Positions 1 to 64,000 of a DNA stretch of 64,000 bases are shown here, piece by piece; within the stretch, counting starts at the first letter, position 1, and every line of letters starts with the position of its first letter. Below the pieces are notes generated by a model that saw only the letters and a program-made list of their open reading frames with translations, was not told where the DNA came from and did no database searches. The position numbers were made by a program, and so were the translations under genes. The stretch is from a virus. Where the stretch lies: IMG/VR virus record IMGVR_UViG_3300034092_001898, positions 1 to 64,000 of that record; one strand, 5' to 3'.

Positions 1-1
1 G

Positions 2-142
2 CACAATACGGGCTCCTGTTCAGACTGCGGCGGATCTGGTCAACAGGTCCAATCCGTTGGAGCCAGCGGCACTACTTACCGGGATTGCTCCACTTGTGGC
101 GGTTCAGGATTGGCGATGCACTGCCGCAAGGTGACGAAATGA
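2..142 (+). CDS. Partial protein with DnaJ-type zinc finger (5' truncated)
   Basis: Manual translation ...CSDCGGSG...CSTCGGSG...* gives two CxxCxGxG motifs; stop overlaps next ATG (ATGA). Confidence 0.6.
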   Translation, partial: HNTGSCSDCGGSGQQVQSVGASGTTYRDCSTCGGSGLAMHCRKVTK

Positions 143-390
143 CTTTCGCTGCTCGCCTTGCGGCAGGTTCGCCGATTGCCACCCCCACCTGGTCCCAGTT
201 CAAGGCCGTTCCCTACGGACCCCAGGTCGCTGCCGTTGCTGCAGCACTCGGCCATCCCGAGATCCCGCCTGAGGGTAGGTCCAGCACCTTCCAATCTCCC
301 AACCTCATCATCACCCGCGGCGCCATCTGGCCGGTGACGGTCGCCATCCGCATCACTCGCGCCGTGCGGCGGGGGGTGCAGCGTGGCTGA
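139..390 (+). CDS. Hypothetical protein
   Basis: ATG overlapping upstream stop; part of coupled gene chain. Confidence 0.55.
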   Translation: MTFAARLAAGSPIATPTWSQFKAVPYGPQVAAVAAALGHPEIPPEGRSSTFQSPNLIITRGAIWPVTVAIRITRAVRRGVQRG

Positions 391-589
391 TCTGAGCCCT
401 GCCGCTCGCTGGATCGACATTCCCTACGGCTGCAACGATTGCGGCTGCGGGCTGCAGGTCAGCACCAGTGAATCCGATGGATCTGCCACTGACGGTGATC
501 CAGTCCGCTGCCCGTTCTGTGGTGCAGATGGACACTTTAACTCGGACGCGGAAGGCGTCTATGACCCGCTGATGAATTACCTGCAATGA
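383..589 (+). CDS. Small zinc-ribbon protein
   Basis: CNDC and CPFC motifs; overlaps neighbours. Confidence 0.6.
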   Translation: MADLSPAARWIDIPYGCNDCGCGLQVSTSESDGSATDGDPVRCPFCGADGHFNSDAEGVYDPLMNYLQ

Positions 590-777
590 CTAAACCTTTC
601 ATGCGGTTTGACAGCCTCGGCGGTTACATTGGCCGCCTTGCATGGTGGAACACATTCGACACACAGGACGTGGCCTTCGACACACAGGACTTGGCCCCTA
701 GATGTCCTGCTAACGTACGCATCTGGGGAAAAGGCCCCTTCTTGCTCAAGGGCAAGGGCTGGGGCAATGCCAAATGA
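586..777 (+). CDS. Hypothetical protein
   Basis: ATGA coupling at both ends. Confidence 0.5.
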   Translation: MTKPFMRFDSLGGYIGRLAWWNTFDTQDVAFDTQDLAPRCPANVRIWGKGPFLLKGKGWGNAK

Positions 778-1373
778 CCACCACTAACTCGCCCAAAATA
801 CAAACTACCGCGCCTTTTCCCATCACCACCAGCCTGAACCGCATCTTTGCGGCTAATCCTTGCCGCCGTGGCAAGCTCAGGGCGCTGGGCCTCACGGTAA
901 AGGGGGAGCCGGACGATGAACCGATCTTCTTTAGCGAGATCGTGCGTGCTGCCGGACTGCAGGATGCACTCTGGTGCTGTCGCGCAGAGCCGCAGCACTT
1001 TCGCCTCTGGCGGCTTTATGCCGTCTGGTGCGCCAGGTCAGTGCAGCACCTGACGCGGGACCAGCGCAGCATCGACATTCTGGACGTTGCTGAGCGCCAT
1101 GCGTATGGCCTGGCCACGGACGAGGAGTTGGCTGCCGCATGTGCCGTCGCATGGGCCGCACGGCCCTTCCTAGAGGGCGCATGGGCCGTGGCATATGCCG
1201 CTGCAGGGGCCGCCGCATGTGCCGCTGCAGGGGCCGCCGCATATGCCGCTGCAGGGGCCGCCGCAGATTTCGCTGCATTAGCCGCCGGAGATGCTAGAAA
1301 CGCCCAGCGGGCGGCCTTCCTGCAACTCGTTTCCACCGGCACGCTGCCGGACCATCCACCCCTAATCCAATGA
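774..1373 (+). CDS. Imm5-like ('putative immunity') phage protein with Ala-rich repeats
   Basis: DALWCCRAEP..RLYAVWCAR..IDVAER..ATDEEL followed by AAxAAAG repeats; paralog at 15218. Confidence 0.7.
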   Translation: MTTTNSPKIQTTAPFPITTSLNRIFAANPCRRGKLRALGLTVKGEPDDEPIFFSEIVRAAGLQDALWCCRAEPQHFRLWRLYAVWCARSVQHLTRDQRSIDILDVAERHAYGLATDEELAAACAVAWAARPFLEGAWAVAYAAAGAAACAAAGAAAYAAAGAAADFAALAAGDARNAQRAAFLQLVSTGTLPDHPPLIQ

Positions 1374-1606
1374 CAAGTGAAATTAACCATTGGGAGCAGC
1401 CATTTGAACCACTATTCCCCATTGATGTTGATTGCCATGGAGGCAACATTGGTAGGTTTTATTGGCAAAACCAGCAAACCTTAATCGTTGAACAATGGGG
1501 AGACAATTTTCACGAAAAAACCATCGCCACTGTGCCTGGCTATTGCGGTTGGCTGTTCAATAAGGCTTGTTGGATTGGCTGGTGCATGGGCGGCTTCTGC
1601 CACTAG
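1370..1606 (+). CDS. Hypothetical protein
   Basis: ATGA coupling. Confidence 0.5.
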   Translation: MTSEINHWEQPFEPLFPIDVDCHGGNIGRFYWQNQQTLIVEQWGDNFHEKTIATVPGYCGWLFNKACWIGWCMGGFCH

Positions 1607-1700
1607 CTTGACTTTAATTTTTCCAGCGCCTTCCGCGCTTTGGTAACACTGAGAGTGTTGGGGCACCATGAACTTGCCGATGCCATTGCACCACTTCGCT

Positions 1701-1752
1701 AACTACGGCAGAAACTACGCAAGAAACTACGGAAGAAACTACGGAAGAAATT
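1701..1752 (+). repeat. 12-bp tandem repeat (AGAAACTACGGA-like, about 4 copies)
   Basis: aactacggcaga aactacgcaaga aactacggaaga aactacggaaga seen directly. Confidence 0.8.
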
Positions 1753-2041
1753 GCGCAAGGCGATATGGTACTCGATGGAGAAAGAGGCAATCCTTGCCGA
1801 CGTGACATGACATGATAGCCTTTTTCATTGTGCCGGGGCTTGCGCTCCTTTCTCCATGCCCATCTTGCCGTTCTTTATTGCCCTCTGGCTGCCCCTCCAA
1901 GGCGCCCTGCCCTTGCCTCTGCCATGCGCTGCTTTGCAAGGGACGTGCGCGTCTGAGCCCGCTCAGCCCATTGCGTGAGGATCTGCTGACTAAGTATTGC
2001 TACTCAGCCAGGCAGAGCCTACGATTGGGGCGCATGAGCCG

Positions 2042-2067
2042 GGGGCTTCCTAGCGGAAGCCTCTTTT
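2042..2067 (+). terminator. Rho-independent terminator
   Basis: GGGGCTTCC-tagc-GGAAGCCTC followed by TTTT. Confidence 0.6.
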
Positions 2068-2086
2068 CCTGCCCGATCCTACCCCA

Positions 2087-2115
2087 TTGACACCAATGCG
2101 CAGAGACTCTAAGCT
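2087..2115 (+). promoter_or_regulatory. Sigma70-type promoter
   Basis: TTGACA-N17-TAAGCT just upstream of ORF 2137. Confidence 0.7.
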
Positions 2116-2136
2116 GAACAGGCGCCCCTTCGCTCC

Positions 2137-2343
2137 ATGAAAGCCTCCGTGAACATTCCGCTTTGGCCTGCCATTGCCTCAGGTCTGCTTTATGCAGCCT
2201 CGCTCAATGGCATTGTCATTCCGACATGGCTTATCCTGCTTCCGTTGTTTCCTTATGCAATTCTTGCTGCTGCCGGTCTCGCCATTCTGGTTCTAACTAT
2301 CGTCATAGCCTTGATTGAATCCTACCAAAATCTTTCCAAATGA
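2137..2343 (+). CDS. Small membrane protein
   Basis: Two hydrophobic segments. Confidence 0.65.
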   Translation: MKASVNIPLWPAIASGLLYAASLNGIVIPTWLILLPLFPYAILAAAGLAILVLTIVIALIESYQNLSK

Positions 2344-2819
2344 ATCAAGTTTTTCTAACATTCACTTTCAAGTCTGACTCTGGCCATTTTTTGCTGGTGC
2401 AGACAGTGAAAGGAGCAAGAATCATTTTTAACGACGATAATCAGATCATTGCTTTTGATCAGATTGACTCTTTGATTGACGCCCTCAAGGCACTCCAGGC
2501 TAATGCCACAAAGTCGGAGGTAAAATCCAGTGAAGTTGATTCAATAGTGCCTCGCAATGGAGGCGAAGAGGTGCTTAGCTCGGGTCAGATTCTGCCCCCC
2601 TTCAATTTTGATAGCAACGACAAGCTATCAGCCCTTGTCGGACGAAAGGTTCGCCTTAGGAACGGGAATGTTACATCCGTTTATACAGTAGACTTGGACT
2701 GCAGTAAGGACGAGGAGAAGATTCGGCACTCAGAGGGATGGGTGTATAGGGATGGAACTTTCCACCTGGGTTGCGAAGACAGGTACGACATCGTTGAGGT
2801 GTGTCCAGTAAATGAATGA
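2340..2819 (+). CDS. Hypothetical protein
   Basis: Coupled ORF; C-terminal GRKVRLRNG..YDIVEV domain common in phages. Confidence 0.65.
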   Translation: MNQVFLTFTFKSDSGHFLLVQTVKGARIIFNDDNQIIAFDQIDSLIDALKALQANATKSEVKSSEVDSIVPRNGGEEVLSSGQILPPFNFDSNDKLSALVGRKVRLRNGNVTSVYTVDLDCSKDEEKIRHSEGWVYRDGTFHLGCEDRYDIVEVCPVNE

Positions 2820-2991
2820 CATTATTGGACTTTGCGAGAAGCATGGTTTCTCTCTAAAAAGGTCACGCAAGCATCTCGTCTTTGCTCATCCTTCTGGTGC
2901 TCACTTGACCACCAGTAAAACTGCTAGTGATAATCGCGCCCTACGAAACATTGAACGAGACATTAAAAGGCTACTAAAAAGCAGGGACTAA
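2812..2991 (+). CDS. HicA-like dsRBD-fold small protein (59 aa; not in ORF track)
   Basis: MNDIIGLCEKHGFSLKRSRKHLVFAHPSGAHLTTSKTASDNRALRNIERDIKRLL matches the HicA-like pattern GF..R..KH..F.HP.G...T.SD.R...N. Confidence 0.65.
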   Translation: MNDIIGLCEKHGFSLKRSRKHLVFAHPSGAHLTTSKTASDNRALRNIERDIKRLLKSRD

Positions 2992-2994
2992 ACG

Positions 2995-3016
2995 AGGGGC
3001 CAGTAGGCCCCTTTTT
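2995..3016 (+). terminator. Rho-independent terminator
   Basis: AGGGGCC-agta-GGCCCCT followed by TTTT. Confidence 0.7.
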
Positions 3017-3020
3017 CGTT

Positions 3021-3278
3021 GGGGACTAAATGAAATCGCAGTAGAGGGAGGGACTAAGGGACTAGCAGGATTGCAGTAAAGACTAGGGGCAAAAGGACTA
3101 GCCGGATTGCAGTAAAAGGGACCAATGGACTAAGGGACTAAGGGACTAGCCGGATTGCAGTAAAAGGAGCTAAGGGACTAGCCGACTCGCCGTAAAGGGA
3201 CTAGCCGACTCGCGGTAAAAGGGACATTCGACTCGCGGTAAAAGGGACATTCGACCTTCGGCAAAAAGGACAGCCGGA
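3021..3278 (+). repeat. Degenerate tandem array of 23-24-bp units (GGGACTAGCCGGATTGCAGTAAAA) with interspersed AAGGGACT octamers
   Basis: About 9 units with stepwise sequence drift, read directly. Confidence 0.85.
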
Positions 3279-3476
3279 TCATCAAGAGCCAGGCTGTGTG
3301 CTGCCATGCGTATTTTGGCGGCCAATAGCCAGGCTACTGAGAAGTGGCGTTGGCCTTGTGCCACTAGGCGCACTGTCTACTGGTCCGGGCTGTGGGCTGT
3401 GGGCTGTGGCAATAATTAGGCCACGCGGACCGCTACGGTTCCGCGCACCTTCAACCTTCCTCCATTGCCTCCTTCC

Positions 3477-3674
3477 ATGGAAAATGTCCATTTTCACCTA
3501 GGCCGCTGGATAGTCGCCTGCCAATCCGACCGGGGGGGATACCAAACCCCCACCCGAGATGGGGACACCGTGTTTAGCAGATCCCCGGATCTTTTTACGG
3601 GTTGGCATTACGCCAACAGGAAAGATGCTATCAAGCGTGCTAACGCTATTTATGGTGCGCACAATGACGGCTGA
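3477..3674 (+). CDS. Hypothetical early protein
   Basis: Pyrimidine-rich leader and CCATG start. Confidence 0.55.
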   Translation: MENVHFHLGRWIVACQSDRGGYQTPTRDGDTVFSRSPDLFTGWHYANRKDAIKRANAIYGAHNDG

Positions 3675-3882
3675 GCTTCCCATTTTCGCAAAGCCAACCA
3701 GTGAACAAATGGCCGCCGATTATGTAATCTCTATTTCAATGGCCCGGACGAGTTGGCTTCGTCTATTGTGGGCTGCCGACATTCTGTGTCAATTCCTTTC
3801 TATGGTGCCTTCCTTCCCGGTTGATTCACTGGCCCGGATTAGGCATTCTGTTAAACTTCTCCACCTTGCGCTAGAAAAATGA
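3664..3882 (+). CDS. Hypothetical early protein
   Basis: Overlapping coupled ORF. Confidence 0.5.
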   Translation: MTAELPIFAKPTSEQMAADYVISISMARTSWLRLLWAADILCQFLSMVPSFPVDSLARIRHSVKLLHLALEK

Positions 3883-4529
3883 TCGAACTTCCGACCATTG
3901 CGCTCCACATCGCGGCGCAGTTCTGCCCTAAAAAGGCAGATTTTAGGCCGACGCTAGAGGGTATCAGGGTTAGGCCATGTTCCGATCCTTCTAGGGTGGA
4001 GCTTTTGGCCGCGAATGGCTTCATTGGCGCTTCTCTGTCTTTTCGGCATTCCCATGATCTAGTGCCGATTCAAGAGGACATCCCATCGTCGCCGTTCGTG
4101 AAACTAAAAGACGGAGGATGCACTATCACTCAACAAAACCCCCATCTGTATGATGTGGAAATTGTCCACAATGGCAAGCAAACGTTAACCGTGGAGAGTT
4201 GTCATAAGTTGCCCGACCATTTTCAACAAGTGTTAGGGATTGGGGAGGCTTTCGATAATCAAATGGTGGGAGATTTTAGCCGCTGGATGCTTGATCCGGC
4301 GCCAATGATGGTTCCGCTCAAGATTGCGCAAAAGTGGGGCGATGGTAAAGTCTTGTGCCTGCGATCATTCCGTAATCAGTCTTGTTTGTTTCAGGCAAAC
4401 TTGGACCTTCCGCTCATCACAGATGCCGTGCTGCAGTGGGTAATCATGCCGATTTCGGCGGCAGATTCTGCCGCCTACTGCGACGATCCGCACGCAAACT
4501 ATTCAGCCGCCAGGAAAGAAGATGCGTGA
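3879..4529 (+). CDS. DNA polymerase III beta-clamp-like domain protein
   Basis: DFRPTLEGIRV..LLAANGFIG resembles the clamp R..L.GV...ATDGHRL motif; ends VIMPI like clamp V.MP motif. Confidence 0.5.
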   Translation: MIELPTIALHIAAQFCPKKADFRPTLEGIRVRPCSDPSRVELLAANGFIGASLSFRHSHDLVPIQEDIPSSPFVKLKDGGCTITQQNPHLYDVEIVHNGKQTLTVESCHKLPDHFQQVLGIGEAFDNQMVGDFSRWMLDPAPMMVPLKIAQKWGDGKVLCLRSFRNQSCLFQANLDLPLITDAVLQWVIMPISAADSAAYCDDPHANYSAARKEDA

Positions 4530-4785
4530 TTCTGCGACCTTGGCGCATCGTTTGCTGTCAATTAGTGGCAAAACCACCTTGGGGGATTTTGTCACTACTT
4601 TGCCGGACGGTCAGCCCGTCCTGATCCCGCGCCATCAGCCGCGAGAATACAGGGAAATCACCCCCGCTTTTGCAGGCAGAGCATGGCCGCTGTCAAGAGA
4701 CGAAGCCCGGCGAGTCCGGCAAGCCGACTGGGCCAGTTTATTCCCTGGCACATTCTCGGCCCGGACCGTCTCCTGCTCCGCCTAG
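4522..4785 (+). CDS. Hypothetical protein
   Basis: Coupled ORF. Confidence 0.5.
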   Translation: MRDSATLAHRLLSISGKTTLGDFVTTLPDGQPVLIPRHQPREYREITPAFAGRAWPLSRDEARRVRQADWASLFPGTFSARTVSCSA

Positions 4786-4836
4786 GATTCCGTCAAGCGG
4801 GCAAGCCCGCACCATCCCACGATCTAATTCGTTCCC

Positions 4837-5298
4837 ATGGAAACACTCAACAGAGCTTTAGACAATGCGCAAGCGTGGGCAGAATCAATCGCCCATCTTC
4901 ACGAAGCCCATCTCTTTTGTAACGATGACTCAATCGAAGCACGAGAAATCAGCCGGGAAGCCCGCAGTTTGCTAAGGAAGGGGTTTGATTTCGATGGCTG
5001 CAATCGCGGCGAAGTTTTGGGTGCTATTGAGGATCACAGCCGGGAGTCGGTTTTATGCGTGGAAGTGCGCCAAGACTGGCACGCGCCGGGACTATCTGCA
5101 GATCTGTTAGATTTCTCCATCCTCCTTTCTACCGGGGGACCAGCCCTAAGGCTGCGGGGAGACCTTACTTCATACTGCGAACCGCGCCGCGCCTGGCTGG
5201 AATATCAAGACTGGTATACGCCATGGAGGGAATACCACGGGGGCGAGCTTGACGCTTTGCTGTGGTTTGCTTCCCTGTTTTGGTACGGGGAAGGCTGA
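4837..5298 (+). CDS. Conserved phage early protein (LLSTGGPA..YQDW family)
   Basis: Motif ILLSTGGPALRLRG..WLEYQDWYTPW recurs in phage early regions. Confidence 0.7.
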   Translation: METLNRALDNAQAWAESIAHLHEAHLFCNDDSIEAREISREARSLLRKGFDFDGCNRGEVLGAIEDHSRESVLCVEVRQDWHAPGLSADLLDFSILLSTGGPALRLRGDLTSYCEPRRAWLEYQDWYTPWREYHGGELDALLWFASLFWYGEG

Positions 5299-5372
5299 TT
5301 AACAACGGGGCGAGCAATTCGCCCCTACTCTCTCTCTTTGTCTCCTTTTCCTTTCCACACGCACCGCAAGCC

Positions 5373-5567
5373 ATGATCAGCCTTGAGAAGATCGGCTACA
5401 GTTCCACCATCTACAGCAACAACGAAGCCGGCAAAGCTCGCGCCGAAGCTACCTTGGCCGTTGCAATCGAAACAGCCTGCCCCGGTGAAACCTTCGATCT
5501 GTTTCACAACGGCCGCGGCTGGGTTGTCCGCATGTTTGAGGATGGCGACTTCGTTCAGACCATCTAA
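5373..5567 (+). CDS. Hypothetical protein
   Basis: Pyrimidine-rich leader, CCATG start. Confidence 0.6.
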   Translation: MISLEKIGYSSTIYSNNEAGKARAEATLAVAIETACPGETFDLFHNGRGWVVRMFEDGDFVQTI

Positions 5568-5630
5568 CCCCCCCCCCACAGGCCCACCGGGAGCCTATCC
5601 CGGTAGTTTCTTTTCCTTTGCTTTCCTATC

Positions 5631-5996
5631 ATGCTGTGTTTTCCCGTTTCGCTGCCTCTTGCCTTGATTGAATGGCAAGATCTTTCTAGAGGATTTCATG
5701 GAGGCTTTCTACAGTCCGAAACTATCGCCATTCAAGAAGAAGAAGGGGAACCGATAGGAATAGAAATCGCCGTAAAAGAGTACACATCAGACAGTGAGGA
5801 TTACTTCGGCGTTAGCTGCCCCGCGTGGGAAGTGTTGGTCACTATTTACGATGAATTGTCTCCTAGTGGAAGATCTTACCATTGCGGGGACGATTTCACA
5901 TCCTCGGACAATGCCAGGGAGTATGCCGCCTATATTGTGTGGCAATTTAGAAAGGGGCATAGGCTGTCTTGCGTTCCTTCTCAACTGATCGACTAA
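5631..5996 (+). CDS. Hypothetical acidic protein
   Basis: Pyrimidine-rich leader; coupled to next ORF. Confidence 0.6.
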   Translation: MLCFPVSLPLALIEWQDLSRGFHGGFLQSETIAIQEEEGEPIGIEIAVKEYTSDSEDYFGVSCPAWEVLVTIYDELSPSGRSYHCGDDFTSSDNAREYAAYIVWQFRKGHRLSCVPSQLID

Positions 5997-6271
5997 TGAC
6001 GTTTTCCCCGCTTCGTTATTTGACTATCAGCGACGCACAAGCGCTAGATAGTGCCGCCGAAAGATTCTGTGAACGCCATGGAATCAGCCTACATCTAGGC
6101 TTCAGCGTCGAAGAAAGACCCTATCTTGCCCTAGATTTGTATTTGTTTTTCCACCACGATAAGGCTCTAAAAAGACTTTGGCAGGCTTGCTTCTGTAGGG
6201 CATTAAAGGTTAAGCCTGCGGCCAATGTGTGCTTGGCCCATGGTTACGTGGGCCATACAGTTAAGGGCTAG
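5996..6271 (+). CDS. Hypothetical protein
   Basis: TAATG coupling. Confidence 0.6.
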   Translation: MTFSPLRYLTISDAQALDSAAERFCERHGISLHLGFSVEERPYLALDLYLFFHHDKALKRLWQACFCRALKVKPAANVCLAHGYVGHTVKG

Positions 6272-6345
6272 GGACTCGCTAGGAGCCAGTAAAGGGACAA
6301 AACGGGAGCCAGTAAAGGGGACAAAACGGGAGCCAGTAAAGGGGA
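6271..6345 (+). repeat. Tandem repeat GGAGCCAGTAAAGGG(G)ACAAAAC x3, related to the array at 3021
   Basis: Copies at 6282, 6305 and 6329 share the CAGTAAA-GGGAC core. Confidence 0.85.
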
Positions 6346-6381
6346 TGGGGTGGCAATCATAAAAGGGGGAATTGGCGGGCT

Positions 6382-6465
6382 GCTATTGAGAATCATTTGC
6401 AATAGCTCTTGCTATTGAGAATCATTTGCAATAGCTCTTGCTATTGAGAATCATTCTCAAATAGC
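6382..6465. repeat. 29-bp palindromic tandem repeat x3 containing Fur-box-like TGAGAAT-C-ATT(T/C)
   Basis: GCTATTGAGAATCATTTGCAATAGCTCTT x2 plus a third copy with perfect TTGAGAAT-C-ATTCTCAA (6444-6460). Confidence 0.85.
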
Positions 6466-6638
6466 TTCCTGCTCTACCCTGGCTTGTGACGATCCGCAGA
6501 CTGGCACAGGGAACTGCGCTAGGTTGCCGATGGGGCGCCACTATGGGAGAGCCTGATGGTTCCGCAACTACGGTTCCAACGGATGACCAACGGCCCGCCC
6601 GGAGCCCATCCGGGCATCCATCCCATCATTTCATTGCC

Positions 6639-7001
6639 ATGTCCTATTTCAATTCCCATGATTTCGCGGAGAAGATCGACGCGGTCAGCGTCGCCGCGTC
6701 GCAAGCAGCGCTTCCCGGCAGACTGGAGTCCGCGCTATTCATTGCGCGTCTCAGAGCTTATGCTCTTGCCGTCAGCCTGGCTGATTCCCCCTTTGCGTGG
6801 CCTGGAGGGTATCCACGCTATGGCATTTTGTCCGATTGTGAGGCATTGTGTCCTAATTGCTGTCGTACTGAGATCAGTAGCATTATGAATGCTGACTTTC
6901 ACGATGGATGGCTGCTAGTGGACTCTACCGTGAACTACGAAGACGGCGAGCTTTGCTGTGGCAACTGCAACGCACAGATTCCCGCGGCTTACGCTGAATA
7001 G
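6639..7001 (+). CDS. Conserved phage protein (WPGGYP / CxxC zinc-binding family)
   Basis: FAWPGGYP..LCPNC..NYEDGELCCGNC..IPAAY. Confidence 0.7.
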   Translation: MSYFNSHDFAEKIDAVSVAASQAALPGRLESALFIARLRAYALAVSLADSPFAWPGGYPRYGILSDCEALCPNCCRTEISSIMNADFHDGWLLVDSTVNYEDGELCCGNCNAQIPAAYAE

Positions 7002-7047
7002 TTGCAATCTCCCTTCCCTTTGTTCTCACCTTCCCCCCCCTCTTCCC

Positions 7048-7557
7048 ATGGCAGACCCTAACATCGACTTCGCCGACTTCCTGGACAGGTACCAAGACCA
7101 CACACCCACGTCATTTGATCGTCACATTTGCTCCGAATTGGACGGATTCTTTATGGGTCCATGCTCGCTAAACCGGGATTCTGGCATCCTGCAGACTGTA
7201 AACTTCGGGATTGCCGCTGAGCTAATCATGAAATCCTCAAATCATGAAGAGACGGCGGTCCATAGGTTCGGCCATTGGGCTTGTGGCTGGTATGAAATCC
7301 TCCTAATTCATCCTGACGACATCGAAGCATTAAAAGTCGCGGCAAGCCTAGCATCCTCGCTGGCAGATTATCCAAGTCTGGATGATGAGGCATTCTCTGA
7401 AGCTGAATTTGAAGCGGCAAGCGTAGCGTGGGAAGGAATGCGAATCTCGGACAGGATTGAAGCCTGTAGCAGGTACCGCGTCTCTATCTTTGCCGCGCGG
7501 CGTGACACAATCCCAGAATCTCCGACCGGAGAATTAGTGTCGTATCTGGCAGAATAG
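7048..7557 (+). CDS. Conserved phage early protein (RFGHWACGW family)
   Basis: RDS..N..RFGHWACGWYEILL..LADYPSLDD motif. Confidence 0.7.
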   Translation: MADPNIDFADFLDRYQDHTPTSFDRHICSELDGFFMGPCSLNRDSGILQTVNFGIAAELIMKSSNHEETAVHRFGHWACGWYEILLIHPDDIEALKVAASLASSLADYPSLDDEAFSEAEFEAASVAWEGMRISDRIEACSRYRVSIFAARRDTIPESPTGELVSYLAE

Positions 7558-7599
7558 CTGCAATCTCCCCCCCCCTTTTTTTCCCCTTTTTTTTCTCCC

Positions 7600-7926
7600 A
7601 TGATTCCCCCACGCAAGCATCTGATCGCCTTCCGACGTGACCTTGAAAGGCTACTTAAAGAGCTTAAGCCTACTATCGGCGACGATTGCCGTACCCATAA
7701 AGAGGCTACGCTTCCGGGTATTGCTGTTACTATCGGGGCCGAAATCATGCCGGACGGCATAGCCTGGGGCTACCAAACGGGTGACAATAGCTACACTGGC
7801 GGAGCCTATGGCTTCCGCGACTGGGGAATCGTTGACCTTTATAGGCGGGATAATTCTCGTAAGCTTGCGGAAGAAATTGTTGAGCAGTTTCTGGAGATTT
7901 GGGCGCAACATGGAATCCTAGAGTGA
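7600..7926 (+). CDS. Conserved phage early protein (QTGDNSYTGGAY family)
   Basis: WGYQTGDNSYTGGAYG motif. Confidence 0.7.
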   Translation: MIPPRKHLIAFRRDLERLLKELKPTIGDDCRTHKEATLPGIAVTIGAEIMPDGIAWGYQTGDNSYTGGAYGFRDWGIVDLYRRDNSRKLAEEIVEQFLEIWAQHGILE

Positions 7927-8106
7927 CAAGGGGCGACGGTTGGATATGGCAGGCAAACGGCCCACTAGCCTGTATGGCTTGCTAGGGGAAAATAGGTTAG
8001 TCCTTAACACAATCTTAACATTCTCCAGTCTTTCAACCGTCACACACCGCCGGCCATGCCAGCCCGTCCGTCCTATTGTTCCATTGTCCTGATTCCCCCC
8101 CGTCCC

Positions 8107-8313
8107 ATGTTCCCGGAAATCCTTACTGAAACCCTGGCCACACTGCTACGATTCGACCCTAACGGCGACTGGCACCTTCCCAGTGTGCCCGATAGCGACG
8201 CCACAATAACAGATTGGGAAGTTTTCTATGAAGAATTAGCGAGCCTAGCGGCTGCAGCGGAAGACGCCATGGCGAGAATCAGATTCGTTGCGAAACGTAA
8301 CCAGCAACCATAG
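8107..8313 (+). CDS. Hypothetical protein
   Basis: CCCATG start; DPNGDW motif. Confidence 0.5.
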   Translation: MFPEILTETLATLLRFDPNGDWHLPSVPDSDATITDWEVFYEELASLAAAAEDAMARIRFVAKRNQQP

Positions 8314-8439
8314 CGCAGTAACGGGCTCCCCAGGGAGCCTGCATGTAGGGCTACCCCCTTTTAGAAGCGGCGTCATTTTTCATGCGAAATTAGCGGGATG
8401 GGAACCATGGCAAAGCATTGATGAGGAGCGCTTAGGCTG

Positions 8440-8468
8440 TTGACAAGGAGAAGCCAAGGCAATAGGCT
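8440..8468 (+). promoter_or_regulatory. Sigma70-type promoter
   Basis: TTGACA-N17-TAGGCT. Confidence 0.7.
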
Positions 8469-8513
8469 ATCGAGGCTCTGAGAGGAGCTTTTTTCTTTAC
8501 TGGAGGACTAGCA

Positions 8514-8834
8514 ATGAATGGTGAACTAAAAGCGAAGTGGCTGGAGGCTTTAAGGAGCGGGTGGTATAAGCAAGGGCAAGGTCGTTTAAGGGACGAGAAC
8601 AATCAGTTTTGTTGTCTTGGTGTGTTGTGTGATGTTGGTGGGCTAGGAACATGGAGGATGGACCATGGAGGATACTCCTATGAGGTCAATGGCTGTAAGT
8701 CTTCTTTCCTGCTTCCTGCGCAAGATGCTACTATTGCCCGCCACACAGGCGATTTAATGATGTTGAATGATGGGTACCGCCTGTCATTCAAAGAAATTGC
8801 CGATTGGATTGAGGAGAACATCGAAGATAACTAA
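8514..8834 (+). CDS. CCLGVLCD-family protein, paralog 1
   Basis: KWLEALRSG.YKQG..L..CCLGVLCD..ND..F.EIADWIE; GGAGG RBS. Confidence 0.8.
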   Translation: MNGELKAKWLEALRSGWYKQGQGRLRDENNQFCCLGVLCDVGGLGTWRMDHGGYSYEVNGCKSSFLLPAQDATIARHTGDLMMLNDGYRLSFKEIADWIEENIEDN

Positions 8835-8873
8835 TTCTTAACCACTATTCATTTCCCCCATTGTTTTTTGATC

Positions 8874-9116
8874 ATGAGCGCATTGTATTCTGAAAGCACA
8901 TTGTTGATTAGTTTTCCTGGTGAGGAGCAAGGAATTGCGTTGCCTTGCATTGAAATGGAGATTAAGCCCCATGTGGAAATGCGAGGCGTTATTCAAAGTG
9001 AGGGAGTAGGTCGTATTGAAGTAGAGCTAAAGATTAAGACGAATAACCATGAGCTATTGTCAGCATTGTCCTATGACAACACAGCAGTTGCGATTTGCAT
9101 AGGTAGGAAAGACTAG
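8874..9116 (+). CDS. Hypothetical protein
   Basis: ORF with pyrimidine-rich leader. Confidence 0.5.
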   Translation: MSALYSESTLLISFPGEEQGIALPCIEMEIKPHVEMRGVIQSEGVGRIEVELKIKTNNHELLSALSYDNTAVAICIGRKD

Positions 9117-9129
9117 CTTTACATAGGCG

Positions 9130-9661
9130 GGAAAGAGGCCCAATAGTCAGAGCCCATAAGGGCGATAGTTACAGGGCCTCCTTTCCAGGGGGCTTTTTAT
9201 TGTCGTTTTGCCTTTAACTGTACTTTCCTCCATTGTGCCTTTGCTTACTTTTAGAGAACCTTCGCCTCCCATAGCCTCTTGCCCATTGATTCTGTATCAA
9301 GCGATACATTTGCTAGTCGGGGCCACACTACGCCCTTGGTATAGGAGCGTCCTTTGATTGATTTTCTGAATAGAAGCCTTTAAGCGGGAGCCCGTCTAAG
9401 CCCTTGAGGGGCCTGGCTGATGCTCCCGCTTGCTGAATAATTGAAAGGGAGCTTGTTGAGAGGAAAGCCCATTGCTGTTCGCCCTTGAGGGGCTCTGGCC
9501 GATAGGGCTTTCCAGCAGAGGCTTCTTAAGCCAGAGGGGCCTGAGAGGGAACTTGAAGGAGCGGAGCTAAGGATAAAGCCCCCTTGAGGGGGCTCAGGCC
9601 AAAAGCTCCTCAGGCAGACACTGAACCTGCTTCAGTGTCGGAACCATGTCGGTTCCCTCTC
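9130..9661. ncRNA. Highly structured non-coding element with four stem/internal-loop/GCCC-NNNA-GGGC units (candidate ncRNA or origin)
   Basis: Inverted repeats 9130-41/9174-86, 9382-91/9422-31, 9462-70/9505-13, 9563-68/9604-09; outer stems 9372-79/9519-26 and 9543-52/9652-61; no ORF. Confidence 0.5.
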
Positions 9662-9819
9662 TTAAGCATAAATCGTTAGGCAAGCCCTCTTTATGTTTGC
9701 TTAAGCATTAAAAAGCTAGTGGTAGCAAGGAATGTCAAGGAAATGACCAGAAAACGAGGGCTTGGAGCAGCCTAAAATTGCAGTATTTCTTAACAATTGC
9801 AGGCAATGGGCTAGGAGGC

Positions 9820-9848
9820 TTGACAAGCCAGGTACTTAGCCTTACCGT
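9820..9848 (+). promoter_or_regulatory. Sigma70-type promoter
   Basis: TTGACA-N17-TACCGT. Confidence 0.55.
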
Positions 9849-9872
9849 AGTGGAGCCACCGTTTCGAGCCCC

Positions 9873-10043
9873 ATGGGCAAAAAGAACCTAGTTGTGCTCT
9901 TGGCCATGCTTGTGCTATCAGCACTAACAATTATCTCCCTATTTGCTCTATGCTCTATGGATATGCAACAGCGTTTCATCCTGAAATGCACCACTGAACT
10001 TGGCAGTAACAACATTGAACTTTGCTCTTCCATCGCCAAATGA
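9873..10043 (+). CDS. Small membrane protein (56 aa; not in ORF track)
   Basis: MGKKNLVVLLAMLVLSALTIISLFALC...; stop overlaps next ATG. Confidence 0.55.
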   Translation: MGKKNLVVLLAMLVLSALTIISLFALCSMDMQQRFILKCTTELGSNNIELCSSIAK

Positions 10044-10294
10044 TTAGCGTTCCCGTGACTCCTGAAATGCCCACCAGTTCCCCTCTCCGCTTTGAGGATT
10101 GGTTTAACATTGCTAATTGCGCCACTCAGCGTTTCTCCATGGCTCTCTTTGATGATCAAAACTTTGATCGTGCAATGGGCGAAGCTGAATCAATGAGCCA
10201 TGCCACTTGTCGTGCTTTTGACGAAGCCTTTTCCGAATTGACCATGATGAATGTCCTGGCTGCCCTGGCTAATGCGGAGGCTGATAATGATTGA
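10040..10294 (+). CDS. Hypothetical protein
   Basis: ATGA coupling. Confidence 0.55.
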   Translation: MISVPVTPEMPTSSPLRFEDWFNIANCATQRFSMALFDDQNFDRAMGEAESMSHATCRAFDEAFSELTMMNVLAALANAEADND

Positions 10295-10472
10295 GTTTTA
10301 CACCATTGGCTTCTGGGGGACTGCGCTCACGCTTGTGCGGCCCAATCGGGCAAATAGCGTGAAGGAATGGACAATGGCCTTTGCTGGGGGCTTGCTTTGG
10401 CCCATCGTCTTGCCTTATTCTTGGACTCGACACATCATTCGTATCTGGAGGAAATCATGGAAAAGGCGCTGA
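10287..10472 (+). CDS. Small membrane protein
   Basis: Hydrophobic, LLWPIVLP motif; GGAGG RBS. Confidence 0.55.
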   Translation: MIEFYTIGFWGTALTLVRPNRANSVKEWTMAFAGGLLWPIVLPYSWTRHIIRIWRKSWKRR

Positions 10473-10852
10473 AGGAGAAGTGGCTTGAGGCTTTGAGGAG
10501 CGGGCAGTATAAGCAGACCATAGGAGTGCTAAAGATGCAATCCGAAAACGGAGATTGCCGTTACTGCTGCCTAGGTGTGCTGTGTGATGTTAGTGGCGAA
10601 GGTGAATGGGTAGAGGGTGAATGGATAGAGGGTGAATGGATAGAGAGTCCACTGCCAGATGCCTGGTTTTGTGAGTTTGGGTACACGTTCGTGGACGCCA
10701 CAATGACAGGTGCTCTATCTCCAGAGTTCAGGAAAAGGCATGGAATACCTCTCAAGACACGGGATCTGTTAATCGGAATGAACGACAACAAAGGCATGTC
10801 ATTTAAGGAAATAGCCGATTGGATTGAAACCAACATCAAAGAGGAAGCATGA
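10457..10852 (+). CDS. CCLGVLCD-family protein, paralog 2 (internal EGEW x3 repeat)
   Basis: Same motifs as 8514; GGAGG RBS. Confidence 0.8.
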   Translation: MEKALKEKWLEALRSGQYKQTIGVLKMQSENGDCRYCCLGVLCDVSGEGEWVEGEWIEGEWIESPLPDAWFCEFGYTFVDATMTGALSPEFRKRHGIPLKTRDLLIGMNDNKGMSFKEIADWIETNIKEEA

Positions 10853-11235
10853 ACTTTTTTCCCGATTCCATGGAAACACAACCTATGGACCCTGCAATCA
10901 AAGAGCAATGGACAAAAGCCCTGAGGAGTGGTGAATACAAGCAAGGCAAGCGAAGGCTTAATACATTGACACTCCCCGAGGGCACTGTTTATTGCTGTCT
11001 CGGCGTCTTATGTGACTTGCACAATAAAACAACTGGAGAGGGACAGTGGAGTGATTCCATTGAGAAAATGGTAGGCCACATGGTACGCCAATACGATTGT
11101 GAACGCAATTACCTCCCCGATTCTGTGCAAAGCTGGGCTCAACTGTCCTGCGTAGCGGAAATGGCTTTATCTGAGGCCAATGATGATGGGGCTGATTTTT
11201 CTGCCATTGCCAATTGGATTGAGGAGCACTTGTGA
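10849..11235 (+). CDS. CCLGVLCD-family protein, paralog 3
   Basis: W.KALRSGEYKQG..CCLGVLCD..ND..F..IANWIE. Confidence 0.8.
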   Translation: MNFFPDSMETQPMDPAIKEQWTKALRSGEYKQGKRRLNTLTLPEGTVYCCLGVLCDLHNKTTGEGQWSDSIEKMVGHMVRQYDCERNYLPDSVQSWAQLSCVAEMALSEANDDGADFSAIANWIEEHL

Positions 11236-11669
11236 TGACAACAATCAATGACACCGGCACTCAACTTTTTGTCAAGAAAGGGAGGCGCTACGTACCGTGG
11301 GGCCATGCAAATGATTGGAGGCATGACGATGACTTAATGGAAGCAGGCTCTTTTCGTCTTGTCCATTGCATTTCCGATGGTCACACTCGCACTTACATGA
11401 CTATTGAGCCTGACTATGCCACCTTCTTGGCTGCCGCTTCCGTAGCTCAAGTGGCCATGGAAAAGGCCATGGAGGAGGCTGCTAAAGGCAAGCCCATGAA
11501 GCAGGATCAGCCTTACACGGAAGAACAGCAAAAGCTCATTCAAGACTTTCGTGATGCCATGGCCAACACCGGAGCTTTAGTGCCATCATTTTGGAGCCAT
11601 GGCTGTGCTAGTGACATTGCCAGGGCTGGTATCACGGCAGTCAAGAAAGCAATGGAGGAAAGCCAATGA
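11232..11669 (+). CDS. Hypothetical protein
   Basis: KKGRRYVP motif common in phage proteins. Confidence 0.65.
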   Translation: MMTTINDTGTQLFVKKGRRYVPWGHANDWRHDDDLMEAGSFRLVHCISDGHTRTYMTIEPDYATFLAAASVAQVAMEKAMEEAAKGKPMKQDQPYTEEQQKLIQDFRDAMANTGALVPSFWSHGCASDIARAGITAVKKAMEESQ

Positions 11670-12079
11670 GCAACAACGAACAACTGCCAACCATCGACCC
11701 CAACAGTATGACCAGCGCTTCGCCAGTCCCCTTTCCATCGCCCCAGCCTGAGCATCCCTCCTTGGAGGAGGCTCTACAAGCCCTTAATGCCCTCGCCATG
11801 GGCGGTCAAACGCTAATGGAAGTCAGGAGCGACTACATCACTGTCAGGGATGCCCTGTTGGCCCTTAATGTTGATGCTAGGCGCTATCGCTGGATCAGGG
11901 AACAAAGCGGCAGGCCCTTTGAGCTTATCGGTAGCGGAGTGCCATGGTTTGATGAAAATGGAAAACGCTACACTTGCGCATTTGATCTTCACATAAGGCA
12001 AGTGGGCTATCATGGGCGCGAGCGTCTTGACGACTTAATGGATGAAGTAATGGCAGATTTTCCAATGGAGGCGGGATAA
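11666..12079 (+). CDS. Hypothetical protein (DARRYRW, Ead/Ea22-like C-terminus)
   Basis: DARRYRWIR..LDDLMD motif. Confidence 0.6.
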   Translation: MSNNEQLPTIDPNSMTSASPVPFPSPQPEHPSLEEALQALNALAMGGQTLMEVRSDYITVRDALLALNVDARRYRWIREQSGRPFELIGSGVPWFDENGKRYTCAFDLHIRQVGYHGRERLDDLMDEVMADFPMEAG

Positions 12080-12357
12080 TGTATCACATTGTTCTCACCC
12101 CGGAGGAACTACGAAGCATCCTTAAGGGGGAAACCACTTACCGCAAGTGTCCTGACTGTCAAGGCGAAGGAGAGGCATGGTTTATTGAGTATGCTCTTAA
12201 GGAGCGTCCGCATGATGATTTGCAAAGGCCATGCTCGGCTCAGGAGGGTTCCGATTTTGTCATTGACGATTGGCCGGATTATGCTTATGGCATAGTGGGC
12301 CACGAACCTTGCGAGACTTGCGACAGTGTTGGCTATGTGCCTTCTATTGATGGGTGA
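12079..12357 (+). CDS. Zinc-finger protein
   Basis: CPDCQGEG and CETCDSVG. Confidence 0.65.
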   Translation: MYHIVLTPEELRSILKGETTYRKCPDCQGEGEAWFIEYALKERPHDDLQRPCSAQEGSDFVIDDWPDYAYGIVGHEPCETCDSVGYVPSIDG

Positions 12358-12433
12358 ATGTGATGGCAATGGTTAAAATGGCTACACAATATAATTGACT
12401 AGAGCCCTTACAATAGATCAAAGCCTTTTGCCA

Positions 12434-12625
12434 ATGATTCCTTTTTCGCAATACGTTGATCCATGGTACATTGGCAAGATTAAGGTGTGGCCTTGCTATA
12501 GTCGCCCTGGCTTCCAGTGGTTTATTGCCTACGAAGGCAAGCCCTACTGGTTCAGGAGCAAGGCCGAGGCCATGCTATTTGCTAAAGACAAGTTAGACGC
12601 ACCGGAAGATGGCATTTGCAACTGA
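12434..12625 (+). CDS. Hypothetical protein
   Basis: Aromatic-rich small ORF. Confidence 0.55.
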   Translation: MIPFSQYVDPWYIGKIKVWPCYSRPGFQWFIAYEGKPYWFRSKAEAMLFAKDKLDAPEDGICN

Positions 12626-12683
12626 GCTTTGATGCTAGGCTACCTTTGTTCACCCCTGGGGCCTTGAGGCCCCTTTTCTGTCT

Positions 12684-14081
12684 ATGGCGCTCAAAGACAA
12701 TGCCCTCTGCCTGCCCATTGCTCGCACTGGTCGTGTGCAGGATTGGATTGATGATCCATCAGGTCGCCTGCCAGTTTCGTGTACTGTTTTCGTAGTTAAT
12801 GACGGCATGGAAGACGAAGATGGTATTGAAGCGTCATGGCGTTTCGTCTCGCATGGTTTGCGGAATGGTGCTGGAGTTGCTATTCATTTGTCTAAACTGC
12901 GCCCCGAAGGTAGTGACAATGGAAAAGGACTTATCGCTAGTGGCCCCGTTAGTTTTGGTATGATTTATAGCAAGCTCAATGAAGTGTTGCGTCGTGGTGG
13001 CAAGTTCAAAAATGGAGCAGTGGTGTTGCATCTTGACTACTCCCACCCTGATGCCATTAAGTTTGTATCAGCGCCACGAGCCTTGTTTCCATGGGCGAAA
13101 CGCTGCTTGAATGTTGACAATCATTTCCTAGACAAAGCATCACCGGAATTGATTGCCGCCACGATTAAGGGTATCACAAATGGCGACGTTTGGCTGACAA
13201 AGATTAAGACTGATGATAGTGGCTCCCGCATTTACGGGAATGTTTGCCTGGAAGTATTGCTTCCCCATCGCGGCACTTGCCTCTTGCAGCACGTCAACCT
13301 CGGCGCATTGTCCATCATGCAGCCTGAACAGTTTATCAATGCGTTCAAGCAAGGCATGGGGCAACTGTGTGAACTGCACGGCAAGACTGGTGTTGGCAAC
13401 ACTGGCGAATACCTACCTCCTTCCATTGATCGTCAAGTGGGCCTTGGTCTGTTGGGATTGGCGAATTGCCTTGCCATTCATGGCATTAGCTATGCGGACT
13501 TTGCCAATGCCTTGGAGGGTGGCCCTGACAATGCAGACGCCAACCGCCTAGTTGACCTGATGCGCTCAGGCATTAACGAGGCTGCGCAAATTGCTCGCGC
13601 CAACGAAATGGAACGTGCTTTTTGCATTGCTCCCACTGCCTCTTGTGCCTATCGCCACCTTGACAGCAAAGGTTTCACTACTGCCCCTGAAATTGCACCG
13701 CCCATTGGTCGTATTGTTGACCGCGACAGCGGCACTTTCAACGTAGAGCCTTTCAATCATGGTGAAGTGGAAATTGCATCAGAAGTGGGGTGGGATGTTT
13801 ACAAGCGCGTCGCCAATGGCATTGTTAGCATGATGCAAGCGACTGGTCTGTTCCACGGTTATTCCTACAACTGGTGGTCAGACATGGTTCAATGTGACGA
13901 AGCGTTCCTTCGTGATTGGCTGGTCAGTCCACAAACCAGCCTATATTATGCCCTGCCTGTAATGCCAAATGTTCAAGCAAAAGATGATGCCTATGTGGCA
14001 TTAGATGACGAGTTCAAGGAATTGCTTGGCTTGCAAGACGAATTGCCGCAAGGGCAGCAATGCACATCCTGTAGCGAATAA
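12684..14081 (+). CDS. nrdA: Ribonucleotide reductase large (alpha) subunit, cyanophage SP clade
   Basis: RTGRVQ.W..RLPVSCTVF, GAGVA.HLSKLRP, catalytic NVCLEV, IAPTASC, C-terminal CTSCSE. Confidence 0.9.
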   Translation: MALKDNALCLPIARTGRVQDWIDDPSGRLPVSCTVFVVNDGMEDEDGIEASWRFVSHGLRNGAGVAIHLSKLRPEGSDNGKGLIASGPVSFGMIYSKLNEVLRRGGKFKNGAVVLHLDYSHPDAIKFVSAPRALFPWAKRCLNVDNHFLDKASPELIAATIKGITNGDVWLTKIKTDDSGSRIYGNVCLEVLLPHRGTCLLQHVNLGALSIMQPEQFINAFKQGMGQLCELHGKTGVGNTGEYLPPSIDRQVGLGLLGLANCLAIHGISYADFANALEGGPDNADANRLVDLMRSGINEAAQIARANEMERAFCIAPTASCAYRHLDSKGFTTAPEIAPPIGRIVDRDSGTFNVEPFNHGEVEIASEVGWDVYKRVANGIVSMMQATGLFHGYSYNWWSDMVQCDEAFLRDWLVSPQTSLYYALPVMPNVQAKDDAYVALDDEFKELLGLQDELPQGQQCTSCSE

Positions 14082-14104
14082 TACAGGCTCCCGTTATTAA
14101 CCAT

Positions 14105-14130
14105 GGGGGCTCTAATCCGGCCCCCTTTTT
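14105..14130 (+). terminator. Hairpin/terminator between RNR subunits
   Basis: GGGGGC..GCCCCC followed by TTTTT. Confidence 0.45.
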
Positions 14131-14152
14131 AGTCCCTATTGCTTTTTCCATC

Positions 14153-14893
14153 GTGACTTCTTCTGCTTTGGCTTCCCCTTATTTCAACATGATTAGCAAA
14201 AAGCGGCCATGGTCTGCAGTGGCCGTGGACAAAGGCACCGTGAAGGAAGGTGCTAGCGACACGTTGTTTCGTGCTTTGGCCCTGAGAGCCCTGGAACTGC
14301 CCGTAGCTGAGCTTTTGGAGCAAGGTATGGCAAAAGAGCTTCCTGCTACGCCAGGCGTCGTAGAGGCGCTACTGAGCAATCAAGCAGACGAGGAGCGGCA
14401 CGATGAAGCCTTGAACTACGTTGCTCTTGCCCATGGCACCAATGAAGCAGCAGAGAGGGAAGTTGCATCCATTCGTAAGGCTTGGATGGATCATCCTGCC
14501 CATCCAATTCTTAAGGCTGCAATTTTGGAGCGGTCCATCTTTTTCGTGGCACTACCATTCTTTCGTTTCAATGGCGACATTGGCATGAGGACTGTCAGCC
14601 AAGACATTAGCCGTGATGAGCAAGTGCATGTGGGCGTCAATAGCTTGCTGGCCACAGAACTGAACGAAGCGACAACGAATAGTCTCAATCGCTTGCGGCG
14701 TGCCACTGCCTTATGGCTTTTTGATGGCCTTACTGCCAATGCTGATAAGTGGCTGGATAAAGATTTTTGGCTGCAGCAAAGTGATAGCCTGTACGAGAAA
14801 GGCAAAGCTCCTGACATGGCTGAATCGCGTGCGAGTCGGATGATTGCGTTTTTTGAGTCGCCATCCACTTCGCAACCAAGTTACGGGCGGTGA
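14153..14893 (+). CDS. nrdB: Ribonucleotide reductase small (beta) subunit, ferritin-like, Tyr-less
   Basis: ALELP, DEERH, ILERSIFF, DISRDEQVH di-metal motifs; adjacent to alpha. Confidence 0.85.
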   Translation: MTSSALASPYFNMISKKRPWSAVAVDKGTVKEGASDTLFRALALRALELPVAELLEQGMAKELPATPGVVEALLSNQADEERHDEALNYVALAHGTNEAAEREVASIRKAWMDHPAHPILKAAILERSIFFVALPFFRFNGDIGMRTVSQDISRDEQVHVGVNSLLATELNEATTNSLNRLRRATALWLFDGLTANADKWLDKDFWLQQSDSLYEKGKAPDMAESRASRMIAFFESPSTSQPSYGR

Positions 14894-14926
14894 GCTACAA
14901 TGGCTTGCGATAGAGGCTGATCCTCT

Positions 14927-15127
14927 GTGTCTATTGGGCGCATAGCCCAAAAGGCGGCACGATCGGTCCATCGCCATTCTTGCTTGCAAGCCCCAAGCAG
15001 TGCTATGATTGTGGGCCATAAGGGACGCCTTATGTCAGTTGGTCCACTGGTGAGCCCTCGACCCATTTGGCAAGCTCAACGGACTACGGTATGGGTTCCA
15101 CCGACATGGACTTTCGAGCCCCTCTGA
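14927..15127 (+). CDS. Hypothetical protein
   Basis: Short ORF, GTG start. Confidence 0.35.
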   Translation: MSIGRIAQKAARSVHRHSCLQAPSSAMIVGHKGRLMSVGPLVSPRPIWQAQRTTVWVPPTWTFEPL

Positions 15128-15217
15128 AACGGACCCTCCTACGCTTTCTGGCGCTGCTGCCGCAATGGTTCCTTTGGCGCAGGCGCTTCACCGGAACCGC
15201 CACTTCACGTTGACGCA

Positions 15218-15832
15218 ATGACGTTTCCCATCACCACCACTCTCCGCCGCATCTTTGAGGCAACTCCTTGGGAAGCAGGCAGGCAGCAGGCGCTGGCTGC
15301 TGCTAGCAAGACTGAGCCAGACGACGAACCGATTACTTTTTCAGCAATCGTTGAAACCGTAGATTTTGATGACGCGCTCTGGTACTGCCGTGCTGAGCCG
15401 CAACATTCTCGCCTCTGGCGACTCTACGCAGTCTGGTGCGCGAGGCAGGTCCAGCATCTAATGGTCGATCCTCGCAGTTTTGCGGCCATAGACGTGGCCG
15501 AACGCCATGCCAATGGCATGGCCACGGATGAGGAGTTGTGCACCGCATGGTCCGACGCAGATGACGCCGCATGGGCCGCATATGACGCCGCATGGGCCGC
15601 CGCAGACGCAGCCGCAGACGCAGATAAAGTCGCAGGTGACGCCGCATGGGCCGCATATGACGCCGCATGGGCCGCCGCAGAGGCCGCCGCAAATGACGCC
15701 GCATGTGCCGCTGCATATGCCGCCGCATGGGCCGCCGCATCGGACGTTGAACGGACCGGCCAGCGCTCCGTCTTCGTCCAACTGGTGACAACTGGCACGC
15801 TGCCGCCAGTTAAAGAGGAGACGTACGAATGA
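15218..15832 (+). CDS. Imm5-like phage protein with Ala-rich repeats (paralog of 774)
   Basis: FPITT.L.RIF..EPDDEPI.FS..DALW.CRAEPQH.RLWRLYAVWCAR shared with 774. Confidence 0.75.
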   Translation: MTFPITTTLRRIFEATPWEAGRQQALAAASKTEPDDEPITFSAIVETVDFDDALWYCRAEPQHSRLWRLYAVWCARQVQHLMVDPRSFAAIDVAERHANGMATDEELCTAWSDADDAAWAAYDAAWAAADAAADADKVAGDAAWAAYDAAWAAAEAAANDAACAAAYAAAWAAASDVERTGQRSVFVQLVTTGTLPPVKEETYE

Positions 15833-16203
15833 CCTACCCCTTGATCACCGTTGCCATGCAGGTTCGCGGCAAGGGTCGGCGCAACGTGAGAATCACGCCT
15901 TGTTGGGCCGGTGAGGGCCTCGCTGTCCATAAGTCTGTGACCCTCGACGGCAACGACAATCCCGTGTTCGTTGACATCGGCCCTAACATCTGGACCCTAA
16001 CCCACGTTCACACAGGCATGAGGGCGGGAATGTTTCACGGCAACGTCGATCAAGCAATAGCTTTCGCCCGTCAATGGGATCAGGCGTTTGCTGCAGTGAC
16101 CACCACCGAGGTTCCGCAACTGCTGGCCCGAAACTATCGGGAGGCGCTCTGCCAGGCGCAAGATGAACCCAGCGTGGCGGACATTTTTGAGTCGGGAGTC
16201 TGA
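15829..16203 (+). CDS. Hypothetical protein
   Basis: GLAVH..WTLTHVHTG motif; ATGA coupling. Confidence 0.65.
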   Translation: MTYPLITVAMQVRGKGRRNVRITPCWAGEGLAVHKSVTLDGNDNPVFVDIGPNIWTLTHVHTGMRAGMFHGNVDQAIAFARQWDQAFAAVTTTEVPQLLARNYREALCQAQDEPSVADIFESGV

Positions 16204-16206
16204 GCT

Positions 16207-16302
16207 ATGCTTAACCCCGACTTCTACCCCACTCCACTGTCCACCATCCGCCCCATGGTTCTTCCCATTTCCCCCTCCACCCAGTCCGAGCTAACAGGAT
16301 AA
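16207..16302 (+). pseudogene. 5' remnant of a DNA methyltransferase-like gene (MLNPDFYPTP...)
   Basis: DFYPTP is a typical N-terminal motif of phage adenine methyltransferases; ORF stops after 31 codons. Confidence 0.45.
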
Positions 16303-16352
16303 GACGGTTCCGCCGCTGCGGAACGATGCAGGTTCAAGTCCTGCTTGGGTGC
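16278..16352 (+). tRNA. tRNA-like element / pseudo-tRNA with abnormal anticodon loop
   Basis: Acceptor CACCCAG/TTGGGTG, T-arm GCAGG-TTCAAGT-CCTGC, anticodon stem GTTCC(G)/(C)GGAAC with 6- or 8-nt loop, weak D-stem. Confidence 0.55.
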
Positions 16353-16409
16353 TATGATTCTCCAGGACAGGGATCTCCTCCATCCCCGGTTCGTTTTGAC
16401 AGAACCTCA

Positions 16410-16441
16410 GGTCTCGGGATTCCAGTCCCGGGGCCTTTTTT
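16410..16441 (+). terminator. Rho-independent terminator
   Basis: GGTCTCGGGA-ttccag-TCCCGGGGCC followed by TTTTTT. Confidence 0.7.
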
Positions 16442-16495
16442 GTTGCGCCCCAGCCCTTTGTATGGTATCCTCGTAAGGCATACCGAAACAAGGCA

Positions 16496-16954
16496 ATGGT
16501 GAAGTTTGGCAAGGACACTTTGAAACTAGGACAGCAATGGAAACGGGCTGATGGGCAAGTGGCTATTGTTAAGGTCATTGAGGATGATAAAGCTAAGCTT
16601 GAGTGCGAAGACGCCTATCTTATCGACTACCATTATGCTGATGGCGGCCAAAGCCAATTTCATTGCACCATGCCAGGCAGTAAACTTGTCCAGCCTATAG
16701 ACGACGGAGAACCTAAAAGTGCTCCAGTTGGTGATAGCATTGAGGACGGCGTTGTCCCTGCCGAAGAAGAGCCAATCGTACTAGAACAAGAAGTGATTGT
16801 TAATACCGCCCTCAGTAATATCATTGGGAATTACCCCGGCATTGGCTATGCAGTGGTGCGAATTGCAGGCTTGCAAATTGAAGTGGACTTTGAAGAACGC
16901 TCCCTAACAATTCAAGACAACCCCAATCCCCATGACGCTTTTCCTAATATCTGA
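16496..16954 (+). CDS. Hypothetical protein
   Basis: ORF downstream of extended -10-like TGGTATCCT. Confidence 0.6.
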   Translation: MVKFGKDTLKLGQQWKRADGQVAIVKVIEDDKAKLECEDAYLIDYHYADGGQSQFHCTMPGSKLVQPIDDGEPKSAPVGDSIEDGVVPAEEEPIVLEQEVIVNTALSNIIGNYPGIGYAVVRIAGLQIEVDFEERSLTIQDNPNPHDAFPNI

Positions 16955-17468
16955 TACACATTTCGGCCACGCCAAAGCCTGCTCTTTCCTGGACGCCAAT
17001 GGCAACAAGACACGACCATGGGATACCGCAGAGGCCATGGATGAGGCAATGGTAGAACGGTGGAATGCAGTTGTCAAACCGCAAGACACTGTGTATCACC
17101 TAGGCGATGTTGCAATTCCGCGAAAGTCACTTCAGATCCTTGGTCGTCTTAATGGCAAGAAAGCATTGATCCGGGGAAACCACGACATTTTCAATCTTTC
17201 CGACTACACCGCTTTCTTTTATGAGGTTCGGGGAGCCTTCGTAAACAAGGATCACTACCTATTCTCCCATATTCCTTGCCATCGTGGCTCAGTAGAGCGG
17301 TATCGTGGCAACATTCATGGCCACCTGCATACAGGACGAATTACACTACCTGACGGCACCATTGATCCGCTTTACTATTCGGTGTGCGTGGAGCACACTA
17401 ATTTCACGCCAATCGCCTGGGAAGTAGTGAAGGCCGAAATGGAATCCCTCCAGTCAGATTTGAACTGA
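16932..17468 (+). CDS. Calcineurin-like metallophosphoesterase
   Basis: SDTHFGH, HLGD, GNHD, SHIP, HGHLH motifs. Confidence 0.92.
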   Translation: MTLFLISDTHFGHAKACSFLDANGNKTRPWDTAEAMDEAMVERWNAVVKPQDTVYHLGDVAIPRKSLQILGRLNGKKALIRGNHDIFNLSDYTAFFYEVRGAFVNKDHYLFSHIPCHRGSVERYRGNIHGHLHTGRITLPDGTIDPLYYSVCVEHTNFTPIAWEVVKAEMESLQSDLN

Positions 17469-17645
17469 CACTATGCGCCTTTTAAGGGCGCTGCCTCTTC
17501 CGGTTGGGCTATGGAGGGGAAAGTTGTTCGGTCCAGTACACTGCGGCCCCAGCAGCCAAAAGCCGCCGATTCAATCTAATTGCTTCACGAGTGGGCAGGC
17601 AAGCCTCATAACGCTTGCCTTGCAACGAATAGCAAAGCCTGACCA

Positions 17646-17882
17646 TCAGCAGTCGTAAATCCGACATTCAATCATAGTGGGATCTTCCCTACACTTTCTG
17701 TCCCAAAACAAGTCCCTATCGTTTTCCTCCATTGCTCGATGATAGTCCGCAAGGCATTGCGAATACTCGCTGGTCAGGTGGAAAGACGGGTTGCCACTAT
17801 CCACGTTATCGCAAGTGTCATAAGCAGCATCAACAAGTTCAAGCCAGGCTGCTTCTGCTTTTGCGCTGAGCATCTGGATCAT
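17646..17882 (-). CDS. CP12-like protein
   Basis: AAWLELV resembles CP12 AWD.VEEL; C-terminus FWDRKCREDPTMIECRIYDC matches C-x8-C-R-x-YD; about 78 aa. Confidence 0.6.
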   Translation of the reverse strand: MIQMLSAKAEAAWLELVDAAYDTCDNVDSGNPSFHLTSEYSQCLADYHRAMEENDRDLFWDRKCREDPTMIECRIYDC

Positions 17883-18119
17883 GGGAAGCGGCGAGTCGTT
17901 CAGCCGTAGTCTAGCCTGCCTCTGCAGCCTGACGCCGCGCCTCTCTTTCAGCTTTTCGTAACTTAGGCAAAAGTTTGGGTTCATAGAAATGATCCGCTGC
18001 CAGCAGTTGCAATGCTGTTTGCTTGTCGGCATCAAGCAGTGCCAGCAGAAAAGTGATTTCTTTTGCCTCTAAGTCAACAAGCACCTTACCACAGGAAAAC
18101 TATTGCCATACTAATGGCA

Positions 18120-19499
18120 TCAGCGAACCAGAGAATTGATCCAGTCAATATCATCGCCTTCCGATGCCACCATGATGGCGGCAGCCAATGCAAAGGGAAA
18201 GTCGTCTACGTTTGCTTCCTTACCACCAGTCACTGTCCATTGCCCCGATTGGCGATACACCACGCTAAGGTTTTTGATTTGCTTGATTGCGACTTCGTGA
18301 GGGTACAGGCTAATCAGGCCAGCATTAAACAACTGCCGCATCTTGCTAAAAGCCTTCATTTTCGTAGAAACGCTCCAGGTTAGTTCGCTAATTGGAAAGC
18401 TCTCCGCAAGTGTTTGAATGGTGGAGGCACTATTGAATTGATCAAGAACGATCTCTTTGAAGCCGTAAGCCTTATGGTGCTCCACAATCCATTGCTCTAC
18501 ACCCTTAATGTTGACTTCTCTTTTGCCATTGATTTCAAAGTCGGCATCAAAAGAATGAAACTTGTCCACGATTAGCATTTCGCCTTCATAGTGAACAATG
18601 GCCGCAGTGTAGTTGTCGCGGCCAACACCACCTTTAGCAGGGTCTAGAGCCAAGTAGTAGGTGCTTTGAAAGTCGCGTTGTGGCAGTAAGATACCACGCT
18701 TTTTGTCTACGGCAGCCTCCACCACTTCTGGAGCCAGCAAGGCGGATAGATTCTTGGAGAACTGAGCACCATATTCCACCCAAAACTTTTCCGGGTCGCG
18801 TTTAAGTTCTGCCTCCAAGAAGCTACAGCCCCATGGCAAGTTGGGATTGATTTCCCATGTTGGAATGTTGATGGCCTGCATGAACTTGTATTCACCACTT
18901 TGCGCCTCGCAGTAGTGTTCATAGAACAGGCCGTCCGTGAGCCACGGGGATGAAAGTTCTAGGATTCGTCCATTGTCACCAAATTGGGCAATCGAGGGAG
19001 AGAGAGCAGTGTAAATGGCCTTGGCTCCACGGTTGGCGTCACCTTCAATGCTGAACGCAAGTTCATCCATGATGACCATGACCACGGCTTTACCGCGAGA
19101 AGCACGCGCTGAAGCTGGGATTGCCTGGAACACGCAACCATTGCTAATTTCAATCTCAGTGGCCGTTTCCCTGATGATTTCTTTGGCGAACTGGCTGTCA
19201 ATCAGCAGTTGTCGAATGTTGTTCAGTGCGAGCTTGGCTTGGCTTTGGTCGTTGGCAATGGTGACAACATACCATTTTTCCTTTTTTCTTACCTTGCGCC
19301 TGTAGCGTTCCTCTAGGGCAAAGCAAACGTAGAGGGCTGCCACGGCGGCAAGCAGAGTTTTGCCTGATCTGCGCCCAAGAGCCCAAACACCATGCGTTTT
19401 AGTGCCATTAAAGTATTCGTCAACAATCTCCTTTTGCTTGTCCCACAAGGTAAGACCTAGTGCGTATTCAGCAAACTGCGAGCACTTGAGCATTGTCAA
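18120..19499 (-). CDS. terL: Terminase large subunit
   Basis: Walker A GRRSGKT, Walker B VIMDE, LSSP motif III, RNase H LALDPA..DD. Confidence 0.92.
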   Translation of the reverse strand: MTMLKCSQFAEYALGLTLWDKQKEIVDEYFNGTKTHGVWALGRRSGKTLLAAVAALYVCFALEERYRRKVRKKEKWYVVTIANDQSQAKLALNNIRQLLIDSQFAKEIIRETATEIEISNGCVFQAIPASARASRGKAVVMVIMDELAFSIEGDANRGAKAIYTALSPSIAQFGDNGRILELSSPWLTDGLFYEHYCEAQSGEYKFMQAINIPTWEINPNLPWGCSFLEAELKRDPEKFWVEYGAQFSKNLSALLAPEVVEAAVDKKRGILLPQRDFQSTYYLALDPAKGGVGRDNYTAAIVHYEGEMLIVDKFHSFDADFEINGKREVNIKGVEQWIVEHHKAYGFKEIVLDQFNSASTIQTLAESFPISELTWSVSTKMKAFSKMRQLFNAGLISLYPHEVAIKQIKNLSVVYRQSGQWTVTGGKEANVDDFPFALAAAIMVASEGDDIDWINSLVR

Positions 19500-19977
19500 A
19501 GGTGGCTATTGGCGATAGTGCGGACTGTGGAATAAAGTATGCCTTGCGGCCTTGCCTCGGAGTGTAGGCGTATTGTGGCTGCATAGCTTTTTCGCTGTTA
19601 ATCCAGCCATGAATGAACAACTGCTCGGGATTCATCCAAGTAACTAGAATATAGCGCTTACCTGGCTTGTCAGAAAGTTGCACGATTAGGTCCCGATCAT
19701 GACCTTTGCGTGTCTTAACGTCAATGTCTGGTGGTAGGTCAATGGAGTCACGCTTAGCCTCTATCTCCTGATAAAGAAAGTCTTTTAGCCCTAGGTGCTT
19801 GGCTACTGCCATTTCGCCCATGGCGCCAATGATGTGCATTTCAAGGGCCTTGTCTCCGGTTCTAGCCCCACCATTCCTCCCCCATAGGCCCTTGGCTTCA
19901 TTTGTTGCCTGGCGTCGATTGGCCTCCGCGATGGCGTCAGCGACCTCTTCTTCAGTCAGAACGATTGACAGGGGCAC
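19468..19977 (-). CDS. PD-(D/E)XK-like nuclease-fold protein
   Basis: GAMGEMAVAK..D...IDVKT motif; GTG start inferred. Confidence 0.6.
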   Translation of the reverse strand: MPLSIVLTEEEVADAIAEANRRQATNEAKGLWGRNGGARTGDKALEMHIIGAMGEMAVAKHLGLKDFLYQEIEAKRDSIDLPPDIDVKTRKGHDRDLIVQLSDKPGKRYILVTWMNPEQLFIHGWINSEKAMQPQYAYTPRQGRKAYFIPQSALSPIATFDNAQVLAVC

Positions 19978-20038
19978 GAAAAAAGCGCAACCGCCATTAT
20001 CATAACGGGAACTAGAGTGGGAGAAACAAGCCAACAAT

Positions 20039-22123
20039 ATGACCACACTAAACACAGCCAACGGTGGCCCCATTGTGCCCCTTGGGCACTTTGATGGTGA
20101 CGGCTATAGGGCTGACGGCCTTGCAAATGTCTTTACTGGCATGGGAACCAGTCGGGATAAGTCGCAAGCCACCACAACTCAGCCAATCATTTTCTTGACA
20201 CAAGAAGAACTGGAAGGGTTGTATGGAGAATGGATACCGCGACGAGTGGTGGATATTGTTGCCGATCAATCCACTCGCAAAGGCTTTCGCATCCTCTTTG
20301 GCGGTGATGGCGTTAAAGCCAAGGAAGTGGTGGGGATGGAGCAGGTTATTGAAGACCTAATGATCCTGGAGCACTTTAACCTCGCCAGCAAAAACGAAAG
20401 ACTTTATGGCGGGGCAGCAATTCTGCTCTACATCAACGATGGTCGGAGCGCTGATCAGCCTGTCAACAAGAATGGCATCATAGAAGTGGAAGGAATGGAA
20501 GTGCTTGACCGCTATCAAATTGCTCCAGTAATTAGCGAAGACAGTCTCTACGACTACGCGAAAGCCACTCATTACCAAATCATTTCAGGCGACCTCATTC
20601 AACAGCCATCGCTCTTAAGGATTCATAAAGATCGCATTTTGCGTTTTGATGGCATGTGGCTCCCATACCGGATTCGACAGAGGAACTATGGGTGGGGCCT
20701 GAGCAGTTTGCAGCCAATTTACGATAGCTTTCGCCACTACTGGACTGGCATTCATTCATCGTCCATGCTTTTAAGTGAGTTTGACATCTTTGTCCACAAG
20801 ATCCGCAACTTGTCTCAAATGCTTGCCAATGGCAAAGAGGCTGACGTGAAAAATAGGCTAATCCTGAATGACATGAGCAAGAGCGTGTATCGGGGATTTG
20901 CCATTGACGCAGAAAAAGAGGAGCTTGAGTTTATCAGTCGGCAATTCTCTGGCATTGGAGAAGTATTAGAGAAACTGCGAGTAGACATTATTGGCGCTTC
21001 GCAGATTCCCCATACGATCCTGTTTGGTGAAAGCCCAAGTGGAATTGGGGCCACTGGCCGCAGTGAGGAGCGAGATTTTGCCAAGCTCTTGGGCGACTAT
21101 CAGAGCAGTCACTTCCGCCGCCCATTGAAAAAGCTCATGGAATACCTTTTGCTCAGCAAGCAAGGTCCGACCAATGGGCAAATCCCCGATTCGTGGCGGA
21201 TTAAGTTCAATGATCTGTTTGAACTAAACGAACGGGAGAAGGCTGACGTAAGAGCGCGAGTGGCCGCCGTTGATGGCCGTTACATCCAACTTGGTGTGCT
21301 GCATCCCAAGGAGGTGGCTGATGCCCGATATGGCGGCAGCGAATGGACAATGGAACTGACGCTTGACCCATCGCTACCTCGTGAACTGCCTCAGGCGACA
21401 CAAGGCAAGCCTGTACCGCCTGGTGGTCGTGATCCGTTGAATGAGGAAAATGGTACGTTGCCAATGGACGGAAGCCGGGAGGTGCAAGACAGTGAAGCTG
21501 GTTTGTTCATGCCACGGGACTTAGAGGAGCGACGTGGAGACGTGAAGTTCACTGACGAGAGCCTGCACAGTCAAGCCGTATCGGCAGCAAAAAGCAAGTT
21601 TAAGGTTTGGCCATCGGCCTATGCGAGTGGCTATGTCGTTCAACAATACAAAGTTCTCTATAAGAAAAAACACGGTTCACTCTCAGGCGCTTTCAAGGGG
21701 GACGATGGTGAAATCCATGCCGATGACCTTGATAAGTGGTTTCAAGAGAAGTGGGTGAGGATTGGTGGCAATGGTGAAATCATGGGGCCTTGTGGTGGTC
21801 GCAGCGAAGGGGAAGGCAAGCCCAAGTGCCTCCCAAAAGCAAAGGCCGAAGCGATGAGCCAGGAGGAGCGTCAAACGATTGTTTCTCGCAAACGCAAAGC
21901 CGATCCCGACCCAGGAAGGAAAGGGGCTGCGCGAATGGTGAGCAGCAAGGTTGACGCCATTGATCCATTGAAGGTGGAGGGCACCATTATTGGCGGCATT
22001 GACGAAGCCGCCCTGATCGAGGAGGCCGACATTCGGGCGGCGCTGGAGGAATGGAAACAAGAGGCGCCGGAGAGGTACAAAACGCTGCTGGAAGCCACTG
22101 ATCTTGACCCGCAGCAACAATGA
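20039..22123 (+). CDS. Portal protein (DUF1073 type) with C-terminal DUF5872-like extension
   Basis: DGL.NV.TG.GT..DK, RLYGGA, IP.T.LFGESP.G..ATG; tail has WPSAYASG and LDKWF.EKWV..PKCLP. Confidence 0.88.
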   Translation: MTTLNTANGGPIVPLGHFDGDGYRADGLANVFTGMGTSRDKSQATTTQPIIFLTQEELEGLYGEWIPRRVVDIVADQSTRKGFRILFGGDGVKAKEVVGMEQVIEDLMILEHFNLASKNERLYGGAAILLYINDGRSADQPVNKNGIIEVEGMEVLDRYQIAPVISEDSLYDYAKATHYQIISGDLIQQPSLLRIHKDRILRFDGMWLPYRIRQRNYGWGLSSLQPIYDSFRHYWTGIHSSSMLLSEFDIFVHKIRNLSQMLANGKEADVKNRLILNDMSKSVYRGFAIDAEKEELEFISRQFSGIGEVLEKLRVDIIGASQIPHTILFGESPSGIGATGRSEERDFAKLLGDYQSSHFRRPLKKLMEYLLLSKQGPTNGQIPDSWRIKFNDLFELNEREKADVRARVAAVDGRYIQLGVLHPKEVADARYGGSEWTMELTLDPSLPRELPQATQGKPVPPGGRDPLNEENGTLPMDGSREVQDSEAGLFMPRDLEERRGDVKFTDESLHSQAVSAAKSKFKVWPSAYASGYVVQQYKVLYKKKHGSLSGAFKGDDGEIHADDLDKWFQEKWVRIGGNGEIMGPCGGRSEGEGKPKCLPKAKAEAMSQEERQTIVSRKRKADPDPGRKGAARMVSSKVDAIDPLKVEGTIIGGIDEAALIEEADIRAALEEWKQEAPERYKTLLEATDLDPQQQ

Positions 22124-22797
22124 TGCAAGAGCTATCTCCCGTTTCTCTTTTCGCTGATTCCATTGCCCTTAGCGCCAGGCTTGACGAGGAATGGTCCTAC
22201 GATCCGCGCACAGGTCGCTACAGGGCTGCCAATGGCCGCTTCCTAAGCGGGGCCACCGTTGAGGCACTTGTTGATGGAAGGATTCGTAAAACCAAAAGTG
22301 ACTTGAGGGCCTTAACTGCATCTTTGGCCGATGGCACTTTAAGCATAGAGCAATGGCAAGTGCAAGCAAGGGCTGAAATCAAGCGTGCTCACATTCAGGC
22401 GGCATTGGTCGGGAATGGTGGTATGCAGGGGATGGATGCGGCAGCGTGGGGCCGTGTTGGCTGGCGACTTAGGGAGGAGTACCGCTATCTAGAGGGCTTT
22501 GCCAAGGACCTCCTAGAGCAGAGAGTGTCAGTGCCAATGGCCTTGGCTCGAATCAGCCTCTACGCCGATAGTGTCAGGGGCTCGTATTGGACCGGCACCA
22601 CTATTCGCCAGGAAAAGCAGGGCTATACGCTGATGAAACGCATTCTCGATCCACAGGCCCAGCATTGCGAAGACTGCCTTCGCTATGCCGCTGCGGGAAT
22701 GGTGGCCCTGGGGGCACTGCCAATGCCAGGACAGCGTTGTGAATGTAAGGCGAGATGTCGTTGCAGCATTCGGTATTATCGTTCGCAAATGCCGTAA
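22120..22797 (+). CDS. Head morphogenesis / minor head protein (Mu gpF-like)
   Basis: Follows portal; C-terminal HCEDC..PG..C.C...CRC. Confidence 0.75.
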   Translation: MMQELSPVSLFADSIALSARLDEEWSYDPRTGRYRAANGRFLSGATVEALVDGRIRKTKSDLRALTASLADGTLSIEQWQVQARAEIKRAHIQAALVGNGGMQGMDAAAWGRVGWRLREEYRYLEGFAKDLLEQRVSVPMALARISLYADSVRGSYWTGTTIRQEKQGYTLMKRILDPQAQHCEDCLRYAAAGMVALGALPMPGQRCECKARCRCSIRYYRSQMP

Positions 22798-22831
22798 AGA
22801 CCACTACTATGGTGGCAGTTATTCATTCCTT

Positions 22832-24052
22832 GTGGCACGGATTCTCTATTGCGGCGACATTGGCGCCCAGACAGGTTTTGGGCGTGTAGCAGAGGAGCTT
22901 ATTCCTCGCTTGACGGATAAGCATGAAATCTATGGCCTAGCCGTGAATTGGCATGGCGATCCGTCGCCCATGCAGCAGTATTGCCGCATGTATCCTGCCC
23001 ATGCTGGCGGGCCTGATCCATTTGGCTCCCATCGGATCGCAGACTTGGCCGCAGCCATCAAGCCGGATCTTGTGTGGATGACTAACGATCTGTGGTGCCT
23101 GCCCCCTCTGCTTTCGGCATTGAAGCCAGTACGGGAGCAAGTGCCAATGAAAGTGTATGGCTATGTGCCCATTGACTCTTACGGTATCTTTCCGGAGTTC
23201 ATGCCACATCTTGACGGGCTTGACGGCCTCGGCACTTATACGCAGTTCGGCAAAGAGGAGATCGTAAAAGCTGGATACTCTGGCATCATTGACGTGATTC
23301 CTCATGGCGTAGACCGTTCCAAGTTCTTTCCATTGGACCGCAATGAAGCTCGACAAGCCATGGGCATTGGGAAAGATGACTTTGTGGTCTTTAATGGCAA
23401 TCGCAATCAGCCGCGCAAGCGCATTGACATTACCATTAAGGGCTTTATTCGTTTTGCCAAGAACCGCCCTAATGCAAGGCTGTGGCTTCACATGGGAACC
23501 AAGGATCAAGGGTGGGACATTATCCCCTTGTTCAATCGTGTGGCGCGAGACTATGGGTATGATCCGGCTGGTCGCCTGATCCTGACCAATCACAACTTCA
23601 GCGTTAACAACTGCCTGTCCATTGCCGACCTTAACCGGGCGTACAATGCCGCTGATATTGGTGTCAACACTTGCATTGCTGAAGGCTGGGGGCTTGTCAA
23701 CTTTGAGCAGGCTGCTACTGGTGTAGCACAACTTGTGCCGGATCACACCAGCCTGAAGGAGATTTTCTATGGCGTCAAACGCATTGATTGCCTTGAGGCC
23801 GAGACTGATCGTGGTTATGGATTGGAGCGCCCCATTCCATCTGCTGTAAGCATGGCCGAGCGGCTTGCGGAATACTATGAAAATCCTCAGGCACTGCAAG
23901 ATGCGGGAGAATGGTGTTTCAGTCGTGCCACTGATCCAGCTTATGACTGGAATACGATTGTTAAGCAAATGACTGGCATCATTGATCGCTGTCTGAACGA
24001 ACAGCCAACACCTATTTTCAAGGGCTTTGGCACTCCCGTGAGGCTGGGATGA
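22832..24052 (+). CDS. Glycosyltransferase family 4 (GT-B)
   Basis: TGFGRV, IPHGVD..F.P, NRNQPRKR, YNAAD, EGWGL..E. Confidence 0.9.
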   Translation: MARILYCGDIGAQTGFGRVAEELIPRLTDKHEIYGLAVNWHGDPSPMQQYCRMYPAHAGGPDPFGSHRIADLAAAIKPDLVWMTNDLWCLPPLLSALKPVREQVPMKVYGYVPIDSYGIFPEFMPHLDGLDGLGTYTQFGKEEIVKAGYSGIIDVIPHGVDRSKFFPLDRNEARQAMGIGKDDFVVFNGNRNQPRKRIDITIKGFIRFAKNRPNARLWLHMGTKDQGWDIIPLFNRVARDYGYDPAGRLILTNHNFSVNNCLSIADLNRAYNAADIGVNTCIAEGWGLVNFEQAATGVAQLVPDHTSLKEIFYGVKRIDCLEAETDRGYGLERPIPSAVSMAERLAEYYENPQALQDAGEWCFSRATDPAYDWNTIVKQMTGIIDRCLNEQPTPIFKGFGTPVRLG

Positions 24053-24765
24053 TGCAAGTTTCACAGATTTTTCTTAATGAAGCGAATAGCCTTGAGCTAT
24101 CGCCTCAGTTGCAATACGCAACGGGTACGGTCAAGGCTTTGTTTCCTGGTGCTGATTACAGGCTCTACGGAAAAGAAGACCTGCGCAGTTTAATCAAGAG
24201 CCATTACGACGAAGAAGTGCTGTGGGCATTTGACACTCTCCGCCCCTATTCATATAAGGCTGACCTTGGCCGCTTTTGTATCTTGAACGCTTTGGGCGGC
24301 TGGTATTTTGACATTGGAGTCAGGGGCGCTGCTCCGGTTGAGATTGGCGAGAGGATCAAGTTCTTGGCCTTTCGTGACATTCAGCGCTTTAGCTTTACGA
24401 GCTTTGCTTGTGCTACTACCGTTCTTTATTCCCAACGCAACAATCATGCCCTGTCCATTGCGATTCGTCAAATCGTAGAGAATTGCAAACGGGAATACTA
24501 TGGCATCACTCCATTGTGCCCCACTGGCCCGACGCTGCTTGGACAGGCACTTGCCAGGCATGGTAGCGATGCGGACTATGTGTTTGGTGATTACATGGAG
24601 TTGACGCCTTCGCATGAGCAAAAGAATCGTGCTTTCGTGCTGCCTAATGGCACAATTATGGCTTGGAGCAAACCTGCCGGTGGTGGCGACCTGACCGCTC
24701 TTGGAGCCACTGGTGTCAATAATTACAACGAGCTTTGGGCCGCACGCAAGGTGTACGCAGCATGA
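24049..24765 (+). CDS. Glycosyltransferase, DXD sugar-binding (GT32-like)
   Basis: YKADLGRFCIL..GGWYFD, TGPTLLG. Confidence 0.85.
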   Translation: MMQVSQIFLNEANSLELSPQLQYATGTVKALFPGADYRLYGKEDLRSLIKSHYDEEVLWAFDTLRPYSYKADLGRFCILNALGGWYFDIGVRGAAPVEIGERIKFLAFRDIQRFSFTSFACATTVLYSQRNNHALSIAIRQIVENCKREYYGITPLCPTGPTLLGQALARHGSDADYVFGDYMELTPSHEQKNRAFVLPNGTIMAWSKPAGGGDLTALGATGVNNYNELWAARKVYAA

Positions 24766-25415
24766 ACCATCTAACTGAACTCGCCAACAGCTACAACAGC
24801 GACAAAGGTAACGTCTACAAATGCGCCCATTATTACACTCAGCACTACGAAAAAGTATTTAATAAGTATAAAAATAAGACTGACTTTTCTTTGTTGGAAA
24901 TCGGGCTAAATCGTGACGATTGCAGTGAAGTACCGTCGCTTCGCATGTACCGAGATTACTTTGGGAAAGAGGCCAAATTGTCAGGCTTTGATATTCGCCC
25001 AGAATTTAAAGCTTTTGAAAGCGCAGGCTTTGAAATCTTTACAGGCGACCAATCTTCACCAGATAGTCTTAGCCAATGCTTGATTAATCAATATGACATC
25101 ATTATTGACGATGGCTCCCATGCATCTTCGCACCAACAAATTAGTCTTCGTGAGCTATGGCAAGCAGTGAAACCAGGGGGTATTTATGTGATTGAAGATT
25201 TGCACTGGCAGCCTTTTTCTGAATCGTGCTCTAGGACTGTGGCAGTGGCGGACCGCTGGAGTGCGGGCGACTTGAAACCTTCTACATTTTTTCCATTGCA
25301 ATGGATGGATCAATTCAAAAAAGATTTAAAGCACATTGAATTGCTTCCTTCCGCGAGCCCTCTGCATCCTGCTGATCTCACTCAAAAAGCTCTCCTCTTC
25401 CTTTGGAAACAATGA
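24762..25415 (+). CDS. Class I SAM-dependent (sugar O-)methyltransferase
   Basis: SDK..H.Y..HY, LLEIG, GDQS, DIIIDDGSH, KPGGIYVIEDL (MycE/demethylmacrocin-like). Confidence 0.85.
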   Translation: MNHLTELANSYNSDKGNVYKCAHYYTQHYEKVFNKYKNKTDFSLLEIGLNRDDCSEVPSLRMYRDYFGKEAKLSGFDIRPEFKAFESAGFEIFTGDQSSPDSLSQCLINQYDIIIDDGSHASSHQQISLRELWQAVKPGGIYVIEDLHWQPFSESCSRTVAVADRWSAGDLKPSTFFPLQWMDQFKKDLKHIELLPSASPLHPADLTQKALLFLWKQ

Positions 25416-26710
25416 CAACTAGCTGGGACTGTTTTGACACCTTGGTAACAAGGGCTCGCTTTGATCCCTTGACAGTCTTTGACTGGATGGGGGAGGAATA
25501 TAGCCTTGCAAATTTTACGCAACGGCGAAAAGCAGCAGAGAGTAGGGCGCCCAATACCTTGTCGTCTATCTATGAAGAACTGGCTAAAGATTTTCAATGG
25601 ACGACAGAGGAGAAAGAATATTACAAACAGAAAGAAATTGAAGCTGAATTGAAGCATTGTCTTCCCATTGAAGAGAATTTACGAAATGTGAAAGATGGGG
25701 ACTTAATTGTCAGTGACATGTATTTGCCTCGTGAGGCAATCGAAGGTATTCTGAGAAAGAATGGCATGGATAAAGCCGTTTCTTTCTATGTGAGCACTGG
25801 AGGTAAAAGCTCTGGCACCATTTGGCCACATCTTCCGCCTATTGATCTGCACGTAGGGGATAATGTTCACTCGGACGTGAGCAGTCCTCGCAGTCATGGC
25901 ATCAATGCCTTGCACTACACAGACATGCATTTCTCTCCCCACGAGCAAGCGGTGGGTGGAGAGCTAGCCCTGCTAATGAGAGTGGTGCGCCTTGCCAATC
26001 CTTACACCCCATGCACTGACTTCCATCGTCTCTGGTTTGAGCAGGCGCAGCTTAATGTGCCAGCGTTGGTACTAGCAGCAGCCTCGTTGCCTAAAGAAAA
26101 CCTAGCTTTTGTCTGGCGTGACTGCGTGCATTTGCAGCGTATTCACCAGCAATTGCATGGCACCCACAATGTTCAGTTTCATTGCTCAAGAGTGGCAATG
26201 GCAAGCGGAGGAGCCGAATGGAAGAAATATGCAGAGAACACCGCTAAAGGGAGAGTCATTGTTGACTTGCAGGGCAGTGGCAGGAGCGTTGTCCAATATT
26301 GGCGCGATAATTTCCAAGAAGCGCCGCAGTTGCTTTACATAACGGGAATGATGACACATGGTCATGCTTTAATTACAACTCCCACCGATGTGATTGAAAG
26401 GTTTAATTCTTCCTCCCTTGGGTCAATGGCGCAGTTTCCTGAGCGCTTTAAAAATGAGTTTGAAGAAGAGTTTTTGCAATGCCAAAAGAAAGCCATCGAC
26501 AAGGCTATAGAGTACATGCCATTCTTTAATTTAAAAGAAGAAAATCTTCCTCTTCTGGGCTCCATCATTCAACTGATGTATCATTCAAAAACTCCTTTGT
26601 TGACACCCCATCAAAGCAATCATTGTTCTGGCCATAAAGAGATGGACTGGCCCGCCGATAGATACTTGGACGATAAGATGGCTATATCAAGAGTTTTTGG
26701 TCATGACTAA
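25412..26710 (+). CDS. HAD-superfamily hydrolase of polysaccharide-cluster type
   Basis: SWDCFDTLV.R, VSDMYL, HVGDN.HSD. Confidence 0.85.
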   Translation: MTTSWDCFDTLVTRARFDPLTVFDWMGEEYSLANFTQRRKAAESRAPNTLSSIYEELAKDFQWTTEEKEYYKQKEIEAELKHCLPIEENLRNVKDGDLIVSDMYLPREAIEGILRKNGMDKAVSFYVSTGGKSSGTIWPHLPPIDLHVGDNVHSDVSSPRSHGINALHYTDMHFSPHEQAVGGELALLMRVVRLANPYTPCTDFHRLWFEQAQLNVPALVLAAASLPKENLAFVWRDCVHLQRIHQQLHGTHNVQFHCSRVAMASGGAEWKKYAENTAKGRVIVDLQGSGRSVVQYWRDNFQEAPQLLYITGMMTHGHALITTPTDVIERFNSSSLGSMAQFPERFKNEFEEEFLQCQKKAIDKAIEYMPFFNLKEENLPLLGSIIQLMYHSKTPLLTPHQSNHCSGHKEMDWPADRYLDDKMAISRVFGHD

Positions 26711-26744
26711 TAAGCAAAAACAAGCCAAAGTTGCCAAGGTTTAG
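26703..26744 (+). pseudogene. Orphaned 5' end of DUF6496-like gene (MTNKQKQAKVAKV*)
   Basis: Similar to the N-terminus of ORF 27305 (MSSRKQRQKIARV); truncated exactly at the HNH stop. Confidence 0.6.
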
Positions 26745-27262
26745 TCCTGATCTGCGACAATATGATTCCATTGCCGATTTTTTTCAATATGACTAATTGT
26801 TGTTCGTGTTACGTTTATTGCTTTTGCAAGCATGTTTCGGGACAGGGACGGATTGGCAAGTAATATATTTTTAATGGCGGCTACTTGTTCTTCTGATAAT
26901 TTGCTCCGACCATTGTTGATTCCTTTATGAGTGCCATGAAGAATAGAATCTTGGCAATTCTTCTCTGGCGTACCCCAAATTAAATTAATGGCTCTATTGT
27001 CGTAGCGATTGCCATTCAAATGACGAACAACTTCAAAGTCTTTGGGCTTGCCATGAAAAGCTTCGCAAACAAGCCTGTGAACCTGTCGAGTTAACCCAGA
27101 TACGCCGCTGGGATAAAGACCTACCTTTCCGTAAGGACCAGAAAAATTCACCTTAAGAAGAATCCGCCTGTCGTCTTTGTACTTACAAACGCGACCTTCA
27201 CTGCTGACCTCATAGAGTCCGTCGGTTTCCGCTATGGGCATCCAGGTTTCCTCGTTAGACAT
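26741..27262 (-). mobile_element. Free-standing NUMOD4-HNH homing endonuclease
   Basis: ETWMPI..YEVSSEGRV, VHRLV..AF, HLNG...DNR..NL.WGT..N; lower GC; antisense to operon. Confidence 0.85.
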
Positions 27263-27304
27263 TGAATCGTCTTGCTAGAATTAAAGAAAGTATAGCATGG
27301 AACA

Positions 27305-27544
27305 ATGAGTTCAAGGAAGCAAAGGCAAAAAATTGCTCGTGTTTTGCGCGAGTTCAAGGCTGGTACGCTCAAAAGCAGTACCGGAGAGAAAGTGGCCAAT
27401 CAGCGTCAAGCGATTGCCATTGCCCTTTCCGAGGCTGGCATGAGTAAGGAAGGCAAAAGCGATGAATACTGGGATTCTTACGTCCTAACGCTCGCGGAGG
27501 AGGAGGAAGAGGAGGAAGAGGAGGAATACATCCCAAAGGACTGA
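27305..27544 (+). CDS. DUF6496-like small basic head-region protein with acidic tail
   Basis: KIARVLREFKAG.LKSS.G.KV....QAIAIALSEAG. Confidence 0.8.
   Translation: MSSRKQRQKIARVLREFKAGTLKSSTGEKVANQRQAIAIALSEAGMSKEGKSDEYWDSYVLTLAEEEEEEEEEEYIPKD
27532..27538 (+). other. Putative -1 programmed frameshift site C-CCA-AAG
   Basis: In-frame X-XXY-YYZ heptamer; -1 frame is open into ORF 27580-27891. Confidence 0.65.
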
Positions 27545-27891
27545 GCCTTGACGCGGCTAGCTTTGCCCCTCCATCGTCCGTGAGGGCTGCAGCGCGTCGA
27601 GGCCTGGAACTACGCAAGAAGCACGGCAAGGGCGGATTGACCACGCAAGAGGCTGGTGAGCAAGGAATTGGCAGTGGAGTGGCACGAGCCACGAGTTTAG
27701 CCAATGGAGAGGCGCTGAGCTACGAAACCATTAAGCGCATGGCGGCCTTTTTTTCGCGGCATGAGAAGAACAAAGGGGGAGGGGAGGATGATGCTGGTTA
27801 CATTGCCTGGCTTTTGTGGGGCGGTGATTCGGGAAGAGTGTGGGCCAATCGCGTCATTGGGCAACAGGAAAGGAAGCGGGCCGCCCGTTAA
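27532..27891 (+). CDS. Head-associated protein domain, probably expressed as a frameshift fusion with 27305
   Basis: FAPP..VRAAARRGLELR..G.G..RA..LA.G..LS..TIKRM..FFSRHE..IAWLLWGGD conserved phage domain. Confidence 0.7.
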   Translation, partial: PKGLSLDAASFAPPSSVRAAARRGLELRKKHGKGGLTTQEAGEQGIGSGVARATSLANGEALSYETIKRMAAFFSRHEKNKGGGEDDAGYIAWLLWGGDSGRVWANRVIGQQERKRAAR

Positions 27892-27917
27892 GATGGCCTC
27901 AATCATCCGTCGTTGCA

Positions 27918-28232
27918 ATGGAAAGTCCTGACCTTGACTATTTTGACGATGGCGAGGATGAGGATTTTAGTGTAGAAGACGCCTTGCGTGTTCTGAGCCT
28001 CAATTCTCACCGCAATACAACGCGATGGGCAGTGGTCAGCAAGCAACTGTTTGTCAATGGTCGTGCCACTGAGGATCAAAACTATGTGGAACCACAGTAC
28101 GAAAGGCCAGATCCTGAGTTTGAGGAGCACCATCGCATGTTGATCTTTGAGGCAATCGCAGTGGCCAAAGCCTACATCATGGCCGGGATTGAAGCCGAGA
28201 TTCAGCAGACGAGGGAATCTTCAGGGCTATAA
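27918..28232 (+). CDS. Hypothetical acidic protein
   Basis: ATG start, co-oriented with head genes. Confidence 0.55.
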   Translation: MESPDLDYFDDGEDEDFSVEDALRVLSLNSHRNTTRWAVVSKQLFVNGRATEDQNYVEPQYERPDPEFEEHHRMLIFEAIAVAKAYIMAGIEAEIQQTRESSGL

Positions 28233-28482
28233 AGTTTGGATAGCCGAGAAGCCATAGCACAGACATCGTGAAAAGGCCACTCAAGGTGGCAATTTGCACT
28301 GCACTGGGCTCCAGGTCTCCGCTTTCCATCCGAGAGTAGGAGGACTGACTAATTTCCAGCCTTGCGGCCACATTGCGTTGTGAGAGGCCGCTATTGAGCC
28401 GTGCTTGCTTGATGCGAGACGCAACGGCAATGCGCCGTTGGGAATGGGGCAACTTGAGCAAATTGACTTGGTGATTCTCCAT
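28177..28482 (-). CDS. XRE-family HTH transcriptional regulator
   Basis: RIKQAR..GLSQ..VA..L.ISQSSYSR.E.G..EP. Confidence 0.85.
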   Translation of the reverse strand: MENHQVNLLKLPHSQRRIAVASRIKQARLNSGLSQRNVAARLEISQSSYSRMESGDLEPSAVQIATLSGLFTMSVLWLLGYPNFIALKIPSSAESRLQSRP

Positions 28483-28543
28483 TGCTTGATTCACTATTGA
28501 ATCATGTTAATAGTGGTGATGCTAGTTTGCATAGGATTGTTAT

Positions 28544-29731
28544 ATGAGCAATACTTCTTTTCGCTACGACGTAGCGCCGATTGAGAAGTACGAGCTAACC
28601 CCCGAGGGTTATCTGCGGCTTCATGCCACAATCGCTCGCACTGGCGTTCAGCATTACTCCAATGCTGACGGTTCAATTCGGCGTGAATATCGTGCCGCTG
28701 AAGATGTGGCGCTCCCTGAAAGTCTTGCTTCTTTTGCGGGCAAGAGCGTAACTGACGAACATCCCCCGGTCCTGCTTGATAGCGCCAACACCACAAACTA
28801 TCAAAAGGGCTTCACTGGCTCTGAGATTGTTTATGACAATGGTTTTGTCCGAGCAGTTATGACAATTACAGACCAAGAACTGATCGACAAGATTCAACGG
28901 GGTGATGCTACGGAAGTTAGCGCAGGCTATCGAGTGTCCTTTGATGCCAACCCTGGCACCACTCCTGATGGTGAACCGTATGACGGTCGCCAAAAGGAAA
29001 TCATTGGCAATCATGTAGCCGTTGTTAAGACCGGGCGAGCAGGCCCGCAAGTGAAATTGCATCTTGACCGACAGGATGCCGCCGATCCTTCTCTTCTCAA
29101 TTCTGGAGATTCTCTTATGACTACCGCAAAGGTGGTCTTTGATGGCGCTGACTTTGAAGTGAGTGAGGGCGTTGCCCTTGCTGTCAACAAAGAACGCGCT
29201 GATGCAAAGACCTCTTACGAGGCCATGAAAAAGCAGTACGACGAAATGTGTGGCAAAGCCTCCAAACTTAAGGAGGAAATGGATGCCATGGAAAAGGAAA
29301 TGAAAGGCAAAATGGATGCCGCTGATGGTCGTGCTGATGCCCTCGCTGTTGAAACTGAATCGCTCAGGGCTGAACTGGAAGCGGCTAAAGCCGTGAATGT
29401 TGACAGCCTTGTCGAAGAGCGCATTGCCCTGATCGAAAAGGCCAAGCCTGTCCTTGACAGCGCTTATTCCTTTGCTGGCAAGTCCGCTCGTGAAATCATG
29501 GTCGATGCCGTTAAGGCAGTTCGTGGTGATTCCATGAATCTGTCTGAACGGTCTGACGACTACGTTCAAGCCGCTTTTGACACCATTTCCGTTGACGACC
29601 GTAAGGATTCGTCTACTGGTCCTCTGCGCAATGCCGTCGCATCCGTGATGGCAACCATTCCCCAGGACACGTATCAGGAAACGGTGGGAAAAGCCTACCT
29701 CCGTCCTCTCACCGCTTCTAAAGGAGCCTGA
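28544..29731 (+). CDS. DUF2213 prohead protease/scaffold protein
   Basis: TPEGYL..IARTG, TDEHP, EVSAGY, NHVAVV..GRAG; coiled-coil C-half. Confidence 0.9.
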   Translation: MSNTSFRYDVAPIEKYELTPEGYLRLHATIARTGVQHYSNADGSIRREYRAAEDVALPESLASFAGKSVTDEHPPVLLDSANTTNYQKGFTGSEIVYDNGFVRAVMTITDQELIDKIQRGDATEVSAGYRVSFDANPGTTPDGEPYDGRQKEIIGNHVAVVKTGRAGPQVKLHLDRQDAADPSLLNSGDSLMTTAKVVFDGADFEVSEGVALAVNKERADAKTSYEAMKKQYDEMCGKASKLKEEMDAMEKEMKGKMDAADGRADALAVETESLRAELEAAKAVNVDSLVEERIALIEKAKPVLDSAYSFAGKSAREIMVDAVKAVRGDSMNLSERSDDYVQAAFDTISVDDRKDSSTGPLRNAVASVMATIPQDTYQETVGKAYLRPLTASKGA

Positions 29732-29734
29732 CCC

Positions 29735-30295
29735 ATGGCCGTTGCTTTCACTGCGTCTGGCACCCCCACTGTGGGCGGTGTGCAGACTTCCTATCCCCTC
29801 GTTCACGACGCCTTCCTGGAAGGTCAACTGGCCGATGCCCGCAACAAGGTGATTGACTCTTTCGTCAATGAAACCTCTGGCGTGGTGGCTTTCGGCAACC
29901 TGCTGGTTTGGAATAGTGGCAGCACTACTGCTGATTCCGCTCGCACCATCTCCGGCACCACTGGCACTGTTGTTGGCCTGAACATTCTCACTTACGTTGA
30001 CGAAACTGCCCGTGACGCCAATAGCCGCCCCGGCGCGAAAGATCGTCAACTGATGAACGTTTTGCGTCAAGGTGCTGCTGTGGTTTATGTCCATGGCGCC
30101 GTTGATCCTTCTACTCCTGTTCGTGTCATTCACACCGCTTCCGGTGTGCAGTATGCCGGTCAATTCTCGGCTTCTGCCGTTAGTGGCCGCACCGCCACTC
30201 TTTCTAATGCCGCCTACCTGTCCAAGACCACTGGCAGTGGACTGGCAGTGCTGGAACTGAATGGCCCCACTTTCACTCTCACCGCCAACACCTGA
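29735..30295 (+). CDS. Capsid decoration/cement protein
   Basis: Between protease and MCP; beta-rich, V.FG and G.V.V motifs. Confidence 0.75.
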   Translation: MAVAFTASGTPTVGGVQTSYPLVHDAFLEGQLADARNKVIDSFVNETSGVVAFGNLLVWNSGSTTADSARTISGTTGTVVGLNILTYVDETARDANSRPGAKDRQLMNVLRQGAAVVYVHGAVDPSTPVRVIHTASGVQYAGQFSASAVSGRTATLSNAAYLSKTTGSGLAVLELNGPTFTLTANT

Positions 30296-30302
30296 GGTAA
30301 CT

Positions 30303-31217
30303 ATGTCTGATTATCGTATGGACGAGGCGGGACTGTTTCTTCAGCGCCAACTGGAGTACATTCGCCCGCAAGTGTTTGAGACGGCTTACGCCGACATCAA
30401 ATACCCCACCCTTTTGCCTGTCACCAGTGAGGCTGGCCCCGGCGCCCAGCAGTTCACCTATCGGGTGATGGACAGCACCGGTAAGTTTGACTTCATTGCT
30501 GACAATGCTGATGACCTGCCGCGCTCTGACGTGAGCCAGGTCGAGAAGTCAATCTACTTCCGCTCCATCGGTGGTTCGTTTGGCTACACCGTCCAAGAAC
30601 TGCGTGCCGCTCAAATGGCCAACGTGGCTCTTGAGTCGCGTCGTGCTGCAGCGGTTCGCCGGGCTTACGAAGAGAAAGTGGAAGACATCGCCATGTTTGG
30701 TGATGTTTCCACTAATCTCACTGGCTTCTTCAACAACCCCACTGTGGATGTTGTGACTGCCGACAAGTGGTTTGACACCGCAAGTGTCACCACCACTGAA
30801 ATGCTTGAACTGCTGAACTATGGTTCCACTGCCATTGTGAATGGTTCAAACATGAAGGAGCAGCCTGACACCCTGCTGCTTCCTTGGGTTGACTATCAAA
30901 AGGTCTCCTCCACTCGCAACAGTGATTCCAGTGATCTCACCGTCCTGGAATACTTCCTGCGCACCAACCCCTACATCCGCAACATTGAGCCCATCCTGCA
31001 ACTGGACAACAGCAAGACCACGGGCAAGCTCAACACCCGTCGGATGGTGTTCTACAAGCGGGACCCTGAAAAGCTCCAACTGCACATTCCGCAGCCCCTG
31101 GAACTGTTCCCGCCCCAGCAACGCAACCTGCAGTACATCGTTCCCGCCCATGCTCGCGTGGGTGGCGTAGCGATTTACTACTCCAAGAGCGTTGTCTACG
31201 TGCAGCGCAGCACCTGA
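30303..31217 (+). CDS. Major capsid protein (DUF2184 / encapsulin-like HK97 fold)
   Basis: FL.RQLE.I, DDLP..D, YT.QEL.AA, G.FN.P, PDTLLLP, GGV.IYY. Confidence 0.9.
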   Translation: MSDYRMDEAGLFLQRQLEYIRPQVFETAYADIKYPTLLPVTSEAGPGAQQFTYRVMDSTGKFDFIADNADDLPRSDVSQVEKSIYFRSIGGSFGYTVQELRAAQMANVALESRRAAAVRRAYEEKVEDIAMFGDVSTNLTGFFNNPTVDVVTADKWFDTASVTTTEMLELLNYGSTAIVNGSNMKEQPDTLLLPWVDYQKVSSTRNSDSSDLTVLEYFLRTNPYIRNIEPILQLDNSKTTGKLNTRRMVFYKRDPEKLQLHIPQPLELFPPQQRNLQYIVPAHARVGGVAIYYSKSVVYVQRST

Positions 31218-31265
31218 TCCCTGCAAGGGGCGTTAAGCTAATTGGTGACTGTTTCTCCCAAGCAA

Positions 31266-31652
31266 ATGCTGATTGCCTATCGCCCCGAGCTTGAAAACCC
31301 CCCGCGAGAAGGTGGCTTTGGTGTCATCGTAGATCAAGGGTTAGTACAACTGGCTCCTGGTCTCAATGCAGACGTACCTGAGCAAGCATGGCAGCAAGCC
31401 CGCAATAATGCAGAAGTTAAGCGACTGATGCGCATTGGGGCAATCGAGGAAGTAGTAGAACAAGCAAACGTGCCTGAGGTCAGCGACAACGTGGAACTGC
31501 TTTCCAATTTGCCACTGACTGAAGCCCTGCGAACCATTGAGCTAATCCATGATGCAGAACTGCTGCTGAACTGGAAAAAGCAAGAAGGTCGGGTGCGAGT
31601 GCGGAACGCAATCGTCCGTCGTCGTACTGCCATCGCTGAAGGTCGTGCCTAA
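31266..31652 (+). CDS. Hypothetical head-associated protein
   Basis: L.PG.N motif; C-terminal E.R..V..AI..R. Confidence 0.65.
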   Translation: MLIAYRPELENPPREGGFGVIVDQGLVQLAPGLNADVPEQAWQQARNNAEVKRLMRIGAIEEVVEQANVPEVSDNVELLSNLPLTEALRTIELIHDAELLLNWKKQEGRVRVRNAIVRRRTAIAEGRA

Positions 31653-31957
31653 TGGTCACTTACTCCGGGTTTTTGGATCGGTTTCCCGAGTTCATCCCCC
31701 ATCCATCGGGGATTGTCCTCGGGGCTATTGCGGAAGCCTCGGCGGATGTTAGCGAAAGCGTGTTTGGCTCACAGTCAGATCGCGCCATCAAGCATCTTGC
31801 AGCCCACATCATTGCCTCGCAACTTGTCCAAATGGGAGCGCAAATTGGTGCCACTGACGGCAAGGTCTATGGGAAAGGGCTAGAGGCAACGCAATATGGA
31901 CAGGAGTATCTAAGGATGCTCAACAGTTGTTCTTCCACCATTGGTTTTGTTGTGTGA
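31652..31957 (+). CDS. Head-tail adaptor (DUF4054-like)
   Basis: F..RFPEF, LAAH, T.YGQEY. Confidence 0.8.
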   Translation: MVTYSGFLDRFPEFIPHPSGIVLGAIAEASADVSESVFGSQSDRAIKHLAAHIIASQLVQMGAQIGATDGKVYGKGLEATQYGQEYLRMLNSCSSTIGFVV

Positions 31958-31961
31958 AGAG

Positions 31962-32348
31962 ATGAATGGACTATCGCCACTGGCAAACGCAACCCTTATC
32001 TGGGAAGTGGCTAGTGGCTACGCCCTAGATCCTTTCACTCAAAACTATCGCCCGGTTTCCAGTGGTGTGGTGTACTACGCCACCCTCAAGCAAAAGAACA
32101 ATCCACGGTATGACTACCTTTTAGGTGCTGATCATACTGCTGTGTATATGGAAGGGCGCTTGACTGGTCCATTGGCACTTTCGGGAGTTAGTGCTGGTGC
32201 TTCAGCCAAAGCAACAATCAATGGAAGGGAAGGACGATTTGAACTACTGCCTAACGAACATCTTGTGGAACACTATTGGCAGTTTCTAGGACAACCAATC
32301 AGGGGAGTGTTTAGACTGATTGGTAAAGGAAGCGTCTTGAACGCTTAA
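31962..32348 (+). CDS. Head-tail joining/closure protein
   Basis: Position and size. Confidence 0.55.
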   Translation: MNGLSPLANATLIWEVASGYALDPFTQNYRPVSSGVVYYATLKQKNNPRYDYLLGADHTAVYMEGRLTGPLALSGVSAGASAKATINGREGRFELLPNEHLVEHYWQFLGQPIRGVFRLIGKGSVLNA

Positions 32349-32380
32349 CCATTTTCCCCCTCCTTTGTTTTTTTAAGACA

Positions 32381-32959
32381 ATGCTCTTCCATCCGACTGA
32401 ACTGGTTAAGAGCCAAGACGTTATCCTGCGTGTTGGCTCCATCACCGGCACCGCCCGTCCTATCATCACTCAATCTGGCGCCACTTTCACGGTTAGCGGT
32501 GCTCCCACTCTCTATACGCTCCAGGCTGCTACTACTGCCAGCATTGCTTTCAATGATGGCAATACCGAGTTTTATCTTCTCGGCGGCGGTGGCTTCTCCG
32601 ACAGCGTGATTGTCACTGCTGGCTTGACTGTTTCCGTCACTTCCTATTTCCAAAAGGACGTTGATGGCACCACGTTCCTGCCGAATAGCTTTGATGAGGC
32701 ATTCCAGATTGTTACCACTGCCCGGTACGACAAGAACGCTGAAGTCTACTTTGAAATCAACAAAGAGCTTGGCGCTTCTGGCACTACGTTCTACTACGAC
32801 CGAGTGGCTGGCGTGTCGCGGGTGATGAACTACAACGAAAGCTATCCTGCAGACAACCTTGTCGAAGTCACCTTTGACCTTGTGAGCCGCAGCCGCTACG
32901 GCATTCACCAGTCTGCGACCAGCAGTGGCAGCATCATTCCGATCGCTCCCAACTCCTGA
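32381..32959 (+). CDS. Major tail tube protein
   Basis: Position, beta-rich, ADNLVEVTFDL motif; followed by terminator. Confidence 0.7.
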   Translation: MLFHPTELVKSQDVILRVGSITGTARPIITQSGATFTVSGAPTLYTLQAATTASIAFNDGNTEFYLLGGGGFSDSVIVTAGLTVSVTSYFQKDVDGTTFLPNSFDEAFQIVTTARYDKNAEVYFEINKELGASGTTFYYDRVAGVSRVMNYNESYPADNLVEVTFDLVSRSRYGIHQSATSSGSIIPIAPNS

Positions 32960-32984
32960 TAGTCCTTTCCATCGTTCCTTTGTT

Positions 32985-33010
32985 AGCCTCCCCATAGCGG
33001 GAGGCTTTTT
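32985..33010 (+). terminator. Rho-independent terminator
   Basis: AGCCTCCC..GGGAGGCT followed by TTTT. Confidence 0.75.
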
Positions 33011-33013
33011 ATT

Positions 33014-33421
33014 TTGACCAATCTTGAACTACGGCAAAAGCTAGAGGCAGTGTTAAGTTGTCCACCTAACCTCATTGGCACTTACACGCTGCCCAATGGC
33101 CAAGCAATTCCGGCTATCTACATGACAGGAACGCAAGGTGTACCGGCAGACTGGAAAGTGCAGGGCCTTGAAGTGACAATGGAGGAAATGCCAAGGCGAT
33201 CACCAATGGCGGGAGTGGGAATCGTCGTCAGCCGTATGGCATGGGTGGTGATGCTAGTGAACTACAATGGCGGCACCAATGCGTTGGATCAGGCAGTGAG
33301 CAGGCTAGAGCGAGTGTTTCCCGATGCCACTTTCTCTCCATCGCCCGAAACGGACATTGCATATGGTCAGTATCGAATTGTCATCCCTGATGTGCAAGTG
33401 AGACCAGTGCTGCGGCCATGA
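33014..33421 (+). CDS. Tail completion/terminator-like protein
   Basis: Position; IGTYTLPNG..PAI motif. Confidence 0.5.
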   Translation: MTNLELRQKLEAVLSCPPNLIGTYTLPNGQAIPAIYMTGTQGVPADWKVQGLEVTMEEMPRRSPMAGVGIVVSRMAWVVMLVNYNGGTNALDQAVSRLERVFPDATFSPSPETDIAYGQYRIVIPDVQVRPVLRP

Positions 33422-33639
33422 AAATGCTGTCAAGCGATTGCGGTAGCGCATGGCTTTTCAATGTAAAGAGAGAAGAGGATCAGCTAGTTGCTGGCCTTGC
33501 CTGCTTCGTCAGCAATTCTCCGGAGCAAGTCATTGTGCAATGGAGAGGCGAAAGGCTAATCCTTGGACTTCCCCATCGTGCCGTGTCTAATCCCATGCCG
33601 TGTCGTGTGCTGAATGCTAGACTTGCGCTGCTTAATTGA
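33418..33639 (+). CDS. Hypothetical protein
   Basis: ATGA coupling. Confidence 0.5.
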   Translation: MKMLSSDCGSAWLFNVKREEDQLVAGLACFVSNSPEQVIVQWRGERLILGLPHRAVSNPMPCRVLNARLALLN

Positions 33640-33644
33640 TTTTC

Positions 33645-34166
33645 ATGAGCCAATACAGCGAGTTTTTCTTGATTGGCAGCCCAAAGTATGCTGCCATTGC
33701 TGCTGCTTTGCGGCTTCGCAGTTACGGCAGTTGGCTGACTGAGGAACTGTGGCTGCGTGATGCGCAGACCAAAAAGCGGGCTGGGTTTTCAATGAAGGCC
33801 ATTCGTTTGGCGCGACGCATTGCGGCACAGAAAGGCATTAGCGAGGACGATGCGTTTGACCTCCTTCAGTCTGATGGCCCCGAAAGGCAAGAGGTGCTGG
33901 GGGACTTTGCAGAAGAAGCGGCAGCGTTGTTTGCTCTCCTTCCATCGCCTCAAGAGCAATTTGAGGAACTGGTGACAAAGTTCTTCCAGAATCGCGGGGA
34001 GGTGAAAAAGGGCACGGAATGGACCTCTACGCCCGACTGGAGCCGGGAGGACACTGGCAAGCTCACCAAGACCATGCTCGATGCCGTAGAGGCTTTCATG
34101 GCCCAGGAGGAGGGCTCTAGCAATACTGAGACCGAAGAGGACGACGCCCCAAAGGAACAAGGCTAG
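33645..34166 (+). CDS. Tail assembly chaperone (gpG-like)
   Basis: Upstream of tape measure; ends with slippery C-CCA-AAG. Confidence 0.75.
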   Translation: MSQYSEFFLIGSPKYAAIAAALRLRSYGSWLTEELWLRDAQTKKRAGFSMKAIRLARRIAAQKGISEDDAFDLLQSDGPERQEVLGDFAEEAAALFALLPSPQEQFEELVTKFFQNRGEVKKGTEWTSTPDWSREDTGKLTKTMLDAVEAFMAQEEGSSNTETEEDDAPKEQG

Positions 34167-34570
34167 AGCGGCTAGAAAGATACACTGAAGCCACGTTAGC
34201 CCAGTCCACGGATTGGGCTGCGTTGTATTGCCGCATTCAGGCACTTGCCATTGCCGATCCCATGTTTCATGCGGAGCGGTTTGGGAAGGTGCCAATCAAG
34301 TTGTTGCAAGCCATGCTGGAGCAGGCCAGCACAGAGCAGCAACGCCTAATTAACGCCCACAGCATGAGCACGGCCAAGCTCGCCGTAACAGTTGTTCGGG
34401 CACTAGGCGGGAAAACGGCACAAGCTAAAGTGGATGACTTCTTGCCATTTGAGCAAGCTAAGCCTAATGCCATCAGTAGCGAAACCAAGGAGGCCCTGCA
34501 ATGGGCGCTGAAAACTCATAGGCTTCCCCCTGTTATCGTGGGACTAATTGGGGCGGAACTAGCACGCTAA
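34148..34570 (+). CDS. Tail assembly chaperone frameshift extension (gpGT-like)
   Basis: C-CCA-AAG at 34148-34154; -1 frame open to 34570. Confidence 0.75.
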   Translation, partial: PKGTRLERLERYTEATLAQSTDWAALYCRIQALAIADPMFHAERFGKVPIKLLQAMLEQASTEQQRLINAHSMSTAKLAVTVVRALGGKTAQAKVDDFLPFEQAKPNAISSETKEALQWALKTHRLPPVIVGLIGAELAR

Positions 34571-35076
34571 TGGCACGCAATAATTACGACTCCATGCGCA
34601 TGATCGCTAAGACCATTTCACTACCGAGTGAAGTGTTCAAAGAGCTTATGGATAGGGTATCAGTGGAGTTTCAAGGGGCATTTGAGCTTGACTATTCTTA
34701 TGATCGCCCAGAAGGGATTAGCGTGATCCGAGAGAATGGAGTGCCAAAGATTGTTAGGGGCAGCACGGGAACGTTAAGGGAAAATGGCGACCACTTGTCA
34801 GAAGAAGGCGATTTGCCTTATGCTCCACGCGACATTGTGGACTTGGGCGCATTGCAAGATAGCCAACAGCGCATCGACATGCCCAATGCGACGCTGTTTC
34901 GATGGACAGGCAATGGAGAAAGAGACTATGCCTTGTTTGTGCATGATGGCTATACGCCAAAGCTACTGGGCAGAGATTGCAGGCCAGTGCCAGGAAGGCC
35001 GTGGACTTTGCCAGTGCTGCTTAGAATGAGAACAACGATTGCCGAAACCAAAAAGCGGCGACTTAGAGGAGGCTGA
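34570..35076 (+). CDS. Tail/neck protein (HK97 gp10-like)
   Basis: PRDIVDLG.L..S, YA.FVHDG, RPW. Confidence 0.6.
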   Translation: MARNNYDSMRMIAKTISLPSEVFKELMDRVSVEFQGAFELDYSYDRPEGISVIRENGVPKIVRGSTGTLRENGDHLSEEGDLPYAPRDIVDLGALQDSQQRIDMPNATLFRWTGNGERDYALFVHDGYTPKLLGRDCRPVPGRPWTLPVLLRMRTTIAETKKRRLRGG

Positions 35077-35078
35077 TT

Positions 35079-38000
35079 GTGCCTAACGCGGGATACGAAG
35101 TTTTATTCACTACCAATGCCCAAAAGGTAGAGCGGGAGATTAAAAGCCTGCATCGGCAAGTTGGAATGCCGATCGTTCCGAAGGTAGAGCGGGAGATTAA
35201 AAGCCTGCATCGGCAAGTTGGAATGCCGATCATTCCGACTGTTGACCTTTCGGAACTCAAGGCGCTCAATGCTGAGCTTGATCTAAAGCAACGTCACCTT
35301 CGCCAGACCATTGCGTATTTCAAGCAGAACCAGATCAAAGCGAGCATGGATTTGTCCATGCCTGCTCTTACGCCAGCGGCACTACAGAAAGCGCTGCCGT
35401 CTGCTGAAATCAAGAAAGTCGCTCAGCAACAAGCCAAGCAACTTCAGGACGCCTTTCGATCTGTTGGTGGGCAATCAGCAGTTATTGATGTTGAAATTAA
35501 AGACTTAAGCCCTGCGAGTATTGAGGTTGTCAGGAAAAGGCTCGTCCAGTTAACTCAGCTTACAAAGCGGCGGAGGACAGAGCTTGAGCAAATGGCCGCT
35601 GTTGCGCAAGAAAAAGGGATTGCCCTTCCAAGTTTGCAAGGTGTTGCAAAGCCAACAATTAAGCAATTCCAACAAGCCTTGACGCAAGGCTTCCAGGAAG
35701 CGGGAGATGATGCGCTTATTGGTTTTGTCAATAGCTTGGCTGCGGGGAATACAAAGGCGGGAAAGGCAGCGGCAGGTCTTGGCGCGGCAGTGCTGCGAGA
35801 GCTTAAACAAGTTCTCAGGATTCAATCACCGTCAAAAGAGACAGAAGAGGATGGGCGGAATGTCGTTGACGGACTGACCCTGGGTATCAGCAGGCAGGCC
35901 GACAAAGCAGTTCAAGCGGCCCGTAACTTAGCCAAAGAAGTGGCTGCGGCTATGGACCCAGCCAACATCCCGCAAGGCCCTCGGCGGCAGGCTGCTGCCG
36001 CAGCAATGCGCACACCGGACCTCTCTGGTTCGTGGTTCTCTCAACCTGCACCGCCGCGTCAGATCGCTGATCCATGGGCCGATGCTCCGCTTTCGAGAAG
36101 AGAGCGTGAAGCTCAAATGCGAGCACAATTAAAGGCTATTGGGATTGTGCATCTTGAGCAGAAAGCTCTTGATGACCTTGCTGCTTCCTACAATCGCGTA
36201 ACCAATGCTAAGGCCAATACTGCTACGGCGGGTAATCAAGGAATTGCAGGGTTATTGCCTGCTGCTGGGCAATCTTCTGCGTCTCGGATGATTTCTGACG
36301 GCCTAGCTGGAACTTTCTTGCGGGCGCCAGACATTTCCAAGCTCAAGGCAGACGCCAAAAAGATTGAGGGAAGTAATCGCTCTTTACTTGAGTTAGGTGA
36401 TCGTCTTGCCGCGACCACCATGCGGCCTGGATATTACCGTCGCGCCATTCGTCGGGTTGGCATTGAGAACTTGCCAGTTGACATTGTAGGGGCAGCGAAT
36501 GAGCGATCCGAAAAGCCCGTAGAAGCGATGGTGAGGCGAATCATTGGCCAAAAGGGCGAATTGGAACGAGCGCTGGATCAAGCGTTTAAGTCGCCAGGGA
36601 AGGCGATTGCCAATAATGGGGCAAAGGCTGGAAAGGACTTTGCAGAAAAGCTTGCCGATGGTATTAACAGTGGTGTTGCCAATGTCGTAGCGGCGGCAAG
36701 GAGACTTTCTGGCCGACTGAACACCGCAGCGGGGGGAAGTGGTGCTGGTGGTACTGGTGGTGGAACGGGCGGGCGCGGGGGAGGCGGCGGAGGGCAAGGC
36801 CCGCAAGGTCCAGGCGACAGCGATTTACCCTTCCTCCCTGGGCGCAGACTGGGCGATGTGAGAGTGAGTGGCCGCAGGATTAAAGGCTTGTATAGCGAGC
36901 TACAGCAAATAGATCGACTAATTAACAAGACTCCCATTACAGACGATCTTTTCTCTAGGCTACAAGCTCGTGCCGGTGTTACCCAAGGCCAGATTGAGCG
37001 TGCTCAAAACATTGGGCAAGTGCAGCGACTGCGAACAAGCTCTGAGTTCTTTGAGGAAGGTTCGCTTATTCGTGTTAATAAGGCACTTCAAGCCTTGCAG
37101 ATTGAGGCGTCTGAAATCAAGCCGAACACGAAAGAATGGAATGAATATCAAAAACAAATTGCCGCATTGGGTCGTCACCTAGAAAAGACTGGAGAATCCG
37201 CACGACTTATCTCGCTGAATGAGCTTAGCAAGTCAGTTCCCCAAGCTTCTCTTACTGCATTAAGCAGCAAGCTAGAGGCATTACGGCTTCAAGTGAAAGA
37301 CTTAGAACCCAATACTGAACCTTGGCGAAGAATACAAAATCAAATCAATCAGACCACGCTGGCCTTGGAAAGGGCGAATAGAGCGGAACAGCGAAGCATG
37401 TTGATGGCGCGAGAGCAATCCGCCCCCGAAGGTTCAGTGGCGCAACTGCAAGCAAGAATTGCAAGGCGTCAAATGGTCTTGGAACGTCTCTCTCCAGACA
37501 CGGCCAAGTATTCTGGCTTCTCCCGAAAAATCCAACAGGATGAATTGCGCGTAGAACGCATCACCCGCAAGCCTCTCACGATGGGAGAGAGGAGCGGCGC
37601 TGCGGCTGGCGCGGTACTGTACGGTGGTGGCCTTGCCGGAAGCCCGCTGAGCGCTGTTGGCGGTCTTGCTGGCGGTCTTGCTGGCGGCATTCCCGGTTCA
37701 TTTACTGGTGCCGCTATTGGCCAAACGGCTGATCAACTTGTCGCCGCTGCCAGTGCCTCTGCCACCTACGCGGCTTCGTTGTCTCGCCTTAGGATTGCTC
37801 TTGCTGGCGTCAGTGGTAGTTTGGAAAACTACCAAGCCAACCTCAAGGCTATCAATAGCATCAGCAATACGTTTGGCATGAGCCTTGACAAGGTGATTCA
37901 GCCTTATACCAAACTGCAAGCCTCTGTGTTGGCGGCAGGCTATAGCGCACAAACTACAAAAGAAATCTTTGAAGGCGTTACTGCCGCCTCCATTGCAACT

Positions 38001-41000
38001 GGCGGTAGTGCAGAAGACCTTGAAGGCTCCATGCGTGCCGTTACGCAGATCTTTGCAAAAGGCACTGTCCAAAGCGAAGAACTTGTCGGTCAGTTGTCGG
38101 AGCGCATTCCGGGTGCGTTTGCTTTGTTTGCAAAGTTCAACAACATGAGTACGGCTTCGCTCAAGGAAGCATTAGAGCGAGGGCAAGTGGGGCTAGACAA
38201 TTTCATCAAGTTCAACAAGGGACTACTTGAAACCTATGGGCGGTCGGCACGAGAAATTGCCAAAGGTCCTGAATACGCTGGGCAGCGTTTAGAGGCTGCC
38301 TTGAAAAGGCTCCAAGCCTCTGTTGGTGCAGCGCTTGCCCCGACTGGCGCCGCCTTTCAGGACTGGGCCGCTGGTGTTGTAGATGCCTTTGAGCGCGTCA
38401 TCAAGAAAGCGCAAGAGTATAAACTGCTGAGCAGCCAACTTTCGCCCGGCGGCATTGTCGAAGAAATCTTGATAGGAAAGCGTACCGAGCAAAGCCTGCT
38501 TGATGACATCAAAAAGGCAAGGGCTCAACTTAAAGCAATGAAGGAAGAACTCAAGGCAACTACCCCTGGGCTTTCATACGGGCCTTTTGGTGTTATCAAG
38601 AGTCCCTACGATGTAAAGAAAAATGAAGTTACGGAAAAAGAGAAGCAACTTACCACCCTGAGCGCAGCGGAAGCAATGTTAAGGCGCCAAGAGGAACTGA
38701 CTAGGAATGAAGCAAAAGAACAGGTCATAGCGGCGGCTGAGGAGCGCAAAAAGCAATTCGCCTCCTTGGCTCAAAGCTATGGCGAATTGATGAGCCAAAG
38801 AGACAAGGATTTAGCGCAAACCAGAAAGGATCACGAAAACGACTTGCAAGAATTGAGAAAGAATCATGCAAAAGAAATGCTTGATTTTGAGGACACGCTT
38901 GCGGAGGAGCGGCGATCCACTGAGCTTGAAATTGCAAGAACTCGTCGTAGTATTGAAAATGATGCCTATGACATTGCCGCGCAAGAGCAAATCTTACTGG
39001 CAAAAGCAAGAGGTGAAGATACCGCCGTCATGGAGAAAGAGCAAACTTTTAGGCAGCGAGTGCGTGCAGACAGGGAAGCAGTACTTCAACTAGAAGAAAG
39101 TCAGATCACAAAGCAGGAAAACCGCCAAAAAGCTCTTGATAAGATGCGTAAGCAAAATGCCGAAGAAATCAATCAACGGGCGGAAGCACATGCAAAGCGA
39201 ATTAAGAGCATAGGCGAAGAATACGCAAAAAACGTGTCCAAGTTTCTCACAAAAGCAGCCGTTGATAGTGGGCAAACACTAGAGAAAACCACCCAAAGGA
39301 TTACGCTGCAACACATTATGTTGCTCATGGCCACGCAGCGGGTGCAGGGCGGCCTACATCCTTACAAAGACGCTAGTGGCAAAATTGCCGACGAAATCCA
39401 GCGCCTACAGAATAAAATTGACGAATTAGGCGGCGACTTCAAGGCTTTTCGCTCGCCCGCCCCATCGGACACTTCACCCAAGCAACTGGGCCAAGGCGGC
39501 CCGGACATGCCTGACTGGGTAATAGCGCAGGCTCAAAACAAGCCAGTCCCTGAATCCTCAAAGTTGTACCCCGCTGACAACAGGCAATACACTCCGCATC
39601 CCTATGCTATTGCAGGGCGAGATGCCAGCGGAAGGCTAATCATTGGCCCTAGGCCAGGCGCGACTCCTCCGACGCCAGGGATGGAGCAAACGAGGGCCAC
39701 TGATGCGCAACAACTGCAAAATGAAAAAGAATCACGGACCAGTGCTCGCACGAAAGACCTGATGCAGAGGTATAATGACTTGCTGGAGCCGCTAGTGCAA
39801 GCCAAGAAAACGACTGGCGAGCAAAATGATCTTATTGATATTCAAGCGGATCTTCTACATAGAGGTGTCAATCCAGCGCTGATTGAATCTCTATCTATTT
39901 CCATGCAGCAAGGCAGGCAAGCGAGAGAAGGGATTAGACAAGAGCAAGAAGACTATGCAAAAAAGTTGGCCAAGGGCGATCTTGACCAACAGCAATATGG
40001 AGAATTGATGCAGCTTGCAAGCAAGCTGAACGAGACACTAAAAGAGACGCTGGCATTGTCCGATCAAGAAATAGCCAAAAACAAGCAAATCGGAGTTGCA
40101 CTTAGGACTAATCTGGATATAGCCCAAAGAAGTGCATTGTTACGAGCAGCACCTGGCCTGCAAACAAAAACAGCGGAATTGATGCTGGAGGGCATGTGGG
40201 ATTCGGGGAAAGCCTCAAGGTTCGCCAAGGTTTTAATGAACCTAGAAGGGAATGAGCGCATTAAGGCTCAATTCACCAATCTTGGAGAAACACTTAATTC
40301 GACACTCGGAAATGCCATCGTGAATGTGACTGCAGATTGGGGTAATTTCTCTGAGGCGCTTCAAGACTCCGCAAAAACGTTACAGGATGCCTTCAAGCAA
40401 CTTGCGAATGCAATCATTAACGAAATGACTCGCGCATTGGTCAACAAGGCTGTTGGGTGGCTTATGCGAGTTGCTGGTTTTGGGGCACCATTGGTGGGCG
40501 AAGGTCTTCGTGGCGACACCGGCATTGACTTTTCGCAGTTCATGCCTCGTGGCGACACCGGCATTGACTTTTCGCAGTTCATGCCTCGTGGCGACACTGG
40601 TATTGATCTGTCACAGTTTATACCTGGTGGCGACACTGGCATTGACTTTTCGCAGTTTATACCTGGCGGCGACACCGGCATTGACTTTTCGCAGTTTATG
40701 CTTGACAATCAAAAGGCTTTTAAGTTTGCCAATGGAGGAATTGTTACTGGCCCGACTCTTGGCCTTATTGGTGAGGGGCGCTACAACGAAGCCATCATTC
40801 CAATGCCCAACAATCGGGCAGTGCCAGTGGACTTAAAGGGAAGTGTCGGCGGCAATTATTCCACCTCCATTGCAGTCAATGTCAACAATTCTTCTACTGG
40901 CGCTACTGCCGAATCGCAAATCACTGGCGATCAAGGCAATAAGCTTGCTGGAGTGCTGGATAAAGCCGTCAAGCAAGCTATCCTTAGTGAACAACGGCCT

Positions 41001-41024
41001 GGAGGACTCCTATATCGCCAATGA
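35079..41024 (+). CDS. Tape measure protein
   Basis: 1981 aa, helical; I.SPSK, Q..AKG.VQSEEL..Q..ER.PG, FANGGIV..GE...EAI.P. Confidence 0.92.
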   Translation: MPNAGYEVLFTTNAQKVEREIKSLHRQVGMPIVPKVEREIKSLHRQVGMPIIPTVDLSELKALNAELDLKQRHLRQTIAYFKQNQIKASMDLSMPALTPAALQKALPSAEIKKVAQQQAKQLQDAFRSVGGQSAVIDVEIKDLSPASIEVVRKRLVQLTQLTKRRRTELEQMAAVAQEKGIALPSLQGVAKPTIKQFQQALTQGFQEAGDDALIGFVNSLAAGNTKAGKAAAGLGAAVLRELKQVLRIQSPSKETEEDGRNVVDGLTLGISRQADKAVQAARNLAKEVAAAMDPANIPQGPRRQAAAAAMRTPDLSGSWFSQPAPPRQIADPWADAPLSRREREAQMRAQLKAIGIVHLEQKALDDLAASYNRVTNAKANTATAGNQGIAGLLPAAGQSSASRMISDGLAGTFLRAPDISKLKADAKKIEGSNRSLLELGDRLAATTMRPGYYRRAIRRVGIENLPVDIVGAANERSEKPVEAMVRRIIGQKGELERALDQAFKSPGKAIANNGAKAGKDFAEKLADGINSGVANVVAAARRLSGRLNTAAGGSGAGGTGGGTGGRGGGGGGQGPQGPGDSDLPFLPGRRLGDVRVSGRRIKGLYSELQQIDRLINKTPITDDLFSRLQARAGVTQGQIERAQNIGQVQRLRTSSEFFEEGSLIRVNKALQALQIEASEIKPNTKEWNEYQKQIAALGRHLEKTGESARLISLNELSKSVPQASLTALSSKLEALRLQVKDLEPNTEPWRRIQNQINQTTLALERANRAEQRSMLMAREQSAPEGSVAQLQARIARRQMVLERLSPDTAKYSGFSRKIQQDELRVERITRKPLTMGERSGAAAGAVLYGGGLAGSPLSAVGGLAGGLAGGIPGSFTGAAIGQTADQLVAAASASATYAASLSRLRIALAGVSGSLENYQANLKAINSISNTFGMSLDKVIQPYTKLQASVLAAGYSAQTTKEIFEGVTAASIATGGSAEDLEGSMRAVTQIFAKGTVQSEELVGQLSERIPGAFALFAKFNNMSTASLKEALERGQVGLDNFIKFNKGLLETYGRSAREIAKGPEYAGQRLEAALKRLQASVGAALAPTGAAFQDWAAGVVDAFERVIKKAQEYKLLSSQLSPGGIVEEILIGKRTEQSLLDDIKKARAQLKAMKEELKATTPGLSYGPFGVIKSPYDVKKNEVTEKEKQLTTLSAAEAMLRRQEELTRNEAKEQVIAAAEERKKQFASLAQSYGELMSQRDKDLAQTRKDHENDLQELRKNHAKEMLDFEDTLAEERRSTELEIARTRRSIENDAYDIAAQEQILLAKARGEDTAVMEKEQTFRQRVRADREAVLQLEESQITKQENRQKALDKMRKQNAEEINQRAEAHAKRIKSIGEEYAKNVSKFLTKAAVDSGQTLEKTTQRITLQHIMLLMATQRVQGGLHPYKDASGKIADEIQRLQNKIDELGGDFKAFRSPAPSDTSPKQLGQGGPDMPDWVIAQAQNKPVPESSKLYPADNRQYTPHPYAIAGRDASGRLIIGPRPGATPPTPGMEQTRATDAQQLQNEKESRTSARTKDLMQRYNDLLEPLVQAKKTTGEQNDLIDIQADLLHRGVNPALIESLSISMQQGRQAREGIRQEQEDYAKKLAKGDLDQQQYGELMQLASKLNETLKETLALSDQEIAKNKQIGVALRTNLDIAQRSALLRAAPGLQTKTAELMLEGMWDSGKASRFAKVLMNLEGNERIKAQFTNLGETLNSTLGNAIVNVTADWGNFSEALQDSAKTLQDAFKQLANAIINEMTRALVNKAVGWLMRVAGFGAPLVGEGLRGDTGIDFSQFMPRGDTGIDFSQFMPRGDTGIDLSQFIPGGDTGIDFSQFIPGGDTGIDFSQFMLDNQKAFKFANGGIVTGPTLGLIGEGRYNEAIIPMPNNRAVPVDLKGSVGGNYSTSIAVNVNNSSTGATAESQITGDQGNKLAGVLDKAVKQAILSEQRPGGLLYRQ
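35124..35237 (+). repeat. 57-bp tandem duplication in TMP (KVEREIKSLHRQVGMPI x2)
   Basis: Near-identical copies at 35124 and 35181. Confidence 0.9.
40509..40700 (+). repeat. 39-bp tandem repeat x5 in TMP (GDTGIDFSQF.P)
   Basis: Copies at about 40509, 40548, 40587, 40626 and 40665. Confidence 0.9.
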
Positions 41025-41722
41025 CGCTTGCTCCTAGTGGCATCATCAACGAAGCACGGAGTCTTGTTGAGGATACCCGCCTAGACCTTTTCATTATTGA
41101 TGGATCTGCCGTGTTCCCTAGCGCCGGTCCCGCTATTCAGTATCTTGTCAGCCCTGAGCAATCTGGCGGCCAGACCATTGAATACGTGGACGATGGCGGC
41201 ACACTTCGCACTTACCTTCCCGTGCCAATTTCTGCCGCTGGCTTTGAGCTAACTGGCAGTAACCGCCTCCCCTCTCCATCGCTCACGATTGCCAATGTTG
41301 ACCGCGCTTTTACCGTTCTTTCGGAAAGCTACGATGACTTGCTTGGATTTCGCTTTGTGCGGCTTTCTACTTACGCCAAGTTTGTCCGTCGCATTGGTGG
41401 CGGAGCGGTACAGGGTTCCTATGATGCGAGTGCGCATCATGCGCCAGACGAATGGTACATCAATCGCAAGGCAGAAGAAACCAAATTAACAATCACCTGG
41501 GAATTGGCCTCTGTGTTCGACAATGAGGGGATAACTATTCCGCGACGACGCATCTATGCCAATTATTGCCCATTCGTTTATCGCGGTCCAGAGTGCCAAT
41601 GGGCGGGAGCAGAGCCTGGCGGGGAATCAACCTGCAATAAGAGCTTAGAAGCGTGCGAGCGTAGGTTTGGAAATGCTGGGCTACGATTGCGGTTTGGGGG
41701 ATTCCCTACGGCACAGGTTTGA
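41021..41722 (+). CDS. Minor tail protein L-like
   Basis: P.P.LTIANV, EL.S.FD, C.F.YRGPEC, C.K....C..RF..FGGFP (Fe-S Cys). Confidence 0.88.
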   Translation: MTLAPSGIINEARSLVEDTRLDLFIIDGSAVFPSAGPAIQYLVSPEQSGGQTIEYVDDGGTLRTYLPVPISAAGFELTGSNRLPSPSLTIANVDRAFTVLSESYDDLLGFRFVRLSTYAKFVRRIGGGAVQGSYDASAHHAPDEWYINRKAEETKLTITWELASVFDNEGITIPRRRIYANYCPFVYRGPECQWAGAEPGGESTCNKSLEACERRFGNAGLRLRFGGFPTAQV

Positions 41723-41724
41723 CC

Positions 41725-42069
41725 ATGGAGATTACACCGACCATTCTTAAGGCCATTGCAGCACATGGTCAAGAGGATGCACCAAATGAGGCGTGTGGCG
41801 TGTTAGCGAATGAAATGGCTATCCCATGTATCAACACTTCTCCATGGCCAACCAAGCGCTTTGAGATGAATCCAACGGTTTGGCTTGATTATGACGTAGA
41901 GGGTTTTTATCACAGCCATCCAGAAGGAGAGCAAGGCTTTAGTGAGCAGGATTTGCAAATGGCCAAGTTCCTTGGTATTCCCTCCATCGTCTACATCGTT
42001 ATCACTGATACAGTGGAGATACTTAGTGAAGACGGCAGTTTTTCACGAATTGAGGGAATCAGCCAATAA
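41725..42069 (+). CDS. Tail tip protein K-like (JAB/MPN domain only)
   Basis: P.EACG, YHSHP..FSEQD. Confidence 0.8.
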   Translation: MEITPTILKAIAAHGQEDAPNEACGVLANEMAIPCINTSPWPTKRFEMNPTVWLDYDVEGFYHSHPEGEQGFSEQDLQMAKFLGIPSIVYIVITDTVEILSEDGSFSRIEGISQ

Positions 42070-44630
42070 TGAAAATTGTTCTAAAGGGCATTGCTGGCGA
42101 ACGGTTTGGGGCGGAGCATAGCCTGAATGTACGCACACCGCAAGAAGCGTTGCAAGCCCTGTCAATTCTGGTGCCAGGTTTTCGCAATTTCTTAACAGTA
42201 AGCCATGAACATGGCATCTACTGGAAAGTATTGACGAACCATTGGGGGCAGGGCATTGAATATGGCCAACTGACCATGCAATGCAGCGAAATGGTGCTGG
42301 TGCCCATTATTAGTGGTGCAGCACCTGGAGGCTTCTTTGATAGCAGCCTAGGGCGGATTCTGACTGGCGCAGCACTCGTGGTCACGTCATTCCTGCTGGC
42401 CCCTGCAGCGGCTGGTACGGCTGCCACGTTAATCAAGAGCGGCCTATTCACGTTGGGTGGCTCCATGGTCCTCGGAGGCATTGTGCAAGCCCTCACGCCT
42501 GGAGTGCCGCAACGCAAGACCAGTAGCTCTGGAGAGCGCAAGGACACAGACGCAGTGGTGTTTGATCGTGCTGCTGATACCACGTCTCAAGGCGTGCCAA
42601 TCCCCGTGCTTTATGGAAGGTACTTAGTGAGGAGTGCGCCCGTATTATCCTCTTATGTTTCAGATGACAATAAGGGCTATTGGCTGGGGCTGGTATCAGA
42701 AGGGCCAATCAAAGGCTTTGTTGGTGTTGGCCCCATCGCAGACAATGTTTATGTTAATGGCGCCAGATTTTCTGGCTTTGCTGGCTACAACGCGCAGTTT
42801 GTTGACGGCAATCAATCTTCCAGTGGTGATTACATTACGCTGGTCAAAAGTGCTGGCTTCCACATTCCAGTGCAGCAAGACTTTGTGGCGGGCAATTATG
42901 CACCAACTGTTCGCAGTTTCACTCAAAAATACGCAGATCGAATCAGGCTTAGATTTCGCTATGGTCCGGTGTATGCACAAGTTACGCGAACTACTGGTAT
43001 TAACACCAACAATGATGTTGTAACCAAGATCTCCTACTTGCCCGTCAATGGCAGCAGCGACATCACTTGGACGCCCATTGGATGGAATGTCAAACTACTT
43101 GCAAATGGTGTGCCATTTAGGGATGATAACTATTACGAAGCCGGGCCAGCTTTGGCCACTAAGATTCGCAACATTTCGTATGATTGCACGGGACGGGACA
43201 TGCCAATCTCATTGTCAGTGCAGCGCATTGACACTCCAATTCCCGAAGGACAGGAAACTAGCATCACCACTGGCAAGACCAGTAGCACTCAAGTCAACCT
43301 GACCAAAGGAGATTTTCAATGGGTGAGTGCTGATGTGGAATGGGACGAAAGACTGCTGTATCCCACGTCCGCATTGTTGGCACTGGAGTTCAACACAACG
43401 GACTTTACCAGTATTCCGCAAATTGGCATCTTGGCCGAAGGGCGCATTGTTCCCACCATTGATTCCTCTCTCAACGTTTCATACGAATACAGCAATAATC
43501 CGGCCTATGTACTGCTGGACTTACTCACTAATCCTCGCTTCGGCCTTGGTGGAAGGTCTTATACACTTGCTGGCACTGGAACAGTAGTGAATCAGCCTGG
43601 CATCAAAATGACTAATGTGAGCTTGGCCGCATTCAAGAAGGCTGCTGACTATTGCGACCGCAATAACGTACGCTTTAATGCCTATCTAGATAGTGATGCC
43701 GATTCCTATGAAGTGGTACAGAATGTTGCATCAATGTTTCAAGCGCAGGCTTTCTATGCTGGCAATTCCATTTTCCCGACCGTTGATGATGTGGTCAATG
43801 ATGAAGACTTTAGGTTATTTTCTGAGGCCAATGTCCTGCAGGAGGAGAGCGATGGTGAAATCACAACTCCAGCATTCCGCTATGAAGGCACTGCAAGAGC
43901 GGCGCGGCAAACTGCCGTGCAGGTTAGCTACAACGATGAGCGCGACTTCTTTGCTGAAAAGAAAGTATTGGTGGAAGATCGTGAAGCTATTGCCCGCTAT
44001 GGCTATCGCCTAACCGAAATCCGGGCATTCGGAGCCACCACAATTCAACAAGCCGAACGAGCGGGCAGGTATTTTCTGGCCACCAATTTGGCCAATGGTG
44101 AAACCGTATCGTTTTCGCTGTCCAGTGAAGGCGCTTTGCTTTTGCCTGGCGACCCCATTTTGATTGCCGATCCATTGAAGCATGGTTCTCGTCTTGGAGG
44201 GCGAATTATTAGCGCCACGGCATCTTCAATCGTCATTGATGGCGACTTGCCAGGTGGACTTACGGGCTATAACCTTTGGACCTATGGCAGCACTGGCGTA
44301 GCACAGCGCGTACCTGTTGCGTCAATCGTTGACCGTACGATCACTACCACCCAGCCCTTTCCATTGCTCCCTACCCCGCAGCAGAATTGGCTCATTGCTC
44401 GTGATCGTTCTGACGCAATGTTTAGGGCATACAAGGTGCAATCCGTTAAGGAAGGCGCCGGCGGGTCCTATGACGTGGTGGCAATTCGATACGATGAGGC
44501 CAAGTTTGATTATGTGAACAATGGTCAAGGTAGCCCAGCATCGGCGCAACGTGCTGCACTACGTCGCCACGATACGGACAACCTTGCGATAGCAACAAAC
44601 GACATTAGCTTTACGATCAAAGCACAATGA
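42069..44630 (+). CDS. Fused tail assembly protein I / central tail tip J-like
   Basis: N-terminal L.G....FG..L.V.TP.EA.AL, QGVPIPVLYG (gpI); YSNNPA..LLD.LTN.RFGLG, QAERAG (gpJ). Confidence 0.85.
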   Translation: MKIVLKGIAGERFGAEHSLNVRTPQEALQALSILVPGFRNFLTVSHEHGIYWKVLTNHWGQGIEYGQLTMQCSEMVLVPIISGAAPGGFFDSSLGRILTGAALVVTSFLLAPAAAGTAATLIKSGLFTLGGSMVLGGIVQALTPGVPQRKTSSSGERKDTDAVVFDRAADTTSQGVPIPVLYGRYLVRSAPVLSSYVSDDNKGYWLGLVSEGPIKGFVGVGPIADNVYVNGARFSGFAGYNAQFVDGNQSSSGDYITLVKSAGFHIPVQQDFVAGNYAPTVRSFTQKYADRIRLRFRYGPVYAQVTRTTGINTNNDVVTKISYLPVNGSSDITWTPIGWNVKLLANGVPFRDDNYYEAGPALATKIRNISYDCTGRDMPISLSVQRIDTPIPEGQETSITTGKTSSTQVNLTKGDFQWVSADVEWDERLLYPTSALLALEFNTTDFTSIPQIGILAEGRIVPTIDSSLNVSYEYSNNPAYVLLDLLTNPRFGLGGRSYTLAGTGTVVNQPGIKMTNVSLAAFKKAADYCDRNNVRFNAYLDSDADSYEVVQNVASMFQAQAFYAGNSIFPTVDDVVNDEDFRLFSEANVLQEESDGEITTPAFRYEGTARAARQTAVQVSYNDERDFFAEKKVLVEDREAIARYGYRLTEIRAFGATTIQQAERAGRYFLATNLANGETVSFSLSSEGALLLPGDPILIADPLKHGSRLGGRIISATASSIVIDGDLPGGLTGYNLWTYGSTGVAQRVPVASIVDRTITTTQPFPLLPTPQQNWLIARDRSDAMFRAYKVQSVKEGAGGSYDVVAIRYDEAKFDYVNNGQGSPASAQRAALRRHDTDNLAIATNDISFTIKAQ

Positions 44631-44977
44631 AAACAGTCACGATCACTTGGCAGCCTCCATCGTTCCTGCCCTACACGGTCCTGTCCAATGTCATGCCTGG
44701 CGCAGTGTGGGCTGCAAGCACTGCAGATCCCAGGATTGGTAGTTACATTGTTGAACGTCGCTATCGACTGAGTGATGATTTTGAACGAGTAGGCGAGGTG
44801 ACAAGTCCTTCTATTGACATCTCATTAGAAGATGCCTACGAATTGCAGGTAAGGGTGCAGACCGTGTTGGTGAATGGAGATAAAACCAGTTTTGCAACGA
44901 CTGGCTTGCGGCCTATCATGGGAATGGAGGCTTTGTTTAAGGAGCCTACCAACGTCTTTCTATTGGCCATTGTCTAA
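44627..44977 (+). CDS. Fibronectin-III-like tail protein
   Basis: VTITWQPP..Y.VE..Y..QVR.V. Confidence 0.5.
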   Translation: MKTVTITWQPPSFLPYTVLSNVMPGAVWAASTADPRIGSYIVERRYRLSDDFERVGEVTSPSIDISLEDAYELQVRVQTVLVNGDKTSFATTGLRPIMGMEALFKEPTNVFLLAIV

Positions 44978-45639
44978 TGACTGCTGTTCTTTCACTGGGC
45001 GTGGAATATGGCCTGACCGTAAGGAAGGAATATCAAGCGCGTGTTTTTACGATTGCGCAATCGTCTGGCACCACTCCGGCAGAAGTGTTCAAGGAGGGAC
45101 GGCAATACGAAATCAAAACCGTGCCAATTCCTGATGCGGCAGCAGTCAAGTTGGATGAGCAACTGGCGGCGTTGAATGGCGGGCTGTTCGTATCCCAATT
45201 TTTCATGGACGAAGTGCCGTATTACTACCGCCTTGATCCTGATGAATGGTCGTGGCAAACGATTGGACCGAATGCAAACATTGTCTCTTTCGCCGCAAAA
45301 CGATATTTTCCTGAAGCCTACGAAGTGACAGTACAAGGTAGCGCTACGCTGAGGATAAGGCGTGCCGGTTTTGGGGATGGCTACGAGCAAATCAGTAGCG
45401 ATGGCATCAATCCGAGAGGGCAGGCCTATGAGATTACTACTGTCCCACTAATTGAAAGCCATGCTCAAGCCCTTGATGCTGCACTGTCCAGTCTTAATGG
45501 CTCTTATTTCTGGAGCCGGATTGGCAGCGACACTCAGCCTTGCAAATACCGTCTTGATCCTTTCTCCTGGAATACCGGCTATGAAGGCCCCAATCGCACC
45601 AGTTTTACTTTTAAGGTGAAGCGAGCTTTTGACCCATAG
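44977..45639 (+). CDS. Minor tail protein M-like (two tandem M-like halves)
   Basis: FGDGYEQ..DGIN motif; internal repeat YEI.TVP..LD..L..LNG..F.S..YRLDP..W. Confidence 0.75.
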   Translation: MTAVLSLGVEYGLTVRKEYQARVFTIAQSSGTTPAEVFKEGRQYEIKTVPIPDAAAVKLDEQLAALNGGLFVSQFFMDEVPYYYRLDPDEWSWQTIGPNANIVSFAAKRYFPEAYEVTVQGSATLRIRRAGFGDGYEQISSDGINPRGQAYEITTVPLIESHAQALDAALSSLNGSYFWSRIGSDTQPCKYRLDPFSWNTGYEGPNRTSFTFKVKRAFDP

Positions 45640-45672
45640 GCTTGTTACAATCAGCATTGACAGTGAAAGATT

Positions 45673-46077
45673 ATGCCTCCTCTCTACGGTCGTGATGCCA
45701 ACGGCAATGATGCCTATATCAATGCGGCTGGGAGCGGCACGGCAAGTTCTCCGTATTCCACGGTGCATGATGCCGTGGCATTTGGCCTGCTGAGCGCTCA
45801 AGTTGATGGTGCGGCCAGCGCAGACGTAGTGACAGCCGTGAGCGGCTACAAGGTGCGAGTGCTGGGACTGGCCCTAACGGCTGATGCGCCGTGCTCTTTG
45901 CGGTTCCAGACGGGCGGAAGCGGCAATCTGACTCCACGGTTGCGAGTGCCTTCGGGCGGTACCGTCACCATCAGTAACGACTTGGGGCTTTTTGATACCA
46001 CGGCGGGCGACAAGTTGAACGTGGTACTGAGCGGTGTTGCCAATTATGGCGTTCTTTGCACCTACCGCTTGATTTGA
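45673..46077 (+). CDS. Virion structural protein
   Basis: Beta-rich, in tail module. Confidence 0.6.
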   Translation: MPPLYGRDANGNDAYINAAGSGTASSPYSTVHDAVAFGLLSAQVDGAASADVVTAVSGYKVRVLGLALTADAPCSLRFQTGGSGNLTPRLRVPSGGTVTISNDLGLFDTTAGDKLNVVLSGVANYGVLCTYRLI

Positions 46078-46079
46078 TT

Positions 46080-46784
46080 ATGAGCACCTTCCTGCCATTG
46101 CGGGACATTCCGCAAATTGACATTACGCTGTTTGAGCGTGATTACTTTGATGGCATTGGTTTTGTGTTGCAGGATGACAATGGAGACCCTATCGACCTTT
46201 CCAGTGCCACAATTTGTGCCTCAATTTATCAAACTACGGCTTCTGGAACCAGCAGCATTGTCACGTCGTTTAACGTGCAAAAGGAGGAGCCATTCACAAA
46301 TGGAGCCTTGAACCTGTGGCTTTCGTCGGCTCAAACGCAGACCGTATGGTCAGCCTATCAAGGTTACACGACTGGCAACTACCACTTGTTTGTTCCATCG
46401 GCTTATGCCAATGAGCAAAGCACAATGGAGCAAACCAACTTGACTTGGGACTTGCGAATTGAGGTGCCGGAGAAGGCGGCAGATCTTTTGGCCGTTGCTA
46501 GTGGTGTTTTTACAGCACAAACTGCGCCACGCATCGCCTCTACAGATCGTTTGGCTTTTAGCGGCACCACATCCTCGGGACTGAATTGCAACTTCACCAC
46601 TGCGAGCCCATTGTACTCTGGGGCCACAAGTGTCAGCCAAGTGTCTCCCTATCGCTTTACCATTGCTTCTCTTTCTGGTACCACGAATAGTGCATTGGGC
46701 GGAGCTTTGTATAAGCTGAAGCAAGACACGGTTATAGTGGGAAAGATAGTGGTCGCACAGACCGTCTCTAACTGTTTTGCATAA
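46080..46784 (+). CDS. Virion structural protein (BppU-like N-terminus)
   Basis: DDNGDPIDLS motif. Confidence 0.6.
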   Translation: MSTFLPLRDIPQIDITLFERDYFDGIGFVLQDDNGDPIDLSSATICASIYQTTASGTSSIVTSFNVQKEEPFTNGALNLWLSSAQTQTVWSAYQGYTTGNYHLFVPSAYANEQSTMEQTNLTWDLRIEVPEKAADLLAVASGVFTAQTAPRIASTDRLAFSGTTSSGLNCNFTTASPLYSGATSVSQVSPYRFTIASLSGTTNSALGGALYKLKQDTVIVGKIVVAQTVSNCFA

Positions 46785-46786
46785 CC

Positions 46787-48526
46787 ATGGCTGATTTGAG
46801 GGAAGGCATTAGCGTTGTCACGGTAGGAAGAACGACGCCCATCCCTCCAGGGCCTCAGCCTGCCGCCAAGAGCCTTCCGGTGGTGCTGGCCACGGACACT
46901 GAGGCTGTGCCAGTGCGAGTGGCGAACCAGCAGATCACAGAGGTTTCGCTGAGTCTGCTTGGTGTCCCCCGCTCAGAGGTGGCGCTTGGAATCTTCGCGG
47001 ACGTGACCACCTATGACATTAACCAAAACGAATGGCAGAGCCGAGGTGGACTTGGCACCATTGCGAGCGCAGGAACCACCACGCATATTCCCGCTGAAAG
47101 CGCAGCCAAAGTTGCCTGTAGCGCTGCCACGACGCCACGCAATCAACTGCTGAGCAGCAAGCGCTTCTTCCGCTATCAGCCTGGCCGTGTGAGTAGCTCC
47201 ACGTTTGGCGTGAGGATGACGATTAGTGCCGACGGTGGTGACATTAAGAAGTGGGGATCATTTGACAGCAATGATGGTTACTACTTTGAAGTGCAGGGAG
47301 GCTCACAGACTGGCACCGATAAGGAGACAAACTTTTATGTGGTGAGACGAACAAGCGCTTTTGCGTCTTACTCAACACTGGCGCCCAATACTGCCGCTGG
47401 AGAGATTGGCACGATTGGCAGCAGCCTGGTCATCAAGCGTGATGGTCTCACCTATGTTCATGCAGGGCTCTACGACGAAAGCCTGCGAGTGGCTGGCGGG
47501 ACTGGCGGCAGCACCATTGAAACAGGTTCTGCATTGTCCTTCTCTGTGCCTGCAGACTATCGCTACACCTATGAGTATCGAGTACCACGAAAGTATTTCT
47601 CCTCTGACCGCATGGACGGTCTTACCAGCACTCAATACTATGCCGACGAAGTGCCCGGCAAGGCATCGTTTGGCCTGACGTTTGGTGGCACGGCTAGCGC
47701 ACCAATTCCGAATTACACCAATGGCGACGTGGTGGAAGATGAGGATGGCAATGTAGTTGCCGATGAATCGCTCTGGGATTTGAACTTCTCACGAGTGACC
47801 ATGTATAAGATTGAATACTCGTGGTACGGTGCCGTTGGTGCCAAGTTTCTAGCCTATGTTCCCGACAAGGACGATCCGTCTCAGGCGCGATGGGTGGCCA
47901 TTCACCACCTTCGCGTCAGCAACCAAATCATCACCCCGAGTCTGGGTAATCCCACTCTGCCTCTGAGTTACTACGTTCAGAAGCAAAGCAGCGCCAATGA
48001 AGTAGCGTTGTTCAAGTATGGCGCAAGTTACTACATTGATGGTGGCGACAAGGGGACTATTGTTGCTCGTTCCATCGCTAATTCTGCCGACCGCGCCATT
48101 ACGGTATCTGGCGAAGCGCTGATTGCGTTGCAGGTTAAGAATGCCATCAATTCCATTCGCAATCGGATGCAGGTATATCCCACTCGACTGAGTGTAGGGG
48201 TGAATGGAAGGGCCGTAGTTTCGCTGGTCAAGAATCCAACGCTCGTGTCCGGCGTCCCAACCTTTACTAGCGCCAATGCTTTGAGTCCAATCAACACTTT
48301 CATAGGCACCAGTGTTCCGATCGTAAGTGGCGGCACAACTGTTGCCACGTTCTATGCAGGCGATGGAGGGAACGAATACGACCTTTCGCCTTATTTTGCG
48401 TTTAACAAGGACTACCTTTCTTTCCCATTGGCTGCCACTTCTGGCGATACGCTGTATGTTTTTGTTCGTGGTGCTGCGGCTACCATTAGTGGCAGTGCTG
48501 CTATCACTTGGGAAGAGCAGGTGTGA
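46787..48526 (+). CDS. Virion structural protein (FRYQPGR family), paralog 1
   Basis: SKRFFRYQPGR, DGYYF, MYKIEYSWYGA, YIDGGD. Confidence 0.75.
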   Translation: MADLREGISVVTVGRTTPIPPGPQPAAKSLPVVLATDTEAVPVRVANQQITEVSLSLLGVPRSEVALGIFADVTTYDINQNEWQSRGGLGTIASAGTTTHIPAESAAKVACSAATTPRNQLLSSKRFFRYQPGRVSSSTFGVRMTISADGGDIKKWGSFDSNDGYYFEVQGGSQTGTDKETNFYVVRRTSAFASYSTLAPNTAAGEIGTIGSSLVIKRDGLTYVHAGLYDESLRVAGGTGGSTIETGSALSFSVPADYRYTYEYRVPRKYFSSDRMDGLTSTQYYADEVPGKASFGLTFGGTASAPIPNYTNGDVVEDEDGNVVADESLWDLNFSRVTMYKIEYSWYGAVGAKFLAYVPDKDDPSQARWVAIHHLRVSNQIITPSLGNPTLPLSYYVQKQSSANEVALFKYGASYYIDGGDKGTIVARSIANSADRAITVSGEALIALQVKNAINSIRNRMQVYPTRLSVGVNGRAVVSLVKNPTLVSGVPTFTSANALSPINTFIGTSVPIVSGGTTVATFYAGDGGNEYDLSPYFAFNKDYLSFPLAATSGDTLYVFVRGAAATISGSAAITWEEQV

Positions 48527-50997
48527 CTGTTTCGGGGTACTACCAAATTGCAGAAGATCAGCAGCCAGCAGGCTATGGGCTTGTTGACTCTGAACTGATT
48601 GACTTCACCACGGGCGATACGCTTATCGACTTGGACGATGGCCTGCCGCTAACTGGAGACACGCAAGAAACTGTCATTAGCGCATCTGGAGCTTTTCCGG
48701 TAGCCCTGATGAACAGTGCTGCCATTCCAGTGGAGGTGGTGAACCAGTCGGTTAGCGAGGTGGAGATTGGCCTGCTGGGTGTCCCTAGGGCTGAAACGGC
48801 ACTTGGCATTTTGGGACTGGTCAACACTTATGGCTTGGACCTGACTTTATGGGGGCTTGCGCCAGGCGGTCTATCGCTGTATCAGTATTTCCGCGATCCA
48901 AACACTTGGACTTTTCAAGTGAAGGATGGCATTGAGTATGGCTGGTTTGCGCGACACCTTCCCAAGGAAGCGGCTTTACAGGTTTATGCTTTGCCTCCAG
49001 AGAAGAGCTACGAATATCTAGAAGATGATGGTACTGGCCGGTATCCTGGAGGCTACACCGATGGGGTGATTACAAACTACATTGAAAGCAAGCGCACGTT
49101 CAGGTATCAGCCCGGTCGGATTACTGGTGTGACGATGGGCGTACGAATGTCCACTGATAGTAATTGGCCTGGAGAATCCATCTCTTGGGGGTGCCGCAAT
49201 TCCTACGGCGATGGCTATTACTTTAGGCTGGACAAGGGTACTGATTTGTATGTGGTCAGGGAATCACCGGGCTTGCCAACACTTGTAGTACCAAGAGAAC
49301 AATGGAATGGCGATCCTGTCACTGTTGAGGCTGGCGATACGGGGTGGAATCTTGACGTGTCAAAAGTGACAATGTTCAAGATTGAGTTTGGCTGGTATGG
49401 CGCCATTGGAGCCACCTTGTTCGCCTATGTGCCTATTGACCATGACAATGCACGATGGGTGAAGTTACATTCATTTAGAGCAGAGAACCAGAACACTGTA
49501 CCGAGCCTGAGAAGTCCGTATCTGAGGATTTTTATTCAGGCAACACAAACTGCTGGTGCAAGCACTCCGGCCTTCGTTAACTTGTACGGTAGTAGCGTCT
49601 ACATTGATGGTGGCGATGATGGCACACTACAAACCGCCAGTGCTTCAACACCAACAGCAGCAACAATCACCAATCAGGCTCGTTCAATTATTGGCCTACT
49701 GCCTGCCACTAGGATCAATGACATTCCGAATCAGAAAACACTATTCCCGACATCGCTATCATTTTCCTCCGACTTGCCAGCCAGGCTTGATCTGATGGTC
49801 GTGAATCCTGGAATTGGCAATAGTGAAAGCTATGGCTATGGCCATGGTACGACGATTAGCCGCCCTGCTGCAAGTGGCTTTGCAGTGGTGCGCACTAACG
49901 CCACCACGTTGACTGGTGTAATCCCCACTGGCCTACCATTTACGCCAGCCACTGCCCATGGCTATTTGTATTCTGGCTATCCAGTGAAAGTGGTGGCTAG
50001 TGGGCTGAACAACTATTTCGCCACTACGCTAAACGCTACAACGATTGGCACCAACCGCAATGTACCAGCAGGCACCACATCTGTTGCTTTAGCCGCTTTT
50101 GACGCCTATGCCATTGGCAATAATGCTGAAATTGTGAGTGGCGATGGAGTGGACCTAGGGGGTTCTAGGCAATATACCGGCAAGCTCTACTTCACTCGAC
50201 CCAGCGGCAATACTGGCGGCATCTATTGGCGTCTTGGGCTGTGGTTAAATGCCAGTGGCACGTACCTGCCTGGAGTGTCCACTGTTTCTTGGCTCGCCAC
50301 GGCTTTCCCTGGCATTGATTACACGCTGTCTGGTGAAGAGATTGGGGAAGTGGCATTGCCGCCAGAGACTTTCCGGCAAGTTAGCTTTTCGATTGTTGAA
50401 AGTGGAGGAGTGGCGACTGTGCGGGGACGACTGTTCCGACAGTTGGCTGCGTCTCCTCCTCCGGTTACGATTACAGGCTCACCATTTCCTATAAAGGTCG
50501 TAGCCGAACTCTACCCTGGCTCTTCACTGAGCGACGTGGTTCTGTCTATGGCTGCCATGCCAGACGGCTACTTAGGGCTGGCCGGAGAAGATTTCGCCAA
50601 TGCCTATGATCGCTTTGCTGTGGTGCCAGGATCAGGGCGAACTTTAGCCATTTCGGGCTGGACGACAAGTGGCAATATCACTCAATCCGCTGTTGGTGGA
50701 GCCAATTATGTTGCCAACAAGTTTGAAACGCCACTAAATCTTCCCTTGACTGGCGCCCTCGTGGACCTGCAAGGGCGCCGCACGCCCTACAGCCTCTCTT
50801 CCATCGCATCGTTCTTTGCCGCCAGTGGAGAGAGCCGTACTGTGCCATTGTCGGCTTATTTTGGCCCGGATAAAACATTCCTTGCTGGCGGTGCTGACAC
50901 TCCTTATGGCCTAGGGGCATTGTTCGTTGTGGCATCTGCGAGAGTGTCAGGCCAGACTGGTAATGTATTTGCATCAATTAACTGGAGCGAACAATGA
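48523..50997 (+). CDS. Virion structural protein (FRYQPGR family), paralog 2
   Basis: SKRTFRYQPGR, DGYYF, MFKIEFGWYGA, YIDGGD; shares LLGVPR.E.ALGI. Confidence 0.75.
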   Translation: MTVSGYYQIAEDQQPAGYGLVDSELIDFTTGDTLIDLDDGLPLTGDTQETVISASGAFPVALMNSAAIPVEVVNQSVSEVEIGLLGVPRAETALGILGLVNTYGLDLTLWGLAPGGLSLYQYFRDPNTWTFQVKDGIEYGWFARHLPKEAALQVYALPPEKSYEYLEDDGTGRYPGGYTDGVITNYIESKRTFRYQPGRITGVTMGVRMSTDSNWPGESISWGCRNSYGDGYYFRLDKGTDLYVVRESPGLPTLVVPREQWNGDPVTVEAGDTGWNLDVSKVTMFKIEFGWYGAIGATLFAYVPIDHDNARWVKLHSFRAENQNTVPSLRSPYLRIFIQATQTAGASTPAFVNLYGSSVYIDGGDDGTLQTASASTPTAATITNQARSIIGLLPATRINDIPNQKTLFPTSLSFSSDLPARLDLMVVNPGIGNSESYGYGHGTTISRPAASGFAVVRTNATTLTGVIPTGLPFTPATAHGYLYSGYPVKVVASGLNNYFATTLNATTIGTNRNVPAGTTSVALAAFDAYAIGNNAEIVSGDGVDLGGSRQYTGKLYFTRPSGNTGGIYWRLGLWLNASGTYLPGVSTVSWLATAFPGIDYTLSGEEIGEVALPPETFRQVSFSIVESGGVATVRGRLFRQLAASPPPVTITGSPFPIKVVAELYPGSSLSDVVLSMAAMPDGYLGLAGEDFANAYDRFAVVPGSGRTLAISGWTTSGNITQSAVGGANYVANKFETPLNLPLTGALVDLQGRRTPYSLSSIASFFAASGESRTVPLSAYFGPDKTFLAGGADTPYGLGALFVVASARVSGQTGNVFASINWSEQ

Positions 50998-52199
50998 CAC
51001 TTCCTGGCTTGGTTCGAGCTAACAATTTATCTGACCTCACGAATGTCAGTGAGGCGTGGGACAATCTAGCCCAAGATCTTGACTATTCATACAATGCGCA
51101 GAGAGCCAATTACGTTAACAATTCTGCCGTAATTCGACAGGACGAAAAAAGTAACGTAACAGTGGCACAAGCCAGTGGTATTCCATTGAGCCATGGCGGG
51201 CAGTATGTCTACAAGATCACAGAACAGGCTGGCACTGCGATTCCTTTTCCGTTTGGCTATCTTCGCGCTGCGGCAACAAGTGCAAATTACGCAAACCTTG
51301 ACTGGCGACTCAATGTAAGCAATGGGCCAGTAGTGGGATCAATTTTGCTTAAGGCAGGCACGCATAGCTTTGTTGGCATGGCGTTGCGACCTGGGAATGG
51401 TGGCAACTTCTTCAAGGACACCAACTATCCCTTTTTTGGTATTGACTTGCTTACGGGCAATCGCCAAGATTGCTTTGGTACCGGCAAGCCCTATGAAATC
51501 ATGGGAGCCGTAGAAGAGGAGGACGGATGGTGGCGAGTGTCCATGAGCAGCATTTGCCAGCAAGCGTATGGCACTGCTTCGATTGACTTAATCTTTTTGC
51601 AGCAGGGCAATTTAGCAGTGGTGCCCAATGCGTCATCCACTGATGGCAGCAAGTTCTTTTATGCGGCATTGCCACAGATTGAAACTGGCCACGAACCATC
51701 GCCAATCATTATCACAGTCAGTGAGCAGCCAGTATCACAAGCGACTGTTGCAACGTCGGCCAGTGGCTTGAGCTTTGGTGGAGAGGACATTAGTGCCATT
51801 CGTGGTCTAAGCAATGTTGGCACCACCAATCTTTTGCTGGCATCATCATTGCTCAGAGCAGCGCAACCACGCATTAGTCAACTTCAAGCGTCAGGCCAAG
51901 CGGCAGTTGCTTCGGGGGCTAATTGCCTGCCCATTGTTTCTCCGTCGTCTACTGGCAATTACGTCGTCAGCGGTCTTGTCGCCAGCGGCTATAGCGTCAA
52001 TGGAAATGCAATCAATACCGTATCTGTTAGCCCTTTGTCTGGCACAACAGCCACTGTGCCACTGCAAGTTGATGGCCTCATTCCTCAGGCATGGAAGGCC
52101 GATACAGCATTTGCGTCAGGCAGTCTTTCGTCGCCAAGTCTTGCAATTCCCATTGAGTATGATGGTTTTTACGTGGCCATCGTTGTGGGGCAAGCATAA
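50994..52199 (+). CDS. Fibre/spike protein (NNLSDL motif)
   Basis: GLVRANNLSDL..A..NL; GWWRVS; PQIE.G..PSP.I.T. Confidence 0.7.
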   Translation: MTLPGLVRANNLSDLTNVSEAWDNLAQDLDYSYNAQRANYVNNSAVIRQDEKSNVTVAQASGIPLSHGGQYVYKITEQAGTAIPFPFGYLRAAATSANYANLDWRLNVSNGPVVGSILLKAGTHSFVGMALRPGNGGNFFKDTNYPFFGIDLLTGNRQDCFGTGKPYEIMGAVEEEDGWWRVSMSSICQQAYGTASIDLIFLQQGNLAVVPNASSTDGSKFFYAALPQIETGHEPSPIIITVSEQPVSQATVATSASGLSFGGEDISAIRGLSNVGTTNLLLASSLLRAAQPRISQLQASGQAAVASGANCLPIVSPSSTGNYVVSGLVASGYSVNGNAINTVSVSPLSGTTATVPLQVDGLIPQAWKADTAFASGSLSSPSLAIPIEYDGFYVAIVVGQA

Positions 52200-53545
52200 T
52201 GGCAAGACGCTATGGACTGAGAGCCAGTTCTAATCTTGCAGACGTTGCCAATAATACGCTTTGCGTTGAAAATCTCAACCTTCGTATTGCTGACTTTGTT
52301 TCTATTGCTGGCATCAGCGCTACTGGCGTTACTCCTAGCGATTTCGCTGCACTGCAGGGGCTTCGTGCGCCACTAGAGGCTCAGATCACGGGGTTCGCCC
52401 CTATTGCTGCAGCGCTTCTATCGGGACTGGCCTTGAAAGCCCTGCGGACTGGAGATTACATCAGTGGCACGCTCACCGTTAATGGGATTGTCTCTGGGGA
52501 CCGGGCCTTCATTCGCACCACTGGCAGTGGGGCTGTCTACAGTGCTGCATCAGGGAGTTTCTTTTCGCCCATTAGTGGCAGTACGTTTTCCGGCGGTGGC
52601 TTTTACCTTTCTGGCCCAACACGGATTAGCGGCCTCAACACTGGCAGTGGCTTGGGCAACTACACTGGCACCACTTTTTCATGGCAGCCTCATTACGAAG
52701 ACTACAAAGTGTATCAGCGCATCACCAATAGCTCTGACACTCTTTTCGCTATTCGCACCAAACTGCCTCCTCCGACTGTTTTTAGTGGCTGCCAACTGTG
52801 GCTTGATGCTGAGAAAAGTTCGGTTTCGTACTTTGCGGCCAATCGGATTAGCCAATGGAATAGCCTGATTAGTGGTGGACCAAGCGCAGCGCAATTAACA
52901 AGCGGCAATGCTCCGTACTATCTGGTTTCTGGCATCGTTGACAGCGGCATCCTGAAACCCGGCATCAACTTTACTGGCACTGACTTTTTCTCCCTAAGTT
53001 CACTTGGCGGATTCTTTCCCGATGGGGCTACGGTTGTCATCATGGCCCAAGTTGAAGATGCAGACTACTGCTTGTTAGGTAACAACTCAAGCAATGCCGG
53101 ACGTTGGCGCACCACTTCGGGCAATGGCACTTGGCCGCTATTTTGCGCTTCGCCCATTGATCGCTTCCCTGCAGTTATGCCTGCCAATGGAACATTTGTG
53201 TTTGGTATTAGAGCATCACAAGCCTACGGGTTAGAAATTAGGAGCAATGGACAGCGGTTAGATTATGCCTCCCCATCAGGTTTTGAATATCAAGCCAGTG
53301 GAGAATACCTGCTAGGTACTGCTCCTGGTGGCGCCGGACGTTTCGGGGGAAAGGTGTTCGCCGTGGTGGCCTTTAATCGAGTGCTGCCAGATAGGGAATT
53401 GCGCACCGTGGAGGAGTATTGCCTGTGGCGCTATAATTCAGTCTATAACCCTGATGCCACGCAAACTTTGCAGTTAGAGGATGGTTCCTTCCTGCAACTT
53501 GAAACTGCATCTGGTACCACTGATTTCGTCGTAGATCTAGGCTGA
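52199..53545 (+). CDS. Fibre protein with lectin-like (LamG-type) C-terminus
   Basis: NLADV; LWLDA..I..W..; FNR.L...E...VE.Y. Confidence 0.7.
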   Translation: MARRYGLRASSNLADVANNTLCVENLNLRIADFVSIAGISATGVTPSDFAALQGLRAPLEAQITGFAPIAAALLSGLALKALRTGDYISGTLTVNGIVSGDRAFIRTTGSGAVYSAASGSFFSPISGSTFSGGGFYLSGPTRISGLNTGSGLGNYTGTTFSWQPHYEDYKVYQRITNSSDTLFAIRTKLPPPTVFSGCQLWLDAEKSSVSYFAANRISQWNSLISGGPSAAQLTSGNAPYYLVSGIVDSGILKPGINFTGTDFFSLSSLGGFFPDGATVVIMAQVEDADYCLLGNNSSNAGRWRTTSGNGTWPLFCASPIDRFPAVMPANGTFVFGIRASQAYGLEIRSNGQRLDYASPSGFEYQASGEYLLGTAPGGAGRFGGKVFAVVAFNRVLPDRELRTVEEYCLWRYNSVYNPDATQTLQLEDGSFLQLETASGTTDFVVDLG

Positions 53546-53934
53546 TGACAAAACTGAGCCAACTAGCAGTGATTTCCGGCTCGGCATTAGCCGATAACGA
53601 CCTGCTGTTTGTCAATGATGTAAGTGATGCGTCATTACCGAGCAAGGCTTTAACGATTAGCGGCCTGAAGCAAGCGATTGCTTTGGCTTTTGTGGGCACC
53701 AATCCTGAGGACATTCCCCTCAATCAGCATCTTGGCGATCTTGCGTTTCTTGACACCTTCCAGCCCACGATTGTTAGTGGCCTTAACGTAAGCTCTGACG
53801 TAGCCTCTAGCGGTGTTCGCACAGCCACCTTCACTGCCACTAATGCTCCAGGGGCTTCTAACGTCGTGGTAAGGCAATGGTTGCCAGTAGTGATCACTGG
53901 CGTCACTCATTACCTTCCATTGTTTGCTCCTTAA
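53545..53934 (+). CDS. Small virion protein
   Basis: KLSQL; GT.P..IPLNQ.LG.LAF.D. Confidence 0.65.
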   Translation: MTKLSQLAVISGSALADNDLLFVNDVSDASLPSKALTISGLKQAIALAFVGTNPEDIPLNQHLGDLAFLDTFQPTIVSGLNVSSDVASSGVRTATFTATNAPGASNVVVRQWLPVVITGVTHYLPLFAP

Positions 53935-55241
53935 TGCCTGCTGGTTATCCTACGGTTAGGCCACTGCAAATGCTTGATTACGCAAATCAAGCAAACATTG
54001 ACTCGCGCTTTGTTTTTACGCGATCTACAACTGGCTCTTACGTTGATGCTTCTGGCATTCAACAAGTTGTCGGAGTCAATGAACCGCGACCATCGTACCA
54101 TCCGCTAACGGGAGCCTATCAGGGCTTGCTACTGGAAAGCGCAGGCACCAACTTGCTGCCATGGAGCAATGACATTACAGCATCTGGCTGGTATTACGCT
54201 CCGCAAAATGGCGCTATTGGTTCAGGGTACACGGGCATTGGGGGGCTTCCCACGGCTTATCGTGTTGCGGAAGGCAGTGTACCTGGGACATGGTTTATTG
54301 CCACTTCTGTTGCCATTAGCGGCCAAACTAATTATGGAGTATCGGCGTTTCTGAAAAGCGATGGCGTGAGCCGTGGCTATTTGCAGTTTGTTGGTGTTGA
54401 TGCAAGCGGAGTGGTGAAAGGCAATGTGGTGGTTTATTTTGACCTACGCCGAGAGCTTGTATTCCCAGAAAACTATGGCGTCAACACAGATACAGCGCTG
54501 CTAGAAAAACGCAAAAATGGGTGGTTTCGCGTAGGGGGAACTGGCCCAATCGCATCCGGCGCGGTACTGGGAGTAGTGAACTTAGTGCTGCAACGTGACG
54601 ATGGAAGCCTATTTTATCAAGGGAATGGACAAGGCTTGCTGACGGATGGTTTTCAAGTGGATGCCAATGGCAGCAATGCCTACATTTCTTCGTTCATTGC
54701 CACGTCAGGAACGGCTCTTACTCGCGCTGCAGATGCCATAACAAGCGCCAGCAATCAACTTGATGATTGGTACGTTCAGAGCGGAGCCACTTTTTATCAA
54801 GATGCCTTGGTACTGAATGACGACTTTTATGGCAGTGGGCGTTACATTTTTCAAGCACTTGCAGTCGCCACTTCAGCAAGAGCAGAATTACGTATTAACG
54901 CTGCCTCCAATGGAGCGCGAATCGCCGGAATAGTCGCTAGTGGAGTTGTTGCTGATTTTTCGATTGGTTCTTTTGCTCCTGGCAATGGCCTTGAATCATG
55001 GGAAGCGCCAGCATCAGGCTCCGGGACAAGCCGAACCATTGCCACTCGCTCTGCATTTAGCTTTTCTCCATCGGGACTTTTCTTGGCCTTTAATGGCCAA
55101 TCTGTTACAACGTCTGGCCTTGTTCCATCTGGCGTTAATCGACTTAGCTTACAGCCCGCTAATGCCGGGAAAGTTATTCTACGTCGTGCTACCATCTACC
55201 CATTGCTCACCAATAGTGAGGCGCTACTGTTAACACAATGA
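53934..55241 (+). CDS. Spike/fibre protein (TRAAD family)
   Basis: FTRS..G.Y, GLLLE...TNLL..S, NGWFR, SSFI.T....TRAAD. Confidence 0.75.
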   Translation: MPAGYPTVRPLQMLDYANQANIDSRFVFTRSTTGSYVDASGIQQVVGVNEPRPSYHPLTGAYQGLLLESAGTNLLPWSNDITASGWYYAPQNGAIGSGYTGIGGLPTAYRVAEGSVPGTWFIATSVAISGQTNYGVSAFLKSDGVSRGYLQFVGVDASGVVKGNVVVYFDLRRELVFPENYGVNTDTALLEKRKNGWFRVGGTGPIASGAVLGVVNLVLQRDDGSLFYQGNGQGLLTDGFQVDANGSNAYISSFIATSGTALTRAADAITSASNQLDDWYVQSGATFYQDALVLNDDFYGSGRYIFQALAVATSARAELRINAASNGARIAGIVASGVVADFSIGSFAPGNGLESWEAPASGSGTSRTIATRSAFSFSPSGLFLAFNGQSVTTSGLVPSGVNRLSLQPANAGKVILRRATIYPLLTNSEALLLTQ

Positions 55242-57025
55242 CAAGGGGACTTGTACGAGCCAATAATTTTTCGGACTTGACCGACAAGGATCAGGCCGTT
55301 ACAAATCTCGGCCTATCTTCCGTTGATTATGCCGCCTTAAAAGGACTCTATACCACGGCAGGAATTGATTTTGCCGTGATTGGCGAGATTGGCAATAGCC
55401 AAGGCAACTATCAAGCACAACTCGATGGAGTGTCCAGCACGTTTTCTGGTATCGTCCTGTCAGGTTATGTTAATCGCTCTGGCAATAGCGCCATTACTGG
55501 TAACTGGTCCCATAGTGGCATTATTGATATTGTGAGCGGCCTGCCCAGCGGTTATCCAGCCTCAACAGACAGCCTGTTTTCCCTTTCCATTGAAAACGGA
55601 GAGGCAGTTATTGTTGCGTCCGGATTGATTGCAAGCGGACTATCGTATAATGGAGTGAGACAATCAAGCTCAACCGTACAACGAGCACTTCCACCAAGCG
55701 GCTTTAGTCCATTGCATTTGATTCCTTTACAAGTTGGTGGCCAAGGGTATTTCGCGGAAGCGGGAGAAAGCCCTAGCTTTCATATTGCCCCGGCTCGACT
55801 TGGCCATGCTCTTGACCTTGTTACTGGCAATTTGATCGGCACCTACAACTCAGCATCCCCGGCTATGGCCGTCGGTTCCGACGGGCTGCTGTTCACCCCA
55901 GCAGCGAATGCGCCGGTCATTGAATACAACCCCGTGACTCGGGCGTGCCTGGGAACGAGGATCTGGGGGGTGGTGACGAATCAGATCCGCAACAATACGA
56001 TGGTCGGCGCGGCAACGGGAATACCGGGAACGATGCCGATTAACTGGAGCGATGTCCCGACCAGCAATGGATTGAGTCGGCAAATTGTCGGGATCGGAAC
56101 AGAGGCTGGAATCACCTACATAGCCATCCGATACTCTGGAACAACAACGGCAACGGCAAGCACCGTTCTGCAGCCTGAATTAAGCGCCGTTGTTGTAGCC
56201 GCAACCGGTCAATCATGGACTGCAAGTTCATGGCTTGCATTAGCTGGCGGCTCAGCGAATGGACTGACAATAGTTCAACGGGTTACCGGCCGCTCCTCTG
56301 GCGGTAGCTTCCTTGAGAACACTGATACAACAATAACGCCGAGTTCGACACTGACTCGCTATGCAGCGTCAAAAACAATGACGAATGCGTCAACATTAAG
56401 AGTTTCCTGCGACATTGTCCTTTCCTACAACTCTGGCGCCGCCATTGACATCACCCTCCGCATCGGCCTGCCTCAGCTAGAGCAATCGGCAACCATGGGG
56501 CCAGTGGTGCCGACGTCAGGACTTATCGCCAGCAGCACCGCCGATGTGTGGTCAATCACGGGCGCGGATTTCAACAGGATCTACAATCAATCGGCGGTGA
56601 CGTTCTACTTTGACGGATCCTACGTTCAGGCCGGCCCCTCATCGTTTCCCAGGATGATTGCCGCAGTGGGATCAAACCCTAACACTGATGAGGTTAGTAT
56701 TTATGGCCGCGTCAATACTGGCAGTGGGGATGGTCGCTTTTACGGCAGTTCTACAATTGCTGGGACAAGTCAATTCACGCTTGGCGAGTTCACATCCCCA
56801 GTGATGAATAGCGGCAAAGCGGCGGCGGCTTTCGCCTTGAATGATGCCGCTATGTTCGACGGCCAGGTGTTAACGACTGACAACACCGGGACTCTGCCAG
56901 TAGCGCAGGAGCTACGGATTATGGGCCAAGCACGTTTTCAGCCAATGCCCAACGGCTACATCCGCGAGCTTGCAATTTTCCGCAGCCGTCGGCCTAACGC
57001 CAACCTCCAGGCGCTGACAACATGA
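55238..57025 (+). CDS. Mosaic fibre/spike protein
   Basis: N-terminal GLVRANNFSDL; C-terminal TN.IRN..M.GA..G.PG..P..W, RIGLPQLE. Confidence 0.75.
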   Translation: MTRGLVRANNFSDLTDKDQAVTNLGLSSVDYAALKGLYTTAGIDFAVIGEIGNSQGNYQAQLDGVSSTFSGIVLSGYVNRSGNSAITGNWSHSGIIDIVSGLPSGYPASTDSLFSLSIENGEAVIVASGLIASGLSYNGVRQSSSTVQRALPPSGFSPLHLIPLQVGGQGYFAEAGESPSFHIAPARLGHALDLVTGNLIGTYNSASPAMAVGSDGLLFTPAANAPVIEYNPVTRACLGTRIWGVVTNQIRNNTMVGAATGIPGTMPINWSDVPTSNGLSRQIVGIGTEAGITYIAIRYSGTTTATASTVLQPELSAVVVAATGQSWTASSWLALAGGSANGLTIVQRVTGRSSGGSFLENTDTTITPSSTLTRYAASKTMTNASTLRVSCDIVLSYNSGAAIDITLRIGLPQLEQSATMGPVVPTSGLIASSTADVWSITGADFNRIYNQSAVTFYFDGSYVQAGPSSFPRMIAAVGSNPNTDEVSIYGRVNTGSGDGRFYGSSTIAGTSQFTLGEFTSPVMNSGKAAAAFALNDAAMFDGQVLTTDNTGTLPVAQELRIMGQARFQPMPNGYIRELAIFRSRRPNANLQALTT

Positions 57026-57414
57026 GCCACTATTTCACGCTACATTTTGCCTCAGAAGAAGACGCCATTCAAGCCGTGGCAGGCTTAAACTTGCTGCCAT
57101 TGGAAATAGTTGATGGCGCTACAACTGAACTGCCAGACTCAATAGTCATCTCTCAAGCCGGAGGGCGCTTGCGTGGAGCGGCTCGTATCATCTCTGGTGT
57201 TGCCATTCCCGGCGAATACAACCCAGAAACTCAAGAGGAAATGAAACCGCCTATTCCTATTCCTGGTACGTTTGTGGATATTGTCCTCAACCGCAACATC
57301 CTCCCATCACAACTCAAGCCCTATCGCGTGCCTTATGGCAGTGCAGGACACGTTTGGGCTAATAGCACGATGGAGGAAGGGGCATGCCCCCCCCTCTTGC
57401 CTCGGCTAACATAA
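57022..57414 (+). CDS. Fibre-associated small protein/chaperone
   Basis: L.FASE..A; coupled to fibre gene. Confidence 0.55.
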   Translation: MSHYFTLHFASEEDAIQAVAGLNLLPLEIVDGATTELPDSIVISQAGGRLRGAARIISGVAIPGEYNPETQEEMKPPIPIPGTFVDIVLNRNILPSQLKPYRVPYGSAGHVWANSTMEEGACPPLLPRLT

Positions 57415-57433
57415 ACAAAACAGGACTTGCATC

Positions 57434-57949
57434 ATGCTTCGCATTAGGAACGGGGAACAACTGGAGCGTCAGTTAATGACCAGCGATGGTCAAGAGGCGA
57501 GAATCGCTTTTAGTCGCCCTGGCACTACTTTCACTTATTCTGGCAACGTTGTTGTTGGCTCTACGGCATCTGGCGTATTTGAAGTGGTGACGAGCGGCGA
57601 AGCGAACATGAGCTTGTTCGTGACCAATGCTCGCGTAAAAATGGTCCGTAGCGGTGTGCCATCGGGGTATTCGGCAATGCGACTGCATTGGTTCAATGCT
57701 GCACCATCAGGTATTAACGATGGATCGGCGCTAGTAGTTAGCAGTGGCGATAGTGAAAAGTACAAAGGCTACAGCGACCTCATTGGTGTAGTAGATTTGG
57801 GGCAAACGATTGTATCTCAAGGCGCTTTGCTGAATAAGCAGATCTTGCTCAACAGTCCTTCGGTGTGGCTGGCCCTCACTCCTGGCACGGTGTTTGCTGC
57901 AGCCTCTGGTACGCCTTATCAAGTGGAACTTGACTACTTTATAGTTTGA
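57434..57949 (+). CDS. Virion structural protein, Ser-Gly rich
   Basis: LH.FNAAP..I.D, Y.GY.DL. Confidence 0.6.
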   Translation: MLRIRNGEQLERQLMTSDGQEARIAFSRPGTTFTYSGNVVVGSTASGVFEVVTSGEANMSLFVTNARVKMVRSGVPSGYSAMRLHWFNAAPSGINDGSALVVSSGDSEKYKGYSDLIGVVDLGQTIVSQGALLNKQILLNSPSVWLALTPGTVFAAASGTPYQVELDYFIV

Positions 57950-58227
57950 TGGAAGATCAATACTGGCGGTTTGCTACTGAGTCGGAAGCCATTGGCGCTT
58001 TAATGCAAGCCAGGATTATTGCTAGCGGCTCTACTGCCGCCACGGTTGGCGTCTTGGATTTTGTGGGGACGATTGCTTATGGCGGAAAGTTTGACTACGA
58101 AGCTCGACGTTTGACTTCCCCTCCATTGGCCTTTTCTGGCTATCACGTTAATTATCGTGGGCCAGTCGTAGCAGGTCTCGCTAAGTATCGCGTGTTTCCC
58201 TCTGCTCCATCGCGGAAGTTTGCATAA
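57949..58227 (+). CDS. Fibre-associated small protein
   Basis: Y.RF..E.EA..D.VG.I..G.HVN.R..P..P.R.FA family that accompanies TRAAD fibres. Confidence 0.65.
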   Translation: MEDQYWRFATESEAIGALMQARIIASGSTAATVGVLDFVGTIAYGGKFDYEARRLTSPPLAFSGYHVNYRGPVVAGLAKYRVFPSAPSRKFA

Positions 58228-58565
58228 TGGAACCAGCCTGCTTTCCAATTACCATCACTCAAGGCGCCACTTTTGATTTGGAAGTGGCGTGGCAAGATTC
58301 CAATGAAATTGGCATCAACATGTCAGGCTGGACGCTAAAAGCTGATCTTTACAATCGCCTTGGCACGCAAAAGCTCGCCTCCTTTGTTTTGCCATGGTCC
58401 AATCAGGCCAGTGGTATTTTTAGGCTCACCATGGCAGCCAGCACTACAAGTGGCATTACTGAAAACGGCCAATACGATGTTTTTGCCACTGATCCATCTG
58501 GGCGAGTGTATTGTCCCCTGGAGGGCTCTGCCCATCTCAATCCCAGCCTTTCGTTTCGGCCATGA
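58227..58565 (+). CDS. BppU-like virion protein
   Basis: I.QGATF..W, YD...D..G....LEG. Confidence 0.7.
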   Translation: MEPACFPITITQGATFDLEVAWQDSNEIGINMSGWTLKADLYNRLGTQKLASFVLPWSNQASGIFRLTMAASTTSGITENGQYDVFATDPSGRVYCPLEGSAHLNPSLSFRP

Positions 58566-59077
58566 CCATCATTGCTAACGTTACAAACAACAGCGTAGTA
58601 TTGCGGGAGCCAGGGCCTGCTGGCGCTCAAGGGATACCGGGATCCAGCGTTAGGTATCAAGCGCAAATTATTCACCTTCCCATTGTTACAATTTCCGGCA
58701 TAGTGCAAAACGTTTATAGCCCAGTGGCTATGAGTGGTACGTTTGACTCAGGGGTGGCCAGTGGTATTGTTGTAGGATCAGGCTTTAGCTTGCGCAATAA
58801 CACTAACGCCACACTCATTTTCAATGCTAGTGCAGTAGCGGAAGCCACTGCTAACAACAACGAAAACCTAGGCTTGCGCCTCACTAAGAATGGTGTCACC
58901 ATTGCCAATAGTGAAACCAGTGCTCACGTTAGCAATTCGAGTGCTGCGTCTTTGCTGATTGTCCCATCCTTTTACTTGGAGCTTGCCCATGGCGATGAAG
59001 TAGGATTGGCCGTGACCAATTTTTCGGCTAACGTCAATATCAGCCTGCAGCGAACACGGCTAACCCTTAGCGTTTAA
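58562..59077 (+). CDS. Virion protein with short collagen-like motif and C1q/TNF-like domain
   Basis: PGPAGAQGIPG; L.KNG..I..S, L..GD.V. Confidence 0.6.
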   Translation: MTIIANVTNNSVVLREPGPAGAQGIPGSSVRYQAQIIHLPIVTISGIVQNVYSPVAMSGTFDSGVASGIVVGSGFSLRNNTNATLIFNASAVAEATANNNENLGLRLTKNGVTIANSETSAHVSNSSAASLLIVPSFYLELAHGDEVGLAVTNFSANVNISLQRTRLTLSV

Positions 59078-60171
59078 TAGTCCCAGCGCACGCGAGGACG
59101 ACCGGGCCTAATGCCAAGGTGGACAAAGCCTTTCGGCGCACCATAGCCCAGGCTGTAAGGCCAGTTGCTATCGCACCAATCTTGCACAGCGTAAATACTC
59201 TTGCCAGTCACGAGGAAGTCCACGGCGCCAGTATCCGGGGCATCGTATAGATGTTCAGACTGGCTGGCTCCTCCGACGGCACGATTGATGGCCAGAGGGC
59301 GATAACCTGATGTGATCTCGATGGGCGCACCAAACTCAGCCCGCACTTTCTCTAAGAACTCAGCAATCAATCGCGCTGTGGCACATTGATGACTGGCCAC
59401 GAACCGTCTTGCTTCCTGATACAATGCAAACTCGCCATAGGTGACATGAGGCGTGATTTGCATGGTGAAGGGGCTGGACGGCACAAAGGCTGCAGGAGCC
59501 GCTTGGGGCGGGGCTGGAGGCTTGGGCAGCCCCTGACTCCATAGATCTCCCTCTGCTGCCCTACGACGCCTCAGGCCAGCCTCTGTGGACGTACCCGGAT
59601 TCACATAAAGAGCCATTGCCGCTGGCACTTTGTCCCACGCAAAATCAGCAAGTCGTTTTGTGATCGTCTCAAATCCAACGAGCCCATAGAAGTTCCAGCC
59701 AACGTTATAGGCAAAACTCATTAAGGCTCCCTTTTGACCATCGTTCATTTTGTCCCAACCTGGAATGGTGCGCTTCAAGGTGGGCAGTACAAAGTTCTCT
59801 AGGGTATTGCTCAGCATGGCATCGGCTACGTTTTGCGTGATGCGGTCGCCTTTCTTGACTGGAGCACCATCGAAATGCTTTGTGTTGCCCCAGCCAATCG
59901 TCCACACCCCCACCCCATCGTCGTAAGCCTCAAGCTCACAACCCTCAAACTCCTGCACTAGCGCCAGCCCTTTAGCCGGGATAGTGGAGGGAGAAGGGTT
60001 GGGGGCTGTTTGCTTGCCAGCACTAGACCATGTGGCAAACCATGGCTGGCTCCTATCCATTGGATTAGGGGCGCCTTTAGCCAGCGCTTCATCAAGCTCT
60101 ACAAGGGCTGCATCCTGAAGAGGCAGCCCCTTGTAGAACCGGACAATATCACGCACCAATACCCGAGACAT
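59074..60171 (-). CDS. Endolysin: GH24 lysozyme plus Peptidase M15 domain
   Basis: EFEG..AY.D..GVWTIGWG, GL.RRR.AE; ITSGYR..SEH..AVD..FVHL. Confidence 0.88.
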   Translation of the reverse strand: MSRVLVRDIVRFYKGLPLQDAALVELDEALAKGAPNPMDRSQPWFATWSSAGKQTAPNPSPSTIPAKGLALVQEFEGCELEAYDDGVGVWTIGWGNTKHFDGAPVKKGDRITQNVADAMLSNTLENFVLPTLKRTIPGWDKMNDGQKGALMSFAYNVGWNFYGLVGFETITKRLADFAWDKVPAAMALYVNPGTSTEAGLRRRRAAEGDLWSQGLPKPPAPPQAAPAAFVPSSPFTMQITPHVTYGEFALYQEARRFVASHQCATARLIAEFLEKVRAEFGAPIEITSGYRPLAINRAVGGASQSEHLYDAPDTGAVDFLVTGKSIYAVQDWCDSNWPYSLGYGAPKGFVHLGIRPGRPRVRWDY

Positions 60172-60317
60172 CAGCGACGATACGGGGCGAACAGGGCTTT
60201 GGCAACAGCGATAATCAATTCCACTTGCGAATTGGGCTTGATCGGCAGCATTGCAATGATGGTTTCAATGGCGCCAACAATTACGGCACCAATGGCCATG
60301 TATTCAAGGGCAGTCAT
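60171..60317 (-). CDS. Holin-like small membrane protein (48 aa; not in ORF track)
   Basis: MTALEYMAIGAVIVGAIETIIAMLPIKPNSQVELIIAVAKALFAPYRR; stop overlaps endolysin start. Confidence 0.65.
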   Translation of the reverse strand: MTALEYMAIGAVIVGAIETIIAMLPIKPNSQVELIIAVAKALFAPYRR

Positions 60318-60341
60318 TAGAAAGACGCAACTACCAATAGC

Positions 60342-60593
60342 TTAGCGCTTAATCTCCAAGATTCGCACTCGATCTATTAGGTTATCAACGTCAACAGAAT
60401 CAGCCTTGCCATCCACCTTGCCAGTTAAGGCGTCTACGAGCTTCGTGATTGTTTCGATTTGAGTGTTAATCCTGACTTGCTGTTGTCCCACAGCAATTAA
60501 AGTGCCGCCACTAGCCAGCAAAATGGCTGCTGTGACAGTGCTTGTCAAGGAGCTTAGCCATTCCTGCCATGACTTGTCGGTAGGGTCTGCCAT
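60342..60593 (-). CDS. Single-TM coiled-coil lysis-cassette protein
   Basis: TM segment, ends DRVRILE. Confidence 0.6.
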   Translation of the reverse strand: MADPTDKSWQEWLSSLTSTVTAAILLASGGTLIAVGQQQVRINTQIETITKLVDALTGKVDGKADSVDVDNLIDRVRILEIKR

Positions 60594-60673
60594 TGCCGCA
60601 TTTCCATTCCTCCATTCTATCTGAAAGTTGCCCTTTAACTTTGTTGTAGGCTAAGGGCAGTGGCGAGGATTCA

Positions 60674-61123
60674 ATGGAAGTGGCCTACCACCCTGACGAT
60701 TTGCTCAACAACTTGATTGAACTTCGTCCAGGTGATGCCCGTAAGCGATTCCGCAAAGCTATTTTTGACGACTATCCTTTGCGTGGTCCGTTGGGCCATT
60801 GCTGTTGCGCTTATTGCGGCAAGTGGAATGAAAAGCTAACGCTAGATCACGTCATTCCCAAAAGCAAAGGCGGTCCTCATTATTCTCGCTATAACCTTGT
60901 GCCTGCCTGTAATCGCTGCAATGTCATCAAGGCTAGTGATGATGTTTTGGAGTTTTGGCGCCCTCAGGAATGGTGGTCGGCTGAAAGGGAAGCCGTTTTG
61001 TTTCGATGGGTGATGGTTAATTCGTGGATGGCCGGACGGCTGGCGGAGGCAGATGATCTGCCTCCAGCGCAGCCACTAATCATTCCATTCCCTGTTCCGC
61101 CATTTGATCAATTAAGCGATTGA
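60674..61123 (+). CDS. HNH endonuclease
   Basis: CAYCG..LTLDHVIPKSKGG..NLVPAC..CN..K. Confidence 0.88.
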   Translation: MEVAYHPDDLLNNLIELRPGDARKRFRKAIFDDYPLRGPLGHCCCAYCGKWNEKLTLDHVIPKSKGGPHYSRYNLVPACNRCNVIKASDDVLEFWRPQEWWSAEREAVLFRWVMVNSWMAGRLAEADDLPPAQPLIIPFPVPPFDQLSD

Positions 61124-61316
61124 GATACCAACGCGCTTTTTCTGCATCTTGCCTTGGCTTGCCTTTATACCAAAGCCTTAGAAGGTACTTCAGGACTTGG
61201 CCGTGGAGGAAAGCCAGGTTGGCCAAGGGGGCGACTTTGATTGCATCTTCGATTGTGATAATTGCCTCTTGAGAGCCTTGCTTGTAGTGACTGGGATGAT
61301 TAACGGGATCGCTCAT
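61080..61316 (-). CDS. DUF3310 (T7 gp1.7-like nucleotide kinase) protein
   Basis: DPVNHPSHY, KYL.R...K...QD..KA.WYL. Confidence 0.85.
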   Translation of the reverse strand: MSDPVNHPSHYKQGSQEAIITIEDAIKVAPLANLAFLHGQVLKYLLRLWYKGKPRQDAEKARWYLNRLIDQMAEQGME

Positions 61317-61320
61317 GGAA

Positions 61321-62034
61321 TCAGACGTTGATGGGGCTGTTGGCCACAAGGGCAAAAACGTGGGGGAACCGAGACGCGGCAAGTTCTGTGAGGGCTTTGG
61401 CATACTGTTGAATTTCGTACTGAGCACCATCTTCTTGACGTAGGGCAATGAAATGCAGCAGTGCTTGCAGGGAGCAAGTCCAAGTGAAACTTGTGTAGAG
61501 ACATGCTGGCAGTACAGCGCGAGCCTGTTCTTTTGCTACCCCCATTTCAATGAGATTAACGTAGCTTTCAACAGCAATACCAACGGCACGACTATAAAGA
61601 GCACTCGCTTTGTGTTGCGCGTCGATTTCACCATTGCTTGCCTGCTTATTGTTTGTGGATTGAGCGCGAAACACCAATGGTGCATAGTATTCGTTGTCCT
61701 TTGCTTGACAGTAGCGAAAGCTTTTTTCGTTCCAGCCAAGTTGATCATCAACATAAGTGCAGGCAACAACGTGCTTCCACCATTGACGGGCAATGAATAG
61801 TGGTGCCTTAACATGAAAGCGCAAAACACTTCCTCGCAACGGGGAAGTGTGGTTATTGGTTAGAAGGAATGAAAGAAGCCCCTGCTCCTTTTCCCCAAAG
61901 TGTTGCGAATGGCGATCATAGCTTTGCTTGGCATCATTCACAATCGCCAAGTCGTCGCCCATTGCGTCTAGCAATTCCACTTTGCCAATGCCGTCCCCTA
62001 GCGGGAACCGCTGATCTCCCCTTTCACTAGCCAT
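61321..62034 (-). CDS. thyX: FAD-dependent thymidylate synthase
   Basis: H.SP, APLFIARQW.KH, WNE.S.RY, EQAR.VLP, AQ.EI. Confidence 0.9.
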   Translation of the reverse strand: MASERGDQRFPLGDGIGKVELLDAMGDDLAIVNDAKQSYDRHSQHFGEKEQGLLSFLLTNNHTSPLRGSVLRFHVKAPLFIARQWWKHVVACTYVDDQLGWNEKSFRYCQAKDNEYYAPLVFRAQSTNNKQASNGEIDAQHKASALYSRAVGIAVESYVNLIEMGVAKEQARAVLPACLYTSFTWTCSLQALLHFIALRQEDGAQYEIQQYAKALTELAASRFPHVFALVANSPINV

Positions 62035-62369
62035 AAAGGCCGAATGCGTTGCAATGGCACGATAGCACTAATCCGCACTCCATTGCTCCATCTGACCGTG
62101 GCACAACGCCTATTCCCGTGTTTCTCCAGCCCTTCTAGCGTGCCTTCAATGGCAGTGGCCATCCATCCTGCGGCAGTCCACTTCACCATCACTACAGCCT
62201 CTCCTGGCGTCCACTGGTAGCCCTTGGGTGATGGCGGGAGGTAGTGGCGGCGGGCAATCCACCCATCCGGTTTCGGTCCCCCCGCATTATCCACATGCTC
62301 AATTCTGTAGCAATAATGTGCCCTTCTGTCTAGCCTAGTCGTGTAGACCAAGCGTTTCTCAATCGTCAT
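61998..62369 (-). CDS. Hypothetical protein
   Basis: Overlaps thyX start; true start may be further downstream. Confidence 0.45.
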   Translation of the reverse strand: MTIEKRLVYTTRLDRRAHYCYRIEHVDNAGGPKPDGWIARRHYLPPSPKGYQWTPGEAVVMVKWTAAGWMATAIEGTLEGLEKHGNRRCATVRWSNGVRISAIVPLQRIRPLWLVKGEISGSR

Positions 62370-62721
62370 GGCCTTTACGTTTCCCGTTGTGGCTAGTTAC
62401 AATGGCCGCAAGCTTCTAATTACCATGGGTCCTTTTGATCACACCGTCGAACGCGAGTTTTCCTTGGCCGCAGCCAAGACCGCAGTGGATAATTGCACTG
62501 ACTTTAACGGCTTGAAGCAAAAAACCAAGGATCTCGTTGATGCCTATGGCGCTTTGCAAACTGCTTTTCAAGGGCTGATGCTTGAAAACATCAGGTTTCG
62601 CCAGACGATTGAATCACAGGCTGCTGATCTAGCGGCGGCAGATGCTCTACTCCAGGAATGTGCTTCCCGGAACGGCTCAGGATGGTGGCGGCAATTAGCT
62701 CGTACCATCTTCGCTCGCTAA
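62368..62721 (+). CDS. Hypothetical coiled-coil protein
   Basis: ATG start; helical. Confidence 0.55.
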   Translation: MAFTFPVVASYNGRKLLITMGPFDHTVEREFSLAAAKTAVDNCTDFNGLKQKTKDLVDAYGALQTAFQGLMLENIRFRQTIESQAADLAAADALLQECASRNGSGWWRQLARTIFAR

Positions 62722-63100
62722 CCATTCGTGGCGTAACCAAAAAGATTACCCATCCATCAGCAGATGCCAAGTTGTACTTAGTGGCATCACGCTCATAGCC
62801 CATTCCCTGTACGTGGCGGCCTCCCGTGTAGATGCCGCCTTGGATTTCAATTCCAACTTTGCTTTCTTCGTGGGCAAAGTCCAGGCGATAGCGACGGCTG
62901 CGTTTACTTTTCCTTAATCTTTGCGCATAGTCATCCTCCCATGTTGGAATGTCGTCAAACTCGCTCAGTAGAGGAATGTTAGGAAAGTTGTAAGTCCATG
63001 CGCCCCAAAACTTTCGCTCTAAAGAACTTGCCTTGCTAGGTAGTGTCGGAGAGTTTTGCCTGGGCACGGGCTGCAAATAACTTCTTGATAGTCTAAACAA
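62591..63100 (-). CDS. DUF559/Vsr-like endonuclease
   Basis: YRLDFA..IEIQGG..GRH..GYERD..KYN.A..GW. Confidence 0.8.
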   Translation of the reverse strand: MFRLSRSYLQPVPRQNSPTLPSKASSLERKFWGAWTYNFPNIPLLSEFDDIPTWEDDYAQRLRKSKRSRRYRLDFAHEESKVGIEIQGGIYTGGRHVQGMGYERDATKYNLASADGWVIFLVTPRMVSERRWYELIAATILSRSGKHIPGVEHLPPLDQQPVIQSSGET

Positions 63101-63135
63101 AAAGAGGGCCAGAGGCCCTCAGTCATCACTTGCCT

Positions 63136-63717
63136 TCAGACCGTGGCTACCATCAGCGACTTTGCGCCCTGATACTGCCCCTCATACGGCTTTGCCACTT
63201 CTCCGCAATCGGCCATTACGATCTGGGCAATGCCTTCATTGGCCCAAATCCGGGCAAACATTGGCGTGGGGTTGACAATCGAAATCGTCAAGTGGCCACA
63301 CCATCCCGGCTCGATGGGCGTGATATTGGCAATGATGCCAAGGCGGGCATAGGTGGACTTGCCGAAACCAAACGCCATGACGTGTGCGGGCATGGTAAAT
63401 AGTTCCACAGAAGCCCCCAAAGCCGAACAATGGGGAGGCAGCCAGAAAAAGCTCCCTTCATCGGTGGTTTGCAGTTCTGCCGTGACTGGCTCAATCATGT
63501 GCCCAAGTTTGGGGCACAAAAACACCGGATAATCCTCCGGGGGCGTAAAGACAAGAAACCGCTCAGGGGACAACGTGATGTCATAGCCCGCTTGGCTCAG
63601 GCCAAAAGATACTGCCTTTTGCCCATTGTCATTCGTGCGCCGCTTCTCTCCATGGAAAGGAAAAAACACATCCTTGTCGTCCTGCAAGGCTTGCAGGGCT
63701 TTGTCGTTGTAGATCAT
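63136..63717 (-). CDS. dcd: dCTP deaminase
   Basis: SFGLS..GYD, GKSTYAR.G, TPIEPGW.G.LT, EGIAQ, YQG. Confidence 0.9.
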   Translation of the reverse strand: MIYNDKALQALQDDKDVFFPFHGEKRRTNDNGQKAVSFGLSQAGYDITLSPERFLVFTPPEDYPVFLCPKLGHMIEPVTAELQTTDEGSFFWLPPHCSALGASVELFTMPAHVMAFGFGKSTYARLGIIANITPIEPGWCGHLTISIVNPTPMFARIWANEGIAQIVMADCGEVAKPYEGQYQGAKSLMVATV

Positions 63718-63726
63718 GGTGAAGAA

Positions 63727-64000
63727 TTAAAGACTTTGGACTTTGTGCTTAAACTCAACCCATTCGGGCTCATGCCAGCAGTGGCTGCCTTTGCGCATTT
63801 CGTCGTCCATTACATAGTCTTTGGCTTCCTGCAAGGACGAAAACCAGCGAACGCCATTCTCAAGGCTGTTGATCAATTCATCAATTTCGGCGTAAGTTCC
63901 GCAAGCCTGCAGAGCATCGCAAACACAGCATGATCCAAAGCTGAAAACTAAAAAGCCAAAGCCTTTAGCGTCGTCTTGAAGGATTGCAACTGTGTCGCCT
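63727..64000 (-). CDS. Partial conserved phage protein (GSC..CDALQAC family)
   Basis: Open frame GDTV..GFLVFSFGSCCVCDALQAC..; starts outside the window. Confidence 0.55.
   Translation of the reverse strand, partial: GDTVAILQDDAKGFGFLVFSFGSCCVCDALQACGTYAEIDELINSLENGVRWFSSLQEAKDYVMDDEMRKGSHCWHEPEWVEFKHKVQSL

Follow-up and report, generated by a model that had tools for sequence, protein, structure and literature searches.

Ser-Gly enrichment in the virion proteins of a freshwater cyanophage with a glycosyltransferase island among its head genes

The virion of a freshwater cyanophage displays an excess of the dipeptide Ser-Gly (SG) that is lineage-specific and restricted to virion proteins, and its genome carries, between the portal and prohead protease genes, an island composed of a conserved soluble glycosyltransferase pair followed by swappable glycan-tailoring genes. 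The SG signal is real and unusual and, as judged from sequence, may mark sugar-attachment sites. O-glycosylation of the virion at SG by the island enzymes is a candidate reading, tentative and with less than an even chance of being right. The stretch of DNA analysed (the window, 64,000 nucleotides) comes from a cyanosiphovirus with a complete genome of 77 kb, a member of the S-CBS4 clade. Features lie on the plus strand unless noted.

The Ser-Gly excess and its carriers

In the 14 proteins encoded downstream of the J-like protein (45673–59077, 4486 aa), 112 SG are observed where composition-preserving shuffles of the protein sequences give 47.2 (z 10.6, approximately 2.4-fold), an excess beyond composition. 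SG is the largest outlier among all 400 dipeptides in this pool, the runner-up having a z of 3.9; GS (z −0.6), TG (z 0.6), AG, and NG are not enriched. Individual SG-rich proteins reach z 4.3–6.3, and the pooled head and proximal tail proteins have a z of 0.05. Serine at SG sites is encoded by both codon families (AGY, 56; TCN, 63), which places selection at the protein level and means that no DNA word is the cause. The SG sites share a loose context, [I/V]-[T/V]-A-S-G-x-T-x-x-G, which reads as two strands joined by a tight turn. In a control set of ~80 structural proteins from lambda, SPP1, T4, Che8, and S-CAM4 together with outgroup homologues, the SG z is at most 3.1. In non-structural ORFs of the same genome, SG is near expectation and GS is at about half of expectation, so that the predominance of SG over GS from which the preliminary description argued is correctly counted but unspecific by itself. 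All of its SG counts were reproduced, and they are given below with the proteins concerned.

SG is carried in excess by the cement protein and two neck proteins and, beyond the J-like hub, by most of the distal proteins. The cement/decoration protein (29735–30295; PF22758, 8.5e-14) contains 7 SG versus 1.8 expected (z 4.3) and 2 GS in 186 aa. Its AF2 model (pLDDT 85) matches the Pam3 capsid chain 8hdt_G (E 8e-9); the SG sites lie in loops, as had been anticipated, but loops make up 63% of the model. The two neck-region proteins (31941–32348 and 32381–32959), for which no family match was found, have clade SG ratios of 2.8-fold and 2.3-fold, with several SG sites kept in 42–48 of 44–48 sequences. 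Beyond the hub, enrichment is seen in two small distal tail proteins of 134 and 242 aa (45673–46784; SG 5 versus 1.6, z 3.1, and 6 versus 1.7, z 3.6; GS 2 and 0), in six consecutive distal tail/fibre proteins of 829, 401, 448, 129, 435, and 595 aa (48508–57025; z 2.7, 2.0, 6.3, 3.8, 4.7, and 3.0) that match the phrog_1645 and phrog_5939 tail/virion proteins, and in the last structural proteins of 171, 93, 112, and 188 aa (57434–59077; z 4.6, 1.8, 3.5, and 2.2). SG and GS number 19 and 5 in the 448-aa protein (52199–53545), 15 and 8 in the 435-aa protein (53934–55241), and 8 and 2 in the 171-aa protein (57434–57949).

Other virion proteins are not enriched. The prohead protease (DUF2213, 28544–29731; phrog_530, 2e-95) has 1 SG versus 2.0 expected, and the 853-aa J-like central tail fibre/hub (42069–44630; phrog_31, 1e-101) has 5 versus 6.0. 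The major capsid protein (DUF2184, 30261–31217; PF09950, 8e-56) has 0 SG and 3 GS, with a clade ratio of 0.68-fold. The probable tail tube protein (33636–34166) is assigned from its position before the chaperone pair and the tape measure only, no family match having been found; it likewise has 0 SG and 3 GS, and its clade homologues are at 1.0-fold. The proposal of a glycan on SG sites of decoration, tube, and fibre proteins thus retains the SG excess of the decoration and fibre proteins and finds no support for the tube, the probable tube protein being, like the capsid protein, without SG.

The head-module island

The island occupies 22832–26710 among the head genes, where the preliminary description had placed a glycosyltransferase cluster. 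All three junctions are ATGA overlaps, which bears out the proposed translational coupling, and the existence of a late-module, soluble glycan-building island is supported. No membrane segments are predicted in the island proteins, and no carrier-lipid, flippase, or polymerase genes are found in the island. The upstream edge of the slot is formed by the portal gene (20039–22123; PF06381, 3e-60; phrog_146, 2e-97; SG 5 versus 4.5 expected), which is adjoined in all relatives by the gene of a conserved 225-aa head-module protein with no assigned function (22120–22797; phrog_24776, 2e-74). The downstream edge is an HNH/NUMOD4 homing endonuclease on the minus strand (26741–27262; PF13392, 4e-11; phrog_59, 1e-39); an HNH endonuclease is located at the same position in S-CBS4.

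The first island gene (22832–24052, GTG start; phrog_2170, 2e-47) encodes a glycosyltransferase of type GT4 (GT-B), akin to chlorovirus B736L/A546L. A clade profile matches B736L of NY-2A (PDB 3oy2; A546L in PBCV-1) over residues 4–392 (E 4.5e-29); no other solved structure gave a sequence match to the phage GT4 over its full length. The EX7E motif, E284-x7-E292, is invariant in 19 sequences. Copies that are 55–86% identical are found in the same slot of ~25 contigs. The second gene (24049–24765) has an ATGA overlap with the first and encodes a GT32-like (Gly_transf_sug) protein that is kept across the clade at 61–91% identity. The earlier label of DXD-glycosyltransferase does not fit this protein: the canonical site reads GGWY-x-D-I-[A/G] in 23 of 23 clade sequences, the second Asp of DXD being missing, the Pfam match (PF04488, 4e-4) falls below the cut-off, and the profile reaches E 0.035 at best against an Och1-type alpha-1,6-mannosyltransferase.

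In this genome, the tailoring genes, a set that varies between relatives, encode a methyltransferase and a CrpP-like phosphatase fused to a domain probably involved in ribofuranosyl transfer. The SAM methyltransferase gene (24762–25415; phrog_21658, 5e-17; PF13578 below threshold) has ATGA overlaps at both ends, starts at the ATG at 24762 and not earlier, and has a counterpart at >50% identity in one relative only (L003). The last gene, a 435-aa ORF with its true start at 25412 (25412–26710), encodes a two-part accessory enzyme that is CrpP-like over residues 5–185 and continues into a further domain of ~245 aa; the name HAD hydrolase given to it previously describes the phosphatase part and overlooks the second domain. 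In Bcs3, the Haemophilus influenzae type b capsule polymerase, CrpP comprises residues 374–591 and CriT residues 592–1036 (PMC10299916). The profile of the phage protein matches Bcs3 residues 386–609 (E 3.5e-18), aligning with the CrpP HAD-like ribose-5-phosphate phosphatase and sharing its single-Asp motif I (F/W-D-x-F-D-T-L). The main differences from Bcs3 are that the sequence match covers the phosphatase part only and that the C-terminal domain has ~245 aa versus 445 aa in CriT. This domain is tied to capsule enzymes solely via an Atlas structure comparison, in which residues 185–410 align with multidomain HAD-containing capsule enzymes (TM 0.7–0.8); an AF2 model of the protein failed (pLDDT 49). 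By this comparison of predicted structures, the C-terminal domain appears to resemble the domain that follows HAD in capsule polymerases and is possibly a PRPP-dependent ribofuranosyltransferase.

Synechococcus phage S-CBS4 and ~25 uncultured relatives have the GT4 and GT32-like pair at the same location. S-CBS4 (NC_016766) has the gene order of the window, namely portal, hypothetical, GT4, second glycosyltransferase, methyltransferase, HNH, and then protease, cement, and capsid; gp014–gp016 are annotated as glycosyltransferase, 'galactosyl transferase', and SAM methyltransferase, and the GT4 is 58% identical to that of the window. As a genomic feature, the island was therefore already deposited and annotated; no published function for the S-CBS4 glycosyltransferases was found in the searchable literature. 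S-CBS4 differs in being without the CrpP-like two-domain gene, and its tail proteins are weakly SG-enriched (three small ones with z > 3.5, two large fibres flat).

Ser-Gly among homologues and relatives

The 435-aa tail protein has 7–9 SG where outgroup homologues have 0–6, and the 171-aa protein has 8 where they have 0–4; in both families, SG of the window is replaced in homologues by DG, AA, TA, or AG. Between the window and the close relative L082, Ser of SG is conserved at 88% and other Ser at 76% (p 0.003). Against G003, the sites turn over, with 17 shared, 49 window-only, and 31 relative-only, and over longer distances the glycines of SG are kept less often than the remaining glycines. 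The cement alignment shows Gly conserved more than Ser, which is often exchanged for Ala. In L082 (matched to L004), the accessory island genes are different and the SG excess is retained. The methylated glycan of the preliminary description would be specific to this genome: close relatives replace the methyltransferase and HAD gene, and the SG excess stays.

The proposed co-occurrence of SG enrichment with the glycosyltransferases holds in some comparisons and fails in others. Cement proteins of the glycosyltransferase-bearing clade (58 distinct sequences) contain 273 SG versus 109 expected (2.5-fold), and the same protein in the sister head module without these enzymes contains 17 versus 30 (0.57-fold), a contrast that amounts to a single phylogenetic split. 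In S-EIVl-like phages, a second and unrelated group, a GT4 43% identical to that of the window accompanies fibres with 34–46 SG (z 10–13); this excess arises from an internal repeat, SG-x-T-x-T-G-T, which fits a structural repeat and a sequon equally, and the GT4 homologue adjoins the primase among replication genes, not head genes. On the other side, distal-tail SG is near baseline in G002 (~1.2-fold) and S-CBS4 (~1.3-fold) despite the glycosyltransferase pair, which all clade members have, and the cement proteins of two complete phages without the enzymes, L142 and L143, have 5 and 4 SG. Lambda, without such glycosyltransferases, shows 1.6–1.7-fold SG. Microcystis phage Mae-JY09 carries a 27% identical glycosyltransferase between its capsid and adaptor genes, and the head proteins examined have no SG excess. 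These sequence comparisons support only in part a connection of SG with the island.

Comparable systems and readings of the signal

Chlorovirus capsid glycans are N-linked and not at Ser-Gly. B736L, a soluble GT-B enzyme, comes from a virus whose own enzymes glycosylate its capsid and which methylates the sugars; B736L binds GDP-mannose, yet the NY-2A capsid glycan is without mannose, and its acceptor and activity are unknown (PMC9614988). Phage-encoded virion glycosylation is reported for mycobacteriophages Che8, Corndog, and Myrna (Freeman et al. 2023, as cited in PMC12363180). As is proposed for the island, phage-encoded glycosyltransferases, sometimes accompanied by methyltransferases, are there proposed to modify structural proteins of the phage itself in the cytoplasm, a likeness of role. 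The substrates named there are capsid and tail tube subunits (PMC12363180), whereas the window's capsid and probable tube are without SG; Che8 structural proteins have no SG excess (1.24-fold, maximum z 1.8). TibC and Aah, which act on TibA and AIDA-I, are cytoplasmic and hyper-glycosylate beta-rich surface proteins on serine, not threonine, at sites that include an N-S-G-G turn (PMC4358343). The parallel in the window is the Ser-specific, turn-located SG signal. The resemblance is one of logic and not of membership, a TibC/Aah-type gene being absent from the window's genome and the enzyme family being a different one. TibC/Aah enzymes are dodecameric, iron-containing, and ADP-heptose-dependent. 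The eukaryotic proteoglycan analogy drawn in the preliminary description lacks an enzymatic footing, a GT14-type xylosyltransferase being absent.

Island and SG excess may also be unrelated, which we regard as possible and little less likely than glycosylation at SG: the island would be a late-expressed moron whose acceptor lies outside the virion (a glycan or glycolipid of the host envelope, or a soluble product), and SG would be an unmodified turn signature of beta-hairpins and beta-solenoids, structural or adaptive, in fibre and decoration proteins of this sub-lineage. Such a separation would account for an enrichment that does not follow the glycosyltransferase pair within the clade, persists in L082 beside different accessory genes, and reaches 1.7-fold in lambda without these enzymes. 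It is also consistent with the strand-turn-strand context, the explicit repeat of the S-EIVl fibres, the greater conservation of Gly than Ser in the cement protein, the location of the S-EIVl GT4 homologue among replication genes, and the unknown acceptor of B736L itself (PMC9614988). A fold-driven preference would, however, be expected in homologues too, and the 435-aa and 171-aa families lack SG excess outside the lineage. The excess moreover spans unrelated folds (cement, neck, and fibres) and is Ser-specific, with no enrichment of TG, AG, or NG; the lower conservation of SG glycines at longer distances is unexpected for indispensable turn glycines; and the island, without carrier-lipid or export genes, holds a fixed head-module slot across the clade.

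Glycosylation of virion proteins at other sites or by fold recognition, with the SG excess as a separate trait, would agree with soluble enzymes encoded in the head module, with capsid and probable tube proteins that are without SG, and with the glycosylated virion of Che8 (PMC12363180), a phage that shows no SG excess. We consider it unlikely; it leaves unexplained both the strong Ser-specific, virion-restricted signal and the contrast between cement proteins with and without the glycosyltransferases. Less probable still, SG could mark another process on exposed virion proteins, either serine modification of another kind, by an enzyme of host or phage, or selection for or against an interaction with a host or environmental protease or receptor. 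The lineage-wide, virion-specific signal would suit a trans-acting factor or a shared environment, and islands of relatives hold other protein-modifying candidates, such as the 2OG-Fe(II) oxygenase of L004, but no SG-specific candidate enzyme was found in the genome and the hypothesis is low in specificity. Modification of phage DNA, as in glucosyl-hydroxymethylcytosine systems, is very improbable. Although a thymidylate synthase homologue and a dCTP deaminase are among the genome's products, and the S-EIVl GT4 homologue lies beside the primase, the ORFs scanned gave no hydroxymethylase-type family, the glycosyltransferase genes belong to the head module, the accessory enzymes are of kinds usual in glycan loci (sugar methyltransferases, CrpP-like ribose-5-phosphate phosphatase, DUF4422), and the GT4 is like B736L and unlike the T4 glucosyltransferases.

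For glycosylation at SG by the island enzymes, the points counted in favour include the B736L kinship of the GT4, the sugar-modifying accessory genes, the Ser-specific excess, and the co-occurrence with glycosyltransferases in the cement and S-EIVl comparisons; those counted against include the absence of SG from the capsid and probable tube, the proteins glycosylated in mycobacteriophages, and the incomplete DXD of the second enzyme. In this candidate mechanism, the island would build a short glycan late in infection, in the cytoplasm and directly on folding or assembled virion proteins, and the make-up of the glycan would differ between strains. The acceptor, or one acceptor, would be the serine at the tip of the SG turns, much as TibC/Aah heptosyltransferases modify serine and spare threonine in turn motifs of beta-helical autotransporters, N-S-G-G among them. 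Fibres and capsid cement would thereby acquire a coat that changes their surface chemistry.

The gene island and its enzymes

The window is taken from a virus record of 77,245 bp, rated complete by CheckV, and spans its first 64 kb. The nearest named relative is the Synechococcus siphovirus S-CBS4, whose head-gene order is identical to that of the window and whose GT4, capsid, and portal proteins are 58%, 75%, and 64% identical, respectively. A near-identity DNA search with the window among isolated phages gave no match. In IMG/VR, capsid proteins related to that of the window occur on at least 159 contigs (80 were kept, 73–96% identical), so the clade is large and mostly uncultured. The tape measure protein (35079–41024) comprises 1981 residues, as compared with 1095–1504 in S-CBS4 and the relatives G001–G003, a length that predicts a markedly longer tail. 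The early region contains two paralogous ORFs of a single uncharacterised family (774–1373 and 15218–15832; phrog_18326, E 1e-34 to 1e-36), which are separated by 14 kb.

The island is a slot of four genes between the portal and a conserved 225-aa protein on one side and the prohead protease on the other. These genes encode a GT4-type enzyme (22832–24052; phrog_2170, 2e-47), a protein matching the sugar-binding region of GT32 below threshold (24049–24765; PF04488, Gly_transf_sug, E 4e-4, 21.4 bits, below the gathering cut-off of 23), a SAM methyltransferase (24762–25415; phrog_21658, 5e-17), and a protein (25412–26710) for which scans of Pfam, PHROGs, and NCBIfam gave no family hits. The island lies on the structural strand, all three of its junctions are ATGA overlaps, given true ATG starts, and its placement between portal and protease is conserved clade-wide. 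By position and coupling, the glycosyltransferases (GTs) are predicted to be expressed with the structural genes. A hydrophobic segment was sought in the four island proteins and found in none. At the downstream edge, an HNH/NUMOD4 homing endonuclease (26741–27262, minus strand) is encoded on the strand opposite to the island, and S-CBS4 has such a gene at the same position. The island is not new as a genomic feature, since it has already been annotated in the deposited sequence of S-CBS4.

A clade profile of the GT4 (19 sequences) matches the chlorovirus NY-2A protein B736L (3oy2) with an E value of 4.5e-29, aligning residues 4–392 with residues 4–395; the window GT4 as a single sequence gives 5e-14. 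B736L is the one solved structure that the profile matches over its full length, and bacterial GT4 enzymes follow at ~1e-3. Pfam Glycos_transf_1 scores 24.0 against a cut-off of 26.4 for the lone protein and 26.9, above the cut-off, in the genome search. The C-terminal Rossmann domain carries an E-x7-E motif whose glutamates, E284 and E292, do not vary within the clade alignment. These sequence features place the predicted enzyme in GT4 (retaining GT-B), in the B736L/A546L subfamily. B736L binds GDP-mannose and is 81% identical to PBCV-1 A546L, and its acceptor is not known (PMC9614988).

The second protein had been described as a DXD-glycosyltransferase, a label that its motif does not bear out: all 23 clade sequences carry GGWY-x-D-I-[A/G], in which the second Asp is missing, and the sole D-x-D of the window protein, residues 174–176, lies away from the GG-x-Y segment. 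Its profile matches an Och1-type mannosyltransferase with an E value of only 0.035.

The fourth protein had been called a HAD hydrolase. This description holds for its first part, in which both catalytic and cap regions match a CrpP-type HAD-like phosphatase, and it leaves out an extra domain of ~245 aa. Profile positions 5–185 align with residues 386–609 of Bcs3 (E 3.5e-18), and motif I, W-D-C-F-D-T-L, is aligned to F-D-I-F-D-T-L of Bcs3, which holds D386. CrpP is the ribose-5-phosphate phosphatase within the Bcs3 capsule polymerase (PMC10299916). Beyond residue 185, a profile search gave no sequence match. In the ESM Atlas model, residues 185–410 overlay with the post-HAD region of multidomain HAD-containing capsule enzymes (TM 0.7–0.8 by query); the AF2 model of the protein has a pLDDT of 49. 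The modeled fold suggests that the C-terminal domain may be a PRPP-dependent ribofuranosyl-transfer unit of the CriT type. This 432-aa accessory protein, combining a CrpP-like phosphatase with a second capsule-polymerase-type domain, has counterparts in the related contigs L003 (5795–7054) and L066 (5792–7090), and its two domains hint at a phage-encoded, PRPP-dependent addition of ribofuranose.

There is considerable variability in the accessory genes of the island. The GT4 is present in every relative with enough upstream DNA and the second GT in nearly all, in the same slot (~25 contigs, 55–91% identity). Homologues of the window methyltransferase at >50% identity are confined to L003, and those of the CrpP-like gene to L003 and L066. 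Elsewhere this pair is replaced by genes for a DUF4422 protein, a sugar C-methyltransferase, a CmcI-like O-methyltransferase, a 2OG-Fe(II) oxygenase, or an FAD oxidoreductase. The island of G001 (L090:3406–5952) contains the first three of these; that of G003 (L098:11875–16257) combines DUF4422 with the FAD oxidoreductase, which could be a UDP-galactopyranose mutase; and the 2OG-Fe(II) oxygenase of contig L004 (5553–6251) is of the prolyl-hydroxylase type. A fixed core with swappable tailoring, lacking carrier-lipid, flippase, and polymerase genes, is what would be anticipated if a short glycan were assembled on the acceptor itself.

The Ser-Gly excess in virion proteins

The Ser-Gly (SG) counts of the preliminary description were all reproduced, and the excess that it proposed persists against composition-shuffled sequences. 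With expectations from within-protein shuffles pooled over the 14 proteins (45673–59077) distal to the J-like hub (42069–44630), 112 SG are observed versus 47.2 expected (z 10.6). No other dipeptide in these proteins exceeds a z of 3.9, with GS at -0.6, TG at 0.6, AG at -2.2, NG at 1.0, and DG at 3.4. A generic turn preference is rejected as the cause, given that NG, TG, and AG are flat and only DG is mildly raised. A DNA-level origin is likewise rejected: the serines at SG are encoded by both codon families (56 AGY and 63 TCN), and selection therefore acts on the protein. SG sites have a loose context of Ile/Val at -3, Thr/Val at -2, Ala at -1, Thr at +2, and Gly at +5, which is absent around other x-Gly pairs.

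The excess is restricted to part of the virion. The earlier statement that exposed proteins carry SG is too broad: it applies to cement, to two proteins of the neck region, and to the majority of those distal to the hub. The cement protein (29735–30295) has 7 SG versus 1.8 expected, whereas the head and proximal tail proteins together have a z of 0.05. SG is absent from the major capsid protein (clade ratio 0.68x) and from 33636–34166, the tail tube by position (clade ratio 1.0x), and is not enriched in the tape measure, portal, protease, J-like hub, or 579-aa protein. The asymmetry between SG and GS, to which the preliminary description had given weight, is not special on its own, as non-structural ORFs of the same genome (window 1–20000 and 59074–64000, plus contig L101) have SG near expectation and GS at approximately half of it. 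The cement model (pLDDT 85) matches the cement proteins of Pam3, T1, and XM1. Its seven SG sites occupy loops, the ends of strands, or the N-terminal arm, which is disordered; this predicted placement is consistent with exposure but non-discriminating, because ~63% of the model is non-strand.

Among controls comprising structural proteins of lambda, SPP1, and Che8, T4 fibres, the S-CAM4 tail region, and outgroup homologues, the pooled SG ratio is 0.9–1.7. The maximum z among ~80 control proteins is 3.1; seven window proteins, the cement protein and six distal tail proteins, exceed 3.5. Homologues of the 435-aa tail protein in RcapMu, P106B, P12024S, a T5-like phage, S-CAM4, and RHph_X2_25 carry 0–6 SG in the aligned domain versus 7–9 in the window, with DG, AG, NA, AA, and similar pairs at the SG positions of the window. 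The 171-aa protein contains 8 SG versus 0–4 in four outgroup homologues, in which pairs such as AA, TA, AG, and SA are aligned. Since outgroup homologues of both families are SG-poor, the excess does not derive from the fold, and SG as a fold property is rejected for these two families. In this lineage, turn positions with small residues have been converted to Ser-Gly. When the 448-aa fibre and an S-CAM4 tail protein were searched against IMG/VR, only two to three loci were returned.

Comparison with the close relative L082 (~90% identity) shows that the Ser of SG is kept at 88% of sites versus 76% for other Ser (Fisher p 0.003), and the Gly at 92% versus 87%, a difference that is not significant. 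Against G003 (26–67% identity), 17 SG sites occur in both, 49 in the window alone, and 31 in the relative alone, and the Gly of SG is kept less often than other Gly (45% versus 62%, p 0.016). SG numbers are therefore maintained while positions turn over, a pattern that fits sites in variable surface loops rather than glycines on which a turn depends. The cement and neck proteins, which are better conserved, behave differently: several of their SG sites hardly vary, and within the pair the Gly is kept more strictly, with Thr or Ala as alternatives to the Ser.

Ser-Gly content and the presence of the glycosyltransferases

Vibrio phage vB_VpP_1 and 23 IMG/VR relatives share the head module (portal, morphogenesis protein, DUF2213 protease, cement, and DUF2184 capsid) and lack any GT in it. 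A profile search for GTs in five whole GT-less records, with the window as positive control, found none; the extra ORF of the GT-less phage L142 was considered as a hidden GT and is instead an endonuclease VII-like protein. Cement proteins of the GT-less group (22 distinct) contain 17 SG versus 30 expected (0.57x), and those of the GT-bearing clade (58 distinct) contain 273 versus 109 (2.5x), a contrast with a Mann-Whitney p of 1e-10 that represents a single phylogenetic split. A homologue search with the window cement protein retrieved the same clade only, at identities of at least 59%, and none of the GT-less relatives. The complete, GT-less L142 and L143 have cement SG counts of 5 and 4. 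In the distal tail, the SG ratio within the GT-bearing clade is ~2.1–2.4 for the window and L082, 1.6 for G001, 1.4 for G003, 1.3 for S-CBS4, and 1.2 for G002, the values of G003, S-CBS4, and G002 being inside the control range. Identical identity profiles suggest that L082 and L004 derive from one phage. Because L082, which matches L004, retains the excess in spite of other accessory genes, a tie between SG and the accessory methyltransferase and HAD genes is rejected.

Although the genome architecture of S-EIVl is unrelated to that of the window, its GT4 is 43% identical; it lies beside the primase, whereas that of the window lies in the head module. S-EIVl encodes four SG-rich proteins, one with 25 SG versus 7.4 expected (z 7.7), and 29 S-EIVl-like contigs encode a homologue of that fibre with 34–46 SG (z 10–13). 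The fibre of S-EIVl itself is located at record positions 78221..731 and 768–2573 (L103 and L147); in the S-EIVl-like contigs (L148–L176) it comprises ~600 aa with SG-x-T-x-T-G-T repeats, 7–9 kb from a B736L-type GT4. The SG of the S-EIVl fibre stems from this internal repeat, which the +2 Thr and +5 Gly of the window echo, so a repeated β-solenoid unit accounts for part of the signal. A reverse search for SG-rich fibres of this type in phages lacking the GT4 had, among isolates, S-EIVl itself as its only match. In Mae-JY09, a distant GT4 is encoded between the capsid and adaptor genes, and the head proteins examined have no SG excess.

Candidate mechanism, alternatives, and implications

The reading favored here, if tentatively and at less than even odds, is that the island drives cytoplasmic O-glycosylation of virion proteins, with the serine of SG turns as the target of its enzymes. 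As a precedent for such a mechanism, the TibC/Aah family comes nearest; it modifies Ser but not Thr in autotransporter β-helices, including an N-S-G-G site (PMC4358343). Its Ser-only preference parallels the SG signal, although the enzymes are unrelated to those of the window. The analogy to eukaryotic proteoglycan Ser-Gly sites drawn in the preliminary description fails, as no GT14-type xylosyltransferase is among the hits and the SG context is hydrophobic or Thr/Ala-rich rather than acidic.

The expected co-occurrence of SG enrichment with the GTs is found in the cement contrast and in the S-EIVl-like group, and breaks down in G002, S-CBS4, L142, L143, and Mae-JY09. That the island and the SG excess are independent of one another is the main rival explanation, one only slightly less probable than the favored reading. 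Glycosylation of the virion at sites other than SG is unlikely, and another serine-directed process is improbable. Even without a sugar, the excess needs explaining, as it is Ser-specific, virion-restricted, and replaces other small residues of homologues. Glycosylation of DNA by the GTs is very improbable, no hydroxymethylase-type gene being present among the ORFs scanned.

To our knowledge, glycosylation of virions by a phage's own enzymes has been shown for only a few actinophages. Virion glycosylation by viral enzymes is known in giant algal viruses, the chloroviruses, and the searchable literature contains no report of it for cyanophages. Phage-encoded virion glycosylation is reported for mycobacteriophages, with the capsid and tail tube of Che8 as the two subunits reported to be glycosylated (PMC12363180). 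In the Che8 record (L115), the capsid protein (5051–5872) ends in NKTGS and the tail tube protein (7613–8422) in YSDGS, both with a terminal Gly-Ser. What is new is a quantified SG signature specific to the lineage, the finding that it is partially associated, in two phage groups, with a GT4 of the B736L type, and a revised interpretation of the accessory genes. Both S-CBS4 and its host, Synechococcus CB0101, are in culture, which makes the idea directly testable.

Glycosylation at SG, if true, would extend virion self-glycosylation to an abundant cyanophage group, would provide a readable sequence signature from which glycosylated virion proteins could be predicted in metagenomes, and would point to an acceptor for the B736L/A546L enzymes of chloroviruses, an uncharacterised family. 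In its fullest and more speculative form, which is rather unlikely to hold as a whole, a widespread freshwater and estuarine cyanophage clade would carry a Ser-specific O-glycosylation code, written as SG at β-turn tips of cement, neck, and fibre proteins and recognized by a viral GT4 that chloroviruses and S-EIVl-like phages also possess. Caps (methyl, ribofuranose, galactofuranose, and others) would be exchanged between strains in the manner of an O-antigen locus. Such a code would give phage particles a variable "serotype", which could affect adsorption, aggregation, grazing, and recognition by host defences.
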